Positions 1 through 64,000 of a DNA stretch of 64,000 nt are shown piece by piece. The stretch is from Gemmatimonadota bacterium (GTDB taxonomy: Bacteria > Gemmatimonadota > Gemmatimonadetes > Gemmatimonadales > GWC2-71-9), in NCBI GenBank assembly GCA_036679645.1, contig JAZDCY010000015.1, positions 58,504 through 122,503 of the forward strand. The letters run 5' to 3'. Positions within the stretch are counted from its first letter, which is position 1. Each line of letters starts with the position of its first letter. The notes beneath the pieces were generated by a model, which saw nothing but the letters and a program-made list of their open reading frames with translations, searched no databases and was not told where the DNA came from. A program made the position numbers and the translations under genes.

Positions 1-1
1 A

Positions 2-2197
2 GGTGGGACACGTCTCACCGAGACGGGCATGTCACTAGGGACGCCGCACTACATGAGTCCCGAGCAGGCGATGGGCGAGCGCGAGATCACGGCAAAGAGT
101 GACGTCTACGCTCTTGGATGCGTGCTCTACGAAATGCTCACGGGAGAACCGCCCTTCGCGGGTCCCACGGCCCAAGCAATCATCGCGCGGGTGCTCACCG
201 AACAGCCGCGCTCGCTCACGGTGCAGCGGAGCACGATCCCGCCGCACGTGGACGCGGCCGTGAGTACGGCACTCGCCAAGCTGCCGGCGGATCGGTTCGC
301 GAGTGCGGCGCAATTCGCGGAGGCCCTGGGGGATCCCACGTTCGCCACGGCGGCAGCGGCAGCGACCGCGGCGCGCGCCGAAGCAGCGGAGCCGACGGAC
401 CGCCGACGCAGTCGCCGGTCTGTGCTCACGCTCGGGCTTGCCGCAGTCGCGCTTGCGAGCACGTCCCTCGCCGGGTGGGGTTGGCTGAGCGTACGCAGCG
501 CGTCGCGCCGGCCTACGACGTGGCAGTACACCTCGCTGAGCAACTCGGTCGATCTCATCACGTCGACGCCGTCCCTGGCACTGTCCCCGGATGGCACGCT
601 GCTGTTCCGGGAAGACGGCCAGGAGGGGCGGTTGTGGATCAAGCGGCGTGGCGAGCTGGATGCAACACCCGTTCCCGGAACCGAACGCTCTCAGAACCCG
701 GTGTTCTCTCCAGACGGTGAGTGGATCGCGTTCGTCGCCGACGGCCGCCTGAAGAAGATCCGGACCAGCGGCGGGGCAAGCGTCACGATCGCCGACTCGG
801 TGACCGGCGGATTCGGTGGGGCGGCGTGGCTGGACGACGGCTCGTTGGTGTACGTGGGGAACACCTTGCAGAAGTTGTGGCGTGTGAGCGCTGCCGGTGG
901 CTCGAGTCGGGTGGTCCTGCGTGACGCGTCACTTATCGGTGGTGGGATTGGGATGCCGGTTCCTCTGCCCGACGCGCGGGGCGTGCTGTTTCAGTATTGC
1001 TCGTCCGGCTGTGTCACCATGAGCATCCACGTATTGGATTTGCGCACGGAAACACAAAAGACGCTGCTCGATGACGTCGCGCAGGCGTGGGTGCTTCCAA
1101 ACGGGCGCCTCATGTACGTCCGGCGCGATGGCGTAGCCGTGGCCGCGCCGTTCGATCTCGAAACCCTCGAGATTACGGGAGAAGCCGTGCCGGTGCTCGA
1201 GGACATCGAGGTTCGGGCCTTCAACGGGTTTGCCTTACTCGCGTGGTCCGAATCGGGTTCGTTGATCTACGTGCAGGGATCCGGTAGCACGACGGCCAAC
1301 GTGGCCATCCGCGTGGACCGCGATGGGGAAGTCACCGCCATCGACACCGCATGGTCCGGCGCCTTCAACTCGCTCGACCTCTCGCCGGACGGCCGCCAGT
1401 TGGCGGTGGGCGTAGGCGCCGGCGCGGGGATCAATATCTGGGTAAAACAACTCGATGACGGCCCGTTCACACGACTTACGTTCGGCAACCAGGACCGACG
1501 GCCCGCGTGGTCACCCGACGGACGTCTCGTGGCCTTCGTGCGCGACGATGGCAGCACCAACGCAATCTTTGCCCGCCCCGTAGACGGCAGCGGTCCCGAC
1601 CGGGAGATCGCCCGCATCGATCGACAGGTGCAGGAGGCCGCGTGGTCTCCTGACGGCGAGTGGATCGTTCTGCGCACGGATAACGGGACGGAAGGTGCGG
1701 GGGACCTCGTGGGCGTACGCCTGACCGGTGACTCGGTAGGAGTCCCGTTGGTCGCGAGCCCATTCAGTGAGCTGCACCCAACCATCTCGCCCGATGGGCG
1801 TTGGCTGGCCTACACGTCGAACGAATCCGGTCGGAGCGAGGTGTACGTGCGACCCTTTCCCAACACGAACGACGTACGCTGGCAGATCTCGAACGGGGGA
1901 GGTACACAACCGGTGTGGGCACAGAACGGTCGCGAGCTGTTCTATATCGATCCCGCCGGGATGGTGGTTGCTGCCCGTGTTGAGGTGACGTCCACGTTTA
2001 CCATCGCCGGTCTCACGACGTTGTTCGACGCGTCGGAGTTCGCATTGGATGCCTTCCATCAATCATATGACGTCACTCCGGACGGGAGCGCCTTCGTGTT
2101 CCTCAGTCCACGGCGGTTGGCGGTCGGAGGGCAAGCATTGCGGATCGTCTGGGTGGATCACTGGTTCACGGATCTCGAAGAGCGTCTCGCGCAGTGA
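2..2197 (+). CDS. Ser/Thr protein kinase-TM-TolB/PD40 beta-propeller receptor (5' truncated by window)
   Basis: Frame opens at [21 protein letters not shown] (activation/P+1 loop); hydrophobic TM segment; repeated SPDG/WSPDG blades; C-terminal VWVDHWF motif shared with paralogs. Confidence 0.92.
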
Positions 2198-2243
2198 TCG
2201 GGCGACACCGAGCCGAGATCGGGGGAGGAACCGCGACGATGGC

Positions 2244-2278
2244 TTGTTCTGACACCATGATGGCATTATCATGATGTC
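2244..2278 (+). promoter_or_regulatory. sigma70-like promoter with operator for TA1 (probably leaderless)
   Basis: TTGTTC 2244-2249, 17-bp spacer, TATCAT 2267-2272, ATG at 2279; inverted repeat CATGAT-N6-ATCATG overlaps it. Confidence 0.55.
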
Positions 2279-2530
2279 ATGGTTAGAACTCAGATTCAGC
2301 TGACCGAGAGCCAGCACCGAGCCCTGAAGCATTGGGCCAACCGCCTGGGCATCTCGCTCGCCGAGGCCGTGCGGCGTTGCGTGGCGGAGCGGCTGGAGCG
2401 CGACGATACCTCCCTTGGCCGGGCCGCTCGGGTGCGCGAGGCGGAGGTCGTCATTGGGAAGTACGCTTCCGGCCGTTCGGACGTGGCCACGCATCACGAC
2501 GACTACCTGGCCGACGCGTTCTCCAGTTGA
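2279..2530 (+). CDS. CopG/RHH-family antitoxin (VapB-like)
   Basis: MVRTQIQLTE..ISLAEAVRRCV RHH signature; C-terminal SDVATHHDDYL; overlaps PIN gene start. Confidence 0.85.
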   Translation: MVRTQIQLTESQHRALKHWANRLGISLAEAVRRCVAERLERDDTSLGRAARVREAEVVIGKYASGRSDVATHHDDYLADAFSS

Positions 2531-2928
2531 GCGTCTTCGTCGATACGTCGGCGCTGTATGCGTTGCTGGACCGGGACGATGCTGGCCACGGTCGTATGGC
2601 AGAGGCCTGGGCCAAGTTGCTCTCGGGCCCCCGCCCGCTCATCACCAGCAATTACATACTGCTGGAGACCGCCGCGCTACTCCAGCGTCGGCTAGGCCTC
2701 GGCGCCGTGCATGATCTGGACGACTACCTGATGCCGCTGCTCCGGGTTTGGTGGATCACGGAGTCGACGCATCGTCGCGCCATGCGGCGCCTGCGGCGCC
2801 TGGACCGGCGCGGTGTGAGCCTCGTGGATTGCAGCAGCTTCGAGGTGATGGAAGCTGAGGCGATCCGGGACGCGCTCGCCCTCGACGAAGACTTCGCGGC
2901 GGAGGGATTCCGTCTGCTGCCAGCGTAG
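2527..2928 (+). CDS. vapC: PIN-domain toxin (VapC-like)
   Basis: TTG start overlapping antitoxin stop; VFVDTS, E, SLVDCSSF and LALDEDF acidic PIN motifs. Confidence 0.88.
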   Translation: MSVFVDTSALYALLDRDDAGHGRMAEAWAKLLSGPRPLITSNYILLETAALLQRRLGLGAVHDLDDYLMPLLRVWWITESTHRRAMRRLRRLDRRGVSLVDCSSFEVMEAEAIRDALALDEDFAAEGFRLLPA

Positions 2929-2979
2929 GCGGGGAAGCTCGCGCGAACCCCACATCACTTCGCTGAATGGATTCGTGAT

Positions 2980-3126
2980 ATGAGCGGAATAACGGAACGC
3001 CTCGAGCACGGCCGCAAGGTCGCCCTCAAAGTCTTACGCCCAGAATCGGCCGCAGTCTTGGGCGCCGAGCGCGTGCAAAGGAGAGCTGTGGATCTGCTGC
3101 TCGAGGACCGCGGGGAAGGACGATGA
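2980..3126 (+). pseudogene. Chimeric remnant: deleted kinase N-terminus fused to the C-terminus of a Phd-type antitoxin
   Basis: Translates MSGITERL|EHGRKVALKVLRPESAAVLGAER|..AVDLLLEDRGEGR*; first parts match kinase paralogs, the end matches SAVDLLLEDRSDGR of 23937..24230. Confidence 0.75.
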
Positions 3127-3326
3127 AGTTCTGGGACACTTCGGCGATCCTGCCCCTCTTGGTGGACGAACCGCAGACGAAGGCCATGGTCGGGCTCATG
3201 GGGGACGATCCCGCGGCGGCCGTGGTGTTGGCGGACTTTGAACCCCGAACGTTGCCCCTCGTTACACTGGATGACCGGCTGGCCGCCGCCGCGCGGCGAG
3301 AAGGCTTCGAGGTGCTCGGCACATGA
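3123..3326 (+). pseudogene. Internally deleted PIN toxin (copy of 24227..24652)
   Basis: N- and C-terminal parts nearly identical to the 24227 PIN protein; the middle between two AAAV repeats is missing. Confidence 0.85.
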
Positions 3327-5611
3327 GCGAAATCAGCGAGAAACTGCAGGTTGCGATCGCCGACCGCTACACCATCGAGCGCGAACTCGGCGCCGGTGGC
3401 ATGGCGACGGTCTATCTCGCGGAAGATCTGAAACACAAACGCAAGGTCGCACTCAAGGTCCTGCGGCCCGAACTTGCCGCCGTGCTCGGCGCTGAGCGGT
3501 TCGTGCAGGAGATCACCACCACTGCGGCGCTGCAGCACCCGCACATCCTCCCGCTGTACGACAGCGGGAAGGCGGGAGGGCGGGAAGGCGGGACGGAGTT
3601 TCTCTACTATGTGATGCCGTATGTCGAGGGGGAGACGCTGCGTGACAAACTCGACCGTGAGACGCAGCTCGGCATCGACGAAGCGGTGAAGATCACGGCC
3701 GAGGTGGCCGACGCGCTGTACTACGCGCACCAGCAGGGAGTGATCCACCGGGACATCAAGCCGGAGAACATCTTGCTGCACAATGGTCGACCGATGCTGG
3801 CCGATTTCGGCATCGCGCTGAGTGCCGGGGCGGATCGCAACCGGTTAACCGGGATCGGACTCGTGATCGGCACACCTGCCTACATGAGTCCGGAGCAGGT
3901 GGCCGCCGACCGAAACGTCGATGCGCACACCGATCAGTACGCGCTCGCGTGTGTGGTGTACGAGATGCTCGCCGGCGACCCGCCGTTTGTCGCTTCCAGT
4001 GATCAGGCAGTCATGGCCCGCCACGTGACGGATGCGGCACCGCCAATCGACACGGTGCGACCAGAGGTGAACGCTGCGGTGGTCCGTGCGCTTACGAAAG
4101 CCCTCGCCAAGGCGCCGATTGACCGCCATGAATCAGTGAGTGCATTCTGTGCGGCGCTGACGTCCGACACGTCTCCCGTAGATAGCGGCCCGATGTCCAT
4201 CGCGGTATTGCCCTTCGTCAACATGAGCCCCGATCCGGACCAGGAGTACTTCGCCGATGGCATGGCGGAAGAACTGATCAGCGCGCTGACCAAGGTCCCG
4301 GGCCTCCGCGTCATCGCCCGTATGTCGGCCTTCGTATTCAAGGGAACGAACCAGGACATTGTGACGATCGGCGCACGACTCAGGGTCGCCATGATCGTGG
4401 AGGGCAGTGTTCGAAGACTGGGGGGACGTCTCCGTGTGACAGTGCAGTTGATCGAGGTATCGGGTGGCCACCAGGTATGGTCCGAGCGATACGATCGTGC
4501 GCTCGACGATCTCTTTGAGGTTCAAGACGATATTGCCCGTCGCATCGTGACGAGCATCACGCCGAAACTCATCGACCAAGGGAGTGAAGCGCTGATCGTC
4601 CGTCCGACCAATAGCCAGGACGCGTACGATCTGTATCTGCGTGCCGGTGAGCATCTCGCGCGCCTGAGTTCCGCAGAGACGCGCAAAGCGGTCACGATGC
4701 TCGACAGCGCCACCGCTCTCGATCCCCACTTCGCAGGGGCGTGGGCTCGTTTGTCCGGCGCTTGTTGCTTGATGGACGGTTGGTTCGATCACGGAGTCCA
4801 TTGGCACGACAAGACGGATCAGGCACTAACTCGGGCCCTCGAATTGGATCCTGACAACGCGGAGGCTCGTATGGTGCAGGGTCGCGTCCTGTGGACGCCA
4901 CGTCACGGATTCCGCCACAGAGAGGCGTTGCGCGCCTTGGAGGAATCGCTTCGGTCGCAACCGGGCTCTGCTGCCGCGCGACTATGGCATAGTCTGATCC
5001 TCTTGCATGTTGGCCTCATGACAAATGCGGAGGAGGGCCTCGAGGAATTGCTGGCGACCGAGCCGAACGATGCGACGGTGTTACAGTTCATCGCGCAATG
5101 CATGCTATTCCAGTTCCGCTTCGACGCCGCGCAGGAATATCAGGCGCGGGCCCTGGCTGCGGATCCAGGGCATCATTTCGCGCAGATCTTTCAGCCGACG
5201 GTGCTCCTGTATCAGAACGATCTTGCGGGAGCCGAGTCCGCCCTCGGGGTCGCGCGGCAGTTGCTGAAAGACGATCCGTTGCTTGACGGAAACGAGGCAC
5301 TTCTGTGGGCGAAGCGGGGCGAGAGGGATCATGCCGAGGCGGCAATCGCGCGTGCGACGGACGACCGACCCTCCGTAAGTCACAGCCACCATGCGTGGCA
5401 CTATGCAGCGGCGGCGTACGCCGTACTACACGAGCACAGCAAGGCGATCGCCCTGCTTCGGGACTCGGCCGACGCTGGGCTTCCAAATTATCCTTTATTC
5501 CGCGACGATCCGCATCTGAATGCGCTGCGGACCGATTCGGACATGACCACGCTGCTCGCCGACCTGCAGCGAGAATGGACGGGATATCGTGCGGAATTTG
5601 GCCATGCTTAG
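3323..5611 (+). CDS. Ser/Thr kinase with TolB-like (SIAVLPF) domain and TPR repeats, likely cytoplasmic
   Basis: GAGGMATVY, VALK, HRDIKPEN, DFG, GTPAYMSPE; SIAVLPFVNMSPDPDQEYFADG domain; ALDP-type TPR repeats; no clear TM. Confidence 0.92.
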   Translation: MSEISEKLQVAIADRYTIERELGAGGMATVYLAEDLKHKRKVALKVLRPELAAVLGAERFVQEITTTAALQHPHILPLYDSGKAGGREGGTEFLYYVMPYVEGETLRDKLDRETQLGIDEAVKITAEVADALYYAHQQGVIHRDIKPENILLHNGRPMLADFGIALSAGADRNRLTGIGLVIGTPAYMSPEQVAADRNVDAHTDQYALACVVYEMLAGDPPFVASSDQAVMARHVTDAAPPIDTVRPEVNAAVVRALTKALAKAPIDRHESVSAFCAALTSDTSPVDSGPMSIAVLPFVNMSPDPDQEYFADGMAEELISALTKVPGLRVIARMSAFVFKGTNQDIVTIGARLRVAMIVEGSVRRLGGRLRVTVQLIEVSGGHQVWSERYDRALDDLFEVQDDIARRIVTSITPKLIDQGSEALIVRPTNSQDAYDLYLRAGEHLARLSSAETRKAVTMLDSATALDPHFAGAWARLSGACCLMDGWFDHGVHWHDKTDQALTRALELDPDNAEARMVQGRVLWTPRHGFRHREALRALEESLRSQPGSAAARLWHSLILLHVGLMTNAEEGLEELLATEPNDATVLQFIAQCMLFQFRFDAAQEYQARALAADPGHHFAQIFQPTVLLYQNDLAGAESALGVARQLLKDDPLLDGNEALLWAKRGERDHAEAAIARATDDRPSVSHSHHAWHYAAAAYAVLHEHSKAIALLRDSADAGLPNYPLFRDDPHLNALRTDSDMTTLLADLQREWTGYRAEFGHA

Positions 5612-5638
5612 CCGGCGGCTGCCGCGAAGGGAACGTTG

Positions 5639-8269
5639 ATGCCTGAAGTTGACGATCGCCTCGCCGCCGCCCTTGCGGGCCGCTACACCATCGAGCGTGA
5701 ACTCGGCGCCGGTGGTATGGCGACGGTCTATCTCGCTGAAGATTTGAAACACAAACGCAAGGTCGCAGTCAAAGTGCTGCGGCCCGAACTCGCCGCGGTG
5801 CTCGGTGCCGAGCGGTTCGTGCAGGAGATCACCACCACAGCGAATCTGCAACACCCCCACATCCTCCCGCTGTTCGATTCGGGCGAAGCGGACTCTTTCC
5901 TTTATTACGTCATGCCGTACGTCGAAGGCGAGACGTTGCGCGACAAACTCAATCGCGAAACGCAACTCGGCATCGATGAAGCGGTGAGGATTGCGACCGA
6001 TGTGGCAGATGCGCTGGACTACGCGCACCGCAACGGAGTGATCCACCGCGACATCAAGCCCGAGAACATCCTGCTGCATGACGGCCGGCCAATGGTTGCC
6101 GACTTCGGCATTGCGCTGGCCGTGAGCGCGGCGGCGGGTGGGCGCATGACGGAAACCGGATTGAGCCTCGGCACTCCGCACTACATGTCGCCCGAGCAGG
6201 CGACCGCGGAGAAGGAGATCTCTGCCCGTTCAGACGTGTACTCGCTGGGCAGCGTGCTGTACGAGATGCTGACGGGGAATCCGCCGCACGTTGGGGCGAC
6301 GGCGCAGCAGATCATCATGAAGATCGTGACCGAAGATGCACAGCCGGTCACGAAGCTCAGGAAGTCAGTGCCGCCGCACGTGGCGGCGGCCGTGGCACAG
6401 TCGCTCGAGAAACTGCCGGCGGATCGGTTGGAGAGCGCGAAGGCCTTGGCCGAGGCGCTTGCCAATCCTGCATTCACCTCCGCGAGCACGGTGACGAGTG
6501 GAACGACGTCTGCCGTACCGACGTTCCGGCGTTCCGCCGTTTCGCTGACGCTCGCCGCCACGACGGTGTTTGCAGTCGCGCTCGCAGCCTGGGGCTGGTT
6601 GCGCTCGTCTCCGCAAGCGCCGCTGGGTCGGTTCAATATCGCGCTCGCCGAAGATCAGGCTGTGCAACCAGGGCGGGGGCCGCGCATCGCGGTCTCGCCG
6701 GATGGTTTGCGCTTCGTGTACGTGGGGCCGGGCGAAGGGGGTGGACAGCTCTGGGTGCGCGAACGCGACCAGCTTGCTGCGCGGCAGTTGGCGGGCACCG
6801 AAGGGGCCATCAGCCCGTTCTTCTCGCCGGACGGACGGCGCGTGGGCTTCTTCACCATCGCGCCGATGCGCCTCAAGACCGTCTCACTCGGCGGTGAACC
6901 ACCCGTGACGGTGGCGGACTCGGGTATCGACTGGGACGGCGGCGCTTGGGGGGCCGACGGGTACATCTACTCGGACAGCCCCAACGGTCTCGTCCGCGTT
7001 TCACAAGGCGGCGGCCGCGTCGAGCGCGTGACCCAACTCGACACTGTCCGGGGGGAGCAGAACCACAACTACCCCGCGATGCTCCCCAACGGGAAGGGTG
7101 CGTTGTTCATCGTCTTTCGCGGGGGCGTCCCCGACTACGAGGTCGCGGCAGTGGACCTCCGCACGGGACTCCATCACGTCCTAACCAAGGGTGTCTACGC
7201 CCGCTACGCCGCGCCGGGTTATCTCGTGTACGTCACGGCGACGGGGACCCTGATGGCGGTGGCGTTTGACGAGAGCAGCCTTCAGCTCACCGGCGAGGCC
7301 ACGGCATTGGCGGAAGGAATCAGCGTTCGCGGGTTTGGCTACGTCGACCTGGGACTCTCGCTCACCGGGACGCTGCTCTATTCGGGCGGCGACGCGAGTG
7401 CCGCCGTGACCGACCTGGTCTGGGTGAGCCGAAGCGGTGAGGTGCAGGTGATCGATTCCAGCGCGTACGACTCGCCGGTGATTTCACCAGACGGAAGCCG
7501 GGTCGCTGTCGCCGTGAGCACGCTGGGCGAACAGCAGATCTGGATTCGCCTCATGCCCGATGGACCGTCTTCCAAGTTGACGTTTGATGGCAGTGATAGT
7601 GGGCGGCCGTTCTTCTCGCCCGATGGCCGCATGGTCGGGTTCTACACGAGCCAGACGCGAACCCGGAGCCTGTTTGCCGCCCCGCCGGATACGCTGCTCG
7701 TCATCCCACGGGCCGTGTGGGAGGGGACATGGTCGCGGGACGGGCGGTGGCTCGTGTACCGGGAGAACAGCACGCCTGAGGCGAACCTGATGGCGGTGCG
7801 CACGGACGGAGATACGACACCCGTGACACTCGTAGCGACCGTGTTCAACGAGCGCTCACCGACGCTGTCGCCCGATGGGCAGTGGCTTGCGTACGCATCG
7901 GACGAATCCGGCATCACCGAGATCTACGTTCGTCCCTTCCCGGAGACGGCGCGGGCGAAGCGGCAGGTGTCGTTGCACGGCGGCACCGAGCCCCTGTGGT
8001 CCCACAGCGGGCGGGAGTTGTTCTACCGCAATCCGACCGGGGACATGGTGGCGGCCGCGATCACCACTCAGCCGGCCTTTGCGGTCGGGCGCCAGACGGT
8101 GCTGTTTGCTGGTTCGGACTACGCCGTGGACGACTCCCATCGGCAGTATGACGTCTCGCCCGATGACCGTCGCTTCCTCATGATTCGGGAACGAGGTGGC
8201 GGCGAGCGCGCGAATCTGATTCTGGTGGACAACTGGTTCCAGGAACTCATCGCCAAGGTGGGGCGGTGA
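5639..8269 (+). CDS. Ser/Thr kinase-TM-TolB/PD40 beta-propeller receptor
   Basis: Complete kinase motifs, TM (LTLAATTVFAVALAAWGW), SPDG blades, LVDNWFQEL C-terminus. Confidence 0.93.
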   Translation: MPEVDDRLAAALAGRYTIERELGAGGMATVYLAEDLKHKRKVAVKVLRPELAAVLGAERFVQEITTTANLQHPHILPLFDSGEADSFLYYVMPYVEGETLRDKLNRETQLGIDEAVRIATDVADALDYAHRNGVIHRDIKPENILLHDGRPMVADFGIALAVSAAAGGRMTETGLSLGTPHYMSPEQATAEKEISARSDVYSLGSVLYEMLTGNPPHVGATAQQIIMKIVTEDAQPVTKLRKSVPPHVAAAVAQSLEKLPADRLESAKALAEALANPAFTSASTVTSGTTSAVPTFRRSAVSLTLAATTVFAVALAAWGWLRSSPQAPLGRFNIALAEDQAVQPGRGPRIAVSPDGLRFVYVGPGEGGGQLWVRERDQLAARQLAGTEGAISPFFSPDGRRVGFFTIAPMRLKTVSLGGEPPVTVADSGIDWDGGAWGADGYIYSDSPNGLVRVSQGGGRVERVTQLDTVRGEQNHNYPAMLPNGKGALFIVFRGGVPDYEVAAVDLRTGLHHVLTKGVYARYAAPGYLVYVTATGTLMAVAFDESSLQLTGEATALAEGISVRGFGYVDLGLSLTGTLLYSGGDASAAVTDLVWVSRSGEVQVIDSSAYDSPVISPDGSRVAVAVSTLGEQQIWIRLMPDGPSSKLTFDGSDSGRPFFSPDGRMVGFYTSQTRTRSLFAAPPDTLLVIPRAVWEGTWSRDGRWLVYRENSTPEANLMAVRTDGDTTPVTLVATVFNERSPTLSPDGQWLAYASDESGITEIYVRPFPETARAKRQVSLHGGTEPLWSHSGRELFYRNPTGDMVAAAITTQPAFAVGRQTVLFAGSDYAVDDSHRQYDVSPDDRRFLMIRERGGGERANLILVDNWFQELIAKVGR

Positions 8270-8359
8270 CCGAAGTCGCTGTACGTCTCTCCGCCGCCCT
8301 GGCAGATCGCTACCGCATCGAGCGCGAACTATGCGTTGATTCGGAAGCTGAAGCTTCCG
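8266..8359 (+). pseudogene. Kinase 5' stub terminated by REP-like hairpin
   Basis: GTG overlapping upstream stop; encodes (M)TEVAVRLSAALADRYRIEREL, then GATTCGGAAGC-TGAA-GCTTCCG. Confidence 0.8.
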
Positions 8360-8388
8360 GTCGGCGCAGCACCGCCAAGCGTTCGTGA

Positions 8389-8422
8389 TTGTATGATCTG
8401 ACTAGTCAGATTATATTTCATC
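8389..8422 (+). promoter_or_regulatory. sigma70-like promoter with 16-bp palindromic operator for TA2
   Basis: TTGTAT 8389-8394, 17-bp spacer, TATATT 8412-8417; perfect palindrome ATCTGACTAGTCAGAT 8396-8411; ATG 8423. Confidence 0.7.
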
Positions 8423-8707
8423 ATGCCCGATACCTATTCACTGTACGAGGCCAAGGCCAAGCTCTCAGCGCTCGTCCGCCAGGTGCGGGAGGGAGCCCGG
8501 GTGATCATCACCGTGCACGGCCAGCCGGCCGCCGAGTTGCGACCGATCGGGCCGGAAGCGGAGGGGCTGGACGCGCGCCTCGACCGGCTGGAATCGCAGG
8601 GGGTCCTCGTGCGTCCGAAGGGGGACCGCAAGGACCTGAAGGACCTGCTCGAGCCGGTGGCCAAGCGTCCGGGTGCCCTGAAACGCTTCCTCGAGGAACG
8701 GGACTGA
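8423..8707 (+). CDS. Phd/YefM-family antitoxin
   Basis: YSLYEAKAKLSALVRQVREG..ITVHGQPAAELRP Phd signature. Confidence 0.9.
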   Translation: MPDTYSLYEAKAKLSALVRQVREGARVIITVHGQPAAELRPIGPEAEGLDARLDRLESQGVLVRPKGDRKDLKDLLEPVAKRPGALKRFLEERD

Positions 8708-8710
8708 TTT

Positions 8711-9088
8711 GTGCGCGCCTACGTCGATACCTCGTGCCTGGTGTCGGTGGCGCTGGATGAACGTGGCAGCGCGACGGTGCGGCGGCGTCTCGGTCGCTTC
8801 GAGGAACTGCTCGCCTCGAGCCTCCTCGAGGCGGAGCTGCGGTCGGCGCTCGTCCGCGAGGGAGTGAAGGAGGACCTGCCGGTCCTCGGCCGTCTGACGT
8901 GGATCATGCCGGACCGTCACCTGCGGCCGGAGATCGCGCGGGTGCTCTCCGCGGGATACCTTCGTGGCGCCGATTGCTGGCACCTCGCCACCGCGATGTA
9001 CGTGGCCAGGGAGCCGGCGTCGCTCGCATTCCTGACGCTGGACGAGCGGCAGGCTGCGGTCGCCTCGAAACTCGGATTCGCCACGTGA
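8711..9088 (+). CDS. vapC: PIN-domain toxin (VapC-like)
   Basis: AYVDTS, EAE, LRGADCWHLATA, FLTLDERQ. Confidence 0.88.
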   Translation: MRAYVDTSCLVSVALDERGSATVRRRLGRFEELLASSLLEAELRSALVREGVKEDLPVLGRLTWIMPDRHLRPEIARVLSAGYLRGADCWHLATAMYVAREPASLAFLTLDERQAAVASKLGFAT

Positions 9089-9247
9089 GTACCACCAAAC
9101 GTCTCACCACGGCGTGCCCTCGCCGACCGATACGCCACAGAGCGCGAACTTGGCGCCGATTCGGAAGCTGAAGCCTCCGCTCGGCGCTCCGCGGCTCGTC
9201 CTGAAGGACGCAGCGTCGTTCACGACGTGCCGGCGCTTCAGCGTCGG
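9085..9247 (+). pseudogene. Decayed kinase 5' stub followed by REP-like multi-hairpin element
   Basis: GTGAGTACC..GCCCTCGCCGACCGATACGCCACAGAGCGCGAACTTGGCGCC, then GATTCGGAAGCTGAAGCCTCCG (9158-9179) and CGTCC-TGAA-GGACG hairpin as in the 60170 and 63048 elements. Confidence 0.75.
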
Positions 9248-9256
9248 ATCACACTG

Positions 9257-11917
9257 ATGACGACGATCCCTGAACGCCTCTTTGCCGCCCTCGCCGACCG
9301 CTACCATCGAGCGCGAACTTGGCGCGGGTGGTATGGCCACCGTGTATCTCGCGGAGGATCTCAAGCACAAACGCAAGGTCGCGGTTAAGGTGCTACGTCC
9401 CGAACTTGCCGCCGTGCTCGGTGCCGAGCGGTTCGTGCAGGAGATCACCACCACCGCCAATCTTCAGCACCCGCACATTCTCCCGCTGTTCGACTCCGGT
9501 ACCGTCGACGGATTTCTTTTTTACGTCATGCCGTTCATCGACGGCGAGACGTTGCGCGACAAACTCGACCGCGAGACGCAGCTCGGCATCGATGAAGCAG
9601 TCAAGATCACGACGGAAGTGGCGAACGCGCTCGACTACGCGCATCGCAACGGCGTGATTCATCGTGATATCAAGCCCGAGAACATCCTGCTGCATGACAG
9701 CCGGCCGATGGTGGCGGATTTCGGGATCGCGTTAGCGGTGAGTGCCGCCGCGGGCGGGCGAATGACCGAGACCGGCATGAGCCTCGGCACGCCACATTAC
9801 ATGAGTCCCGAGCAGGCGACTGCCGAGAAGGAGATCACGGCGCGCTCGGACGTCTACTCGCTCGGCAGTGTGTTGTACGAGATGCTGACGGGAACTCCAC
9901 CGCACGTGGGTGCGTCGGCGCAGCAGATCATCATGAAGATCGTGACGGAAGAGGCGGCCCCTGTCACCAAGGTGCGGAAGGCCGTCCCAAACAACGTCGT
10001 GGCCGCCGTCGGACAGTCGTTGCAGAAGCTGCCCGCCGATCGGTTCGAGAGCGCCAAGGCGTTCGCCGAGGCGCTGAGCAATCCGCTGTTCGCCGCGCCG
10101 GGGACATTGCAAAGCATCGGCGCCGTCGCCGCGACCGGTGCCGCCACGGCGAACCGCCCGCTCTACGCCGCGCTGGCCCTCTCTGCGGTGCTGCTCGCGG
10201 TCGCCATGATCGGCTGGTTGCGGCCGGTGCCGGCGCCTGAGACCAGCAGGCAGCGCGTCGTCCTGTGGCAGAGTTCCCTGCGACAGCTGCTCGACCCCGG
10301 TATCCTGTACACAGGCACCCAGGTCGCCATCGCTCCGGACGGATCGAGCATCGTCTACGCCGATTCGAGCGGCGGCGCGCGTCTTCTGATGCACAAGACC
10401 AGAAACGAATCTTTTGCGACACCGATGGCCGGGACGGAGGGCGCGCTGTCACCGTTCTTCTCTCCCGACGGTCGATGGATCGGCTATCACGCTTCAGATG
10501 GCAAGTTCAGGAAGGTCCCCACCGACGGCGGCGGTTCCGTAACCCTTGTCGAGGATGCGGACATCACCTACGGCGCAGCCGCCTGGCTCGATGACGGCAC
10601 GATCGTGTACGCGGGGGACCAGGGGCTGACCCGGATCAACGCCGAGGGTGGCACCAGCCAGCCCGTCGAGCCCGACACAGCGCCAGGACGGCGTACCGTC
10701 CTGACGATTTCGCCGCTGCCGGGAAGCATGGGGGTCCTGTATACGGACTGCCCTGGCAATTGCGCCATCGAATCTGCCGTTCGCGTCTTCGACTTCAGGG
10801 CGGACAGCAGCAGGAGGCGAACGCCGCCGGGGCCTGGTATTCGCCCACCGGGCATATCCTCTACACCGACCGAGCCGGCGGGCTGTACGCCATGGGATTC
10901 GATCTCGACCGGTTGGAGGCAACCACAGGGCCGGTGCCGGTACTCGAGGACGTCGAGCCGGGCAGCTTCGCGATGTCGATGTCCGGGACCGCGATCTACT
11001 CGGTCGCGGCCGGAGGGAACGCGCCGGCGGAGTTGATGTGGGTGTCCCGTGACGGCAGCGCGGTGCCGTTGGACTCGACCTGGCGCGGCGATTTCCAGTA
11101 CCCGGCGCTGTCCCCCGACGGCGAGGCGCTCGCGGTGAGCGTGCGCGACGGGACGACTCAACTCTGGATCCGGCGATCCGATGGTACCCGGCAAAAGCTC
11201 ACGCAGGAGGGGACCGTCAATTGGAGACCGGCGTGGACACCCGATGGCCGCTCGGTGGTCTTCTCATCCAACCGAGGGGGCGGGGGAACGCGGGACGACT
11301 TCGATCTCTATGTGATGCCGGTTGACGGCAGCGTGATGGCCGAGTTGCTGCTGCATCACACCTTCGGCCTGTGGGAAGGAGAGTTTTCACGGGATGGACG
11401 GTGGCTGGTGGTGCGGGAGGATGATGCGGATGGCTCGTCCAATATACTTGGCCGGCGCCTCGATGGAGACACTGCGCTCGTGCCGTTGCTGGTCGATCGG
11501 GGCGAGACCTACCAGATCGCGCTGTCGCCGGATGGGCGCTGGATCGCCTACACCGGGCAAGTGACGGGGCAACCCGAAGTCTACATCGCTCCGTTCCCGG
11601 ACATCACGTCGACCCGGCTCATTTCGCGCGACGGCGGGGCCGAGCCGCGCTGGGCGCACAGCGGCCGGGAACTGTTCTACACGAGCGGTGACCGGTTCAT
11701 GGTCGTCGACGTCGCGCCAAGCCAGACGCTCACCTTGGGCTCCCCCCGGCCGCTCTTCTCGTTGGCGGGGTACCGCTCGGCACGTAACCGCCAGCAATAC
11801 GACGTGGCACCCGACGACCAGCATTTTATGATGATCCGAGATCAGCCCCGAGGCGCGAGCACCGTGGTCTACGTGGAGAACTGGTTTCCGGAGCTGCTAG
11901 CGAAGGTGCGTCGGTGA
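9257..11917 (+). pseudogene. Ser/Thr kinase-TM-beta-propeller gene with two frameshifts (or sequence errors)
   Basis: ATG 9257 MTTIPERLFAALADRY; CGCTACCATC vs paralog CGCTACACCATC (2-nt loss near 9303); second shift near 10810 joins ORFs 9282..11036 and 10760..11917. Confidence 0.82.
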
Positions 11918-12066
11918 GCGACACGCCTGACCGCCTCACCTCCGCCCTCGCGGACTGCTACACGATCGAGCGCGAACTCGGCGTTGATTCGGAAGCTGAA
12001 GCTTCTGCTGGGCCTTACGCGACTCGTCCTCGACGACGTTGGCTGGCGCGGCGTCGCTCACGACGC
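11914..12066 (+). pseudogene. Kinase 5' stub plus decayed REP-like element, in frame with downstream antitoxin
   Basis: MSDTPDRLTSALADCYTIERELG, then GATTCGGAAGCTGAAGCTTCTG and GCGTCGCTCACGACGC (cf. GCGTCGTTCACGACG near 9213). Confidence 0.78.
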
Positions 12067-12070
12067 AGCA

Positions 12071-12107
12071 TTGCCAATGTGACCATATATGACCATATTA
12101 TGACCAT
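12071..12107 (+). promoter_or_regulatory. sigma70-like promoter with three TGACCAT direct repeats (operator) for TA3
   Basis: TTGCCA 12071-12076, 17-bp spacer, CATATT 12094-12099; TGACCAT at 12080, 12090, 12101; ATG 12106. Confidence 0.65.
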
Positions 12108-12375
12108 GAAGGAAAAACGCGAAAAGTCCGTCAAGGTCGCGGAGCTCAAGGCCGGGTTGAGCGCGTATCTTCGTGCGGTCCGTAAGGGTCATGCGCTCAC
12201 CGTCTGCGACCGCGATACTCCCATCGCCCGATTGGTGCCATACCGTCGTGACGGCGGCGCGTTGTCCGTCCGGGAGCCCCTCCGTCCGCTCCATGAGGTT
12301 CCCCTCCCACCGCCACTCGGCCGCCCCGTGGATAGCTTGGCAGCGCTGCTCGAGGAACGGCAGTCTCCGCGGTGA
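12106..12375 (+). CDS. Phd/YefM-family antitoxin
   Basis: SVKVAELKAGLSAYLRAVRKG..TVCDRDTPIARLVP; start 12100 or 12106. Confidence 0.88.
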   Translation: MKEKREKSVKVAELKAGLSAYLRAVRKGHALTVCDRDTPIARLVPYRRDGGALSVREPLRPLHEVPLPPPLGRPVDSLAALLEERQSPR

Positions 12376-12788
12376 TCGCCTATCTCGATGCCTCGGTGGC
12401 ATTGCGCCTCGTCCTCGGCGAGCCGGACCGCATGACCGGGTGGGAGGGTTTCGACGCGGCGGTCGCCAGCGCCCTCACCGAGGTCGAATGCCTGCGCACG
12501 CTCGATCGCCTGCAGCAAATGGGATCGCTCGCGCCGGACGAAGTGGCGGAACGGCGCGCCGCCGTGTACCAGCTGCTCGAGTCCGTCGAGGTGGTTGACG
12601 TGGCCCGTACAATTCTGCGTCGTGCCTCCGAGCCGTTTCCCACGCCGCTCGGCACGCTCGATGCAATTCACCTTGCAACCGCCATTGCCTGGCGCGACGC
12701 GCGCACCGCGGAGTTGACCATGGCCACGCACGACAAGGCGCTCGCAACCGCCGCCCGCTCCGTGGGACTTGCTGTGATCGGTGGGTAA
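12372..12788 (+). CDS. vapC: PIN-domain toxin (VapC-like)
   Basis: IAYLDAS, EVE, LGTLDAIHLATA, ATHDKAL. Confidence 0.9.
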   Translation: MIAYLDASVALRLVLGEPDRMTGWEGFDAAVASALTEVECLRTLDRLQQMGSLAPDEVAERRAAVYQLLESVEVVDVARTILRRASEPFPTPLGTLDAIHLATAIAWRDARTAELTMATHDKALATAARSVGLAVIGG

Positions 12789-15492
12789 CATTCCCGACCG
12801 CCTCGTTGCCGCCCTCGCCGACCGCTACACCATCGAGCGCGAGCTCGGCGCGGGTGGTATGGCCACGGTCTATCTGGCGGAAGACCTCAAGCACAAACGC
12901 AAGGTCGCCGTCAAAGTGCTGCGCCCCGAACTCGCCGCCGTGCTCGGCGCCGAGCGTTTCGTGCAGGAGATCAAGACGACCGCCAACCTACAGCACCCGC
13001 ACATCCTGCCGCTGTTCGACTCGGGCGAGGAGGATGGGTTCCTCTACTACGTGATGCCGTTCATCGACGGCGAGACGTTGCGCGACAAGCTCGACCGCGA
13101 GACGCAGCTCGGGGTCGAGGAAGCCGTCAAGGTCACAACCGACATTGCCGACGCGCTCGATTACGCACACCGGGCGGGCGTGGTCCATCGTGACATCAAG
13201 CCCGAGAACATCCTGCTGCACGACGGCCGGCCCATGGTGGCTGACTTTGGCATCGCGCTGGCCCTGAGCGCGGCGGCGGGCGGGCGCATGACGGAGACCG
13301 GACTCTCGCTCGGCACGCCGCACTACATGAGTCCCGAGCAGGCGACCGCCGAGAAGGAGATCACCGCCCGCTCCGACGTTTACTCGCTCGGCAGTGTGCT
13401 GTATGAGATGCTCACCGGCGAGCCGCCCCATATGGGCAACTCGGCCCAGGCGATCATCATGAAAATCGTGACCGAGGAAGCGCAGCCGGTCACGAGGCTC
13501 CGGAAGTCGGTGCCCCCCAATGTGGCCGAGGCCACCGCGACAGCGCTTGAGAAGCTGCCGGCGGATCGCTTCGAGAGCGCCGCCAAGTTCGCCGAGGCAT
13601 TGCGCGACCCGAACTATGCGAGCGCGGCGTCGTCGTCGTCCTTTGCGACCTCACCGACGAGAGCGGGAAACCGGCTGACGATTGCGATGACGGTGGTGGC
13701 AGCGCTGCTGGCCGTCGTGGCTTGGCGGGCCATTGCGACACGACCGAAGGCCGTGCCGGGGCAGGTATTGCGAACCACCATCGGCCTGTCCGACAGCGTT
13801 CGGCTGCCGTCGCCGACGTTCGGCTCACGGGTTGCGATCTCGAACGATGGCTCTCGCATAGTGTTCGTTGGAGGCGGCGGGCAACGCCAGCTCTGGCTCC
13901 GGATGCGCGATCGCCTCGAGGCCGTTCCGCTTCCGGGAACCGGGGGAGCACACGCGCCATTCTTTTCGCCCGATGGGATGCGCGTAGGGTTCTTCACGGT
14001 CGAGCCCCCGGCGCTCAAGGTGGTGTCGCTCGATGGTGGCCTTCCGGTGACCATCGCAGACTCCGGGCTCTACGCCAACAGCAGTCTCTTGTCCGCGGGC
14101 GCGACATGGGGGATGGACGGGTCGATCTATGCAGGCTACCTCAGTGGCGTCGTGCGCATTCCGCAGAGTGGAGGGTCGTGGACCCCGGTCTCGACCAGTG
14201 ACAGCACCACGGACGAAAAGGGCCACACGCCGACCGATGTGTTGCCCAACGGACGCGGCCTCATCATCAGGGTCGCGCACACTCCGAACACGATGGAGTC
14301 CCTGTACGAGGTTGCCGCGCTCGACCTGCGCACGGGGACGCACCGCGTGCTGGCGCGTGGCGTATACGCACGCTACGTCCCTCCGGGCTATCTGGTGTTC
14401 GCTCGCGCAGATGGCGTGCTCATGGCTGCGCCGTTTGATCAGGACCGGCTCGAACTCATCGGGCCGGAGGTCACGCTTGGCAGTGGGACGGACGGCGGCG
14501 GGTTCCGGGAGTTCGCGCTCACTGGCGACGGGGCGCTGGTGTACGTGGACAGGGTAGGTGCGGAGGAGACATCGGAACTCATCTGGGTGCGGCGCGATGG
14601 GTCAACGGAGGCGCTCGACCCATCCTGGCGCGCGAATTTCGAGAGTGCGTCGGTCTCCCCCGACGGGACACAGCTCGCCGCCGGATTGCTCACGAGGGAA
14701 GGTGCGGAGGTGTGGATCGCGCAGCTGCCACGCGGCCCGCGCTACAGGCTCACGGTCGACGGACCCATTAGCTACCGGCCGACCTGGCTGTCCGACGGTC
14801 AGACCGTGGTATTTCGGTCGCTGAGCGAAAGTACCGGCAGATTCGAACTCTTCGCGAAACGTGCGGACGGTATCGGCGAGCAGGAGCGCCTCGCCTTCGA
14901 CGCCCGCTCGATATCAACGGGATTCGTGTCGCCCGACGGGCAGTGGAGGATCTACCGCACCGACGCCACCGAGGCGGGGCGCGGCGACATACTGGCGATG
15001 CGCGCAGGTGACACCGTGGTGATGCCGCTCGTCGCCACGACGGCCGAGGAGCGTTTCCCCGCGCTCTCGCCCGATGGCCGCTGGCTCGCGTACCGATCCG
15101 ATGTGGGCGGGTCGCATGACGTGTGGGTGCGTCCGTTCCCGAATGTCGCTGACGGCCGGTGGCAGGTCTCCGCGGGTGGCGGCAGCGAGCCCGTGTGGTC
15201 ACGCAGCGGCAGGGAACTGTTCTTCATCACGCCCGATAACGAACTCGTGGCCGCGAGCGTTACGACCGAGCCGACGTTCGCCGTGCGTGAGCGACGCGTG
15301 CTCTTCCGGCGCCCGGCCACGACGCTGCGGCACATCGCGATAGCCGCCTACGACGTCACCCCGGACGATCAGCAGTTCGTCATGATTCGCTCGGTGAGCG
15401 GGCGCGTCGTTGGGCCGATGATCGGCGTGGAGGAACGGATCGTGTTTGTCGAGAACTGGATCGAGGAGCTGCGGGAGAGAGTGGGACGGTAG
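12781..15492 (+). CDS. Ser/Thr kinase-TM-TolB/PD40 beta-propeller receptor
   Basis: Complete kinase motifs, TM, SPDG blades, FVENWIEEL; GTG start overlaps PIN 3' end. Confidence 0.92.
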   Translation: MGNIPDRLVAALADRYTIERELGAGGMATVYLAEDLKHKRKVAVKVLRPELAAVLGAERFVQEIKTTANLQHPHILPLFDSGEEDGFLYYVMPFIDGETLRDKLDRETQLGVEEAVKVTTDIADALDYAHRAGVVHRDIKPENILLHDGRPMVADFGIALALSAAAGGRMTETGLSLGTPHYMSPEQATAEKEITARSDVYSLGSVLYEMLTGEPPHMGNSAQAIIMKIVTEEAQPVTRLRKSVPPNVAEATATALEKLPADRFESAAKFAEALRDPNYASAASSSSFATSPTRAGNRLTIAMTVVAALLAVVAWRAIATRPKAVPGQVLRTTIGLSDSVRLPSPTFGSRVAISNDGSRIVFVGGGGQRQLWLRMRDRLEAVPLPGTGGAHAPFFSPDGMRVGFFTVEPPALKVVSLDGGLPVTIADSGLYANSSLLSAGATWGMDGSIYAGYLSGVVRIPQSGGSWTPVSTSDSTTDEKGHTPTDVLPNGRGLIIRVAHTPNTMESLYEVAALDLRTGTHRVLARGVYARYVPPGYLVFARADGVLMAAPFDQDRLELIGPEVTLGSGTDGGGFREFALTGDGALVYVDRVGAEETSELIWVRRDGSTEALDPSWRANFESASVSPDGTQLAAGLLTREGAEVWIAQLPRGPRYRLTVDGPISYRPTWLSDGQTVVFRSLSESTGRFELFAKRADGIGEQERLAFDARSISTGFVSPDGQWRIYRTDATEAGRGDILAMRAGDTVVMPLVATTAEERFPALSPDGRWLAYRSDVGGSHDVWVRPFPNVADGRWQVSAGGGSEPVWSRSGRELFFITPDNELVAASVTTEPTFAVRERRVLFRRPATTLRHIAIAAYDVTPDDQQFVMIRSVSGRVVGPMIGVEERIVFVENWIEELRERVGR

Positions 15493-15546
15493 AGAACGGG
15501 ACCGCGACGGTGCTTTTTCGTTACGGGCTACGAGCAGGAGGCAAGT

Positions 15547-15611
15547 AATTGCAGATTACTGATTGCAGATTTCAGATTGTAGGTCTGTCGATAGATCTGC
15601 AATCTGCAATT
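15547..15611. repeat. 7-nt-periodic palindromic intergenic repeat, family A
   Basis: (ATTGCAG)-like units followed by (CTGCAAT)-like units, forming an imperfect long hairpin. Confidence 0.85.
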
Positions 15612-15630
15612 CGCTGAAGGGTCTAGTGAC

Positions 15631-18336
15631 ATGAGCGAGATAACCAAGCGCCTTTCGTCAGCCATTGCTGATCGGTACAAGATCGAATCTCGCCTCGGCC
15701 AGGGCGGCATGGCGACCGTCTATCTTGCGCACGACCTGAAGCACGACCGCAAGGTCGCGCTCAAGGTTCTGCGACCGGAACTCGCCGCCGTGTTGGGCGC
15801 CGAGCGTTTTGTGCAGGAGATCAAGACGACCGCGAGTCTGCAGCATCCCAATATTCTGCCCCTCTTCGACAGCGGGACGGCAGGAGGGCGGGATGGCGGG
15901 ACGGAGTTCCTCTACTACGTGATGCCGTACATCGAGGGCGAAACGCTTCGCGACAAGCTCGATCGCGAAACACAGTTCGGTGTTGAGGAGGCGGTGAAGT
16001 TCACCACGGATGTGGCGGACGCGCTGGACTACGCGCACCGGGCGGGCGTGATCCATCGTGACATCAAGCCCGAGAACATCCTGCTGCACGATGGCCGGCC
16101 GATGGTGGCGGACTTCGGGATAGCGCTGGCGGTGAGCGCTGCGGCGGGCGGACGCATGACGGAGACCGGACTCTCGCTCGGCACGCCGCACTACATGAGT
16201 CCCGAGCAGGCGACGGCAGAGAAGGATCTAACCAATCGGTCGGACATCTACTCGCTGGGCAGTGTGCTGTATGAGATGCTGACTGGCAGCCCGCCGCACG
16301 TGGGCTCATCGGCGCAGCAGATCATCATGAAGATCGTGACCGAGGAAGCAGCCCCGGTCACGAACGTGCGTAAGGCGGTGCCGCCAAATGTAGCGGCGGC
16401 CGTGGCCAAGTCGCTGGAGAAGCTCCCCGCGGACCGGTTCGAGAATGCCAATGCGTTTGCTGAGGCGCTGGGTGATCCTGCCTTTGCCGCCACGCTTGCT
16501 ACGGCCGGTGCCGGCCCGAGGCGGTCCTCCTTCCCGCCGTCCCGCCATCCCGCCATCCTGCCCGTATTCGCCGTCACCACCGTGCTCGCGCTCGCGCTCG
16601 CCGCCTGGGGCTGGTTCCGCCCGTCGGCGTCCGCGCCGGTGGTTCGTTATGCCCTGGCGCTGCCGCCGTCCCAAGCGCCGGATCCGGGCGCGGTCGCCAT
16701 TCCATCACCGGACGGCTCGTACGTCGTGTACGTCGGGGGCGGAACGGATGTCACCGGCGGCAACCAGCTGTGGGTCAAGGCGCGGAATGCCTACGCGGCG
16801 ACACCGCTGCCCGGAACGCTTGGCGTCGCTTTTTTTACGATCTCGCCCGATGGCGAGTGGATCGCCTACAACGGCGGCGGCTCGCTCTGGAAGGTCCCGG
16901 TTGCGGGAGGCCCGTCGATCACTCTCGTGGATGGCCGGGTTGCGCAGCGACCAACCATCGCATGGCTCGAGGACGGCACCATCATCTTTGCGGCCAGTGG
17001 GTTGAGCGAGCTCGCTCGCGTGTCGGACCGCGGGGGCACGCCCACGGTCGTCTGGTCGTCGGACAGCCTCACGGTAAACCAGGTTACCGCGCTTCCCGGC
17101 GGGCGCGGTGTGCTGTTCCAGGCCTGCCCCACTCCATGCGCCACGCAGGACGTCTGGGCGCTCGACCTCCGGTCGGAGACATCCCACATGGTGGTGCCCG
17201 CGTTGTACGCGCAATACGTGCCCACCGGACACCTCGTCTATGTCGCGGATGGGGCGATGTTCGCGGTGCCGTTCGACCTCGGCTCGTTGCGCACGCGCGG
17301 CGCCGCGGTACCGGTGCTCGACAGCATAGCGGTGATTGGGACCGACGTGCTCGTGAGGGTCGGTGCGAGCGGCACGTTGGTCATGCGGCGAGGAGCCGCG
17401 GTGGCGTCTCGGGAATTCCAGCTGGTGTGGGTCGACCGGGCGGGCGAGGTCACGGTGATCGACACCGCTGAGAAGTTTCATCTGACCAATTTCGCGGGAA
17501 ATCAGGGATGGGCTCTCTCTCCCGATGGGACGAGGTTGGCAATCGGCCTCGGCACCGCGTCGGGAGACGACATCTGGCTCAAAGCACTGCCGGCGGGTCC
17601 GCTGTCTAGGGTGTCGTATGACGCGGGGGCCGACTTCCGTCCCCGCTGGATGCCGGACGGTGTGTCCATCATGTACGGCTCCAGTCGCAACGTGTCCGGG
17701 CTCTACCGGCGCCGGGCGGACGGCACCGGGACGGACTCGCTGTTGGTAGAGGGCGCATTCGACGAAGGGCTCCCATCGCCGGATGGCCGCTGGCTGCTCC
17801 TTCGATCCGGCGCCACCTCGGCAGCGGCTGGCGGCAGAGACATCTTCGTCATGCAAGTCGGCGTCGACTCCGTGCCAAGACCGCTGCTGGCCACGCCATA
17901 CGATGAGATGGCAATTGCGCTTTCGCCGGACGGACGATTACTAGCCTATCAGTCCGACGAAACCGGACAGGTCGAGGTGTTTATTCGCCCGTTCCCCGAC
18001 GTGGATTCGGGAAAGCAGCAGATCTCGGATGGCGGCGGTACCGCGCCCCTCTGGAGCCGTGATGGAACGGAGCTGTTCTATATCAGTGCCGAGTACGACA
18101 TGATGGCCGTTGCCGTGAGCCCGACTGGCGGTATCGAGGTGGGCACGCCGCGAAGGCTTTTCCGTCTGTCGAGCGAGGGCTGGCTGGTGGGCTCGCAGTT
18201 CTACACTCCCTGGGACGTGGGCCCGGATGGGCGGTTCATCATGGCACGCAGTCTCGCTGGCCCGTCGCAGCTCGCGGCGCCGTTGATTGTGGTGGAGAAT
18301 TGGTTCGAGGAGTTGAAAGGGAGGGTGGGGCGGTGA
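15631..18336 (+). CDS. Ser/Thr kinase-TM-TolB/PD40 beta-propeller receptor
   Basis: Complete kinase motifs, TM, SPDG blades, VVENWFEEL. Confidence 0.93.
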   Translation: MSEITKRLSSAIADRYKIESRLGQGGMATVYLAHDLKHDRKVALKVLRPELAAVLGAERFVQEIKTTASLQHPNILPLFDSGTAGGRDGGTEFLYYVMPYIEGETLRDKLDRETQFGVEEAVKFTTDVADALDYAHRAGVIHRDIKPENILLHDGRPMVADFGIALAVSAAAGGRMTETGLSLGTPHYMSPEQATAEKDLTNRSDIYSLGSVLYEMLTGSPPHVGSSAQQIIMKIVTEEAAPVTNVRKAVPPNVAAAVAKSLEKLPADRFENANAFAEALGDPAFAATLATAGAGPRRSSFPPSRHPAILPVFAVTTVLALALAAWGWFRPSASAPVVRYALALPPSQAPDPGAVAIPSPDGSYVVYVGGGTDVTGGNQLWVKARNAYAATPLPGTLGVAFFTISPDGEWIAYNGGGSLWKVPVAGGPSITLVDGRVAQRPTIAWLEDGTIIFAASGLSELARVSDRGGTPTVVWSSDSLTVNQVTALPGGRGVLFQACPTPCATQDVWALDLRSETSHMVVPALYAQYVPTGHLVYVADGAMFAVPFDLGSLRTRGAAVPVLDSIAVIGTDVLVRVGASGTLVMRRGAAVASREFQLVWVDRAGEVTVIDTAEKFHLTNFAGNQGWALSPDGTRLAIGLGTASGDDIWLKALPAGPLSRVSYDAGADFRPRWMPDGVSIMYGSSRNVSGLYRRRADGTGTDSLLVEGAFDEGLPSPDGRWLLLRSGATSAAAGGRDIFVMQVGVDSVPRPLLATPYDEMAIALSPDGRLLAYQSDETGQVEVFIRPFPDVDSGKQQISDGGGTAPLWSRDGTELFYISAEYDMMAVAVSPTGGIEVGTPRRLFRLSSEGWLVGSQFYTPWDVGPDGRFIMARSLAGPSQLAAPLIVVENWFEELKGRVGR

Positions 18337-18338
18337 AA

Positions 18339-18400
18339 CGATTTGCGATCTGCGTCAATCGCAAATCGCCGATCGCAAATTGGCAATCGCCAATCGTTCT
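18339..18400. repeat. 7-nt-periodic palindromic intergenic repeat, family B
   Basis: CGATTTG/CGATCTG units followed by CAAATCG/CCAATCG units; related copy at 24687. Confidence 0.75.
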
Positions 18401-18417
18401 TGCACTCGAGAGCTGAC

Positions 18418-21066
18418 ATGAGCGGAATTACGGAGCGCCTGACTAACGCCATCGCCGACAGGTACAAGATCGAGTCTCACCTCGGCCAGGGCGGGATGGC
18501 GACAGTCTATCTAGCCCACGACCTGAAGCACGATCGCAAGGTCGCGCTGAAAGTGCTGCGTCCAGAACTGGCCGCCGTGATCGGCGCCGAGCGTTTCCTC
18601 CAGGAGATCAAGGTCACGGCCAACCTGCAGCATCCCCACATCCTGCCGCTGCACGATTCGGGGGAAGCGGATTCCTTTCTCTATTACGTCATGCCGTACG
18701 TGGAGGGGGACACGCTGCGGGACAAACTGGACCGCGAGAAGCAACTCGGCGTGGACGACGCGATTGCGATCACGCAGGGCATTGCCTCGGCGCTCGATTA
18801 CGCGCACCGGCAGAACGTGATCCACCGGGATATCAAGCCGGAAAACATCCTGCTGCACGACGGCCAGGCGCTGGTGGCCGATTTCGGGATCGCGCTTGCC
18901 GTGAGCCAGGCGGGCGGGACGCGCATCACGGAGACCGGTCTGTCGCTTGGCACGCCGCACTACATGAGTCCGGAACAGGCGATGGGCGATCGCGAGTTGG
19001 ATGCGCGGAGCGACGTCTACTCGCTCGGTGCCGTGTTGTATGAGATGCTGACCGGCGAGCCGCCATACACGGGCTCCACCGCGCAGGCGATCGTGGCGCG
19101 TGTGATCACGGAGGACCCACGTCCGCTCAGCTTGCAACGGCGCACGGCGCCTCCGCACGTGGCCGATCCGGCGGACCGGTTTACCTCCGCGGCCAGTTTT
19201 GCCGAGGCGCTGGTCACGCCCGGTTACGTCACGCCGAGTCACACACGGACCGGCACCGCGGCCGCGGCGCCACCACGCCGCCGCGACTGGCAGAAGTTGG
19301 TGTTGGCCGCCGCGCTCGTCGTGATGACAGCTCTCGCCTCTTGGGCCATCTGGCGGCCGGGCCCGCCGGCTACGGTTGCCCGGCTCGATCTCGACCTCGG
19401 CGACATTGTGAAGCGCAGCGGTCTCGGCGACGTGGTGGTCTCCCCGGACGGTTCGATGCTCGCGGTGGCAGGTGTCGTGGGCAGTGAGTCCGGGATCTAC
19501 GTGCGTCGCATTGGCGAGGCGGATTTCCAGCTACTCCCCGGAACAGAGAACGGTTCAACGCCGGCCTTCTCGCCCGACGGCCAGTGGATCGTGTTTCGGA
19601 ACAATGCACAGAGGACGATCGTGAAGGTGGCGGTATCGGGAGGCGGGGTGCTCACCCTGCTCGACCGCGGCACGATCAATCCCTTCTTGCCGCACTGGGG
19701 TGCGGAGGCGACCATCGTACTAACTGGCCCCCAGGGCACACACGTGCTCTCGGCCGGCGGCGGTACCCCGCGACGCCTCGACAACGCCCTGTTCGGCCGG
19801 GGTCCCATTCATCTTTTGCCCGACGGTTCGGGCATTCTCGGCAACGCTCGAGGCGGTGGTGTTGCGCTCTATGACATGCAGGCCGACTCGATGATCCAGT
19901 TGCTCGAGGACGGACGCAATGCCACCTACGTAGCGTCAGGCCACCTGTTGTACGTCCCCGGCACCGGCGGCCTGTTCGCCGTGCCGTTCGACCTGGGCAG
20001 CCACCGTATCACGGGCCCGGCCGTGCGCGTGCTGGATCGTGTCGCCTCCGCCGGCAGTCAGCGCGGGTTCAGCGTGTCACGTGGCGGCACGATCGTGTAT
20101 CTGGAGGGCCAGGCGAGTGGGGGCGGCGGGGGAAGGGCGACGCGTCTCCTGGTCATGGACCGCTCCGGAGGCGCGGATACGCTGCGGCTTCCGTCGGCTC
20201 GGCGCCTCTGGCCCCGGTATTCCCCAGACGGCCGCACCATCGTGTATGAACTGGTCAACGCCGAGCGCAACAACAACACCGACATCTACACGTTCGACCT
20301 CGTCACCGGCACGAGCACGCAGATCACCTTCGACGGCGACAATGAGGACCCGATGTGGTCACCGGACGGCACGCGCATCCTGTTTGACGTCGAACAACCC
20401 GATAGTGATTCCACCCTGGGGGAGGACCTGTTCATCAAGCCGGCGGACAACAGTAGTAGCCAACAACGGATACTGAGCCGCCCCCGGGATCAGTGGCCAG
20501 AGGCATGGCTGGCAGATGACCGCATCGTGTTCGGCACCAATGAGGCGGGAAACCGGGACCTCTTCACCTTCGCGCTCGCGGACACCAGTACGGTCCAGCC
20601 CTATCTCCAGGCGCCGTGGCAGGAGAGGGATTTGGCGCTGTCGCCGGACGGGGAGCTGGCGGCGTTCGTGTCGAGCGAGACCGAGATACCAGAGATCTGG
20701 CTGCGCGACTTTCCGACGCCGGAAGGGAAATGGCGCGTGTCGTTTGGCGGCGGCTTTCATCCGCGATGGTCACCGGACGGCGGCACGCTCTACTTCTGGC
20801 ACTATGGCCCCGGCCTCGATTCGTTGATGGCCGCGCGGATCGATCGCACGCCGCAGGTCACGGTGCGACAACCGGAATTGGTCCTCGTACACGACGTCAT
20901 CTTCCAGGGGTGGGATCTACACCCCGACGGCGAGCGGTTTCTAATCGTTGAGAACGAAGGCGCGGGCACTCCAACGCCGGCCACCGCCGCGGGTCAGCCC
21001 GTCGAGCGCTACCTGGTGGTGCTCAACTGGTTTAAGGAATTGCGCCAGCGGATGGCGGCACAGTGA
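18418..21066 (+). CDS. Ser/Thr kinase-TM-TolB/PD40 beta-propeller receptor (short in-frame deletion in kinase C-lobe)
   Basis: Start MSGITERL; kinase motifs; PPHVADPADRF vs PPHVAAAVHKALSKLPADRF in paralogs; TM; propeller. Confidence 0.9.
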   Translation: MSGITERLTNAIADRYKIESHLGQGGMATVYLAHDLKHDRKVALKVLRPELAAVIGAERFLQEIKVTANLQHPHILPLHDSGEADSFLYYVMPYVEGDTLRDKLDREKQLGVDDAIAITQGIASALDYAHRQNVIHRDIKPENILLHDGQALVADFGIALAVSQAGGTRITETGLSLGTPHYMSPEQAMGDRELDARSDVYSLGAVLYEMLTGEPPYTGSTAQAIVARVITEDPRPLSLQRRTAPPHVADPADRFTSAASFAEALVTPGYVTPSHTRTGTAAAAPPRRRDWQKLVLAAALVVMTALASWAIWRPGPPATVARLDLDLGDIVKRSGLGDVVVSPDGSMLAVAGVVGSESGIYVRRIGEADFQLLPGTENGSTPAFSPDGQWIVFRNNAQRTIVKVAVSGGGVLTLLDRGTINPFLPHWGAEATIVLTGPQGTHVLSAGGGTPRRLDNALFGRGPIHLLPDGSGILGNARGGGVALYDMQADSMIQLLEDGRNATYVASGHLLYVPGTGGLFAVPFDLGSHRITGPAVRVLDRVASAGSQRGFSVSRGGTIVYLEGQASGGGGGRATRLLVMDRSGGADTLRLPSARRLWPRYSPDGRTIVYELVNAERNNNTDIYTFDLVTGTSTQITFDGDNEDPMWSPDGTRILFDVEQPDSDSTLGEDLFIKPADNSSSQQRILSRPRDQWPEAWLADDRIVFGTNEAGNRDLFTFALADTSTVQPYLQAPWQERDLALSPDGELAAFVSSETEIPEIWLRDFPTPEGKWRVSFGGGFHPRWSPDGGTLYFWHYGPGLDSLMAARIDRTPQVTVRQPELVLVHDVIFQGWDLHPDGERFLIVENEGAGTPTPATAAGQPVERYLVVLNWFKELRQRMAAQ

Positions 21067-21068
21067 GT

Positions 21069-21154
21069 GATTGCAGATTACTGATTGCAGATTTCAGATG
21101 TCAGGTTTATCGATAGATCTGCAATCACTATTCTGCAATCTGCAATCTGCAATT
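21069..21154. repeat. 7-nt-periodic palindromic repeat, family A
   Basis: GATTGCAGATTACTGATTGCAGATTTCAGAT...ATCTGCAATCACTATTCTGCAATCTGCAATCTGCAATT. Confidence 0.88.
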
Positions 21155-21173
21155 CGCTGAATGGACTCATGAT

Positions 21174-23807
21174 ATGAGCGACATAACAGAGCGTCTCTCG
21201 TCAGCGATAGCTGACCGTTACAAGATCGAGTCGCACCTCGGTCAGGGCGGGATGGCGACCGTCTATCTCGCTCACGACCTGAAACACGACCGCAAGGTGG
21301 CGCTCAAGGTCTTGCGCCCCGAGTTGGCTGCGGTCATCGGCGCCGAGCGTTTCTTGCAGGAGATCAAGGTCACGGCCAATCTGCAGCATCCCCACATCCT
21401 GCCGCTGCACGACTCGGGCGAGGCCGATTCGTTCCTCTATTACGTCATGCCGTACATCGAGGGCGAATCGCTGCGCGACAAGATCGACAAGGAGAAACAA
21501 CTCGGCATTGACGACGCGGTCGATGTTGCGCGCTCCGTTGCGTCCGCGCTCGACTACGCGCACCGCCAGGGCGTGATCCATCGCGACATCAAGCCGGAGA
21601 ACATCCTCATTCACGATGGGCAGGCGCTCGTTGCGGATTTTGGTATTGCGCTCGCCATCAGTGAGGCCAGCGGCAATCGCCTGACCGAAACGGGGCTCAG
21701 TATTGGCACGCCGCACTACATGAGCCCCGAGCAGGCAATGGGCGATCGCGAGCTGGACGCACGCTCCGACGTGTACAGTCTCGGTGCCATGATGTACGAA
21801 ATGCTGACCGGCGATCCGCCGTATCAGGGGAGCACGGCGCAGGCAATCGTTGCCAAGGTCATTACGGAGAAGGCGCCGCCGGTGACGGCGGCACGAGACA
21901 CGACCCCACCACATATCGCGGCGGCCGTGCACAAGGCGTTGAGCAAGCTGCCGGCGGATCGCTTCGCGAGCGCTGCCGCGTTCGCGGACGCACTCACGCG
22001 GCCGGGCGCGATACCGCTCACGGTCGCCGCCGAGGCAGGACCGGAAGCGTTGCGGAAGCGTACAGTTCCCGCCGTCGGTGCGATTGCCGCGGCCGCGCTC
22101 ATCGCTGCCATCGCCTTGCTCGTAGGACGAATGACGGCTCCCGAACCGGCGCCGCCATCGAACCCGGCGTTCCGCTCCGAGATCGTTCTGCCCGAAGCAA
22201 TGGGCGTCGCCCAGACGGGGGGGCAACTCATAGCGATCTCTCCCGATGGGAGCCGGATCGTGTATGTGGGTACCGCTGAAGGTGGGGGGACGCAGCTGTT
22301 CCTTCGGCGAGTGGGGGATCTGGCAATCGTACCGCTTCCAGGCACGGAAGGCGTGTCGAACCCTTTCTTTTCACCCGACGGCGAGTGGATTGGATTTGAG
22401 CTGGACAACGAACTCAAGAAGATTGCGGTGGCCGGCGGACCGCCGCTGACGATTGCGCGGGTCAATCCTTCGCGCCCCCACTGGGGGCAGAACGACACCA
22501 TCATCGATGCGAGTGGCTCCGAGCCACTGTACACGGTGCCTGGCGCTGGCGGGATTCCTGTACCGGTTCCGGTGGCTGATACGACGCTCGACCTGCGGTC
22601 GCCGCACATGCTTCCCGGCGGCGGGGCCGCCCTGGTCACGATCTTTGCCGGTCTCGAGGGATCGCAGATCGGTCTCGTCGATCTCGAAACCGGCGCGATC
22701 GACACGCTCGTATCCGAGGGTGTACGCCCGGTGTACCTGTCCACCGGACACGTGCTCTACGGTCACGCGAGCGGCGGTGTTTTCGTGGTGCCCTTCGATG
22801 TGGAACGTCGGGTCGTCACCGGTTCGCCGACGCCCGTGTTGGACAACGTACGGGTCTTCGGTGGCGGGCCCGTCCAGTTCGAGGTCGCGCAGAACGGGAC
22901 GGCGGTTTACCTGACGGGGCAGGGAGGTCAGGGCCGGGAGTTGGTGACGGTGGACATGGCGGGGCGCGAGGAGCCGCTGGCGCTCGAGCCGGAACGGTAC
23001 GCCTCACCGCGCTTCTCGCCCGATGGCGGGCGTATCGCGCTGACCATGCAGGGTGATGCAACCGACGTATACGTCTTCGAGATGGCTCGCGGGACCCTGT
23101 CGCGACTCACCTTCCAGGGAAACAACCTCTACCCTGTGTGGTCGCCCGACGGTCGCTACGTCATGTTCGGCTCCCGCCTCGAGGGCACGTTGGACCACGA
23201 CATCTTTCGCAAGGTGGCAGACGGGAGCGGCCCACCTGAGCTGGTGCTCCAGGCCGAGTACGCAAATTTTGCGCAGTCGTGGGCCGATGACGGGACCATC
23301 CTCTATCGCACGCGCAGCCCGGGGGGACTCGATCTTAGCGTGCTTCAATCGGGGGATTCCACGGGCACGCCATATCTCGCCGAGGAGTGGAATGAGTACG
23401 CGGGAGCTGTTTCCCCTGATGGGCGCTGGGTGGCCTACGTCTCCAACGAGACCGACGCTAATGAAGTCTACGTCCGGGCGTTCCCGGAGCCTGCGGGACG
23501 ATGGCAGGTGTCGCAGGGAGGCGGGAGCGAGCCCATCTGGGCACCGGACGGCCGCACCATCTACTACTGGCGCGGACCAGCGGAACTGGTCGCGGCTAGG
23601 GTCCAAACCCAGCCATCATTTGCGGTGCTCGGTGAAGAAACTGTGCTACAAGGTCGCTACGAGAGATTCTTCCTTTATCCGCAGTACGACATCCATCCCG
23701 ACGGCGACCGCTTCGTCATGATCAAGAACGTAGCGGGCGATGCTGTGGGAGGGATCACGGTTGTCGTGAATTGGTTTGAGGAGCTGCGGGAACGGTTGGG
23801 GAGGTGA
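21174..23807 (+). CDS. Ser/Thr kinase-TM-TolB/PD40 beta-propeller receptor
   Basis: Complete kinase motifs, TM, SPDG blades, VVVNWFEEL. Confidence 0.93.
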   Translation: MSDITERLSSAIADRYKIESHLGQGGMATVYLAHDLKHDRKVALKVLRPELAAVIGAERFLQEIKVTANLQHPHILPLHDSGEADSFLYYVMPYIEGESLRDKIDKEKQLGIDDAVDVARSVASALDYAHRQGVIHRDIKPENILIHDGQALVADFGIALAISEASGNRLTETGLSIGTPHYMSPEQAMGDRELDARSDVYSLGAMMYEMLTGDPPYQGSTAQAIVAKVITEKAPPVTAARDTTPPHIAAAVHKALSKLPADRFASAAAFADALTRPGAIPLTVAAEAGPEALRKRTVPAVGAIAAAALIAAIALLVGRMTAPEPAPPSNPAFRSEIVLPEAMGVAQTGGQLIAISPDGSRIVYVGTAEGGGTQLFLRRVGDLAIVPLPGTEGVSNPFFSPDGEWIGFELDNELKKIAVAGGPPLTIARVNPSRPHWGQNDTIIDASGSEPLYTVPGAGGIPVPVPVADTTLDLRSPHMLPGGGAALVTIFAGLEGSQIGLVDLETGAIDTLVSEGVRPVYLSTGHVLYGHASGGVFVVPFDVERRVVTGSPTPVLDNVRVFGGGPVQFEVAQNGTAVYLTGQGGQGRELVTVDMAGREEPLALEPERYASPRFSPDGGRIALTMQGDATDVYVFEMARGTLSRLTFQGNNLYPVWSPDGRYVMFGSRLEGTLDHDIFRKVADGSGPPELVLQAEYANFAQSWADDGTILYRTRSPGGLDLSVLQSGDSTGTPYLAEEWNEYAGAVSPDGRWVAYVSNETDANEVYVRAFPEPAGRWQVSQGGGSEPIWAPDGRTIYYWRGPAELVAARVQTQPSFAVLGEETVLQGRYERFFLYPQYDIHPDGDRFVMIKNVAGDAVGGITVVVNWFEELRERLGR

Positions 23808-23901
23808 TGGCAGATTCAAGATCGGTGATTGGGGATGGGCCTTGAGACGCGAAAGCTCATGCCGTCAACGACTTAGCTGCCGAACAGCCCATTCAGTAGT
23901 C

Positions 23902-23936
23902 TTGATTGTCCATATTGATCGGGCTATTATAGCCTT
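23902..23936 (+). promoter_or_regulatory. sigma70-like promoter with palindromic operator for TA4
   Basis: TTGATT 23902-23907, 17-bp spacer, TATTAT 23925-23930; GGCTAT-T-ATAGCC palindrome; ATG 23937. Confidence 0.7.
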
Positions 23937-24230
23937 ATGAAATCCGAGTCAATTTCGAGCGCCAAGAACCGGCTGAGCGCGCTCATCAAACAGGTCCAAA
24001 ACGGCGAGCCGGTGGTCATCACCGATCGCGGGGTCCCGGTGGCCGAGCTCGTACCGGTACGGCTCGGGACCGGGGTCCCCGCTCGGATCCTCGGCCTCGC
24101 GCAGGAAGGGCTGGTCAGGCTACCCGAAGTCTCGCCCGATACCGAGTGGCTCGACCTCCCGCGACCGTGCCTGACCCCCGGTCCCAGCGCGGTGGACCTG
24201 CTGCTCGAGGACCGGAGCGATGGGCGATGA
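23937..24230 (+). CDS. Phd/YefM-family antitoxin
   Basis: SISSAKNRLSALIKQVQNGEPVVITDRGVPVAELVP. Confidence 0.9.
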   Translation: MKSESISSAKNRLSALIKQVQNGEPVVITDRGVPVAELVPVRLGTGVPARILGLAQEGLVRLPEVSPDTEWLDLPRPCLTPGPSAVDLLLEDRSDGR

Positions 24231-24652
24231 GGTTCTGGGACACGTCGGCGATACTGCCCCTCTTAGTGGACGAACCGCAGACGAAGGCCATGGTTGAGCT
24301 GATGGGGGACGATCCCGCGGCAGCCGTGTGGTGGCTGACGTCCGTGGAGTGCTGGTCGGCACTGGCGCGTCTGGAACGGGAGGGGCGACTCACGGAGGCC
24401 GGTGTCACCGCGGCGGCGGCGCTGCTGCGGGAGGCGGCGCGGCGATGGACGGAGATCCCTCCCATCGAACGCGTCCGCGACCAGGCCTCCCGCCTGCTGC
24501 GGCTCCACCCGCTCCGGACCGGCGACGCTCTACAACTGGCGGCGGCGGTGGTGTTGGCGGACTTTGAACCCCGCACGTTGCCATTGGTCACCCTCGACCT
24601 CCGGTTGGCTGCGGCTGCCCGGCGCGAGGGATTCGAGGTGTTGGGGGGCTGA
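24227..24652 (+). CDS. vapC: PIN-domain toxin (VapC-like)
   Basis: ATGA overlap; MRFWDTS, VEC, LRTGDALQLAAA, VTLDLRL. Confidence 0.9.
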   Translation: MRFWDTSAILPLLVDEPQTKAMVELMGDDPAAAVWWLTSVECWSALARLEREGRLTEAGVTAAAALLREAARRWTEIPPIERVRDQASRLLRLHPLRTGDALQLAAAVVLADFEPRTLPLVTLDLRLAAAARREGFEVLGG

Positions 24653-24686
24653 TGGATACACATGCGCGCATTCGATACGGCAGGTC

Positions 24687-24770
24687 GATTTGCGATGGAC
24701 GATTGGCGATCTGTGATTTGCGATTGCCGCCAATCGCCGATCGCCGATTGGTAATCGCCAATCGTTCTTG
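24687..24770. repeat. 7-nt-periodic palindromic repeat, family B
   Basis: CGATTTG CGATGGA CGATTGG CGATCTG...CCAATCG CCGATCG; its 3' flank to the ATG is identical to that before 18418. Confidence 0.78.
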
Positions 24771-24785
24771 CACTCGAGAGCTGAC

Positions 24786-27440
24786 ATGAGCGGAATCACC
24801 GAGCGCCTGACCAACGCCATCGCCGATCGCTACAAGATCGAGTCTCACCTCGGCCAGGGCGGCATGGCGACCGTCTATCTTGCGCATGATCTCAAGCACG
24901 ACCGCAAGGTCGCGCTGAAAGTCTTGCGTCCGGAGTTGGCGGCGGTCATTGGCGCCGAGCGTTTCCTGCAGGAGATCAAGGTCACCGCCAACCTGCAGCA
25001 CCCGCACATCCTGCCGCTGCATGACTCGGGCGAGGCCGATTCGTTCCTCTATTACGTCATGCCGTACATCGAGGGCGAATCGCTGCGCGACAAGATCGAC
25101 AAGGAGAAGCAGCTCGGTATTGACGATGCGGTTGATGTTGCACGTTCCGTTGCATCGGCGCTCGACTACGCGCACCGCCAGGGCGTGATCCATCGCGACA
25201 TCAAGCCAGAGAACATCCTCATCCACGACGGGCAGGCGCTGGTCGCGGATTTTGGCATTGCGCTCGCCATCAGTGAGGCCAGCGGGAATCGCCTGACGGA
25301 GACGGGACTCAGTATTGGCACGCCGCACTACATGAGTCCCGAGCAGGCAATGGGCGATCGCGAGCTGGACGCACGCTCCGACGTCTACAGCCTGGGTGCC
25401 ATGACGTACGAGATGCTGACCGGCGACCCGCCGTATCAGGGCAGCACGGCGCAGGCGATCGTGGCCAAGGTCATTACGGAGAAGGCGCCGCCGGTGACCG
25501 CAACACGGGACACGACGCCGCCGCACGTCGCGGCGGCCGTGCACAAGGCGTTGAGCAAGCTGCCGGCGGATCGTTTCCCGAGCGCTGCCGAGTTTGCCGA
25601 CGCGCTCACTCGGCCAGGTGCGATCCCACTCACGGTCGCGGCCGAGGCGGGGGAGGCTGCACCTGCGGGGCGGACCATCCCTGTTGCCCCCGCAATCGCC
25701 GGCGTCGCGCTGATTGCCGCAATCGCCGCGTTCTTCGGGCGCACGACGGCGCCGGAGCCCGCGCCGCGCCTCACGCAGTTCCTCGTGCCCGCTCCGGACA
25801 GCGTTGCTTCATTCGGCCGGTGTTGCGCCCCGGCGATGGCGCTCTCGCCGGACGGCAACGTCCTCGTGTTCGTGGGGTTCATGGGCGGTGATCGGGGCCC
25901 GCTCTTCCGGCGTGAGGCCGGACGGTTGGACGCGGAGCCCATTCCCGGAACAGAAGGCGCAACCGGGCCCTTCTTCTCACCCGATGGTCGTTGGGTTGGA
26001 TTCCGCGTTGATAATCGACTGCGCAAGGTGTCGATGGCGGGCGGGCCGCCGGTGACGATCGCGGATATCGGCGGGCGCACGCGGGGAGGGGGGAGTTGGG
26101 GCGACAACGATCTCATCGTCTACTCCTCCGATGCGGATCGCGACCTCTACGTGGTTCCCGGCTCTGGCGGCGAGCCACGGAAGCTCACGACATCAGGTGA
26201 GGACCAGCACACCAATCCCGACATGCTCCCGGGTGGCGAGGGGGCGTTGTTCAGCGTGCGGCCGGGAGGAAGTCTCGAGAACATGTTCATTGCGGTGGTC
26301 GACATCGCGTCCGGTCGCATCGACTCGATCGGCGTGGTCGGCACGGCAGCGGCGTTCGCCCGGCCGGGGCACCTGGTCTACACGGGTGCCGACGGGTCGC
26401 TGCTGGCCCAGCCGTTCGATCCCGGCGCACGGCGCACAACCGGTCAGGCCGTGGCGATTCTCGATGGGGTACTAGTACGGGGAGACGGGAACGGGGAGTA
26501 CGGTGTCTCTGCCGAGGGGAGCTTGGTGTACTACCCGGGCGCCGGCGGTGGAGGTGAAGAGGACCTCGTACTGATCTCCGGCGGTACGCAGGAAACAGTG
26601 CCGTTACCACAGGGCGGCAACTTTGAGGACGTCGCCATTTCTCCCGATGGGAGGCGCATTGCGATACGGCTCGCAGATGTCAACGATGCCTCGGACCTTT
26701 GGGTCTTCGACCGCAATCAGGGCACGCTCCTACGACTGACAGTGGAAGGCGAAAACACTGCGCCCCGCTGGACGCCCGACGGCACCAGCATTGCGTTTCG
26801 GAGCACGCGTGGCGGCATGGATGGGATCTTTTGGAAACGCGCCGATGCCAGCGGCAACGCCGAACTGCTGTACGACGGGGAAGGAAATGCCTTCCCTATG
26901 TCGTGGCTCCCCGAAGGCGATGCTCTCATCTTCATCGAGAACCGTGGTGAGGGGAGCTTGCTAGACATTGGGCTGCTCACGCTGCGCGATACGACGGTAC
27001 GGTGGCTGGTCGAGAGCCCGTTTTGGGATCGCCAGCCACAAGTAACTCCCGACGGTCGGTGGTTTGCCTACACGTCGGATCGGTCCGGCGATGCCGAAGT
27101 CTACATCCAGGCGCTTTCGGGTGAGGGCGGGCTGTTCCAGGTGTCGATAGAGGGCGGATCGTCCCCGCGCTGGAGCCCGGACGGTCGCACGCTCTACTAC
27201 AGCACCGGCCCACAGATCACGGCCGCGTCTTTGACCCTGGACCCGGAGATCTCGGTGACGTCACGCTCGGTCGTCGCGGAGGGGTTTTTCGATTTCAACT
27301 TCACCTTGACGAACTACGACATCCATCCCGTAACCGAAGAGCTTCTGATGATCCTGCAGGGCAGCGAAGAGCAGCAGACGAGCCTGGTGTGGATTCAGGG
27401 GTGGCGGGAGATCATCAGGGACATGGAGACGGGGAGATGA
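24786..27440 (+). CDS. Ser/Thr kinase-TM-TolB/PD40 beta-propeller receptor
   Basis: Kinase domain almost identical to that of 21174..23807; divergent propeller. Confidence 0.93.
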   Translation: MSGITERLTNAIADRYKIESHLGQGGMATVYLAHDLKHDRKVALKVLRPELAAVIGAERFLQEIKVTANLQHPHILPLHDSGEADSFLYYVMPYIEGESLRDKIDKEKQLGIDDAVDVARSVASALDYAHRQGVIHRDIKPENILIHDGQALVADFGIALAISEASGNRLTETGLSIGTPHYMSPEQAMGDRELDARSDVYSLGAMTYEMLTGDPPYQGSTAQAIVAKVITEKAPPVTATRDTTPPHVAAAVHKALSKLPADRFPSAAEFADALTRPGAIPLTVAAEAGEAAPAGRTIPVAPAIAGVALIAAIAAFFGRTTAPEPAPRLTQFLVPAPDSVASFGRCCAPAMALSPDGNVLVFVGFMGGDRGPLFRREAGRLDAEPIPGTEGATGPFFSPDGRWVGFRVDNRLRKVSMAGGPPVTIADIGGRTRGGGSWGDNDLIVYSSDADRDLYVVPGSGGEPRKLTTSGEDQHTNPDMLPGGEGALFSVRPGGSLENMFIAVVDIASGRIDSIGVVGTAAAFARPGHLVYTGADGSLLAQPFDPGARRTTGQAVAILDGVLVRGDGNGEYGVSAEGSLVYYPGAGGGGEEDLVLISGGTQETVPLPQGGNFEDVAISPDGRRIAIRLADVNDASDLWVFDRNQGTLLRLTVEGENTAPRWTPDGTSIAFRSTRGGMDGIFWKRADASGNAELLYDGEGNAFPMSWLPEGDALIFIENRGEGSLLDIGLLTLRDTTVRWLVESPFWDRQPQVTPDGRWFAYTSDRSGDAEVYIQALSGEGGLFQVSIEGGSSPRWSPDGRTLYYSTGPQITAASLTLDPEISVTSRSVVAEGFFDFNFTLTNYDIHPVTEELLMILQGSEEQQTSLVWIQGWREIIRDMETGR

Positions 27441-27449
27441 GATGAGCGG

Positions 27450-27562
27450 CTGCCGCGGATGATTGATACGAGCGCGGATCGGATCGAGATACAATTGGGC
27501 TGGCACGACAAGGAGCAATCCGCGTTCTCAAGAGTCAATCCGCGGCAGAGTCAATCCGCGTC
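27450..27562. repeat. Intergenic inverted repeat element (CGCGGAT / ATCCGCG units)
   Basis: Two CGCGGAT then three CAATCCGCG copies; CTGCCGCGGAT pairs with ATCCGCGGCAG. Confidence 0.6.
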
Positions 27563-27611
27563 AGTACCACGATCCTAGCGCAAGATAACACATAGTAGTA
27601 CATTGTAACAC

Positions 27612-27893
27612 ATGAAGGATTCCCACGTCACCTTGCGTCTTCCCGGTGCCTTGGCCCGGACGCTGGCTCGGTGGGCCAAGCAGCGCGGGATGGCCAAATC
27701 GCAGGTGGTACGAGAGGCCGTCGCCGCGTACCTGCGCACGGGGCCCACCGCCGTCTCGCGCACGGTCACCGCCGCCGATCTCGCCGAGCAGTGGCGGGGC
27801 CTACCGCGTCTCACGCCGGAGGAGGCCACGGCGTTCCGCAACGATCTTGCCGAGGCGCGTGATGCCTTACCTCCCCCCGACCAGTGGGAGTGA
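27612..27893 (+). CDS. CopG/RHH antitoxin
   Basis: HVTLRLP..MAKSQVVREAVAAYL; paralog of 30960..31241; TACATT -10 box 7 nt before ATG. Confidence 0.85.
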   Translation: MKDSHVTLRLPGALARTLARWAKQRGMAKSQVVREAVAAYLRTGPTAVSRTVTAADLAEQWRGLPRLTPEEATAFRNDLAEARDALPPPDQWE

Positions 27894-28315
27894 TCGTCGA
27901 CACCTCGCTGCTCATCGCGGCGGAGCGGGGCACCGTACGCTTCGAGGACTTCCTGCGTTCCCTCGGGACGGAGACGATCGGCATGGCCGCGATTACCGCC
28001 TCGGAACTGCTGCACGGATGCCATCGCGCAACAGATTCCGGTGTCCGGGCGCGACGCTCGGCGTTCGTGGACGCACTGCTCGAGACGATTCCTGTTCTAC
28101 CGTTCGGATTGGCGGAGGCGCGCCGGCACGCGCACCTTTGGGCTGACCTGGCACGTGATGGCAGGGCGATCGGACCGCATGACATGCTGATCGGTGCCAC
28201 GGCCCTGGCGCGCGGAGATGCGGTTGGCACGCTCAACCGGCGCGAGTTTTCCCGGATTGCCGGCTTGCGCCTGGCTCCGGTGGAGCGCTTCGATGTAGGG
28301 AAAGGAGCTTCATGA
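27884..28315 (+). CDS. vapC: PIN-domain toxin (VapC-like)
   Basis: IVDTS, TASELLHG, IGPHDMLIGATA, TLNRREF. Confidence 0.9.
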   Translation: MGVIVDTSLLIAAERGTVRFEDFLRSLGTETIGMAAITASELLHGCHRATDSGVRARRSAFVDALLETIPVLPFGLAEARRHAHLWADLARDGRAIGPHDMLIGATALARGDAVGTLNRREFSRIAGLRLAPVERFDVGKGAS

Positions 28316-30336
28316 GACTCATCACTCCGGCGTATCGGCATCATCGTTGGCTCGCAGCAACTCTCACACTGGGTTTGTTTGCCGCGCCGCTCAGCGCTCA
28401 GGATCCGGGTGGTCTCTTTTCCGCGGAGCAGGCGGCGCGCGGGGAGGGCATCTATCGGGCGGAGTGCAGCGTGTGTCACGGTGGAGACTTGGCCGGGGCC
28501 GCGGCGCCGGCGTTGACGGGCGATTTGTTCCAGCGCGCGTGGGCGCGGCCCAATCGTACGCTCGACGATCTCTTCTACATTGTGCGGACGACGATGCCGC
28601 CCGGACAGACGGAACGACTCACGGATCAGCAGCACATCGATGTGTTGGCGTACGTGCTCCAGCAGAACGGCGTGCCGACAGGGGGCCCGGAACTCCCGAC
28701 CACATCCGAGGTTCTTTCGGCGGTGCGCCTTGCGGATCACCTGGGAATGACGACCCGCACCGTGACACGGGCACCGGCATTCCTGGAAGGACCCAACGGA
28801 CTCGTGCCGACGGCCGACGGGCCATCGCAGCAGGACCTGAATGCGGCGGGAGACAATACGCGAGACTGGCTCTATCAGACACACGACTACACCGGGCGCC
28901 GCTTCGTCTCGCTCACGCAGATCAATCGCGACAACGTCGGCGAGCTGAAGCTGGTGTGCGCGTATCAGATGGGTGACATCGCCAACTTCCAGACGAACCC
29001 CATTATCGATCGCGGCGTGATGTACCTGACCACGCCTCATGTCACGGTCGCGCTCGACGCGACGACCTGCCGTCCGAAATGGCGACACCAGTGGGAGGCA
29101 CAGGATCGGGATGTCTGGTTGAACAACCGCGGCGTCGCCGTCAAGGACGGTCGCGTGGTGCGTGCCACGTCAGACGGGTACCTCTTCGCGCTCGATGCGG
29201 CGACCAGTGGGTTGCTCTGGGCGCGGCACGTGGCTTCCGCGGATCTCGGCGAGACCTTCACGATGGCCCCGCTGATCTATGAGGACCTGATCGTCATTGG
29301 CCCGGCCGGTAGTGAGAACGCGGTGCGGGGGTGGGTCGGCGCGTTCCGACTGCATGACGGCATGCCGGTCTGGCGCTTCAACACAGTGCCCGCTCCCGGC
29401 GAGCCGGGCTCGGAGACCTGGGACTACCCTCCCGACATTCCGGTCGGAGGCGGTGCCGTATGGACGCCGTTCACGCTCGATCGCGACCGCGGGCTGGTCC
29501 ACGTGGCGGTCACGAACCCCGCACCGGACTTCCCGGCCGCATTGCGTGGCGGTGACAACCTCTACACCAACGCCATGGTCGCGCTCGACGTGCGCACCGG
29601 CCGACTCGCGTGGTACGACCAGCTCGTTCCCGCCGACGACCACGATTGGGATCTCACCCATGTGGGCCCGCTCTATCGTGCGGAAGTCAATGGCGTCGCG
29701 CGCGACCTGATGGCCACTGTGGGCAAGGACGGTATTCTGCGCGTGCTCGATCGCGAGACCCACGAGCGGCTGTTCGAGACACCGGTCACGACCATCGACA
29801 ACGCCGAAGCGCCGGTGACCACCGCGGGCACGCACGCTTGCCCGGGCATTCTCGGTGGTGTGGAGTGGAATGGTCCCGCCTACAATCCCGAGACAAACAT
29901 GCTCTACACACCAGCCGTGGACTGGTGCGGTACGTTCACGCTCGCGGACACCGTGCGGTACATCGAAGGCGAGAACTACCTAGGCGGCGAGTTTCAGTTC
30001 GACGATGCTTCACAGGGATGGGTCACAGCGGTCGATGCGTCGGACGGGTCGGTGCGCTGGCGATATCGCTCCGATCGGCCGATGGTAGCAGCGGTCACGA
30101 CGACAGCCGGCGGGCTCGTCATGACCGGAGAGCTCAACGGTGACTTCCTGGTGCTCGACGCGGCCACGGGCGACGAGCTGTATCGCTTCTACACGGGCGG
30201 ACCGATCGGCGGCGGGATTGCAACCTACGCGATCGGCGGCAAGCAGTACGTCGCGGTGATGTCGGGAATACCGTCGTCGTTCTGGGTGGACGAACACGCG
30301 GGCGCGCCAACGGCGTTCGTGTTTGCGCTTCCCTGA
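28312..30336 (+). CDS. Secreted PQQ-dependent dehydrogenase with N-terminal cytochrome c domain
   Basis: Signal peptide; CSVCH heme motif with later MPP ligand; PQQ propeller motifs (FQTNPII, ALDA.T..LLW, CPGILGGVEW, GKQYVAV). Confidence 0.88.
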   Translation: MRLITPAYRHHRWLAATLTLGLFAAPLSAQDPGGLFSAEQAARGEGIYRAECSVCHGGDLAGAAAPALTGDLFQRAWARPNRTLDDLFYIVRTTMPPGQTERLTDQQHIDVLAYVLQQNGVPTGGPELPTTSEVLSAVRLADHLGMTTRTVTRAPAFLEGPNGLVPTADGPSQQDLNAAGDNTRDWLYQTHDYTGRRFVSLTQINRDNVGELKLVCAYQMGDIANFQTNPIIDRGVMYLTTPHVTVALDATTCRPKWRHQWEAQDRDVWLNNRGVAVKDGRVVRATSDGYLFALDAATSGLLWARHVASADLGETFTMAPLIYEDLIVIGPAGSENAVRGWVGAFRLHDGMPVWRFNTVPAPGEPGSETWDYPPDIPVGGGAVWTPFTLDRDRGLVHVAVTNPAPDFPAALRGGDNLYTNAMVALDVRTGRLAWYDQLVPADDHDWDLTHVGPLYRAEVNGVARDLMATVGKDGILRVLDRETHERLFETPVTTIDNAEAPVTTAGTHACPGILGGVEWNGPAYNPETNMLYTPAVDWCGTFTLADTVRYIEGENYLGGEFQFDDASQGWVTAVDASDGSVRWRYRSDRPMVAAVTTTAGGLVMTGELNGDFLVLDAATGDELYRFYTGGPIGGGIATYAIGGKQYVAVMSGIPSSFWVDEHAGAPTAFVFALP

Positions 30337-30354
30337 GAAGAAGCCTCGCGTCCG

Positions 30355-30858
30355 TCAGCCACGGTAGTTACCGAAGTTCAGCTCAACGCCGTATTCCTGT
30401 GTCTTGAGAAACTCGATGACCTCCTGGAGCGTATCGCGCGACGGGCTCGTCACCCGCACCTCGTCGCCCTGAATTGCCGCCTGCGTCTTCTTGAGTCCTT
30501 GTGCCTTGATGTCCTTCACGATTGCCCGGGCCGTATCCGTCGGCAGCCCTTGTGTCAGGGTCACGTGTCGACGCACTCGGCCGCCCGACGCGGGCTCGTC
30601 CTCGCCGGCCGTCACGTTCTGGAGCGGCACCTTGCGCCGGATCATCTTGTTCTGGATCACGTCCCACAGGGCGTTCATGCGGAACTCGTCGTCGGCCTCG
30701 AGAGTGATCACCGCCTTGACCCGGTCGAACTCGACAATGCACTTGCTGCCCTTGAAGTCGTAGCGCTGCCGCACCTCCTGGCGCGCCTGGTTGAGCGCGT
30801 TATCGACCTCCTGGAGATCGGCGCCTGTGGACACGTCGAACGACTGCTGCCCGGCCAT
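30355..30858 (-). CDS. yajQ: YajQ-family cyclic di-GMP/nucleotide-binding protein
   Basis: SFDVS..DLQEVDNALNQA..RYDFKGS, AIQGDEVRV, LNFGNYR; GGAGG RBS before ATG. Confidence 0.95.
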   Translation of the reverse strand: MAGQQSFDVSTGADLQEVDNALNQARQEVRQRYDFKGSKCIVEFDRVKAVITLEADDEFRMNALWDVIQNKMIRRKVPLQNVTAGEDEPASGGRVRRHVTLTQGLPTDTARAIVKDIKAQGLKKTQAAIQGDEVRVTSPSRDTLQEVIEFLKTQEYGVELNFGNYRG

Positions 30859-30959
30859 GCGGTATCCTCCATTACGTGGAATAGGTGGATGCGCCAAGGT
30901 GCAACATAGTGATCCTCTCTATGCTTGCATCTGTATTACAAAAGACTACATTGTAACAC

Positions 30960-31241
30960 ATGAAGACATCTCACGTTACCTTGCGTCTCCCCCGTGAGCT
31001 GGCGCGGGCGCTGACGCGCTGGGCCCGGGAGCGCGGCGTGGCCAAGTCGCACGTCGTGCGCGAGGCCGTGACCGCCTATTTGAACGCCGGGCCGGCTGCG
31101 ACTCCGCGCCAGCTAACCGCCGCCGCACTGACTGAGCGATGGCCCGAGCTTCCGCGTCTCACGCCGAAGGAGGCCGATGCGTTGGCCGACGATGTTGCCG
31201 CCGCCCGTGACGCCTTGCCGGCTCCCGGCTCATGGGAATAG
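30960..31241 (+). CDS. CopG/RHH antitoxin
   Basis: Paralog of 27612..27893; TTGCAT-16-TACATT promoter ending 7 nt before ATG. Confidence 0.85.
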   Translation: MKTSHVTLRLPRELARALTRWARERGVAKSHVVREAVTAYLNAGPAATPRQLTAAALTERWPELPRLTPKEADALADDVAAARDALPAPGSWE

Positions 31242-31654
31242 TCGTTGACACCTCGCTGCTGGTCGCCGCCGAGCGGGGAACGGTGCGTTTCGAGGACTTC
31301 CTGCGTTCACTTGGGGCGGAGACGATCGGTATGGCCGCAATCACCGCCTCAGAACTGCTCCATGGATGCCACCGCGCGACCGATCCCGGTATCCGGGCGC
31401 GGCGCTCGGCGTTTGTGGACGCGCTGCTCGAGACGATCCCTGTATTGGCGTTCGGGATGGCGGAGGCGCGCCGGCACGCTCAACTCTGGGCTGACCTGGC
31501 GCGGGAGGGGATGGTAATTGGACCGCACGACATGCTGATCGGTGCGACGGCCCTGGCGCGGGGAGACGCGGTTGGCACGCTCAACCGGCGTGAGTTCGCC
31601 CGGATTGCCGGCTTGCGTCTGGCTCCGGTGGAGCGGTTCCGCTCAGGGAGCTGA
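31232..31654 (+). CDS. vapC: PIN-domain toxin (VapC-like)
   Basis: Close paralog of 27884..28315. Confidence 0.9.
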   Translation: MGIVVDTSLLVAAERGTVRFEDFLRSLGAETIGMAAITASELLHGCHRATDPGIRARRSAFVDALLETIPVLAFGMAEARRHAQLWADLAREGMVIGPHDMLIGATALARGDAVGTLNRREFARIAGLRLAPVERFRSGS

Positions 31655-31872
31655 ACGCGTAATTACTCTCCCCCCCTTCATTACGAACCGAACTCTTCGC
31701 AGCGCGGAGATATCCATCGTCGGATCACCCTCGACCGCAATCAGGTCTGCCAGAAACCCCTCCACGACTCGACCGCGGTCGTCGAGCCCGAAGATCATTG
31801 CGTTGCCCGACGTCGCCGCCACGACAGCACCCGCGGCCGACATGCCGTACTCCACCATCAACTCCAGCTCCC
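31643..31872 (-). pseudogene. Duplicated 3' fragment of amidohydrolase gene
   Basis: ELELMVEYGMS..ADLIAVEGDPTMDISALRRVRFVMKGG matches the C-terminus of the gene at 39894. Confidence 0.85.
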
Positions 31873-31905
31873 CCTCGATCGTGACACCCGCCTCTTGCGC
31901 ATTCC

Positions 31906-31920
31906 GGGGGGGGGGGGGGG
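31906..31920. repeat. Poly-G homopolymer (G15)
   Basis: Fifteen consecutive G upstream of ORF 31956. Confidence 0.9.
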
Positions 31921-31955
31921 CAGATTATTGCGTATCCTAGGTCGAATGTGCAGCG

Positions 31956-32726
31956 ATGGTGTACGCGGGCTCAAGTGCGTTTAGCACGGCGAGTGGAGGA
32001 GCGCCCCCTTGGCGACGAGAGCGTCTCCTGACGCCACCATACGGGGAGTTCATACCCGTTCGGGATCAAGCTCCGCCGCTCGGCACGATCATTTGTGCGG
32101 ATGCAACGCAGGACAAAGGCACCGAACTCGCCTCAATCTGTAGTCTAATCAGGGCGCGTCTGCTGTGGCCTTGGTGCGTCCCGTGTCTCCTGGCTAGAGA
32201 GCGATCTGAGCTTGTCGATTTTGTTGTTGACGTCGTGCCCTGCGTGCGAGGATGCGTCGCATTGAGCATTGAACCTCCGTGGCGTCACCCAAGCCGGGCC
32301 CATGTACTTGCCGCAGTGCGTGCTCGGGAGGCCCCATCAGCCGAAACCTTGGCTGGCTACGTGTCACGCCGCGTCCGACGCGACGACCTGCTTGACCCGT
32401 TGTCCAGACAGTTTCGTTGGGCGGTGGACGGGGTGCCCGACACGAGCCGCAGTCTATCTACGTACAGCAGGCTGTTCTCACGGGTTGGGTGTTTCACGGC
32501 TCGTGACTGGCGCACGCTGGCCCAAATGGCCTTGCTTGCGGGTGGCCGCGCCCACGGCTCCCCTGCTCCAGTCGAACCGAGAACGATCGATGCACGCGCG
32601 CGGCGCTTGCTCCGCCGCTCTTGGAGGAGCGTTTCCGCGTTGGCAGGATGGGAATGGGTTCTTGAACTGGCTCTACGAGTGGGCGGATACGTCTCCGATC
32701 CCGCCAACTCCATCAGGGGATCATGA
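31956..32726 (+). CDS. Hypothetical protein, possibly degenerate AraC/HTH-like regulator
   Basis: 256-aa ORF filling the gap; SRSLSTYSRLFSRVG..ARDW resembles an AraC-type HTH segment (weak). Confidence 0.45.
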   Translation: MVYAGSSAFSTASGGAPPWRRERLLTPPYGEFIPVRDQAPPLGTIICADATQDKGTELASICSLIRARLLWPWCVPCLLARERSELVDFVVDVVPCVRGCVALSIEPPWRHPSRAHVLAAVRAREAPSAETLAGYVSRRVRRDDLLDPLSRQFRWAVDGVPDTSRSLSTYSRLFSRVGCFTARDWRTLAQMALLAGGRAHGSPAPVEPRTIDARARRLLRRSWRSVSALAGWEWVLELALRVGGYVSDPANSIRGS

Positions 32727-32865
32727 AGATACGGCTCGCTTACGGTCGATATTATCGAGACCAACCGCCTGATGGCCGGCCGACGCACAATCGATGATAA
32801 TCTGCTGGGACAGACGGGGTTGGCCGGAGAGCGCAATCCAACCGACCCCGTCAGCGGAGATCGAA

Positions 32866-33087
32866 CTAGCAGAGGCAGCGTGGGGGGATCGTAGTGGTGC
32901 AGAACGCGGGGCCGCCGCAACAGCTCACACAGTCGAATGTGAACTCACCTGGAGGACTGCAATTCACGCAACTGGCGCTTGCGCTCGAGGAGGTTACCGC
33001 GGCCTGGCCGGTGCCGAGCCCGAGACTGACGAGCACTCCGATCGCGACCGCTACCCGTAGCGCCCAACCGATCCGATGACGAAGCAT
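32866..33087 (-). CDS. Small secreted cysteine-rich peptide (defensin-like precursor)
   Basis: GGAGG RBS; basic+hydrophobic signal peptide; mature part with 8 Cys including CxxxC and terminal CxC. Confidence 0.75.
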   Translation of the reverse strand: MLRHRIGWALRVAVAIGVLVSLGLGTGQAAVTSSSASASCVNCSPPGEFTFDCVSCCGGPAFCTTTIPPRCLC

Positions 33088-33139
33088 GCTTTACCTCCGA
33101 GATAGGGAAAATGGGAACACGAGTACGACTCACACCGTT

Positions 33140-33733
33140 TCAGCCGCCGGCGAGTACTGCCAGAACTGAATCGACAGTGTGTGGCTCGGTAAGTTCACCG
33201 GCCCTGCCATACAAGACTTCTCCGTCCTGCCCGACGACGATCGTCATCGGGACGCCTATCGCTCTGTAGATCCCTGCTGTCCTTGCGTCTGGGAACTGCA
33301 GCACTGGAACCCCGATCTGGTGAGCGGACACGTAGCGTCGTGTGGCATCGGCAGAATCAAGTGAGATCCCATACACCGAGAGGGATGAATTGGGCTCTTG
33401 TCGGGCACGGTGAACGATTTCCTCCCAGTAGGGAAGGGTCTTGAGACAGTAGGGGCACTCGGTGTTGAAGATTAGGAGTAACTGACGTTCGCCCGGTGCG
33501 ACGTCCCCCACAGTCACGGAGTCACCGGCGAGCGTCAGGGATCGGAATGCCGGAACGACATGACCGGCATGTGGAATCCTGTTCTCGATTCGGAGACGTC
33601 TCACTTCCTGTTGCCATTGCGCGTTCTGCCGGGCGAGCACGACGATCAGGATTGACGCTGCCGCGAGTGCAGCGTAGCCGAGTGCCCCTACCACACGTTC
33701 CCGAACGGGCTTGCGAATATTCATCGTGTGCAA
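33140..33733 (-). CDS. TlpA/ResA-like membrane-anchored thioredoxin-fold protein
   Basis: N-terminal TM; LLIFNTECPYC motif; GISLD; cis-Pro GVPMTIVV..G; start may be 33724. Confidence 0.85.
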   Translation of the reverse strand: MHTMNIRKPVRERVVGALGYAALAAASILIVVLARQNAQWQQEVRRLRIENRIPHAGHVVPAFRSLTLAGDSVTVGDVAPGERQLLLIFNTECPYCLKTLPYWEEIVHRARQEPNSSLSVYGISLDSADATRRYVSAHQIGVPVLQFPDARTAGIYRAIGVPMTIVVGQDGEVLYGRAGELTEPHTVDSVLAVLAGG

Positions 33734-33953
33734 AAGATGTCACTGCACCCGCTTCCCGTACAACGCCCCACCTTGCAAACGTGCAACATCGAGAACATTG
33801 CACTTCTGCAAGGTTGTTGCTGACGGTGCGTGTTCGCTCTCGTGTAGCGGCACCCACAGACTACGCACGCTCGGCTCTATGCGCGCTCTTGGGCTGGTCG
33901 GGACGGCGGAATCTGTGTATGTTTTAGGTTGAGGGCATCGTGGAGGTCGGTCC

Positions 33954-35330
33954 ATGTGTCGCGCAGGAAGATTGTCACACGTGATTGATGCAACGTGCCG
34001 CCTGCGTCACAAAGCTTCGGTCATGCTTCTGGTGAGCGCGCTGCTGACCGCCTGCGAGCACGAGATTACCCTCCTCAAACCTCTGCCCACCGCTGCGAGC
34101 CCGGGTGACGGTGACTCGGCAGCGGTTGACTCCACCGCGGGCACTCTACAAAGGGCAACCCTGACGATCCGCACGCACTTGGCGCCGGGAGACGCGGCGT
34201 TGGCCGCGACGTTGGGGTTACCGGACGGGGTACTGCCGGAGGCGGCGGTCACCGTGAGTCGGGTGGGCACAGCAGCGAGCACCGTGCAGGGCACTACGGA
34301 CTCGGCGGGGGCTACGGAGTTCTCGGGATTGCTGGTGGGGCGCTACGACGTATCCGTTCTACGCCTCCTGTCCGCGGCCGAGCGCGCGCTACTGGATTCG
34401 AGTGACGCGGACGTTACGGGGTTTGCGGGCGGTGGGAGCGGGTCTGTGTCGGCCCCGAGCACCGAGTTCACAATCACGACGTCCGCAGGCCGGCGCGGGT
34501 CGCTCGTGATCAGTGAGTTGTTCCCGGCGATGCCGCGAATAGGGGACCAGGGCTACAACTTCGCGACATACATCGAACTCTATAACAACACGGACACGAC
34601 GATCTACCTGGATGGCAAGCTCATCGGCATGGGCCCGTTCTGGTTTCGTGATTTTGGGCAGACACAGAAGGGGTTCTTTCCCTGTTCCCTCACGGTCCAG
34701 TGGCAGGATGACCCTGACGGTCTGTGGGCGCCCATGCTCATCCGCCTGCCGGGGAACGGGACCAGCTACCCGCTGGGGCCTGGCTTGGCCGCCGTCGTGG
34801 CCAGTGACGCGATTGATCACAGTGTCGTGGATCGCCGGTTGCCGAACCTCACGACTGCAGCGTTCGAGTCGGTGGGGTCGGCTGACGTTGACAATCCGTC
34901 CGTGCCAAATGCGAGGACGATCGTGTTGGAGTTCCAAACCTTGGGGCGTGGCATGATGTTTTTTGGTGTCGGTGGCGGGATTCATTTCGTGGCGGATGCG
35001 GTGGACCTGAACACCGTTCCGTGGATGCGCCCGGGCAGCTACAACAATCGCATTCCGAGAATCCCACGCGCGAAGATCCTGGACGTGTTCGCGTCCTCCA
35101 TGACGCCCGCTCTCGAGGCTACCGAGGGAATGCAGACGCCGTTGTGCGATCGGTTCATCAACGAGGTGTTCGACCGCCAGCGCGCTGTGCTTTTCGATCC
35201 CGGGGAGATCGCGAGTATTCAGCGCAGGACAATCGGCCTGTTCGACGGGCGAGTCTTGCTCCAGCGAACGAAATCCAGCGCCGCCGACTTTATCTCGTCG
35301 CGATTGATCTCACCCGGTGTCGTTCGGTAG
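33954..35330 (+). CDS. DUF4876-like lipoprotein
   Basis: Lipobox ALLTAC; LVISELF, YIELYNNTDTTIYLDG, DAIDHS, DNPSVPN, LQRTKSSAADF resemble DUF4876. Confidence 0.72.
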   Translation: MCRAGRLSHVIDATCRLRHKASVMLLVSALLTACEHEITLLKPLPTAASPGDGDSAAVDSTAGTLQRATLTIRTHLAPGDAALAATLGLPDGVLPEAAVTVSRVGTAASTVQGTTDSAGATEFSGLLVGRYDVSVLRLLSAAERALLDSSDADVTGFAGGGSGSVSAPSTEFTITTSAGRRGSLVISELFPAMPRIGDQGYNFATYIELYNNTDTTIYLDGKLIGMGPFWFRDFGQTQKGFFPCSLTVQWQDDPDGLWAPMLIRLPGNGTSYPLGPGLAAVVASDAIDHSVVDRRLPNLTTAAFESVGSADVDNPSVPNARTIVLEFQTLGRGMMFFGVGGGIHFVADAVDLNTVPWMRPGSYNNRIPRIPRAKILDVFASSMTPALEATEGMQTPLCDRFINEVFDRQRAVLFDPGEIASIQRRTIGLFDGRVLLQRTKSSAADFISSRLISPGVVR

Positions 35331-38163
35331 CGTTCCTCAGGTTTTTTCCCGGGGCGGACTGCTTCTCGCCTGCCTAGCCCTGTTCTGGACGACTGCCAGG
35401 GGTCAGGAGCGACCGGAAACGGGTCGCATCGCTGGACGCGTCACGCTCGCCGACGGGATGCCTGTGCCGGGGGCGATTGTCACAGTGGAAGGGACGGATC
35501 TCCGCGTGACAACCGACACCGCCGGGCGCTTTCACCTCATGCGTGTTCCAGCCGGTCCTCACGTCCTGCTCGTGCGGCGGCTCGGCTACGCACCTGCGCG
35601 CATTGGCGTCACTCTCCCTGCCGGTGGCTTGGTCACGGTAAAGGTGACCCTGGCACGGAACTGGCTTAACATGCCCCAGATCGTCGTCACCGCCGACCCG
35701 ACGGGAAGGGCACGCGGAGAACTCGGCACTGCCACCGTAATTAACCGGGATGCGATCGAGCATCAAACCGCAACGAGCCTTCAGGGCATTCTCGAACTTG
35801 TGCCCGGGGTCCCGCTTCAACCTCCCGGACTTGCCACCGTTCAGCAGATCCCGCTCCGCAGCGTGCCCACCAGCACGCCCGCTTCGCTCGTGGCCGGTGG
35901 ACCATCCGCGGCGGAGCTAGCAGCGTTCGGGACACTAATCGTTCTCGACGGGGTGCCGCTCTCGAACAATGCCAATCTCCAGACTACCGGGCCCCGTGGC
36001 GAGTTAGGGTCGTTTCTCCCAACAGGCGGGACCGGAGGCGTCGATCTACGGCTGATTCCGGCCTCGACCATTGAGCGTGTCGAGGTCATTCGCGGCGTTC
36101 CATCCGCGCGATACGGCGATCTCAGCCAGGGCGTGATCGTCGTCGACACGCGCGCTGCTTCGGTGGAGCCGGCGACGGGCGGGCGAGTCGATCCCAGGAC
36201 GATCGAAGGGAACGCGATCTACGGCAGTGCGGTTGGTGTCGCGCAGCGGCTGACGACGAGCCTGGATGTGGCGCGTACCCGGCTCCAGCCCGGTCTCACG
36301 GCCGACGCCGCGACGCGTGTCGCGGCACGGGTGGCGCACCGCCTGCGCATCGGGCGGTCTGACGGGCCGGTAGAGTCTGCGCCGCTTGCACTCGACACGC
36401 GCCTCGACTTGGTGAGCTTGGTAGCGGATAATCCGGAACGCCCGGCCGTGTTCCCGGGGCGCGCCTCGTTTGGACGCGACCTCGGGTTACGGCTCTCCGA
36501 GCGGCTCCGGGTCGCCCTACGGGGTGGTAACAGCGCCACCGCGACGCTCTCGGCGAGCTATACACAGCAACGATCGAGGGTTCAGGCGTTGCGACTACGT
36601 GGCGCGCTGCCGTTCACCGACAGGGTGACTGAAGGGACATCCGTCGGACGGTTCGTCGAGGGGCAGTACCTGTCTCAGTTGCGGATCGAGGGTGATGCGT
36701 GGTTCCTCTACGGCCGATTGGAGGGAGACTTCCACGCGCATGTGCTCGGGGTGGATCACCGTTTCGTGACCGGAGGGGAACTGCGACGGGAGTGGAACGC
36801 CGGCGCCGGGTTGATGTTCGACATTGAGAGACCGCCGCAGGTGACCTTCAACGGCGTCCAAGGATTTGACCGCCCTCGCCGCTTCGATGTCATCCCACCG
36901 GTGGCGACGAGCACGCTCTACGCTGATGACCGACTGTTGCTTTCCGTGCTGGGGATGACGCTCGAGACACAGGTGGGGTTGCGTCTGGACCTTCTCCATT
37001 CCGGTACCCACTGGTTTTCCGACGTTCGGCACGCAGTGCTCCAGCCTCGCGTCAACCTCCAGCTCAGTCCGTGGCCCTGGATTCGGCTTCGTGGCGGCTT
37101 CGGTCGGACGGCCAAAACGCCGGCGGTTGGTAGCCTCTATCCTGCCCGGCAGTACTACGACGTCGTGAACGTGAACTGGTTTGCCAACGATCCCGCCGAA
37201 CGTCTCGCCGTCCTGACGACGTTTATCAGGGATCCTACGAACTTCGGACTGGGGTTCGCAGTCGCGCGCAAGCAGGAGGCAGGACTGGAGATGGGCACCG
37301 GATCCCGTGGCCTGGCTCTCTCCGTCCTGGCGTTCAATGACCGTACGTCTGGCGGGGTGGGCTTCCGGTCGGTTCCTGGTTTCCTCGTTAGAGATCTGTA
37401 CGATCTTGCCGATTCAACGTCGGGAACAGGCAAACCACCGTCGCTGATCGAGCCGCTCACTCGAGCGGACACTGTTCCGATTCTCCTCGGCCGGCCGGAC
37501 AACGTCCTGACGCTCGACAGCCGGGGGCTCGAGGCTACGCTCGCCATTCCGGAGATCAGACTGCTCCACATCCGCCTGCACGTGCAGGCAACGTGGGTGC
37601 AAACGGAGTTCCGGGATGAGGGACTCGATTTCGGAGCAGCCTTTTCAGACTTTCAGATCGCCGGGAGCCAGCCGAGAGCACCGTTCTGGGAAGGTATCAA
37701 CCGAACCAGCGAACGCGCGCTCATCACGTACCGGCTCGTCTACCACCGCCCAGACCTCGGCTTCGTGGTGACGGCTGTTGTTGAGCATATCGCGAAGGAG
37801 GTAACCGAGGATATTGCGGGTGTGGACCCGTTGAGCTTTGCGGGCTACGTCACCCGGACGGGGGACCTCGTTCCGGTACCTCGAGCCGAGCGGGGCAACC
37901 CGGAGTTTGCGGATCTCCAAGTCGCGCGTTCCGGCGTTACGACTGCGCGCCAGTCGACTCCCGCTGATTGGTTCCTCTCCCTTCAGGTGAGCAAGTCGCT
38001 TCCTTTCGGAGGCCGACTCGGCTTCTACGCGTTCAACCTGCTGGACCGGCAAGGGCGCATTACGGGTCCGCTCTCCGCGCGCGTCTTTCCCCGTCTGCAA
38101 TTCGGTCTCGAGGTGATGATGCCGCTCGGGGCAGTTTTCGGGCTGAGCGAGCCACGCCCGTGA
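35317..38163 (+). CDS. TonB-dependent receptor with N-terminal carboxypeptidase-regulatory-like domain
   Basis: Signal peptide; GRIAGRV..PVPGAIV; plug LDGVPLSNNANLQ..IERVEVIRGVPSARYGDL; barrel LQPRVNL. Confidence 0.9.
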   Translation: MSFGSVPQVFSRGGLLLACLALFWTTARGQERPETGRIAGRVTLADGMPVPGAIVTVEGTDLRVTTDTAGRFHLMRVPAGPHVLLVRRLGYAPARIGVTLPAGGLVTVKVTLARNWLNMPQIVVTADPTGRARGELGTATVINRDAIEHQTATSLQGILELVPGVPLQPPGLATVQQIPLRSVPTSTPASLVAGGPSAAELAAFGTLIVLDGVPLSNNANLQTTGPRGELGSFLPTGGTGGVDLRLIPASTIERVEVIRGVPSARYGDLSQGVIVVDTRAASVEPATGGRVDPRTIEGNAIYGSAVGVAQRLTTSLDVARTRLQPGLTADAATRVAARVAHRLRIGRSDGPVESAPLALDTRLDLVSLVADNPERPAVFPGRASFGRDLGLRLSERLRVALRGGNSATATLSASYTQQRSRVQALRLRGALPFTDRVTEGTSVGRFVEGQYLSQLRIEGDAWFLYGRLEGDFHAHVLGVDHRFVTGGELRREWNAGAGLMFDIERPPQVTFNGVQGFDRPRRFDVIPPVATSTLYADDRLLLSVLGMTLETQVGLRLDLLHSGTHWFSDVRHAVLQPRVNLQLSPWPWIRLRGGFGRTAKTPAVGSLYPARQYYDVVNVNWFANDPAERLAVLTTFIRDPTNFGLGFAVARKQEAGLEMGTGSRGLALSVLAFNDRTSGGVGFRSVPGFLVRDLYDLADSTSGTGKPPSLIEPLTRADTVPILLGRPDNVLTLDSRGLEATLAIPEIRLLHIRLHVQATWVQTEFRDEGLDFGAAFSDFQIAGSQPRAPFWEGINRTSERALITYRLVYHRPDLGFVVTAVVEHIAKEVTEDIAGVDPLSFAGYVTRTGDLVPVPRAERGNPEFADLQVARSGVTTARQSTPADWFLSLQVSKSLPFGGRLGFYAFNLLDRQGRITGPLSARVFPRLQFGLEVMMPLGAVFGLSEPRP

Positions 38164-39779
38164 TCAGAGGCGCGGTCGTCGTCGCGCTTGTGCTCTGGAC
38201 CGGTCACGCGGCGGCCCAGGTTTCGCTGCTGCCCACGCGACACGTCGGAGGAGGAGGCCCGGCGTGGATGACCGGGTGGAGTCCGCTGATGCCGGTTGCG
38301 GATCTCGAGCGGCAGCTCCCGCATGCCCCTCCGTTCACCGACATGGTCGCCGGCACGACGCCGCGCATTGGGCTCTTTTGGACCGCTGGAAACCCCGCCG
38401 GTCTCGTTCACAACACATCGGAAGCGCACGCGGAACTGGGGATCGGTTTCGGGCGTGAGGTTGGAGAGTACCGACGACCCCAGGACCCGGACGACGTTGC
38501 CCTGACGCGCCTCTCCGGGATCGCCTGGCGGCGCGTGGGCCGGGGAGCCGCGGCGGGCAGAATCGTCGCGGAGAGTCGGGACATCGGGTCCGCCCCGTAC
38601 GCCGCGCTAGTTGCTCCCTACGTGAGCGACCCGCTGGTCGTGACGGATACGACGCTCCCCGCCATGCGGCGTTTGGTCGCTCGACTCGAAGGTGCTATCG
38701 CTTGGGAGCAAAGATGGCTGAGCGTCGGACTGTCCGCTGGCGCGGATGTCTGGGATAACCGGACGAGTGAAGTGCGGTTCCCACGCCTTGGTCGCGCATC
38801 GAGACCTGGGGTGGCTGCGGGTGTCGGCCTACGTCTGCCCGTCCTTCACGTTCGACTAGCTGGACACGTGCGGTGGATTGGCGGGAACGAGACAGTGCTC
38901 CTCGCTGCCCAGCCGGACGGTGGTACAGTTTACCTCTTGGATGGCTATAGCGAACCGGATCCCCGTCGCGTGGTACCGCCCGGAGTGTTGTTTCGGAGGA
39001 TCGACCGCGATGCCCTCGCACTCGGCGGCGGCCTCGAAGGCAGACTCCTCGGGGTGCAGTGGGTCATGTTTGCTCAACGCGAACGGCGCACCGATGAGCA
39101 CCTGAGCGTACGCGATGAGGCCCCACCAACGGACCGCTGGCGCGCACGAGGATCGACCTACGGGCTGGCGGCACAAGGCACAGGGTTGAGGAGACGCCTG
39201 TTAGTGACGGCGTGGGTGCGGCATACGGGGCTTACGGGCGACGCAACCCGAGCGGACCTCAACGAAGCAGTGTTCTTCCACGCCGACGAGGATGTGACCC
39301 AAGGATCTCTCGAGCTGCGGTACGTCCCACGAAAGTTGCCCTGGCGTGTGACCGCAGCCTTCGTTGTCATTCGCGAGCGACGCATTCGGAGTGACTTTAT
39401 TGCCGACGTTCGTAGCGAGATCCGTTCTTGGGCCCCGGGGGGTAGGGTAGAGGTTTCACGCCGGTTCCGGTCGACTACCGTGAGTGTCGGCGTCGCGGCG
39501 TCCGGGTACATGCCTGTTGCGGTGATCCCGGATGCTTCCGCAATGGGGCCTGTCTACCGGACTCTTGTCGCTCAGGAGTTGGCACTGTATGCGCTTCGAG
39601 CAACATCGGTCGCCGCAACGGTCGGCGCGGGCTACCGCATTAGGCGTACCACGCTCGCGCTCGTCGCAATCGCCGCGCGCTTGTCGGAGCGAGGGAGGGA
39701 GGTGACCAATCTAGCCTTTGCTCCAACCGGTTCGCGCACGCAGTGGCGACTGTCATTTCGCGTGATTCTCGATCGCTGA
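38160..39779 (+). CDS. Outer-membrane beta-barrel protein (DUF6850-like)
   Basis: GTG overlapping TBDR stop; signal peptide; NPAGL motif, GEYRRPQDP; alternating beta-strand pattern. Confidence 0.62.
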   Translation: MIRGAVVVALVLWTGHAAAQVSLLPTRHVGGGGPAWMTGWSPLMPVADLERQLPHAPPFTDMVAGTTPRIGLFWTAGNPAGLVHNTSEAHAELGIGFGREVGEYRRPQDPDDVALTRLSGIAWRRVGRGAAAGRIVAESRDIGSAPYAALVAPYVSDPLVVTDTTLPAMRRLVARLEGAIAWEQRWLSVGLSAGADVWDNRTSEVRFPRLGRASRPGVAAGVGLRLPVLHVRLAGHVRWIGGNETVLLAAQPDGGTVYLLDGYSEPDPRRVVPPGVLFRRIDRDALALGGGLEGRLLGVQWVMFAQRERRTDEHLSVRDEAPPTDRWRARGSTYGLAAQGTGLRRRLLVTAWVRHTGLTGDATRADLNEAVFFHADEDVTQGSLELRYVPRKLPWRVTAAFVVIRERRIRSDFIADVRSEIRSWAPGGRVEVSRRFRSTTVSVGVAASGYMPVAVIPDASAMGPVYRTLVAQELALYALRATSVAATVGAGYRIRRTTLALVAIAARLSERGREVTNLAFAPTGSRTQWRLSFRVILDR

Positions 39780-39893
39780 CTTCCAAGAGAGAACGGAGGC
39801 GACGAGGAACAGCGACTAGCGACTTCCAGACTACGGATTCCGTGACTAGAGACTGAGTACGCATATCGCTCGCCAATCCCCGATCTCACATTG

Positions 39894-41165
39894 CTAGTCG
39901 TCTCGGATGACGCGCCCGCCTTTCATCACGAACTGTACGTCACGCAACGCGGAGATATCCATCGTCGGATCACCCTCGACCGCGATGAGATCCGCGAACA
40001 TCCCTTCTCGAATCGATCCGCGATCGTCCAATCCGAAAATCCGTGCGTTGCCGGATGTCGCCGCCATCGCCGCATCCGCGGCCGTCATCCCGTAGTCGAC
40101 CATCAGTTCCAACTCCCTCACATTGTCGCCGTGCGGAAACACACCCACGTCGCCGCCAAAACAGATTGTCACGCCCGCGGCCATCGCCCGCTGAAAACTC
40201 TCGCGCTTAGCGGTAATGCGCGCCGGCTCGGGATCGCGTTCCGGCCGCCAGCCGCCATACTGCATGATCGCGTGTCCCGCCGCGACCGTGGGGCAGAGCG
40301 CCACCCCGCGCGAGGCCATCAACTGGAACACTTCGTCCGTGCCGCCGTCGCCGTGCTCGATCGTTCTCACACCCGCAAGCGTCGCACGACGCATTCCCTC
40401 GGCGGATGCGGCGTGCGCCACGACGGAACGCCCGGAGCTGGTAGCGATCTCCACGATCAGCGCGAGTTCTTCCTGCGTGAACGTGGGGCGTGCCTCGCCA
40501 TTGGGGCCCCAGCGATAGTCCGCGTACACCTTGATCCAGTCCGCCCCGCGCCCAATTTGGTCGCGTACCACCCGAATCAGATCGTCATGTCCGTCCGCGG
40601 GCTCGGCGCCAAGGGGAAGCGACCACTCGGGCGCGCCTCTTGGTCCGTAGCTGCCGGTGGCGACGATTGCGCGGGTCACGACGAGCAGGCGCGGGCCCGG
40701 AATGATGCCGCGTGCGATCGCCCGCTTGAGACCCACGTCGGCGTAGCCCGCCCCTTCGGTGCCCAGATCCCTTTCGGTCGTGATGCCCGCCATGAGCGTG
40801 GCGCGGGCCGCCGCCGTAGCGCGCGCCACGCGCAGCGCCTCACCCTCGTACAACACCTGATCGTTCCATGGCGTCTCGTTGTACGGATGGAGCAACAGGT
40901 GTGAGTGGCCCTCGATGAGACCGGGCATGAGCGTGAGGCCGTCCAGCCGGATCTCTGTTGCACCGCTCGGAATACGCACCGACCCCACGGGCCCCGCCGC
41001 ACTGATCCGGTCGTCCTCGACCACGACTACCCAGTCGTCATGGAGATCCGCCGAGGTGCCATCGAACACGCGTGCGGGATGCAGCACGATGGTCTGTGCG
41101 TTCAGAGGCATAGCCAACCACGAGATGGCAGCCCCGACACACGCGAGCAGGAAACGTCTGGTCAT
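39894..41165 (-). CDS. Secreted amidohydrolase-family (Xaa-Pro dipeptidase-like) protein
   Basis: MPGLIEGHSH, RDLG, GADWIKVYAD, AHA, TIEHG, GGDVG metal-binding motifs; start 41165-41195 uncertain. Confidence 0.9.
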   Translation of the reverse strand: MTRRFLLACVGAAISWLAMPLNAQTIVLHPARVFDGTSADLHDDWVVVVEDDRISAAGPVGSVRIPSGATEIRLDGLTLMPGLIEGHSHLLLHPYNETPWNDQVLYEGEALRVARATAAARATLMAGITTERDLGTEGAGYADVGLKRAIARGIIPGPRLLVVTRAIVATGSYGPRGAPEWSLPLGAEPADGHDDLIRVVRDQIGRGADWIKVYADYRWGPNGEARPTFTQEELALIVEIATSSGRSVVAHAASAEGMRRATLAGVRTIEHGDGGTDEVFQLMASRGVALCPTVAAGHAIMQYGGWRPERDPEPARITAKRESFQRAMAAGVTICFGGDVGVFPHGDNVRELELMVDYGMTAADAAMAATSGNARIFGLDDRGSIREGMFADLIAVEGDPTMDISALRDVQFVMKGGRVIRDD

Positions 41166-41374
41166 AGTGCTGGTCATCGCAGGCTTGAGAGACACCGCAA
41201 GGTGCGCGCGTCCGCGTGCGTTCGCTACCCCGGGGTACCTTCCGGGATGGGGACTCGCGCAAGCACGTCCGGTAGGCCATCTTGGGTCCGACTCAACGTG
41301 GGAACGTCATGTGGCGTATTAGTGTTGAGACACGTGGCACCCGAGTCACGACAACCGAGCACCTGGAAGGCACC

Positions 41375-42406
41375 TTGAGAACGCTGCCGTTGCTCACCGC
41401 TGGTGCGGCACTGCTGAGCGCAACTTCGCTGCCGGCGCAGGAATCGACCCGCTATCAGAGCTTCGATCTGAGCCGGGCGATGATCCGGGACTTCACGGTC
41501 TACCAGCCATTCCGCGTTACCGGGACCGTGGCGCTGCGCGAGGCGTTGGCCGAGGGTACTCTGCGGCCCGAGACACAGGTCGCCATTCTCGAACGGAACG
41601 GCTGGCACTTGGCGTTCGTCATGGCGCAACTCCTCTACCATCACGCCGCGCAGGGCAAACGCAACGGCGAGCCGTGGCTCGTCTCGTTCTGACCCGTCTG
41701 CAATACCGGGGTCGGTCTGACTCCTGTCGTCGATGGTCAGGAACTGCATCTCGAGTGGCGCGGCCTCTACGATGGCATCTCTATCCTGCGCGACGACGAG
41801 ACCGGTACGTTTTGGCATCACATTACTGGTAGAGGACTGTACGGGCCACTCGCGGGCAAGCGATTGGGTACACCGTCGAATCTGCTGCACACCACGGTCG
41901 AGGTGGCACTCGAGACGTATCCGGACATCGAGATCGCCATATCCGACCGACCGCTCGTGCGTGAGAACCGCTGGGCGCCGTTGCTGGGCCGCATTCCCGT
42001 GCTCGGCCGCGGCCTCCGTGCCACGATGGCACGGGAAGACGAACGCCTCCCCACCATGGAAATCGGCCTCGGGATCTGGACCGGCGATTCCACCGCACAG
42101 TTCTACACCATGGCGGCCATCAATGCGGCGGGCGATGCCCTGATCGATACGTTCGACGGGCGGCAGGTCGTCGTATACTTCGATCCGCGCTCGCGTTCGC
42201 TGCAGGCCGCATACGTCGATGCCACCTCCGCACGGTGGGAGGACGAAGTTCTCCTGTTGGACAACGGCTACGCGATGAGCGGAGGTTACTTTCTGGATGC
42301 GGACGGACGGCGTGTCGCGGTGGAGCGGCCGCTGCAGCAGTTTACGCGATGGTACGGGTGGGCGCTTACGTTTCCCGGGACGGAGATCTGGGAGGCAGAA
42401 GAATAG
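41375..42406 (+). CDS. DUF3179-like secreted selenoprotein (UxxC), copy 1
   Basis: ORFs 41282..41692 and 41864..42406 are in one frame separated only by TGA 41690-41692: WLVSF-U-PVCNTG; SECIS-like hairpin follows; start uncertain. Confidence 0.85.
41708..41724 (+). promoter_or_regulatory. Bacterial SECIS-like hairpin
   Basis: GGGGTC-GGTCT-GACTCC, 15 nt after UGA, G-containing apical loop. Confidence 0.7.
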
Positions 42407-42426
42407 GGGACACGAGGCAAGGTGAG

Positions 42427-42514
42427 TAAATGCAGATTACTGATTGCAGATTTCAGATTTCAGATCTGTCGATCAATCTGCAATCACTATTCTGCAATCT
42501 GCAATCTGCAATCA
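42427..42514. repeat. 7-nt-periodic palindromic repeat, family A
   Basis: Near-identical to the 21069 and 44681 copies. Confidence 0.88.
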
Positions 42515-42528
42515 GGAGGTTCATTATC

Positions 42529-43557
42529 GTGACTGGTCGAGTAATCCTATTTGCGCTGGTGTCGTGGCTCGTTCCAGTGGCTCTAACGGGGCAAGAAGCA
42601 GATCGCTGGGCCGATCTCGACACCACGCGCCTGTGGTTCAGCGACTCCACGATGTTCGTCCCCTTCCACGTCACCGAGACGATCCCGCTGCGGCAGGCGC
42701 ACGATGACGGAACGCTGCAGGACGACGACTACGTCGTGATCCTCGAGTGGAACGGCGGCCGGCTGGCGCTCTCGATGGCGCAGACCGCATACCACCACGT
42801 TGTGCAGGGCGAAATGAACGGTGAGCCGTGGATGGTATCGTTCTGAGTGGTCTGCAATACCGGGGTCAGTTTGACTCCCATCGTCAACGGAGAAGTGCAC
42901 CACTTCGAATCGCGCGGCCTGTACGATGGCCTGTCCGTCCTGTGGGATGAGGAAAGCGAGACTCTCTGGAATCATCTCACCGGTGACGCCATGACGGGTG
43001 ATCTCAAGGGCGAGACGCTCGGCCCGCCCCACAATCTCTGGCAGACCAGGGTAGAGGCGGCGCTAGATGCGTATCCCGGCATCGAGGTCGCGCTCTCCGA
43101 GCGACCCACCCGCCGCCGAGGACGGGCGCTGGATCCCAACGGCCGCAGGCGAGGACTGAGCCGCATGTTCCTCGGCACGATCGACCGGCAGGATATGCGG
43201 CGTGAGACAATGGACATTGGGATCGGCCTGTGGGCGACGGACAACGAGGTCGCAAAGTACTATCCCATGGAGACACTCGCCGAGGCCGACAATGCCATTA
43301 TTGATACATTCAACGGGCGCCGGGTGCTCGTGTACTACGCGCCCCGCGTCCGTGCCCTGCGTGCTATCTACAGCCCCGCATCGTCCGTGCGTTGGGAAGG
43401 CGACGACCTGCACCTGAGCACCGGTCACGTGCTGCGTAACGGTGTGATGTACGACGCCGTCGGCAATGCGGTGGAGATCGAGGCGCCGCTTCAGGTGTTT
43501 ACGAGATGGTACGGATTCTCCCTGACGTTTCCGGATACAGAGATCTGGAGACCATAA
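42529..43557 (+). CDS. DUF3179-like secreted selenoprotein (UxxC), copy 2
   Basis: AGGAGG RBS, GTG start, signal peptide; in-frame TGA 42844-42846: WMVSF-U-VVCNTG; contiguous ORF 42847..43557. Confidence 0.87.
42862..42878 (+). promoter_or_regulatory. Bacterial SECIS-like hairpin
   Basis: GGGGTCA-GTT-TGACTCC, 15 nt after UGA. Confidence 0.7.
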
Positions 43558-43583
43558 ACGGGTGAGTACAGGGCAAGGCAAGT

Positions 43584-43665
43584 AATTGCAGATTACTGAT
43601 TTCAGATTTCAGATTGCAGATCTGCACAGATCAATCTGCAATCAACTATTCTGCAATCTGCAATT
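43584..43665. repeat. 7-nt-periodic palindromic repeat, family A
   Basis: ATTGCAGATTACTGATTTCAGATTTCAGATTGCAG...CTGCAATCAACTATTCTGCAATCTGCAATT. Confidence 0.86.
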
Positions 43666-43689
43666 CTCTGTCTGCCAGGAGGGGTACGC

Positions 43690-44654
43690 GTGATGCATCG
43701 AGTAGTTCTCTCTGCAGTGATGTTCTCGGCGCTCACGCCGCTCTCCGTCGCGCACGCTCTCCAGGGCGCCCGATGGGAATCGTTCGATTCCTCGCGCGTC
43801 ATGATCCGCGACACGACATTCTGGATTCCCTTCCACGTTACGGAGACCACTCCGCTCCGACAGGCGATCGATGACGGCACGATCGGCAACGACACACGCA
43901 TTCTCATCGTGGAACGCGGCGGAAACCGCGTCGCGCTCGTGATGGATCAGGCGGCGTACCATCACGTGATTCAGGGTGAGATGAACGGGGAACCGTGGAT
44001 GGTATCGTTCTGAGTGGTCTGCAACACTGGAGTCAGTTTGACTCCTGTCATCGATGGCCAGGTGCACCACTTCGAGTCACCGGTGAGGCGGTGTTGGGAC
44101 CCCTGAAGGGGCGGACGCTGGGATCCATAGGCCCCGTGTGGCAGACGACCGCGGAGGCGGGTCTCGCGGACTATCCCGACATCGAGATCGCGATATCAGA
44201 TCGTCCCATCCGGGAGGGTGGGCGCCGCACGCTGTTCGATCGCGTACGCGGCCTCGGTCGCGGCTTTCGTCGCACCATGGGCAATGAAGATGCCCGTCGC
44301 CCAACCATGGATGTCGGCGTCGGTGTGTGGACGGAAGACCAAAGCCACGCAAAGTACTACTCGCTCGAAGACGTCCAGGTGGCGGGTGACGTCCTAATCG
44401 ACACGTTTGCCGGTCGGCGCGTGCTGGTCTACTTTGCGCCCGGAGCTCGTTCACTCATGGTGGCCTATTCGCCGGCGTCCTCGGCGAGCTGGGAAGGCGA
44501 TGACCTGCATCTCACCACGGGACATGTGTTGTCCCGTGGGGTGCTGAGGGACGCGCAAGGGAACCGCGTGGACTTGGATGCGCCGCTTCAGGTATTTACG
44601 AGATGGTACGGGTTTTCGCTTACGTTTCCCGAGACGGAGATCTGGAGACCATGA
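43690..44654 (+). pseudogene. DUF3179-like selenoprotein copy 3 with frameshifting deletion
   Basis: TGA 44011-44013 in SF-U-VVCNTG; after HHFES about 67 nt are missing relative to copy 2 and the frame shifts to ORF 43995..44654. Confidence 0.8.
44029..44045 (+). promoter_or_regulatory. Bacterial SECIS-like hairpin
   Basis: GGAGTCA-GTT-TGACTCC perfect stem, 15 nt after UGA. Confidence 0.72.
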
Positions 44655-44680
44655 ACAGGTTAGCACGAGATTAGGCGAGG

Positions 44681-44766
44681 AATTGCAGATTACTGATTGC
44701 AGGTTTCAGATTGAAGATCTGTCGATCAATCTGCAATCACTATTCTGCAATCTGCAATCTGCAATT
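44681..44766. repeat. 7-nt-periodic palindromic repeat, family A
   Basis: Near-identical to the 42427 copy. Confidence 0.88.
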
Positions 44767-44793
44767 TGCTGTCAACCAGTAGAGGCACGCCCA

Positions 44794-45849
44794 ATGTCCC
44801 GATCGTTTCTTTTCCCCCTGATCCTATTAACGACTCTCTCACCTCGCGCGGAGCGGCTTGACGCCCAGGAGCCAGCATCCTGGGGCGATAGTCTCGTCTT
44901 CCACACGTTCAGCATCGCCGCCATCGATCCCGCGACCGGTGAGTCCGGCGTGGCCGTGACGACGCGCGTCGCCTGCGTTGGCAATGGTGTGCCCTGGGTG
45001 CGGGCGGGTGTCGGGGCGGTGGCGACGCAAGCCTATACGCGCGTCGACTACGGGCCCGAGCTGCTGGAGATGATGGCCAACGGCATGGCGGCACCAGATG
45101 CGCTGCGCGAGGCGACCTCACGCGACGAGCGTGCTGCGTGGCGCCAGGTGGGCGTGATCAAGCTCGATGGCTCGAGTGCCCAGCACACAGGCGATTCGAC
45201 CAACGCGTATACCGGAGGTCGTTCGGGACCCAACTACGTGACGCAGGGGAACCTGCTCACGGGAGGCGATGTGCTAGAGGCGGTCGGCCGATCCTTCGAG
45301 TCGACAGAGGGCAGCGGCCGCCACCTGGGCGATCGGCTCATTGCGGCCATCGCGGCGGGGCAGGCCATTGGTGGCGACGCGCGCAAAGGCCGGTCGCAGT
45401 CGGCCGCGGTCGTGGTGGCGGATCCGCGCGAAGGCCGCTCCCGTCGGCCCGATCAGATCACCGTGAACATCAACGTGTGCGAGCACCCGACGCCCGTCGC
45501 CGAACTGCGCCGGCAATGGAACACGATCTCGCAGACGCTGGGATTTCGCCGACTCGAGCAATTCGGCGGTCGTGACGTGCTGCAGTTGCGCACCATGCTC
45601 GCCGCGTTGGGTCGCGTGGCGGCGTTGGGCGACCGGCCGTCCCGGGAGGCGTTCCTGTACGACGAGGAGCTCGTCGCAGGGGTCGAGGCTTTTCGTGAGG
45701 CGCAAGGGCTCTCGACAGCAGCGGTGGGATCGCCGCGCGGGCTGGTAGACGCCGAGACGATCGCTCACCTCTGGGCGGCGCTCGAGAGGGAAGGGAAAGC
45801 GGCGGGCGTCAGGCAACAATTGAGAAGATGGACTGCTGTGAGGCGGTAG
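44794..45849 (+). CDS. DUF1028 (Ntn-hydrolase) protein with C-terminal peptidoglycan-binding-like domain
   Basis: Signal peptide; HTFSIAA.DP.TGE.GVAV, GVGAVATQA, QGNLL, GGDARKG.SQSAA. Confidence 0.88.
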   Translation: MSRSFLFPLILLTTLSPRAERLDAQEPASWGDSLVFHTFSIAAIDPATGESGVAVTTRVACVGNGVPWVRAGVGAVATQAYTRVDYGPELLEMMANGMAAPDALREATSRDERAAWRQVGVIKLDGSSAQHTGDSTNAYTGGRSGPNYVTQGNLLTGGDVLEAVGRSFESTEGSGRHLGDRLIAAIAAGQAIGGDARKGRSQSAAVVVADPREGRSRRPDQITVNINVCEHPTPVAELRRQWNTISQTLGFRRLEQFGGRDVLQLRTMLAALGRVAALGDRPSREAFLYDEELVAGVEAFREAQGLSTAAVGSPRGLVDAETIAHLWAALEREGKAAGVRQQLRRWTAVRR

Positions 45850-45852
45850 AAA

Positions 45853-45947
45853 CGATGTGAGATTACTGATTGGAGATTAGTGATTGCAGATTTGCCCCGC
45901 CCCGCACAATCTGAAATCTGCAATCTAGAATCTGCAATCTGCAATCG
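45853..45947. repeat. 7-nt-periodic repeat (family A variant), direct repeat of 47912 copy
   Basis: GAGATTACTGATTGGAGATTAGTGATTGCAGATTTGCCCCGCCCC...AATCTG. Confidence 0.8.
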
Positions 45948-47910
45948 TTCTGGCTATGTGATCGGCGATGGCCATGATCGTAATCATCGGGTTCACCCCA
46001 CTCGAGGTCACGAACGCGCTTCCATCGGCTACGTAGAGTCCCTTCACATCGTGCGTCTCCCCCGTCTCCCCGATCACCGACGCCCGCGGATCGCTTCCCA
46101 TGGCAGCCGATGCCATCTGATGGAACGAGATGCACGACATGCGGAAGTTCCAATAACCGGTGCGGTCTGCGGCATCCATGAACTTCTCGAGCCAGTTGGG
46201 CTGATCGGTACGCGTGCGCGTGGGCGGCGTCTGTAACGTGTACAGCTCCTCCGCACCCGCCGCGGCCATCACCTGTGCCGCGGCCTTGATGCCTTCCCGC
46301 AGATTCTGCTGATCGTACCGCGACAGTTCGTAATGCACCCGTGGGCGGCCCGCCCGGTTCACGGCGACGCGTCCCGCATCACGATCCCGCGGCAGAATGC
46401 CGCAGATGCTCATGTTGCGGAGGCGCGAGATGTCATTACGCCACTGCTCTGCACCTTCCCACCCGAATGCACTCGCCGGCAGACCGAAGTGGATGGGTCC
46501 GGTCTCGAAACGGAATCCGTACGGTCCGTCGCGATACGCGAATTGCTCGGAGTAGCGGGTCTGGAGTGAGCCGCTCCACGGTTCGACGGAATCGGGGAAC
46601 CAGCCCGCGACCCCGGAGGCAGGGTGCAGATGCAGGTTGCGGCCGATATTGTGATTGGTTAGGCCGGATCGTTTGAGCAGAGCGGGCGTGTAGATCGCCC
46701 CGCACGCAGATACCACGATGGGTGCACGCACCGTCAACCGGTGTGCTCTTCCGTCGGATCCACGGACCGTTGCCGCCACACCGGTCGCGTGACCCGCCTT
46801 GACGATGACGCGTTCGGCTTCACAGCGGACGATCAGCCGAGCGCCCGCGTCCGCGGCAGACGACAGATACGTACGCACCGTGGAGTTCTTGGCCCCGTGA
46901 CGACAGCCGTAGCCACAGTAGCCGCACTCGAGTCCCTCGCGGCAGTCGGTCACGTTGCGCGGAATGGGTGCGACATGCCAACCGAGTTCCTTGCACCCGC
47001 GCTCGAGCAGCACGTCACGCTGTCCGGGCGTGGTCCACTCCGTCCCCACGTTGAGGCGTTGCAGCACGCGATTGGTCGACTCGGTGAATCGTTCGCTCGT
47101 GAAGAACGGCAGACCGGATCGCTCGGCCCACTCCTCGCGGATCGGGTCGGGGAGCGGGAACGACGTAGTCCAGTTGATGACCGTACCGCCACCCAGGCAG
47201 CTGCCTGCGAGAATCGGTAGCGACCCGCTCTGCGTCATGAGGGTTCCGCCATCCAGAAAGAGCGAGCGGAACATGTCGCCTTCGATCTGCGTCATGTCGC
47301 GCGAGCTGGGCGCCCCACCTTTCTCGAGCACTATGACGTCACGCCCAGCCTCGGCGAGCAGACCGGCCACGACGCCGCCCCCGGCGCCCGAGCCCACGAC
47401 TACCACGTCGCAGCTGAGCGTCGTGTCCTTCTCGATCGAGAGCGTAGCCAGCGGATGAATCGTGTCAGGCGGCTGCGGCAGCGGGCCCGGATACCCGACC
47501 GCATTCCAAACCGGGTGAGAGCCGCCTTCGGTGGGCCAGCAGGCGTAGGCGAAATGCACGAGCCGCTTGAGTGCCTGAAACCCCGCACGCTTCAATTCGA
47601 GACGTGAATGCGCCCATCCCCGGAGCACGTGTTCCCGGTCGACGGCCGTGCGCGCAGTGAAGCGGTGGAACCCGTCTCCCAGGACCATGCTGGCCAGGCG
47701 CGAGTCGAGCACGGTGAGCAGGGCGCGCAGGCGCATGCGGTCCTGCGGGTCGGGCAACTCCGCAATTAGCCGCTCGACGCGCTGGAGTGTTCCTGCCTCG
47801 AGTGCGCCGGTGGCGTAGAGTTGATGTGGATCGTCGCTACGGACAATCGATGGCAGCAGCGTGTGGCAGACCGCGTCGAGGACGGTGCGCTGGTGCGTGG
47901 AAAGCTCCAC
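45925..47910 (-). CDS. GMC-family oxidoreductase (long-chain alcohol oxidase-like)
   Basis: CDVVVVGSGAGGG FAD motif, LGGGTVINW, CGYCGYGC, HQMAS, SGVNPMITI; start approximate. Confidence 0.9.
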   Translation of the reverse strand: MELSTHQRTVLDAVCHTLLPSIVRSDDPHQLYATGALEAGTLQRVERLIAELPDPQDRMRLRALLTVLDSRLASMVLGDGFHRFTARTAVDREHVLRGWAHSRLELKRAGFQALKRLVHFAYACWPTEGGSHPVWNAVGYPGPLPQPPDTIHPLATLSIEKDTTLSCDVVVVGSGAGGGVVAGLLAEAGRDVIVLEKGGAPSSRDMTQIEGDMFRSLFLDGGTLMTQSGSLPILAGSCLGGGTVINWTTSFPLPDPIREEWAERSGLPFFTSERFTESTNRVLQRLNVGTEWTTPGQRDVLLERGCKELGWHVAPIPRNVTDCREGLECGYCGYGCRHGAKNSTVRTYLSSAADAGARLIVRCEAERVIVKAGHATGVAATVRGSDGRAHRLTVRAPIVVSACGAIYTPALLKRSGLTNHNIGRNLHLHPASGVAGWFPDSVEPWSGSLQTRYSEQFAYRDGPYGFRFETGPIHFGLPASAFGWEGAEQWRNDISRLRNMSICGILPRDRDAGRVAVNRAGRPRVHYELSRYDQQNLREGIKAAAQVMAAAGAEELYTLQTPPTRTRTDQPNWLEKFMDAADRTGYWNFRMSCISFHQMASAAMGSDPRASVIGETGETHDVKGLYVADGSAFVTSSGVNPMITIMAIADHIARTIADCRF

Positions 47911-47911
47911 G

Positions 47912-47985
47912 CGATTTGAGATTACTGATTGGAGATTGGTGATTGCAGATTTGCCCCGCCCCACCCAATCTCCAATCTCAAGTCG
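47912..47985. repeat. 7-nt-periodic repeat (family A variant)
   Basis: GAGATTACTGATTGGAGATTGGTGATTGCAGATTTGCCCCGCCCC...CAATCTCCAATCTC. Confidence 0.8.
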
Positions 47986-50907
47986 TCACTGTCGCGTCAC
48001 GCCCACGCCAATCCTATACGTACCGACCGACGACTCTCCGAAACCGGCGGCGCCCACGAGGTACGTCCCCGCCCGCAGGGTCGCGGTGATCTGCGAGTTG
48101 GTGCCTTCTCCCCCGTCATCGTCGGTAAGCGGCTCCGCCAGACCCGGACCGGATAGGAACAGATACGTGTCGAACTCGCTCGAGCGCATGGACACGGTGA
48201 TCCGCACGCTCGACTGTACGCGCAGCTGCCAGATCTGCACGTGCCGTCCCTCGAAGATGGGATCGGTCGCGCTGAGCGTCCCGCTGGCACTCGTGCCCGA
48301 CGTGAGCACGCGTCCGGTCGCCCGGAGCTGTTCCAGACCGGCCGGTGTTGCGACGGTGAGCGTGTAGGGTCCACTCGTCCCGCTGCTGTAGGCGCCGGCC
48401 AGCACGTAATACGTGCCGCCCTGCGAGAGCGTCGTCGCGATGCGCGAGCCATTACCGTCGCCCCCATCGTCGTTACTCAGAGCATCGTCGATCCCGGGAC
48501 CGGCGAGGTACATGTACGGGTCGATTGCGTCGGACCCGAGTGTGATCTCGACCCGCGTGCCGGGTGCCACGCGCAGGGCCCACGCCTGTACCTGCCGCCC
48601 GCTGAACGATTGGTCGTTACCCGTGAGGGTACCAGTTCTGGTCTGCCCCACGGCGATCGTGCGGCCATTGGTAGGGAAGGTCTCGGTTCCCGGTCGTGCT
48701 ACCGATAGCGAATACGCACCCGTTGCGCCCGCCGTGTACTGGCTGGCGATTACCCGGTAGGCGCCGCCCTGGAGCGTCGTGCGGATGCGTGCGTTCCTCC
48801 CGCCGCCTCCGTCGTCGTCTGTTGCCGGTTCCGATAATCCGGGGCCGAGGAGGTAGAGGTAGGCGTCGTAGTCCTCGGAGCGGAGGGTGATGTCTACGCG
48901 CGTTCCCGCGGCCGCGCGCAGTTCCCACGCCTGCACGTGCCGTCCCTCGTAGGTCGGGTCGTTCCCGGTGAGCGAACCGGTTACCGTCTGGCCCATCGTG
49001 AGCAGGCGGCCGCCGGTCGGCAGTGAGGCCAGCGAAACCGGGGCGGTCACGCCGAGGGTGTATGCGCCGGTGGCGCCCTGGGCCAATGTGCTTGCAAGGA
49101 TCGTGTACGTCCCCGCCTGGAGCGTCGTGCTGATGCGCGAGTTGAGGCTCCCGGCGCCGTCGTCGTTCTCGAGCGGCTCCGTGAGCCCCGGGCCCGTGAG
49201 GTACAGAAACGCGTCGAAGTCCGTCGAGCGCAGCGTGATGTCCACACGCTGTCCCGCGGTCGCTTGCAACGACCACGACTGCACGTGGCGGTCCTCGTAG
49301 AGACGATCAGAATCGCTGATCGTCCCGTTGACCGTTTGACCGACCCGAATTGTCCGCCCGGTGGCACGCCGCGCGGCCGGCGGTGGTGGTGCGGGGCGCG
49401 TGCGTGCGCGTGCTGTCTGGACCGGGCGTGCCGCGTACATCACGGTCATGCGTTCGCCGGCGATGACCTCGATCTCCAGCGTCTTGTTCTCGAAGCCTGG
49501 CGCGCGTAGCTCGATCTCGTGGCGACCCTCCGGCAACTGGAACGGCGCCTCGAGTTCTTCACCTTCGAACAGGATCGTGCCGCCATTCGGAAACCCGCTG
49601 ATGTTGATCGTACCAAGCGTTTCCTCGTCCTTGGCTTCAGAATCGTCCTTCGTGCTGTCGCCTTCGGCCACCACCGTTGAATCCGGGACAGGGTCCGCGG
49701 TGGATCCACCGGAGGTCACCTGCCAGACGACCGCGGCGCCACCCACGAGCACGACGGCGCCCACTGCCGCCAGCGCCAGACGCGGACCCTTCTTCTTGGC
49801 TGCTACGGGCGAAGGCGACGGCTGCGGCGTCTCGGGCGTAGCGACGGTCCCGGGGATGGGAGGCGACGCACCCCCGGTTGCAGGACGCCGCAGCGGTTCG
49901 GGTGTCTGCAGCGGACGTGTTTCCGCCGCGGAGACCGTGGTCGGTATCTCCGCCGGTCCCCCGCGCACTGCCTGGAGCACCGCGGTCCCGAACTCGATCG
50001 CCGTGCTGTAGCGCTGCTCGCGTCGCTGCTCGAGCGCGCGGTCGAGTACCCGTTGTAGTTCGGGGGAAAACCCCGCCGCGGGAAGGGCGTCCTGCAGGCT
50101 CATCGGTTTTGATGCGAGTCGCGCGAGGAGGGCGTCCTGTGGCGTTTCGGCCTGGAAGGGAAGCGTCCCGGTCACCATGCGGAAGAACACGACCGCGAGC
50201 GAGTAGATGTCACTGCGGCCGTCCAGCACCACGCCCGAGACCTGGTCAGGGCTCATGTAGTCGGGCGTCCCGACGATGAATCCGGTTTGTGTCACCGTCT
50301 GCCCGCTCTCGCTACCCGCCACGGCCTTGGCGATCCCGAAATCGACGACCTTGACCACGTCCGAGCCATCCCGGCCCTTCGCGATCATGATGTTTTCAGG
50401 CTTGATGTCGCGGTGCACGATGTCCAGATCATGCGCCGCCTGGAGGGCGTCGCAACATTGGCTCATGATGTCGGCGGCGCGTGGGAGCGAGAGCGCCCCC
50501 TCGTTGTGCAGCAGATCGGCCAGCGACTCACCCTCGATGTATTCCATCACCATGTAGATGAGACCGTCTTCCGTCTCACCGAAATCGTGGATCATGCAGA
50601 CGTTCGGGTGCCGGATCCGGGCGGCGTTCCGAGCCTCGCGCGTGAAGCGCGCGATTGCGGCCGGATCGGTCGCGAGCGACCTGTTAATGACCTTGATGGC
50701 GGCGAGTTGGCCCATCTTCACGTGCTCGCCCAGGTAGACGGCGCCCATGCCGCCTTGGCCGAGCTTCTTGGAGATGTGGTAGCGGTGAGCGAGGACCGTG
50801 TCGACGAGGTCACCGGCGGCCTGATCAGCGCGAAGGCTGGAGCCGTCGGCGGGGCAGAGCCGGAACTCGTCCGGCCATTCTTTACCGCAGGTGGTGCAGA
50901 TCTTCAT
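47986..50907 (-). CDS. Ser/Thr kinase with N-terminal zinc ribbon, TM, PEGA-like domain and four PPC-like repeats
   Basis: CTTC..CPADG; GQGGMGAVY, HRDIKPEN, DFG; TM; four repeats of VQ.W.L..G.RV.ITLRS.DFD.YLYL.GPG...DDGG. Confidence 0.9.
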   Translation of the reverse strand: MKICTTCGKEWPDEFRLCPADGSSLRADQAAGDLVDTVLAHRYHISKKLGQGGMGAVYLGEHVKMGQLAAIKVINRSLATDPAAIARFTREARNAARIRHPNVCMIHDFGETEDGLIYMVMEYIEGESLADLLHNEGALSLPRAADIMSQCCDALQAAHDLDIVHRDIKPENIMIAKGRDGSDVVKVVDFGIAKAVAGSESGQTVTQTGFIVGTPDYMSPDQVSGVVLDGRSDIYSLAVVFFRMVTGTLPFQAETPQDALLARLASKPMSLQDALPAAGFSPELQRVLDRALEQRREQRYSTAIEFGTAVLQAVRGGPAEIPTTVSAAETRPLQTPEPLRRPATGGASPPIPGTVATPETPQPSPSPVAAKKKGPRLALAAVGAVVLVGGAAVVWQVTSGGSTADPVPDSTVVAEGDSTKDDSEAKDEETLGTINISGFPNGGTILFEGEELEAPFQLPEGRHEIELRAPGFENKTLEIEVIAGERMTVMYAARPVQTARARTRPAPPPPAARRATGRTIRVGQTVNGTISDSDRLYEDRHVQSWSLQATAGQRVDITLRSTDFDAFLYLTGPGLTEPLENDDGAGSLNSRISTTLQAGTYTILASTLAQGATGAYTLGVTAPVSLASLPTGGRLLTMGQTVTGSLTGNDPTYEGRHVQAWELRAAAGTRVDITLRSEDYDAYLYLLGPGLSEPATDDDGGGGRNARIRTTLQGGAYRVIASQYTAGATGAYSLSVARPGTETFPTNGRTIAVGQTRTGTLTGNDQSFSGRQVQAWALRVAPGTRVEITLGSDAIDPYMYLAGPGIDDALSNDDGGDGNGSRIATTLSQGGTYYVLAGAYSSGTSGPYTLTVATPAGLEQLRATGRVLTSGTSASGTLSATDPIFEGRHVQIWQLRVQSSVRITVSMRSSEFDTYLFLSGPGLAEPLTDDDGGEGTNSQITATLRAGTYLVGAAGFGESSVGTYRIGVGVTRQ

Positions 50908-51032
50908 CGATCGAGAGTTGTACACGCCTGAGGTTGAGGTGTGTCAGCAAGATGGGTAATGAGGCGGTTTATGGCTAGGCTCGTAGGCGGTGGGATCTTG
51001 CGCCTGCCATGCAATGCATTACAATGCAGTGC

Positions 51033-51293
51033 ATGGAAGAACAAGTCACTTTCCGGCTACCCAAGGCATTGGCCCGTGCGCTGGCTCGGCAGGCACGCCA
51101 GCGAGGTGTGCCCAAATCGCTGCTCGTGCGTGAGGCGGTCCACGCCTATCTAGGGCAGCCACTTGGGGGAACGCGCCCTGCCGCTGTGTGGGAGCGCATT
51201 GCGCCCTTTGCCGGATCGGTACGATCGGATCGCGCCGGTGCCGAGCAGGACGCGCTGACGCAGCGGCTACGGCAGCACAACTGGCGCGAGTAG
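51033..51293 (+). CDS. CopG/RHH antitoxin
   Basis: QVTFRLP..VPKSLLVREAVHAYL; TTGCGC-16-TACAAT promoter ending 7 nt before ATG 51033. Confidence 0.85.
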   Translation: MEEQVTFRLPKALARALARQARQRGVPKSLLVREAVHAYLGQPLGGTRPAAVWERIAPFAGSVRSDRAGAEQDALTQRLRQHNWRE

Positions 51294-51303
51294 CCGGACC
51301 GCC

Positions 51304-51723
51304 ATGTCACGACGAACGGTACTCCTCGATACCGGGCCGATTGTGGCGTTCCTGGATGCCGCCGACCAGTGGCACGTCCAGTGTGCGGATGCATGGCGTG
51401 ACATGGCTGATAAATGCGTCACCACCGACGCGGTCGTGACGGAGGCGTGTCACCTCATCGGTCGTAGTCGTGCCACCTCAGCGCTCGCGCTCGAGTTCCT
51501 GCTTGCCGCCGAGATTCCCATTCTGGGCCTCGAACGACCCCTCCATGAGTACGCCGCGTACCTGATGAACCGGTACGCCGATCTGCCCATGGACTACGCC
51601 GATGCGTCGCTCGTCGCCGTCGCCGATGCGTTGAAGATCAGCGCCGTGTTCACGACGGACCGGAAGGGGTTTCGCACGTACCGTCCCTCGCGGGGGTCGC
51701 ACTTCGAGATCTTGCCCAGCTAG
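51304..51723 (+). CDS. vapC: PIN-domain toxin (VapC-like)
   Basis: VLLDTGP, VTEA, YADLPMDYADASLV, FTTDRKGF. Confidence 0.9.
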   Translation: MSRRTVLLDTGPIVAFLDAADQWHVQCADAWRDMADKCVTTDAVVTEACHLIGRSRATSALALEFLLAAEIPILGLERPLHEYAAYLMNRYADLPMDYADASLVAVADALKISAVFTTDRKGFRTYRPSRGSHFEILPS

Positions 51724-51798
51724 GATTCGGCGGGCAGGATCTGAAACGGGAACGGCCTTGTAGGGACTCGCGCAAACCCCGTTCTCGCTACATCTTAC

Positions 51799-54462
51799 GT
51801 GCCGATGACCGCACCCCCACAAGTGCTTGCCGACACCCTCGCCGACCGATACCGGATCGGGGACGAGCTAGGTCAGGGTGGCATGGCTACCGTGTACCTC
51901 GCCCAGGACCTGAAGCACGATCGCAAGGTCGCGCTCAAGGTGCTGAGACCCGAGCTGGCGGCCGTGATCGGGGCCGAGCGTTTCTTGAACGAGATCAAGG
52001 TCACGGCCAACCTGCAACACCCTCACATCCTCGCTCTCTACGACTCGGGTGAGGCCGAGCAATTCCTCTATTACGTGATGCCGTACGTCCAAGGCGAGTC
52101 GCTGGACGACAAGCTGAAACGCGAGAAGCAGATCGGGGTCGAGGAGGCGGTGCGCATCGCGAGCGAGGTGGCGAGCGCGCTCGACTACGCCCATCGACAG
52201 GGCGTGGTACACCGGGACATCAAGCCCGCCAACATCATGCTGCAAGAGGGTCAGGCACTCGTCGCTGACTTCGGCATCGCGCTGGCCCTGACCCATGCAG
52301 GCGGCACGCGGATTACCGAGACCGGCCTGTCCCTGGGCACGCCGCATTACATGAGCCCGGAGCAGGCTACCGGCGACCGCGACATCGATGCACGCAGCGA
52401 CATCTACTCGCTCGGCGCTGTGTTGTACGAGTCACTCGCGGGCGAACCGCCGCACACCGGCGGAACGATTCAGGCGGTGATCTCAAAGGTCGTGACCGAG
52501 GCTCCCAAGCCTCTCGGTGAGCTGCGGCAGTCGGTTCCGGTTCATGTCGGTATGGCGGTGGAGAAAGCACTGGCGAAGATCCCAGCCGATCGGTTTGGGA
52601 CCGCCGCGGACTTCGCCGTTGCGCTCAAGGATCCCAAATTCACGCTGAGCTACTCGGCGACGGCGACCGGTGCGCCGGCTTCCACGTCGCCCAAGCGCGT
52701 AGATGGCTGGCTGCCGTACGCGATCGCCGCCGTTGCCGTGGTTGTCGGGGTCATTGCCGGCCGCGCCACGAAGCGCGTCGAGCGGGACGTGCCCCATGTA
52801 GCCCGCTTCGTCATCGACACGGACAGCACTCACCGACTCGTCGGTGCGCCCGCTAGCACTGTTGCGCTCTCGCCCGATGGTGCGACCCTCGTTTACTCGG
52901 GCTTCGGCCGCAGCGGGCTGCAGCTCTATATACGCCCGTTGGACGCTCTCACGGCCTCCCCTATTCCCAGCACCGAGGGTGCACTTGCTCCGTTCTTCTC
53001 GCCCGATGGGCGCTGGATAGGCTTCTATGCGGGAACCGTCCTGAAAAAGGTCGCTCTGTCCGGCGGCGCGCCGGTTTCGATCCCGAATGCGCCGACCTTC
53101 CTGTATCAGTCGGCAGCGTGGCTCGACAATGAGACGTTGCTGCTTACGACGAGCAACGGATCGATTCAGCGGCTTGACGGAGACGGGTCACTCACGACCG
53201 TAGCGACTCCCGACACGGCCAATGAGGAGACCGGGCTCTTCTTGAGCGGCGTGATAAGAAGCCGACGGATCATGCTCGGCATAGCTTCGACGCAAGGAGG
53301 CGTCAGCGGACGCGGTGTAGCGATCAACGTGGACACGGGCAAGCGGACCACGCTCATCGAAGCTCTGGTCAACGGACTCGCCTACTACGATGGCTACCTC
53401 GTGTGGGCACAGCCGGATGGAGGGCTGCTCGCCGCCCCATTTGACACAGACGATCTCAGGTTCATGGGTTCACCGGTCACGCTCGCTCAGGGCGTTCGCG
53501 TAACGGTGGGTGGTCCGGCGCAGTTCTATGTATCCGAGCGCGGTTCGCTGGTATACGTGCCAGAGTTCCCGTTCGATCTCGTTCTGGTAGATCGGTCGGG
53601 CCGATCGGAGGTAGTGACTGACATTCAGCGCCGCTTCCACAGCCCTCGCTTCGCGCCCGACGCGACGCACATCGCGGTGGACTTCACCCAACAGGGGACC
53701 CGCGACGTGTGGCTGTTGAACCTCGGTCAGCGAACACTGAGCCGTCTCACGTTCGATAACGACGGCCACGATCCGGTGTGGACGCCGGACGGGCGGAAAG
53801 TTGCTTACGCGACTTCGCGCAACGGCATTCTCGGGATCTTCCAACAGAATGCGGACGGCAGTGGTGTGGCTGAGTCGGTGTATGTGGGGACGATGGTCTC
53901 GACAGCGGGGATTTTCACCCCTGACGGCGCGCAGGTCATCACCCTTCCCATCGGGCCGACTGGTAGTGGAGACTTCGGCGTCCTCTCGCTCACTGGTGAA
54001 CGGATCGAGGAGCCGTTGATCGCTACGCGGTTCAACGAGGAGTCACCGACCCTGTCTCCTGCCGGCCGGTGGTTGGCCTATTCATCGGACGAGTCTGGTC
54101 AGCCGGAGGTGTATGTCCGACGGTTCGCTGGCTCGGGAGCAAAAGTGCTCGTTTCTCAGAACGGTGGGGCGGAGCCGGTGTGGTCGCGCGACGGCCGCGA
54201 GCTCTTCTACCGCGGCTTCGATGACCGGGGACCGATGCTCGTGTCGGCCACGGTCGAGACCACGCCGGAGTTTCGCGTCCTTTCCCGTACGATGCTTTTT
54301 GATATCACGGAATACGAGCCGGCGAGCCCGCACGCGAACTACGACGTGTCGCCCGACGGGCAGCGTTTTGCGATGGTTCATCAGGGGCGCCTGTCCGAGA
54401 TGGTGCTGATTCAGAACTGGACGGAAGAAGTCAGAAGGCGCAGTGGAGGGGAAGAGCGATGA
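51799..54462 (+). CDS. Ser/Thr kinase-TM-TolB/PD40 beta-propeller receptor
   Basis: Kinase motifs (HRDIKPAN), TM, SPDG blades, LIQNWTEE. Confidence 0.92.
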   Translation: MPMTAPPQVLADTLADRYRIGDELGQGGMATVYLAQDLKHDRKVALKVLRPELAAVIGAERFLNEIKVTANLQHPHILALYDSGEAEQFLYYVMPYVQGESLDDKLKREKQIGVEEAVRIASEVASALDYAHRQGVVHRDIKPANIMLQEGQALVADFGIALALTHAGGTRITETGLSLGTPHYMSPEQATGDRDIDARSDIYSLGAVLYESLAGEPPHTGGTIQAVISKVVTEAPKPLGELRQSVPVHVGMAVEKALAKIPADRFGTAADFAVALKDPKFTLSYSATATGAPASTSPKRVDGWLPYAIAAVAVVVGVIAGRATKRVERDVPHVARFVIDTDSTHRLVGAPASTVALSPDGATLVYSGFGRSGLQLYIRPLDALTASPIPSTEGALAPFFSPDGRWIGFYAGTVLKKVALSGGAPVSIPNAPTFLYQSAAWLDNETLLLTTSNGSIQRLDGDGSLTTVATPDTANEETGLFLSGVIRSRRIMLGIASTQGGVSGRGVAINVDTGKRTTLIEALVNGLAYYDGYLVWAQPDGGLLAAPFDTDDLRFMGSPVTLAQGVRVTVGGPAQFYVSERGSLVYVPEFPFDLVLVDRSGRSEVVTDIQRRFHSPRFAPDATHIAVDFTQQGTRDVWLLNLGQRTLSRLTFDNDGHDPVWTPDGRKVAYATSRNGILGIFQQNADGSGVAESVYVGTMVSTAGIFTPDGAQVITLPIGPTGSGDFGVLSLTGERIEEPLIATRFNEESPTLSPAGRWLAYSSDESGQPEVYVRRFAGSGAKVLVSQNGGAEPVWSRDGRELFYRGFDDRGPMLVSATVETTPEFRVLSRTMLFDITEYEPASPHANYDVSPDGQRFAMVHQGRLSEMVLIQNWTEEVRRRSGGEER

Positions 54463-54505
54463 GACGATCGTCCATCGCCCATCGTTCCCGCGCGCAAGAG
54501 CAAAC

Positions 54506-57454
54506 ATGAGCGAGATCACGGAGCGTCTTTCCACCGCGATAGCCGACCGCTACAAGATCGAGCGCGAACTCGGTCAGGGCGGCATGGCGACCGTGTATTT
54601 GGCGCACGACGTGAAGCACGACCGCAAGGTCGCTGTCAAGGTGTTGCGACCGGACCTGGCGGCGTCACTTGGGTCAGAACGGTTCCTGCGTGAAGTGCGC
54701 ATCGCGGCAAACCTTCAGCATCCGCATGTGCTGCCGCTCTACGACTCCGGCGAGGCCGACGGCTTCCTGTTCTACGTGATGCCCTACGTCGAGGGCGAGT
54801 CACTCCGGGCCAAGCTCGAGCGCGAGGGTGAGTTGCCCGTAGCGGACGCCGTGCGAATTCTCAAAGAAGTGGTGGATGCCCTCGCGTACGCGCACGAGCA
54901 CGGCGTAGTTCATCGCGATATCAAGCCTGACAACGTGATGCTGTCCGGACGTCACGCGCTCGTCACGGACTTCGGCATCGCAAAGGCCGTGAGCGAGGCG
55001 ACGGGAAGGCAGGAATTGACCACCGCTGGCGTGGCCCTCGGGACACCGGCCTACATGGCTCCCGAGCAGGCGGCGGCCGATCCCCATGTCGACCACCGCG
55101 CCGACATCTACGCGGTGGGCGCGCTGGGCTACGAGTTGCTCACCGGGCGCCCGCCGTTCGTCGGCTCAACGCCGCAGCAAGTGCTCTCCGCTCACGTGAT
55201 GACCGTGCCCGATCCCGTCACGGCCCATCGAGCAGCGGTGCCGGTGGCGCTGGCCGACGTGGTGATGCGTTGTCTCGAGAAGAAACCGGCCGACCGGTGG
55301 CAAAGCGCCGACGCCGTTCTGTCGGCTCTTGAGTCCGGGGCCACTCCGAGTCTGGGGATCACGCCGACCGATACGCGGCCCATCTCGGCGGTCGGTGTGC
55401 GCTTCGACCAGCGGAAAGTGCTCGTGCCCGCTGTCGGGCTGGTGCTCGCCATCGGCGCGATCGGGGTTGTCGGAGTGGTCCTGCGAGATCGCGCACCGGA
55501 CGTTCCCGTTCCCGAGGTGTCCTCGTCGATAGTCGCCGTCTTTCCCTTCGCGGTGCGGGGCGGGGACACGTTCCAGTACTTGGGCGAAGGCATGGTCAAC
55601 CTCCTGAGCACGAGCCTCAACGGTGCCGGCGCACTCAGGACAGTGGATCCGAGGGCTCTCCTCGGGCGCGTCTCCCGTAGTGGCGGACGCCCAAGCGACC
55701 CCCGCGAGGCCGCGGACATCGCGCGCGAGTTCGGTGCCGGCCTCTACGTGCTCGGCGACATCCTGGATGTCGGTGGAACGTTGCGTATCGACGGTGCGCT
55801 CTACAGCCTCGAGCGCGGGACTGAGGCGGTCGCGCAGGGGACGGCGCAAGGCGCAGCCGCGAGCATCTCGGAGCTGATCGACGAGCTCGCGGCGCAGCTC
55901 ATCACCGGCCAACGGCTTGGGCCCGGTGGGCGCCTGACACGATTGGCTTCGGTGACGACAGCGTCCTTGGATGCGCTCAAGGCGTATCTCGAGGGCGAGA
56001 TCGACTTCCGGCAGGGGCGAGACAACCGCGGCGTGGAGGGCTTCCAACGCGCCGTTGCGTTGGACAGTACGTTCGCGCTCGCGTATTACCGCATGAGCGT
56101 CGCGGCCGCCTGGGCGGGGCGGGCCGACCTGGCGACGTCGGCGGTCCAAAGCGCCCAGCGTTACCGCAACCGGCTCAGCGAGCGGGATGCACGACTGGTT
56201 GACGCGTTGCAGGCCTTCTTGAGAGGGAATGCGACGGCAGCTGAGGGTCTCTACTTGGCATCTGTGAGCACATATCCCGATGACGTCGAAGCGTGGTACA
56301 TGCTGGGCGAAACGAGACGCCATTTCGCCCCACTTCACGGGGGCTCGATTCTCGATTCCCGAGACCCTTTCGAACAGGTTCTCCGATACGAGCCGGAACA
56401 CGTCAGCTCGCTCTTCCACCTCGCAGAGGTAGCGGCCAAGGAAGGCGCTCGCGAGGAGCTGGACTCACTGGTTGGTCGTTTTCTCGAGCTATTTCCCAGC
56501 GCGGGCGTGGGGACCAACATGCGCATCATGGGTGCCTTCTCCCTCGGCGATGAGGAGCTTCGGTCGCAGTTGCTGGCGCGTTTCGCTGATTCTGCGCTTA
56601 GCGAGACTCCGATACGCGAAGTGGCGTCCTACTTGAGGAATCCCAAGGGAGGCTTGGCGCTCGCCCGACTCAACGCAGCTTCTACCAAGCCGCAGGCGTT
56701 GCGGATCCGCAGCGCACGAGATCTGGCCAACCTGTACCTCGGTCGAGGCCAGTGGGAGCGGGCACTCGACGCGCTGGCGGAGATTCGGACTCTGGCGTCG
56801 GACTCGCAGCTCGTGTACGCTGCGTGGCTTTCGCTCTTTCCGCTGTTGAGCACGTCGGAACGAGTGCTCGACAGCCTGTGGGCCGCATTGAGGGGCGTAG
56901 GTTCGCTGCCCGGGGTGCAATACGTCCGTGGGCTGTTGAGTGTTCGACGCGGAGACCGCGTTGCCGCGTTGCAGATTGCGGAACGGCTCGAACGGATCGG
57001 GTCGGACTCGTTTCAAGGTCGGCTGGCCGGCGATTTCAGCCTGATCATCCAGGCAGAAGTGGCGCGCCATGCGGGTGATGCCGCCCGTGCGCTCGCGCTG
57101 CTCGAGCAAACGATCGTGGAAGTCCCGTACGGTTCCGGGGGCGCCATCGGCTTCGCGACCCAACCGTATCATCGCTACAGCCGAGCGGGACTATTGGCCG
57201 AGGCCGGTCGTGCGACCGAGGCACTCCGTTGGTATGCGTCGATCGGTGACATCTCGTTGGAGGAATTCCCGTACATCGCACCCTCGCACATCCGGCGGGC
57301 CGAGATCTTCGAGCAGCAGGGAGAACGAGAGAAAGCCGTTGAGGAATACGCGGCGTTCCTCCATCTGTGGCAGGATGCAGATCCACAGTTCGAGCAGCTC
57401 GTGATTGACGTGCGCGAGCGGGTAGCGCGGCTACAGGCTGGGGGGCGACGATAG
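54506..57454 (+). CDS. Ser/Thr kinase-TM-TolB-like/TPR receptor
   Basis: HRDIKPDN, DFG, GTPAYMAPE; TM; VAVFPF domain; ALDSTFALAYY TPRs; W.DADP C-terminus. Confidence 0.9.
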   Translation: MSEITERLSTAIADRYKIERELGQGGMATVYLAHDVKHDRKVAVKVLRPDLAASLGSERFLREVRIAANLQHPHVLPLYDSGEADGFLFYVMPYVEGESLRAKLEREGELPVADAVRILKEVVDALAYAHEHGVVHRDIKPDNVMLSGRHALVTDFGIAKAVSEATGRQELTTAGVALGTPAYMAPEQAAADPHVDHRADIYAVGALGYELLTGRPPFVGSTPQQVLSAHVMTVPDPVTAHRAAVPVALADVVMRCLEKKPADRWQSADAVLSALESGATPSLGITPTDTRPISAVGVRFDQRKVLVPAVGLVLAIGAIGVVGVVLRDRAPDVPVPEVSSSIVAVFPFAVRGGDTFQYLGEGMVNLLSTSLNGAGALRTVDPRALLGRVSRSGGRPSDPREAADIAREFGAGLYVLGDILDVGGTLRIDGALYSLERGTEAVAQGTAQGAAASISELIDELAAQLITGQRLGPGGRLTRLASVTTASLDALKAYLEGEIDFRQGRDNRGVEGFQRAVALDSTFALAYYRMSVAAAWAGRADLATSAVQSAQRYRNRLSERDARLVDALQAFLRGNATAAEGLYLASVSTYPDDVEAWYMLGETRRHFAPLHGGSILDSRDPFEQVLRYEPEHVSSLFHLAEVAAKEGAREELDSLVGRFLELFPSAGVGTNMRIMGAFSLGDEELRSQLLARFADSALSETPIREVASYLRNPKGGLALARLNAASTKPQALRIRSARDLANLYLGRGQWERALDALAEIRTLASDSQLVYAAWLSLFPLLSTSERVLDSLWAALRGVGSLPGVQYVRGLLSVRRGDRVAALQIAERLERIGSDSFQGRLAGDFSLIIQAEVARHAGDAARALALLEQTIVEVPYGSGGAIGFATQPYHRYSRAGLLAEAGRATEALRWYASIGDISLEEFPYIAPSHIRRAEIFEQQGEREKAVEEYAAFLHLWQDADPQFEQLVIDVRERVARLQAGGRR

Positions 57455-57510
57455 GTGGGTGTGTTGACGGTGCAATCTGCATTCTGCAGTTCACTGAACG
57501 TTCTCGTGAC

Positions 57511-60148
57511 ATGAGCGAGTTAACCCAGCGTCTTTCCACCGCGATTGCCGACCGCTACAAGATCGAGCGTGAGGTCGGTGCGGGCGGCATGGCAACCGTC
57601 TACCTGGCGCAGGACGTCAAACACGACCGCCACGTCGCACTCAAGGTGTTGCGTCCCGAGCTGGCCGCCGTGATCGGTGCCGACCGATTCTTGCAGGAGA
57701 TCAAGGTCACCGCCAACCTGCAGCATCCCAACATCCTTGCACTGTATGACTCCGGTGAAGCGGACTCGTTCCTCTACTACGTGATGCCGTACATCGAGGG
57801 CGAGTCGCTGCGTGACACGCTGGATCGCGAAAAGCATTTGGCAGTCGATGACGCGGTCGAAATTGCGCGTGGCGTGGCGTCAGCGCTCGACTACGCGCAT
57901 CGGCACGACGTGATTCACCGCGACATCAAGCCCGAGAACATTCTGTTGCACGATGGGCGGCCGGTCGTGGCTGATTTTGGCATTGCGCTCGCCGTCTCCA
58001 CGGCCGGCGGTCATCGCCTGACCGAGACGGGGCTCTCGCTCGGCACACCGCACTACATGAGTCCCGAGCAGTCGATGGGTGACCGTGAGATCGATGCGCG
58101 GTCCGACATCTACTCGCTCGGCGCGATGTTGTACGAGATGCTCGCTGGCGAGCCGCCGTTCACGGGACCGACAGCGCAAGCGATCGTCGCCAAGGTCATC
58201 ACCGAGAAACCGGCCATGGTCACCATGGCGCGCGACACGGTCCCGCGCCACGTCGCGCTCACCATCTACCGTGCGTTGGCCAAGCTGCCGGCGGATCGGT
58301 GGCCCTCCGTTGCCGCATGGCGAGACGTTGGCTGGCGTCCCGGCGGCGGCGGGTCGCCCGGGATGGCGTGCGTGGGTGACCGATCCACGGTCAGTGGCGC
58401 TTGTAATCGTGATGATTGGAGCGCTAGTGCTGGGGGTGCAGCGCCGATCGGACTCAGCCGCCGGTGCCGAGCCGATCAGCGCGAGCTTCACGGTAGCGTT
58501 ACCGGCGGGTGAACGGTTCGTGACGGAACCACCGGCCGTTTCTCCCGATGGGCGGATACTGGTCTACGTGGTGCGAGATACCGCCGGACAGCGACTCCGC
58601 GTGCAGTCGCTCGATGCGTTCGGCTCACGCATCATCGATGGTACCGAGGGTGCGAGGCGCCCGTTCTTTTCGGGAGACGGCGCCCGCATCGGGTTCTGGG
58701 TCGGGGGCAGCCAGGTTGCTGTCGTTCCGATCGCGGGAGGTCGGCCGCAGATCATCGGCACGTTACCGGTATGGGGGGATCAACCGCTCTGGGCCGCGGA
58801 CGGGCGCATCCTCGTGGGTCAGATGGGATCGGGAATCTGGGCGCTCAAGGAAGGCGGGGGCGACGCGGAGCAGGTGACATTTCTGGATACAGCTGGCGGG
58901 GAGCGCGGGCACCTCTATCCTCGTGCGCTCCCGGGTGGACGTCTCTTGTTCAGCGTCGTGACCGACTCGGGGTTCGGACTGGCGACGCAGGCGGCCGACG
59001 CGGCATCGCACGAGCGGCTCTCTCTGGCGTTGGAAGGCCCGGCCGAGTATGTGAAGCCTGGCGTGCTGGTATTTCGTGCAGCCGGCCGCGTACATGCGGT
59101 GGCCTTCGATCCGCATGCCGCTCGCGTCCGCGGAACGCCCGTGCCAATCGACGACGCTATCGCACCACGGTACCCAGACAGTTGGCGACGTGCTCCGGCG
59201 GTAGGAGGCGGCACGGCGGCATACATCGAGGTCCTGGAGGTCGCTGATCGTCGGCTGATGTGGGTCGACCGCGCGGGCGGGCGCACTCCCATTGAGGGAA
59301 TTCGAGGTGACTTGCGCTGGCCGCGGCTGTCGCCCGGCGGCGACCGGGTGGCCGTCGGAGGCATTGACGGTACGCTGGATGAGGAGGACATCTGGGTGAT
59401 CGACCTGGCCAGCGGTACCCGCGTCCGCCTGCTGGCCCCCGGTCTGTTCCACACAGAACCTGTTTGGACCCGGGACGGCACGCGGGTGACGTACTCCTAT
59501 GAAGCGACTCCTTTCCCGTCGTTGGGATGGCAACCCGCTGACGGGAGCGGCCAATCCGAGCGAGTGCATGCTGCACCGTTCGAAGCCTGGGCCACCGACT
59601 GGTCACCCGACGGGTCCGAACTGCTTTTCTACGGCACGGGCGGCGTACCGGCTGTCGATGATATGTTCGTGGTCGATCTCGACGGGAACCGGCGCGCGAC
59701 CGTTGGCGGGGCGGGCGATCAGCGTGGCGGCCGGTTCTCTCCCGACGGTCGGTGGATTGCCTACCAGTCGAGCGAGACGGGTCATTACGAGGTGTACGTG
59801 CAGCCGTACCCATCGCTCGATCGGAAGTGGGCGGTGTCCGTAGGTGGGGGGACGGAGCCCGTTTGGGCGCCGAATGGACGCGATCTGTTCTTCCGAAATG
59901 GAGATCGTTTGATGGTCGTCTCCGTCAGCGCGGATTCGACATTCGCTGCGGGTACTCCCACGGAGTTGTTTCGTGGCGTGACGTTCAACGACCCCGCCGG
60001 CGATCAGAGTTATGACGTGAGTCCCGATGGCCGGCGTTTCCTGATGATCGATCCGGGTCCGGAGTCGGCGGTCGAGCTGCGAGTGATCGTCAATTGGGGT
60101 GAGCGGCTCGCGGCGTTCCTTCGTGAGCGACAAGCGGGTCGAGACTAG
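57511..60148 (+). pseudogene. Ser/Thr kinase-TM-beta-propeller gene split by one frameshift (or sequence error)
   Basis: Kinase ORF 57511..58512 runs to ADRWPSVAA; TM+propeller continue in ORF 58079..60148 from GETLAG; shift near 58316. Confidence 0.82.
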
Positions 60149-60169
60149 ATGAACGAGATCACCGGCGTT

Positions 60170-60351
60170 CCCGCGCTAAAGCACGGGCTCGGCGCTGCGC
60201 GGCGCGTCCTGAAGGACGCGAGGGCGGAGAGCCCTTCAGGGCCCACCGCGGCCCGCAGGGCCGCGCCGAGCCGGGGCTTCAGCCCCGGAACCGCGCACGG
60301 AGGCGAATGGCGGCGCGTCAGCCCCGGAACACCGCGCAAAGGCAGATGCCA
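60170..60351. repeat. REP-like multi-hairpin element, copy 1
   Basis: Hairpins CCCGCGC-TAAA-GCACGGG, GCGTCC-TGAA-GGACGC, GCCC-TTCA-GGGC, CCGGGGC-TTCA-GCCCCGG; near-identical to 63048..63229. Confidence 0.85.
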
Positions 60352-63006
60352 ATGAACGAGATAACGGGCCGCGTCAAAGCCGCCATTGCCGATCGCTATC
60401 GCATCGAGCGGGAAATCGGTGAGGGCGGTATGGCAACCGTCTACCTGGCGCACGATGTGAAGCACGATCGCAAGGTCGCGCTCAAGGTCCTGCGTCCCGA
60501 ACTGGCCGCCGTGATCGGCGCCGAACGCTTCCTACAGGAGATCAAGGTCACTGCCAATCTCCAGCATCCCCACATTCTCCCGCTCCACGACTCCGGCCAG
60601 ATCGACACGTTCCTCTACTACGTGATGCCCTACGTGGAAGGGGACACGCTGCGCGACAAGCTCGATCGCGAGAAGCAACTGGGCATAGACGACGCGATCG
60701 AGATCACGCGGAACGTCGCCTCGGCGCTCGACTACGCGCATCGGCAGAACGTGATCCACCGCGACATCAAGCCCGAGAACATCCTGTTGCACGATGGGCA
60801 GGCGTTGATTGCGGACTTCGGCATTGCGCTGGCGGTGAGTGAGGCTAGCGGCAATCGGCTGACGGAGACGGGGCTATCGCTTGGCACGCCGCACTACATG
60901 AGTCCCGAGCAGGCAATGGGCGATCGCGAGCTGGATGCGCGCAGTGACATCTACAGCCTCGGCGCCATGCTGTATGAGATGTTGGCGGGCGATCCACCGT
61001 ATCAGGGGAGTACGGCGCAGGCGATCGTGGCGAAGGTGATCACGGAGAAGGCGCCGCCGGTCACGGCGATACGCGATACAGTCCCCTCACATGTAGCGGC
61101 CGCGATTCAAAAGGCGTTGAGCAAGTTGCCGGCGGATCGGTTCCCTTCGGCGGCGGCCTTTGCGGAGGCGCTCGTGACACCGGGCGCCGTGCCGCTCACC
61201 CCAACTGTGGAAGCGGGTGCGGCAGTGCCCGCGCGCCGGCGTGACTGGCGCGCGATCGCGCTCGCCACGGCCCTCGTCCTGATGACCGGGCTTGCCGCTT
61301 GGGCAACGTGGCGGCCTCGGCCACCGCAACCCGTGTCGCGCTACAGTGTGCTCCTGCCCGCAGATCAGCGCATCGGTGGGTTCTTCGCGCGCATCGCGAT
61401 CACGCCAGACGGATCGCGATTGGTCTATAGCTCCGGTTCGGGACAACAGACGCAGCTATGGGTGCGGGAGCGCGACGATTTGGAAGCGACGCCGCTCGCA
61501 GGGACGAATGGCGCGTTCGCACCGTTTGTCTCTCCCGATGGAAGCCGGGTCGGGTTCTTTGCGGGTGGAGCGCTGAAGGCGGTGTCGCTGCGTGGTGGCC
61601 CGCCGATCACACTCGCCGACACCCTTGTCGGCGGCGGCGGGGCCACGTGGAGTCCCGATGGTTTCGTGTACGCCGAAGCAGCCGGCCCCAACCCGCTCGT
61701 GCGGGTCTTGGCATCGGCAGGTACGCCGGAGTGGTTTACGCGTATCGACTCGGCAAACGGTGAAATAAATCACATGTTTCCCGTCGCGTTGCCAAACGGC
61801 AAGGGTGTCCTCTTCCGAGTTGGACGCGGGAGCACGGCCCGGGAGTCGGATATCGCGGTCGCGGAGACGTCCACCGGCACCCACCGGATCCTCGTACGTG
61901 GAGTGTACGCGGTGTACGCCCGGTCCGGCCACCTGGTGTACGTCACGGCGGACGGGACGCTCCTGGCCGCACCATTCGATCAGGATGCCATGGAGCTGAC
62001 CAGTGAACCGACGGCGCTCGTGAGTAACGTGGGACTTCGCGTTCTCAGCCAACCAGACCTCGCCATCGCAGACGATGGGACCCTCGTGTACACCAGTGGC
62101 GGCGGCGGGGGCGTTGGTGGGGAACCCGTCTGGGTCGACCGTGACGGTGGTGCCGAGGCGGTGGCGCCTTCCTGGACCAGCTCGGCGGGTGCGCTCGCGC
62201 TGTCACCTACGGGGACACAGCTGGCCGTTGCGATCCTCGGAGATGGCGAGTCGAGCATCTGGGTGCGGCAGCTCAGCCGGGGCACGGTATCAAAGCTGAC
62301 CTTCGAATCCAACAATATCCGCCCCGTGTGGACACCTGACGGCCGCGACATCGTCTTCAGCTCCGACCGCCGTGGACAACTCGACCTCTACGTTCGTCGG
62401 GCCGATGGCACCGCACAGACGGAACTGCTGCTGGATCGACCACGTGTCGCCCAGGAATCGCGTCTGACGCGCGACGGTGCCTGGCTCGTTTACCGCGAAG
62501 GTGGGGGGCCGGACAGCGATCTCTTTGCGCGTCGCACCAGCGGTGATACCACTCCGGTGCCCCTTGCGGTGACCGAGTTCCAGGAGACGACTCCCAGCGT
62601 ATCGCCGGACGGACGCTGGTTGGCGTACGCCTCGGATGAAACCGGCCAGTCCGAGGTCTACGTGCGACCGTTTCCGGATGTGACGAGCGGAAAGTGGCTC
62701 GTATCGTCCGAGGGCGGGTCGGAGCCACTGTGGTCCCGTGACGGCCGGGAGCTGTTTTATCGGAACGCCAACAACGACATGGTCGCGGTCGAGGTTTCTC
62801 CCGAGAGGGCACCTCCGACCGGCCAGCAGCGCGTGCTGTTCTCCGCTAGCTCGTATGTGGCGGATGTCTTTCACCAGATGTACGACGTCACACCGGACGG
62901 CGAGCGGTTCGTCATGCTGCGCGTCGGCGGCGAACAGGCAGATGATTTGCAGCTCATCGTGGTGGAGAATTTCTTCGAGGTGCTGAAGAGTAAGGTGGGG
63001 TGGTGA
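60352..63006 (+). CDS. Ser/Thr kinase-TM-TolB/PD40 beta-propeller receptor
   Basis: Complete kinase motifs, TM, SPDG blades, VVENFFEVL. Confidence 0.93.
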   Translation: MNEITGRVKAAIADRYRIEREIGEGGMATVYLAHDVKHDRKVALKVLRPELAAVIGAERFLQEIKVTANLQHPHILPLHDSGQIDTFLYYVMPYVEGDTLRDKLDREKQLGIDDAIEITRNVASALDYAHRQNVIHRDIKPENILLHDGQALIADFGIALAVSEASGNRLTETGLSLGTPHYMSPEQAMGDRELDARSDIYSLGAMLYEMLAGDPPYQGSTAQAIVAKVITEKAPPVTAIRDTVPSHVAAAIQKALSKLPADRFPSAAAFAEALVTPGAVPLTPTVEAGAAVPARRRDWRAIALATALVLMTGLAAWATWRPRPPQPVSRYSVLLPADQRIGGFFARIAITPDGSRLVYSSGSGQQTQLWVRERDDLEATPLAGTNGAFAPFVSPDGSRVGFFAGGALKAVSLRGGPPITLADTLVGGGGATWSPDGFVYAEAAGPNPLVRVLASAGTPEWFTRIDSANGEINHMFPVALPNGKGVLFRVGRGSTARESDIAVAETSTGTHRILVRGVYAVYARSGHLVYVTADGTLLAAPFDQDAMELTSEPTALVSNVGLRVLSQPDLAIADDGTLVYTSGGGGGVGGEPVWVDRDGGAEAVAPSWTSSAGALALSPTGTQLAVAILGDGESSIWVRQLSRGTVSKLTFESNNIRPVWTPDGRDIVFSSDRRGQLDLYVRRADGTAQTELLLDRPRVAQESRLTRDGAWLVYREGGGPDSDLFARRTSGDTTPVPLAVTEFQETTPSVSPDGRWLAYASDETGQSEVYVRPFPDVTSGKWLVSSEGGSEPLWSRDGRELFYRNANNDMVAVEVSPERAPPTGQQRVLFSASSYVADVFHQMYDVTPDGERFVMLRVGGEQADDLQLIVVENFFEVLKSKVGW

Positions 63007-63047
63007 CCCGCGCGCGGAGGGAATGCTCGAGCGGAACCGGCGTTGTT

Positions 63048-63229
63048 CCCGCGCTGAAGCGCGGGCTCGGCGCTGTGCGGCGCGTCCTGAAGGACGCGTG
63101 GGCGGAGAGCCCTTCAGGGCCCACCGCGGCCCGCAGGGCCGCGCCGAGCCGGGGCTTCAGCCCCGGAACGGGGCGCGGGGGCCAACGCCGCGTCCTCAGC
63201 CCCGGAACACCGCGCAAAGGCAGATGCCA
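63048..63229. repeat. REP-like multi-hairpin element, copy 2
   Basis: Same 182-bp distance to the next kinase ATG and same hairpins as the 60170 copy. Confidence 0.85.
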
Positions 63230-64000
63230 ATGAACGAGATAACGGGCCGCGTCAAAGCCGCCATTGCCGACCGATACAAAATCGAGCGGGAAATCGGTGA
63301 GGGCGGCATGGCCACCGTCTACCTGGCGCACGACGTCAAACACGACCGCAAGGTCGCGCTCAAGGTCCTGCGTCCCGAACTCGCCGCCGTGATCGGCGCC
63401 GAGCGATTCCTGCAAGAGATCAAGGTCACCGCCAATCTCCAGCATCCGCATATTCTCCCACTCCACGACTCCGGTCAGATCGACACGTTCCTCTACTACG
63501 TGATGCCGTACGTGGAGGGGGACACGCTGCGCGACAAGCTCAAACGGGAAAAACAACTGGGCGTGGACGATGCGATCGAGATCACGCGGAACGTAGCCTC
63601 GGCGCTCGACTACGCGCACCGGCAGAACGTGATTCACCGGGACATCAAGCCGGAGAACATCCTGCTGCACGATGGGCAGGCGTTGATTGCGGACTTCGGC
63701 ATCGCGCTGGCGGTCAGTGAGGCGAGCGGGAATAGACTGACGGAGACGGGGCTCTCGATTGGTACGCCGCACTACATGAGTCCCGAGCAGGCAATGGGCG
63801 ATCGGGAGCTGGACGCGCGCAGCGACATCTATTCGCTAGGTGCAATGCTGTACGAGATGTTGGCGGGCGATCCGCCGTATCAGGGTAGTACGGCGCAGGC
63901 GATCGTGGCAAAGGTGATCACGGAGAAGGCGCCACCGGTGACGGCCGTGCGCGATACGGTCCCCTCGCACGTCGCTGCGGCAATTCAAAAGGCGTTGAGC
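63230..64000 (+). CDS. Ser/Thr kinase (3' truncated by window)
   Basis: [41 protein letters not shown]; near-identical to the 60352 kinase domain; absent from the ORF track because it has no stop in the window. Confidence 0.92.
   Translation, partial: MNEITGRVKAAIADRYKIEREIGEGGMATVYLAHDVKHDRKVALKVLRPELAAVIGAERFLQEIKVTANLQHPHILPLHDSGQIDTFLYYVMPYVEGDTLRDKLKREKQLGVDDAIEITRNVASALDYAHRQNVIHRDIKPENILLHDGQALIADFGIALAVSEASGNRLTETGLSIGTPHYMSPEQAMGDRELDARSDIYSLGAMLYEMLAGDPPYQGSTAQAIVAKVITEKAPPVTAVRDTVPSHVAAAIQKALS

Follow-up and report, generated by a model that had tools for sequence, protein, structure and literature searches.

The window, that is, the whole 64,000-nt stretch of DNA analysed here, holds fourteen Hanks-type Ser/Thr kinase genes between positions 2 and 64000, all on the + strand. 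They fall into two blocks, nine genes in 2-27440 and five in 51805-64000, with a 24.4-kb interruption between them; a fifteenth kinase, of PEGA/PPC type, lies on the - strand (47986-50907). Kinases take up 35 of the 64 kb. The count agrees with the first-pass annotation, which had seen fourteen co-oriented genes in two blocks running off both ends. Block 1 extends 11.6 kb beyond the upstream end of the window and comprises 13 kinase genes in full. The window ends where its contig (C8) ends, in a unique 111-nt exact match with the start of contig C68; because of this overlap, block 2 can be followed to its full seven genes. The Gemmatimonadota-type host genome (G000) has about 99 kinase matches, against 14-60 in 20 relatives, and at least 34 intact propeller-type paralogues in tandem arrays. 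The protein family is common, with over 4000 homologues. The features of the window are as follows (TM, transmembrane helix; TA, toxin-antitoxin).

2-2197 (+): kinase-TM-PD40 gene, fifth of the 13 in block 1, starting 496 nt upstream of the window
2279-2928 (+): TA pair 1, RHH antitoxin (2279-2530) and VapC (2527-2928)
2960-3326 (+): collapsed unit of leader, kinase head (codons 1-59, internally deleted), Phd tail and internally deleted vapC
3323-5611 (+): kinase-TPR gene, no TM peak (predicted cytoplasmic)
5639-8269 (+): kinase-TM-PD40 gene; propeller orthologue in G002, 74%
8267-8390 (+): head stub, codons 1-22, whose start overlaps the stop of the preceding gene and which runs into a single arm of a REP-like palindrome
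8423-9088 (+): TA pair 2, Phd (8423-8707) and VapC (8711-9088)
9085-9250 (+): decayed head stub and full REP-like hairpin element
9255-11917 (+): kinase-TM-PD40 pseudogene, frameshifts near 9300 and near 10810
11914-12040 (+): head stub, codons 1-23, and REP arm
12100-12788 (+): TA pair 3, Phd-like antitoxin (below the Pfam cut-off) and VapC (12372-12788)
12781-15492 (+): kinase-TM-PD40 gene
15547-24765: heptamer-repeat hairpins in kinase leaders, at 15547, 18339, 21068 and 24686
15631-18336 (+): kinase-TM-PD40 mosaic, 21174-like to nt ~137, then 12781-like
18418-21066 (+): kinase-TM-PD40 gene with a 27-nt gap at 19167, probably due to misassembly
21174-23807 (+): kinase-TM-PD40 gene, structure modelled
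23937-24652 (+): TA pair 4, Phd and VapC
24786-27440 (+): kinase-TM-PD40 mosaic
27612-28315 (+): TA pair 5, RHH and VapC, preceded by a kinase-leader-like stretch (27444-27546)
30960-31654 (+): TA pair 6, RHH and VapC, 3.8 kb outside the array
47986-50907 (-): kinase-TM-PEGA-PPC gene, unrelated to the array
51009-51723 (+): TA pair 7, RHH and VapC, heading block 2
51805-54462 (+): kinase-TM-PD40 gene, first of the seven in block 2
54506-57454 (+): kinase-TM-TPR gene
57511-60148 (+): kinase-TM-PD40 gene, frameshift near 58320 in the sequence as assembled
60149-60330 (+): six-codon head stub and REP-like element, the latter sharing homology with the sequences that flank a Y1 transposase gene on contig C50
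60352-63006 (+): kinase-TM-PD40 gene
63043-63172 (+): REP-like element in a leader
63230-64000 (+): kinase gene cut by the contig end, continuing on C68 with a PD40 propeller

Twelve of the fourteen + strand genes share the kinase-TM-PD40 architecture; in the other two, 3323 and 54506, TPR repeats replace PD40 at the C-terminus. The window kinases score above the Pkinase cut-off, and all 11 intact + strand genes keep six catalytic motifs (Gly loop, VAxK, HRD, DFG, GTxxYMxPEQ, DxYS). With the exception of 3323, every intact kinase gene of the window has a single hydropathy peak at residues of about 290-325. The model of 21174 (AF2 models, pLDDT 90.5 and 94.9) consists of a PknB-like kinase, a helix at 302-320 and an all-beta ectodomain that matches tandem double-propeller proteins; the top Foldseek matches of its kinase domain are PknB, at ~40% identity. 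By motifs and TM segment these proteins appear to be Hanks-type receptor Ser/Thr kinases, for which activation by ligand is predicted. Hydropathy and analogy to the family suggest a cytoplasmic kinase and a periplasmic propeller, the latter the likely, predicted sensor.

Known relatives fit this picture in part. Mycobacterium tuberculosis PknD is described as having an extracellular six-bladed propeller sensor (PMC6213207). PknB/PknD-type kinases and those of the array have in common the N-terminal kinase, the one TM helix and an extracytoplasmic propeller, predicted here; unlike them, the array kinases carry a PD40/TolB-related, double-propeller-like ectodomain of ~550 aa and stand in tandem, in at least 34 intact copies per genome. 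Four kinases scanned with the Stk1/PknB PASTA equivalog NF033483 reached 273-319 bits, one value being 309.8 (cut-off 450), and no PASTA repeats were found in them; they do not belong to this equivalog.

Two genes are frameshifted, 9255 with two breaks and 57511 with one. Both breaks of 9255 fall within contigs of sequencing run X1 that show zero differences; the read check covered 9255, and X1 may be the source sample, hence not independent. Zero-difference X1 contigs cover 6307-9443 and 9923-12838, and on this ground, with the same proviso on X1, we rejected an assembly artefact as the origin of the stubs and block-1 frameshifts inside these two segments.

The two halves of these genes have had different histories. 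Among nine intact propeller-type genes of the window (36 pairs), amino acid identity is 67-98% in the kinase (median 73) and 26-46% in the propeller (median 34). The contrast noted at first reading is real, but kinases with 67-98% identity are not "nearly interchangeable". Over 34 genes (561 pairs) the values are 73% versus 34%, with a correlation of 0.12. The sharpest case is 21174 and 24786: their kinases are 98% identical (dS 0.44) and their propellers 40% (dS about 1.6). Gene 24786 joins a leader and head of 18418 type to a kinase body 98% identical to that of 21174, with a propeller at only 38-40%. Conversely, a database homologue of 21174 has a propeller 88% identical and a kinase of just 67-92% per 40-aa bin.

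Breakpoints were located by max-chi at nt 135-139 (in two genes), 276-288 and 511-517, each at p<=0.0005 in 2000 shuffles of triplets picked after inspection. Of 117 pairs with an identical run of at least 30 nt, 116 have it in codons 1-250. Crossovers thus map to the 5' third, twice to the same few nucleotides, which bears out the suggestion that the kinase 5' region is the recombination platform. Separate trees conflict as well. In FastTree cross-validation, held-out kinase columns have lnL -2574 and -2647 on the kinase tree versus -3175 and -3087 on the propeller tree, the label-shuffled means being -3384 and -3264. The raw count of shared splits, 1 of 31, exaggerates the conflict because both trees are weakly resolved: odd and even column halves have only 5-6 of 31 in common. 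It is the kinase half, and not the propeller, that is homogenised and mosaic, and this explains the contrast between the two.

The propellers had been called hypervariable, which we reject at the level of the whole domain. Orthologous propellers in congeners are 88, 74, 89 and 74% identical, on a background median of 71% (65 genes). A clear orthologue (at least 74%) exists for four of nine fetched congener propeller genes; two more reach 60-62% and three have none. Whole-domain dN/dS is 0.14-0.29 in six cross-species pairs from G001 and G002, and about 0.14-0.26 for the clear orthologues of 74-89%, values that could mask a few positively selected sites; neither dN/dS above 1 nor accelerated divergence was found at this level in the six pairs. 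Judged by their sequences, propeller types are old and under purifying selection. The number of genes differs between congeners. The block-1 site, after a TSUP-like gene, has no kinase in the congener G001 and 13 in the host genome; at the block-2 site G001 has four kinases plus a stub, against seven. The G001 orthologue of 2-2197, 75% identical, stands at the block-2 site. The comparison of relatives that the first reading had called for therefore shows no stable one-to-one synteny.

These data bear on the idea that the array is a repertoire for immunity or conflict that generates diversity, its propellers evolving fast and its TA pairs serving as dedicated guards or kinase effectors. A very large, lineage-specific expansion with rapid turnover would suit it; purifying selection on the propellers does not. 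The TA pairs themselves are seven VapBC pairs with PIN domains above the Pfam cut-off, plus an internally deleted remnant at 3123. In each an antitoxin gene directly precedes the PIN toxin, whose putative acidic active-site residues can be recognised by eye in the translations. Six of the seven have a kinase or stub no more than 700 nt away, TA pair 6 (30960) being 3.8 kb off, and their placement at gene junctions is as first described. The enrichment holds against background: 11 of 26 PIN genes, versus 92 of 1336 small genes, are within 700 nt of a kinase or stub, and without the window's contig the figures are still 5/19 versus 79/1305 (p=0.005). TA density is 109/Mb in the window and 4.8/Mb outside, a further point for a conflict repertoire. 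So is the survival of a pseudogene flanked by TA pairs 2 and 3, which would fit a restraint of large deletions by TA, an effect ascribed to TA cassettes in chromosomal integrons (PMC13108822).

Against guards, however, kinases immediately next to TA pairs have suffered deletions or frameshifts, and one TA pair is itself a collapsed remnant. Identity among the seven VapCs is 25-43%, save one 88% pair (TA pairs 5 and 6), kinase types have no TA type of their own, and in G231 TA pair 4 follows another propeller. Among five near-complete relatives with 11-26 kinases, three lack any PIN gene close to a kinase. As for effectors, we found no supporting evidence, and homologues of these VapCs in the class are mostly away from kinases (5/29 and 3/29 near). 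We therefore give the immune repertoire very little credence. A foreign origin judged by composition was also rejected, TA genes having a GC content of 63-70% and kinases 64-67%. ParE, surveyed across the class, was positive at 6 of 30 loci: one is the host genome's own, and the other five are propeller-only, come from one genus and are weak in the two inspected.

The junctions also carry kinase stubs, again as first noted. Five were located in the window (2982, 8267, 9085, 11914 and 60149), out of 29 in total. All 29 are 5' heads. Heads number 22-29, against no tails and about no internal fragments: the search for orphan tails gave none at E<=0.05 with 30-37 in-gene matches, a DNA model gave no orphans and 29 in-gene matches, and no headless kinase bodies were found. 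Fifteen stubs end at codons 22-30, and many adjoin TA pairs. A same-strand gene follows 22 of the 29 (a hand count, with no background computed). Several stubs are frameshifted or substituted, making a role as functional peptides unlikely. Promoter reuse is a weak general cause: 8267, 9085 and 11914 lack a leader, their starts coinciding with the stop codon of the gene before.

Heads without tails would be expected if cargo, mostly TA pairs, travelled as circles or fragments with a 60-90-nt head and crossed over into any kinase head, leaving stub, cargo and intact kinase in a row; addiction would block re-excision and ratchet TA pairs in. Several observations agree with such integrase-free cassettes. 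TA pair 2 is flanked by 72-nt direct repeats (head and REP arm) and TA pair 3 by 73-nt head repeats, 81% identical in both cases, and 15 of 29 stubs have a second head within 1.7 kb downstream. The head-stub pattern recurs in another genus, where G270 has four TA-type modules parted by head fragments between two kinases. A TA pair of G015 has 73-81% identity with one of the host genome, and both stand at kinase junctions. On a 1451-nt contig of run X2, from a related strain, TA pairs 4 and 3 are about 106 nt apart, a change of order relative to the window. Circular intermediates have been proposed for rhs (PMC2935791). On the other hand, the remaining 14 stubs have no head within that range, and breakpoints are spread over codons 6-146 with no shared site. 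Clear deletion scars are present: the unit at 2960-3326, paralogous to 21150-24652, has an imperfect repeat of roughly 12 nt at its vapC deletion, and G001 has an in-frame head-plus-tail fusion. Neither a circle nor an empty allele was seen, the joints of the X1 and X2 contigs being short-sided and unreliable, and most VapC homologues in the class are, as stated, away from kinases. We consider these cassettes unlikely. The wider idea that the first 60-90 nt of the kinase family form a genome-wide, cross-species landing pad, where cargo, TA pairs included, integrates by homology into any of ~75 heads and is locked by addiction, is conceivable but doubtful.

Palindromic repeats had been placed at the junctions too. 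They are real but not junction-specific: those of the window belong to two genome-wide families that also occur away from kinases. The heptamer-repeat hairpins count 67 elements in the genome, including five away from kinases at 42428, 43584, 44680, 45859 and 47913. The REP-like hairpins are of low copy (109 in 20 clusters), and nine clusters are no more than 300 nt from a kinase head, versus 1.5% of the genome. Those of the window resemble the sequences on either side of a Y1_Tnp gene, at 72-74% over 122 nt, and a second Y1_Tnp gene with repeats of this kind around it immediately precedes a kinase. A RAYT-like Y1 transposase might then cut near leader hairpins and join DNA, producing head-only stubs and moved cargo; several stubs join exactly at a hairpin boundary, and E. 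coli TnpA(REP) is reported to cleave away from REPs and to perform strand transfer in vitro (PMC3333891). But about two-thirds of the stubs have no adjoining hairpin, and the one Y1 protein scanned, of four Y1 genes, scores as IS200-type (NF033573, 58.6, cut-off 55) and below the REP_Tyr_transpos cut-off (NF047646, 28.3, cut-off 80). Moreover, hairpins sit in leaders anyway, so a deletion that stopped at the following unit would lie beside one in any case. REP-directed rearrangement is in our view highly improbable.

We favour, with a probability of about two in three, tandem receptor-kinase arrays in which old, distinct propellers are combined with mosaic kinase halves and turnover proceeds by ordinary homologous recombination. 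Most likely this is a birth-and-death receptor array with selfish TA passengers and no dedicated diversity-generating machine. Homologous recombination in the conserved, kinase-coding 5' third, together with microhomology deletions, would produce the mosaics and stubs, add and remove units and let TA pairs accumulate. The mobile unit would be a kinase body, its propeller, whatever follows and the leader and head of the next gene; since it spans what lies behind the propeller, TA pairs at junctions would travel as passengers. They would tend to outlast deletion of the adjoining kinase, because losing a TA pair is costly, leaving scars of stub and TA pair. Only short heads would persist: longer translated kinase fragments are probably selected against, and heads would stay recombinogenic with about 75 loci. 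These last two steps need selection or a biased mechanism, as random deletion alone does not predict 22-29 heads to no tails. By analogy with PknB and PknD, ligand binding on the propeller may activate the kinase by dimerisation, and many sensors probably feed two or three shared kinase types.

Four known systems invite comparison. The rhs loci, as portrayed by Jackson et al. 2009 (PMC2935791) and Kirchberger et al. 2017 (PMC5361080), likewise have a conserved core decoupled from a variable part, as kinase and propeller are here, diversify by new combinations over fast mutation, and show frequent gain and loss. In the array, unlike rhs, the variable part is a predicted sensor and not a toxin, immunity genes are absent, and the leftovers are 5' heads instead of 3' tips. 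The genes end in PD40 or TPR domains and have kinases or VapBC pairs as neighbours; neither a toxin tip nor an immunity gene nor an orphan C-terminal cassette turned up. Rhs-type orphan tips are thus rejected, and the early analogy to polymorphic toxins (Rhs/CDI) does not extend to membership.

Sedentary chromosomal integrons with TA cassettes, in the account of Richard et al. 2024 (PMC13108822), resemble the locus as co-oriented, TA-punctuated arrays of strain-variable order, and TA enrichment inside the array is an integron trait found here. They differ in that the present junctions are kinase heads with variable breakpoints, and the locus has no attC-like box pair or adjacent integrase. A simple pattern scan of both strands of the window gave no RYYYAAC...GTTRRRY pair (the genome as a whole has 65 per Mb), and none of nine Phage_integrase matches lies on C8 or C68. 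Two of the nine, which by motif we take to be IntI-like, are broken or fragmentary and on contigs without a kinase match. An integron is rejected on these grounds. REP/BIME elements with TnpA(REP), as presented by Ton-Hoang et al. 2012 (PMC3333891), share intergenic hairpin doublets homologous to Y1 gene flanks; the low copy number and the sub-threshold Y1 score set the present elements apart.

The array requires no new machine. Plant receptor-like kinase clusters also consist of single-pass receptor kinases in tandem, evolve by birth and death and exchange sequence among their paralogues; unlike them, the present array is bacterial and without whole-domain positive selection, and they offer no counterpart to its TA passengers and head stubs. 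A literature search returned no description of these kinase arrays.

Should the landing pad prove true, stub-punctuated, integron-like cassette arrays could form without an integrase, and the same homology would swap sensors between kinase outputs. Repertoire turnover here means that sensors of long-established type change place and are joined anew to one of a few homogenised kinase types, the logic of rhs in signalling receptors. Gemmatimonadota-type genomes devote a large share of their DNA to these kinases. The head-only stubs and the chains of TA pairs, which recur in another genus, offer a test case for whether homology and addiction suffice to build cassette arrays.

ORF listing, translation and Pfam scans bear out the 14 co-oriented kinase genes in two blocks reported by the first-pass annotation, with nine in 2-27440 and five in 51805-64000. 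Twelve of the 14 have a kinase-TM-PD40 architecture and the other two end in TPR repeats; gene 3323 (genes are named by window start) is without a TM peak, while frameshifts disrupt 9255 and 57511. At full size block 1 comprises 13 genes, and block 2 has seven once the end of the window's contig, C8, is joined to C68 via a unique 111 nt overlap. The window spans C8:58504-122503 of the source genome G000 (4.05 Mb, 93% complete), in which kinase matches number 99; each of 20 relatives has 14-60. Named homologues of the kinase-propeller family are mostly Gemmatimonadota proteins (4120 matches among 8000 scored candidates). In AlphaFold2 models (pLDDT 90.5 and 94.9) the kinase is PknB-like, residues 302-320 form a helix, and the ectodomain is all-beta. 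Tandem double-propeller proteins, TolB and tricorn come closest to the ectodomain in fold, at a low TM-score of about 0.33; by sequence it hits TolB proteins in the PDB, as well as one uncharacterised protein. Hydropathy and likeness to PknB/PknD (PMC6213207) suggest a periplasmic, ligand-sensing propeller. At 19167, the sole covering contig of X1, a sequencing run maybe from the source sample, is longer than the assembly by 27 letters, so that kinase 18418 probably owes its 9-codon gap to an assembly error.

Between the two arrays lie an accessory module (33954-39779) and further genes:
27612-28315 and 30960-31654: two VapBC pairs, toxins 88% identical, bracketing a cytochrome c-PQQ dehydrogenase (no match at E<=1e-100 among 20 relatives) and a second gene, presumably yajQ-like
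31956-32726: ORF without Pfam match, preceded by a 15-G run at 31906-31920
33140-33724, minus strand: thiol-disulfide oxidoreductase-like gene, upstream of the module
33954-39779, plus strand: DUF4876-like lipoprotein, TonB-dependent receptor and DUF6850 barrel
41309-42406, 42529-43557 and 43690-44654, plus strand: three tandem DUF3179-type genes, each with an in-frame TGA at the U-x-x-C position
45925-47910, minus strand: GMC oxidoreductase with heptamer hairpins on both sides

DUF3179 is a known selenoprotein family. Two of the three genes give full proteins with TGA read as U, the third being frameshifted further along; as SelA is encoded in the genome, these in-frame codons make them probable selenoproteins. 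In the congener G001 the GMC oxidoreductase orthologue sits elsewhere, and in another orientation, with respect to adjacent genes; the arrangement suggests repeat-bounded relocation.

We compared kinase and propeller in 34 intact propeller-type genes out of 96 kinase matches in the source genome. Kinase identity is 61-98% (median 73) versus 18-78% (median 34) for propellers, with a correlation of 0.12 between pairwise identities. The two trees have one of 31 splits in common; since trees from halves of a single domain share just 3-6, which makes split counts weak on their own, we used cross-validation. Each domain's held-out columns are fitted far better by that domain's own tree than by the other's, which performs little better than label-shuffled trees. 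In triplets chosen post-inspection, the first 135 nt of 24786 resemble 18418 (40 vs 5 informative sites) and what follows resembles 21174 (33 vs 151); 15631 changes over at that point too, and further kinase breakpoints fall at 276-288 and 511-517. For 21174/24786, kinase dS is 0.44 and the propellers are close to saturation. The reverse case, which relies on the C8-C68 join, is the last gene of the window, with propeller dS of 0.27 to its G001 orthologue and kinase dS of 0.96. Mosaics and dS contrasts together show that exchange takes place throughout the kinase-coding 5' third, and that a crossover near codon 46 recurs.

Nine propeller-type genes from fetched loci of G001 and a second congener, G002 (a selection of their kinases), have G000 orthologues at 74-89% (four) or 60-62% (two), or none clear (three), against a background identity of 71% (65 genes); whole-domain propeller dN/dS in these comparisons is 0.14-0.29. 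The propellers thus do not merit, at whole-domain level, the label "hypervariable" given to them at first pass. They are ancient paralogue types, under purifying selection at that level and re-attached to different kinases, the same pattern as Jackson et al. (PMC2935791) report for rhs cores and tips.

With pntB and DUF1028 as anchors, the site of the 13-kinase block has no kinase in G001, and that of the 7-kinase block has four and a stub (an orphan 5' kinase head). Of these four, two have block-2 orthologues in conserved order and one has a block-1 orthologue; the last is closest (62%) to a G000 gene elsewhere. At the compared site G002 has different accessory genes along with two PIN-like genes and one kinase fragment.

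Orphan kinase fragments are strongly polar, with 23, 10, 5 and 1 DNA matches in successive 5' windows, then 0-2 over the kinase core and 2-4 at the kinase end, several at contig edges; at protein level the counts from the 5' end are 22, 12, 5, then 0-2. No orphan tails were found in G000, and the head model had no match in the reversed genome. Of 29 stubs (27 from the head model, one long internally deleted gene having been dropped, and two spotted by eye), 15 break off within codons 22-30 (overall range 6-146), 15 have a further head <=1.7 kb downstream and about 14, by hand count, have a TA-type gene as near neighbour. Head-only polarity repeats in G001, G002 and G015, a relative from another family: short frames (<120 aa) make up 11/50, 1/21 and 1/18 head matches, some maybe frameshifts or contig ends, and 0/51, 0/35 and 0/28 mid-kinase probe matches. 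In G270, of another genus, the order is kinase, PIN, head fragment, PIN, stub, ParE-type pair, stub, nucleotidyltransferase, kinase. The absence of tails, together with 72-73-nt head repeats flanking TA pairs 2 (8423-9088) and 3 (12100-12788), leaves room for head-mediated integration of cargo, the main rival, which we consider unlikely; some stubs were demonstrably made by deletion, as in the collapsed unit 2960-3326 and a head-plus-tail fusion in G001.

The seven VapBC pairs give the window a density of 109 per Mb, against 4.8 outside. PIN genes lie <=700 nt from a kinase or stub in 11 of 26 cases in G000, versus 92 of 1336 small genes (5/19 vs 79/1305 with contig C8 left out, p=0.005). The first-pass annotation had named three observations that would count against its reading, and none of them was made: kinase and propeller trees are incongruent, also under cross-validation; kinase copy number at the compared sites differs between congeners; and TA pairs are enriched in the arrays over the genome background. 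Elsewhere in G000, heads are also adjoined by Phd-PemK, HigB, ParE and AbiEii-like genes. At L003:1763-2291 (G000 C7:211763-212294), a 48-codon head continues in frame into a Phd antitoxin, and a short PemK/MazF toxin comes next.

The TA-kinase link is lineage-dependent. Five near-complete relatives have 14 PIN genes in total, of which three, all from G015, clearly adjoin kinases or stubs; G014 has one about 1.5 kb away, and G013, G017 and G020 have none at a kinase or stub. Top class-wide VapC homologues have a kinase, stub or propeller <=1.5 kb away at 5/29 and 3/29 loci, versus 0/30 DUF1028 control loci. One G015 pair (L020:11070-11714) is 73-81% identical to G000 C4:110828-111475, and each lies at a kinase junction; the two genomes belong to different families and share 54% identity in a single marker gene, and horizontal co-transfer is possible.

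The first-pass annotation proposed that TA pairs guard against deletion or act as effectors. Preservation of kinases by TA pairs is contradicted by pairs 2 and 3, which come after stubs with a pseudogene between them, and likewise by unit 2960-3326, where kinase, antitoxin and toxin are all reduced by deletion. Nothing in our analysis supports an effector role. TA cassettes restrain excision in chromosomal integrons (PMC13108822), so TA pairs may limit large deletions here. In X2, a run from another study, a 1451-nt contig (identical length and depth both times retrieved) holds pairs 4 (23937-24652) and 3 about 106 nt apart, versus 11 kb in the window.

Two families, both dispersed, account for the palindromes. 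One consists of hairpin clusters that have a CTGAAG-type loop and show homology to the sequences flanking Y1 transposase genes, 9/20 clusters lying <=300 nt from a head; in the other, of 67 heptamer-repeat hairpins, 10 are near heads, and unrelated window genes are flanked too. Hairpins travel with the leaders upstream of kinase starts in exchange. TnpA(REP) is able to cut at a distance and to join strands (PMC3333891), but most stubs are without a neighbouring REP-like hairpin. At L013:1190-1780 (G000 C53), a Y1 transposase gene with inverted hairpin repeats on its two sides immediately precedes a kinase, and the repeat bordering it also comes after two stubs on C4. Two genes that we take from their motif to be integron-integrase-like (G000 C86:51976-52782 and C33:1461-2195) are broken or fragmentary and unlinked to arrays.

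The array resembles rhs loci in the decoupling of a core from a variable part, and integrons in its TA punctuation, but it fails membership tests for both; we found no attC-like pairs in the window and no integrase linked to arrays. No description of such arrays was found in the literature searched, where subscription papers were largely outside coverage. Altogether, we favour, at odds of about two in three, a birth-and-death receptor array, in which homologous recombination within the kinase part and deletion would drive gain and loss of units, and TA pairs would ride as selfish passengers that persist after their kinases are gone.

Follow-up and report, generated by a model that had tools for sequence, protein, structure and literature searches.

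The window analysed here, a stretch of DNA of 64,000 nucleotides, is a section of a tandem array of Ser/Thr kinase genes whose products carry a PD40 propeller or a TPR tail (Table 1). The genome (G000) holds ∼100 kinase paralogues. Matches to the kinase 5′ region numbered 119 at E<1e-3 and 137 at E<1, and 40 of these 137, many of them weak, had no long kinase match after them. The kinase domains of the array were 64–84% identical in protein sequence to that of kinase C, and therefore represent a highly conserved ORF segment of the kind described for the lpl cluster of Staphylococcus aureus. In both toxin–antitoxin (TA) loci a Phd antitoxin gene and a PIN toxin gene are adjacent, which places TA1 and TA2 among the type II Phd-PIN (VapBC-like) systems. 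The region immediately upstream of TA1 was also conserved ahead of TA1 homologues elsewhere. Fragments of kinase and TA genes are scattered in these arrays, for example at 2988-3326 of the window.

Table 1. Features of the window, with position, strand and supporting match or remark.
Kinase A, Ser/Thr kinase with PD40 beta-propeller	5639..8269	+	ORF intact
Stub 1, kinase start of 24 codons; GTGA overlaps the kinase A stop	8266..8337	+	
Element, left arm alone; 7-bp stem, TGAA loop, degenerate CTCGGC tail	8338..8367	+	
TA1 upstream region with palindrome 8392-8415; putative operator/promoter	8385..8422	+	
Phd/YefM antitoxin 1	8423..8707	+	PF02604 and TIGR01552 above cut-off
PIN (VapC-like) toxin 1	8711..9088	+	PF01850
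Stub 2, kinase start across the PIN1 stop; frameshifted inside	9085..9157	+	
Two-armed element, nearly complete; right arm lacks the inner part	9158..9250	+	
Kinase B, pseudogene; frameshifts near 9302 and 10812	9257..11917	+	
Stub 3, kinase start of 24 codons overlapping the kinase B stop	11914..11985	+	
Element, left arm and inner hairpins; right arm absent	11986..12068	+	
Sigma-70-like promoter match and three TGACCAT repeats, 5′ of TA2	12071..12107	+	consensus match only
Phd/YefM antitoxin 2	12100..12375	+	TIGR01552 above cut-off; PF02604 just below cut-off
PIN toxin 2	12372..12788	+	PF01850
Kinase C, intact; start overlaps the PIN2 end	12781..15492	+	
Complete element of another subfamily, 3′ of the 6-codon kinase stub MNEITG	60167..60289	+	
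Complete element, same subfamily as the 60167..60289 copy	63045..63167	+	

The initial annotation had recognised three kinase starts, at 8266, 9085 and 11914, each broken at the same point by the same hairpin, and the junctions themselves were confirmed. The stubs are 72-73 nt long and end in the ERELx codons plus one codon, and GATTCGGAAGCTGAAGC follows at 8338, 9158 and 11986, three occurrences against 0.18 expected and a number attained in 0 of 100 shuffles. Across the whole 4.05-Mb genome this sequence was present in four copies, the three in the window and an exact one on contig C9, which likewise lies 3′ of a degenerate kinase start. The overlap of a GTG start with an upstream TGA was found at all three stubs, but at 9085 it is the PIN1 stop and no kinase stop that is overlapped. 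Stubs 1 and 3 were correctly described as followed by different Phd-PIN pairs (PINs 30% and Phds 29% identical). The kinase gene after stub 2, taken to be full length, is broken by two frameshifts (ORFs 9282-11036 and 10760-11917), and a related strain has 7 extra bases at 10812, the second of these sites. The hairpins at the three stubs share an arm, but are remnants of 30, 93 and 83 nt with no complete element among them. The three window copies are degraded examples of the stub–element layout.

This hairpin is the left arm of a palindromic element of ∼115–125 bp, composed of two inverted arms and inner hairpins. The arm has a 7-bp stem, a TGAA or TAAA loop, a CTCGGC tail and a foot that reads (G/A)TT on one strand and CCGAG on the other. 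Among 36 arm loci in the genome, 4 were near a PIN gene and 14 were ≤300 bp from a kinase start, so the association of the hairpin with kinase starts stands. An element profile gave 27 matches at E<1e-3, 12 of them ≤300 bp from a kinase start, as compared with 2.3% for random positions. When the genome was searched with an arm pattern that imposed no pairing, 28 of 31 matches formed at least 6 of the 7 stem pairs, with 17 different stems, against 41 of 272 for mismatched arms as a pairing control. With a general arm pattern, matches were obtained in 13 of 40 relatives and were abundant in three of them. The 17-mer junction motif, allowing one mismatch, was found in 0 of 40 relatives; G131 and G053, which are outside the 40, have it.

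The window arm sequence lies 3′ of stubs four times in G000 and also in G131 and G210, and other element subfamilies occupy such sites too. Window-type arms occur with no detectable kinase start in G053 (an exact arm), in G208 and on contig C51 of G131. In a rough tree of the elements, which has few columns, weak support and two oppositely oriented rows for each of four elements, there were at least three changes of label for kinase-adjacent copies, and window copies 2 and 3 grouped with those of C9, G210, G131 and G043. Judged by this tree, the kinase-adjacent elements belong to more than one lineage. A single event that was then duplicated, the alternative raised initially, agrees with the junction sequence, which is common to C9, G131 and G210, but fails for the stubs because stubs 1 and 3 share just 10 of 24 codons (5 of the others differ synonymously and 9 non-synonymously, for the most part in the variable N-terminus). 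The label changes and grouping in the tree, together with the differing stub codons, indicate that the junction sequence of the window is one inherited lineage on differing paralogue starts and that the junctions overall have several origins.

Four matches to Y1 transposases were found in the genome. The genes on contigs C50 and C53 are bracketed by arms of the element family, as is tnpA in G002 and G157, and the C53 gene lies directly 5′ of a kinase gene. Three proteins tested exceeded the cut-off for IS200 TnpA (NF033573, 58–65 bits, cut-off 55), and all three fell below that for RAYT (NF047646, 26–32 bits, cut-off 80). HUH and Y---Q motifs were present, the latter in 5 of 5 aligned TnpA proteins. 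The suggestion of a REP-like hairpin with an HUH transposase flanked by it was thus right on both counts, except that the enzyme is of the IS200 type and not the RAYT type. The three TnpA copies in G000 are divergent (46% identity between C50 and C53), and no tnpB was found adjacent to the tnpA copies. Of 200 family genomes, 69 had a homologue of the C53 protein, and arms of the same type were present at most of the 29 loci fetched.

These features resemble the REP/REPIN–RAYT systems (Ton-Hoang 2012, PMC3333891; Quentin 2018, PMC6006769; Bertels 2017, PMC5581495), which comprise extragenic inverted hairpin doublets in many copies and a Y1 HUH transposase gene that is present once, between hairpins of the same kind. 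They differ in the IS200-type enzymes, in a GT[AG]G foot, which was tested for and is absent, in arms with a CTCGGC tail and a second hairpin, and in the large share of elements that lie between a gene-start remnant and a paralogue start and are read through in frame. The short HUH and Y---Q transposase and the subterminal hairpins are shared with IS200/IS605 (TnpA class 1); unlike those elements, the ends here are inverted copies of one arm rather than distinct left and right ends, no fixed 4-5 nt target site was found, there is no neighbouring tnpB, and the copies are divergent. TnpA-Y1 class 3 (Quentin 2018, PMC6006769) has a CnGA foot on atypical hairpins, a Y----Q motif and an extended N-terminal core. 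On the GCCGAG strand of the arms a CCGA is located one base 5′ of the stem and might or might not correspond to such a foot. The uniform Y---Q is unlike the class as defined there. The system behaves like a REPtron, yet neither the RAYT nor the GTAG test was passed, and the IS200-like enzyme is not accompanied by ends of the IS type.

The order of stub, element and fresh kinase start was found in eight genomes of seven genera, G000 included (the others being G131, G210, G299, G205, G221, G157 and G043), when 400 genomes of the family were searched with limited sensitivity. As one survey scored only two candidates in each genome, the numbers of junctions are minimum values. There are further stub–element–kinase sites in G000 besides those in the window. 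A looser junction pattern detected six places in 5 of 401 genomes, representing three true junctions, two elements without a kinase and one chance match; the strict pattern detected one locus in the genome contig collection. A single metagenome contig locus with the strict pattern gave no kinase or element profile match and was deemed to be chance. Neither this layout nor these repeats in Gemmatimonadota were found in the literature, most subscription journals being outside the search.

At most junctions no stop interrupts the stub frame within the hairpins, and the frame ends on or beside the next start codon. In the window, the stop of the stub preceding the element at 60167 falls on the following kinase start, and a bridging ORF around the element at 63045 spans from the upstream kinase stop to the following kinase start. 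The three degraded window copies argue against coupling, as none is cleanly coupled. The frame of stub 1 passes through the hairpin and stops at 8385-8387, ∼36 nt 5′ of Phd1. Stub 2 contains a frameshift, and in its homologous frame it would fuse to kinase B. The frame of stub 3 crosses the element to give an in-frame fusion to Phd2.

Coupling was assessed in kinase–kinase gaps, anchored on true upstream stops and leaving out one gap of 13-40 nt. Gaps containing an element were bridged in 8 of 9 cases against 4.4 expected (P 0.004), compared with 5 of 9 against 4.6 expected in element-free gaps; 12 of 31 kinase–kinase junctions overlap or directly adjoin. In a curated set of junctions 10 of 12 were coupled against 4 expected (6 of 7 when one per genome was taken). 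The frames in this set were fixed by kinase homology or by the stub's start and the set was picked after the translations had been seen; it excludes C4b, G157c and the tnpA copy, all of which fail, as well as G157a, where a start codon is missing, and with C4b the count is 10 of 13. The P values for coupling are overstated since many copies are related and non-independent. An earlier count of 17 of 21 relied on heuristic frames and was set aside. Elements inside arrays nearly always follow a coupled start and seldom a bare kinase stop. The open stub frames that end at the next start suggest a translational bridge, in which the leftover start is likely to let ribosomes read through the hairpin to the next gene. 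What is new here is that the stub frame is usually open through the hairpins to the next start codon; a search for literature on REP hairpins and translation yielded nothing usable.

Contigs from sequencing run X1 showed no differences from the window across all three junctions, a match that is not independent as X1 is probably the source sample of the assembly. In a related strain from the same study (run X3) stub 1 is shorter by 57 nt, in frame. Run X2, from another study, was about 92-96% identical to the window. In X2 a stub-2-like arm is joined through 917 nt of other sequence to TA2, TA1 has a different upstream sequence, and the contig that runs through stub 1 departs from the window at 8327, with 28 letters remaining beyond. 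Short contigs of related strains had a different local order. As the flanks in X2 differ at the stub/element junctions, these junctions are points of exchange. No clean empty-site allele or circle was seen in the related-strain contigs, and an empty-site comparison with G002, where the kinase A orthologue is followed by an unrelated gene, was uninformative.

The divergence at 8327, with other sequence before TA1, would fit a gene lost here, and the junctions might all be plain deletion scars, in which a kinase body once lay between stub and element and neither TnpA nor translation had a role. Clear kinase stubs with variable ends are also found far from hairpins, element-free stubs are numerous genome-wide and several terminate near the glycine loop, and the scattered kinase and TA fragments are in keeping with such losses. 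However, the left foot of the element is intact at nearly all junctions, the element-adjacent stubs are all ≤30 codons long in genes of ∼900, and coupling exceeds the frame null. Plain deletion scarring is in our view improbable. Insertion and deletion produce an identical end structure, and the data fit either.

The glycine-loop codons had been proposed as one specific breakpoint. This was not upheld: breakpoints lie at codons ∼6–10, 23–27 and 29–30, and 186 arms have no conserved target motif beyond the (G/A)TT foot at position −3. They do cluster in codons 23–30 across three element subfamilies, as might result if TnpA excised a single-stranded DNA circle of an element with its downstream kinase start and inserted it into the glycine-loop codons; the resident start would become the stub and the incoming start would restore the gene. 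Such targeted transposition is consistent with junctions of at least three subfamilies in these codons, with a tandem stub–element–stub–element–kinase arrangement in G131, with an element in a stub junction of G157 that carries tnpA inside at the same site, and with the preference of array elements for coupled starts. Moreover, the TnpA-REP of Escherichia coli is reported to cleave DNA at either side of a REP, over >400 nt, and to carry out strand transfer (PMC3333891). We nevertheless regard it as doubtful, given the lack of a conserved target motif, the junctions at codons 6–10, the arms in G053, G208 and on C51 of G131 for which no kinase start was detected, and the location of only 1 of the 29 fetched tnpA loci from relatives in a stub junction.

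Two candidate signs of target duplication were also rejected. A 48-nt repeat in G157 proved to share 44 nt with 7 of 15 listed kinase starts, the paralogues being homogenised. The similarity between stubs and the kinase directly downstream was favourable at unequal lengths, but in an equal-length comparison the kinase downstream of a stub was not the one most similar to it (ranks 2–9 of 79). Both results count against targeted transposition.

The element had further been thought to deliver TA genes, as a cassette of stub, hairpin, TA pair and new kinase entering at a fixed breakpoint. Predicted TA promoters directly follow two of the three window copies, the X2 contig joins an arm to TA2 as described above, and arms beside TA1 homologues are present in G131 and, in remnant form, in G001. 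Against this, arm loci are seldom near PIN genes (the 4 of 36 noted above), of the 26 PIN genes only 3 are located ≤600 bp from an arm, no TA genes lie between element and kinase start in the junctions of the seven genomes outside G000, and no arms were found at three other TA pairs in or beside the window array. The TA pairs of the window are not bracketed, because both TA-adjacent copies, after stubs 1 and 3, lack a right arm. TA delivery is largely refuted by these data and we consider it very improbable.

A same-strand kinase start was found ≤700 bp downstream of 9 of 26 PIN genes, compared with 87 of 6172 long-ORF ends. Homologues of the TA1 toxin were present in 24 of 150 family genomes, and 7 of 25 loci had a kinase start within 700 bp. 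At one locus, L093, the order is kinase, stub, TA and kinase, and an element was looked for and not found. TA pairs therefore use kinase gene junctions independently, and the TA genes neighbouring the stubs are likely to be separate passengers and no cargo of the repeat. They may stabilise the array, by analogy with the TA cassettes of superintegrons (PMC11551772). With sedentary chromosomal integrons the array shares TA pairs spread through a long recombination-prone region, but it is made of paralogues. All 4 elements searched for attC core boxes (RYYYAAC...GTTRRRY) lacked them on both strands, and the 11 integron integrase (TIGR02249) matches included none above the cut-off and none on the window contig.

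The junctions, the element family with its links to tnpA and kinase starts, and the open coupled frames were observed directly. The reading we favour, at a probability of roughly 0.55, is that a few stub–element junctions spread among kinase paralogues by homologous recombination and were kept where the stub couples translation. In a first step, the left foot of an element ahead of a kinase start would have become linked to 5′ sequence of another paralogue, probably through a TnpA cut, since this foot is nearly always intact. With conserved kinase 5′ sequence on both sides, the block could then have been moved or copied by recombination. Long duplications would have been lost, while short stubs would have persisted and eroded in frame. 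TA pairs would have come separately to the same gene junctions, here replacing the right half of the element. Recombination alone explains the clustering in codons 23–30 only loosely.

There is a precedent in the lpl cluster of S. aureus, where a conserved part of the ORF serves recombination and the moving unit consists of a gene end, the intergenic region and the next gene start (Tsuru and Kobayashi 2008, PMC2568036). The spread by recombination favoured here resembles this gene-spanning unit. Unlike in lpl, conservation is in the 5′ region of the kinase genes, and the cargo between genes, a mobile hairpin element or a TA pair, leaves behind a remnant of a start.

These data also carry a caution, that sequences 'broken at the same site' within a paralogue array need not denote site-specific insertion. 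It is possible, although we think it unlikely, that an IS200-like transposase, now domesticated, forms together with its hairpin doublets a start-swapping device for the kinase arrays of Gemmatimonadota. If this were true, the enzyme would move units of element plus kinase start into the glycine-loop codons of paralogues and heal the target gene, the translated bridge would keep the operon coupled, and receptor kinases and their passengers would be reordered without an integrase. The open, coupled frames provide a sequence signature of selection, and this natural case makes it testable whether remnants of gene starts are retained to maintain translational coupling over a structured insert. Such hairpins occupy gene junctions in a very large family of receptor kinases, and do so in several genera, which bears on why hosts keep REP-type transposases.

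None of five additional antitoxin-PIN pairs or PIN genes lying within or adjoining the kinase arrays of the window had a hairpin arm (one inverted half of the two-armed element) at a distance of 600 bp or less. At window 2980-3326, a deleted kinase start was joined to a Phd tail and to a PIN gene carrying an internal deletion; these Phd/PIN remnants were related to the pair at 23937-24652, and the stop of the PIN remnant overlapped the next kinase start. Elsewhere in the genome (C7:211760-212300), a Phd antitoxin was fused directly to a 48-codon kinase stub and followed by an apparent toxin gene; beside this fusion lay both a tRNA-like stretch in antisense orientation and a copy of the element. 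Both stub-element loci at C9:132900-133400 and C75:53800-54350 contained a related antisense gene, frameshifted in the C9 copy, which we take to be a putative nuclease resembling Uma2/DUF820.

A second type of spacer between the window kinases consisted of imperfect palindromes built from short repeats of the TTGCAGAT/ATCTGCAA and ATCGCCAAT types, which were reused at several junctions.

Palindromic spacers of the second type and additional toxin-antitoxin genes, window coordinates
Feature	Position
Palindromic spacer	15510-15630
Palindromic spacer	18340-18420
Palindromic spacer	21066-21174
Palindromic spacer	24700-24790
Antitoxin-PIN pair or PIN gene	2279-2928
Antitoxin-PIN pair or PIN gene	23937-24652
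Antitoxin-PIN pair or PIN gene	27612-28315
Antitoxin-PIN pair or PIN gene	30960-31654
Antitoxin-PIN pair or PIN gene	~51320-51675

Distant from kinases, an element subfamily with CGAA loops was present as five tandem copies (C38:48930-49810). A third IS200-like tnpA (C92:24812-25700) was followed by a different palindrome family of its own, CCCCGGGC-GTCA-GCCCGGGG. An integron-integrase-like gene was split over two frames (C86:51824-52734), scoring 228 and 175 bits, each below the cut-off.

Consecutive genes at window 32866-35330 were labelled by eye as a short Cys-rich secreted-type peptide, a thioredoxin-like protein and a large lipoprotein-like protein. The intact kinase A lacked, at window 7677, 18 in-frame bases that were present in the related strain X2.
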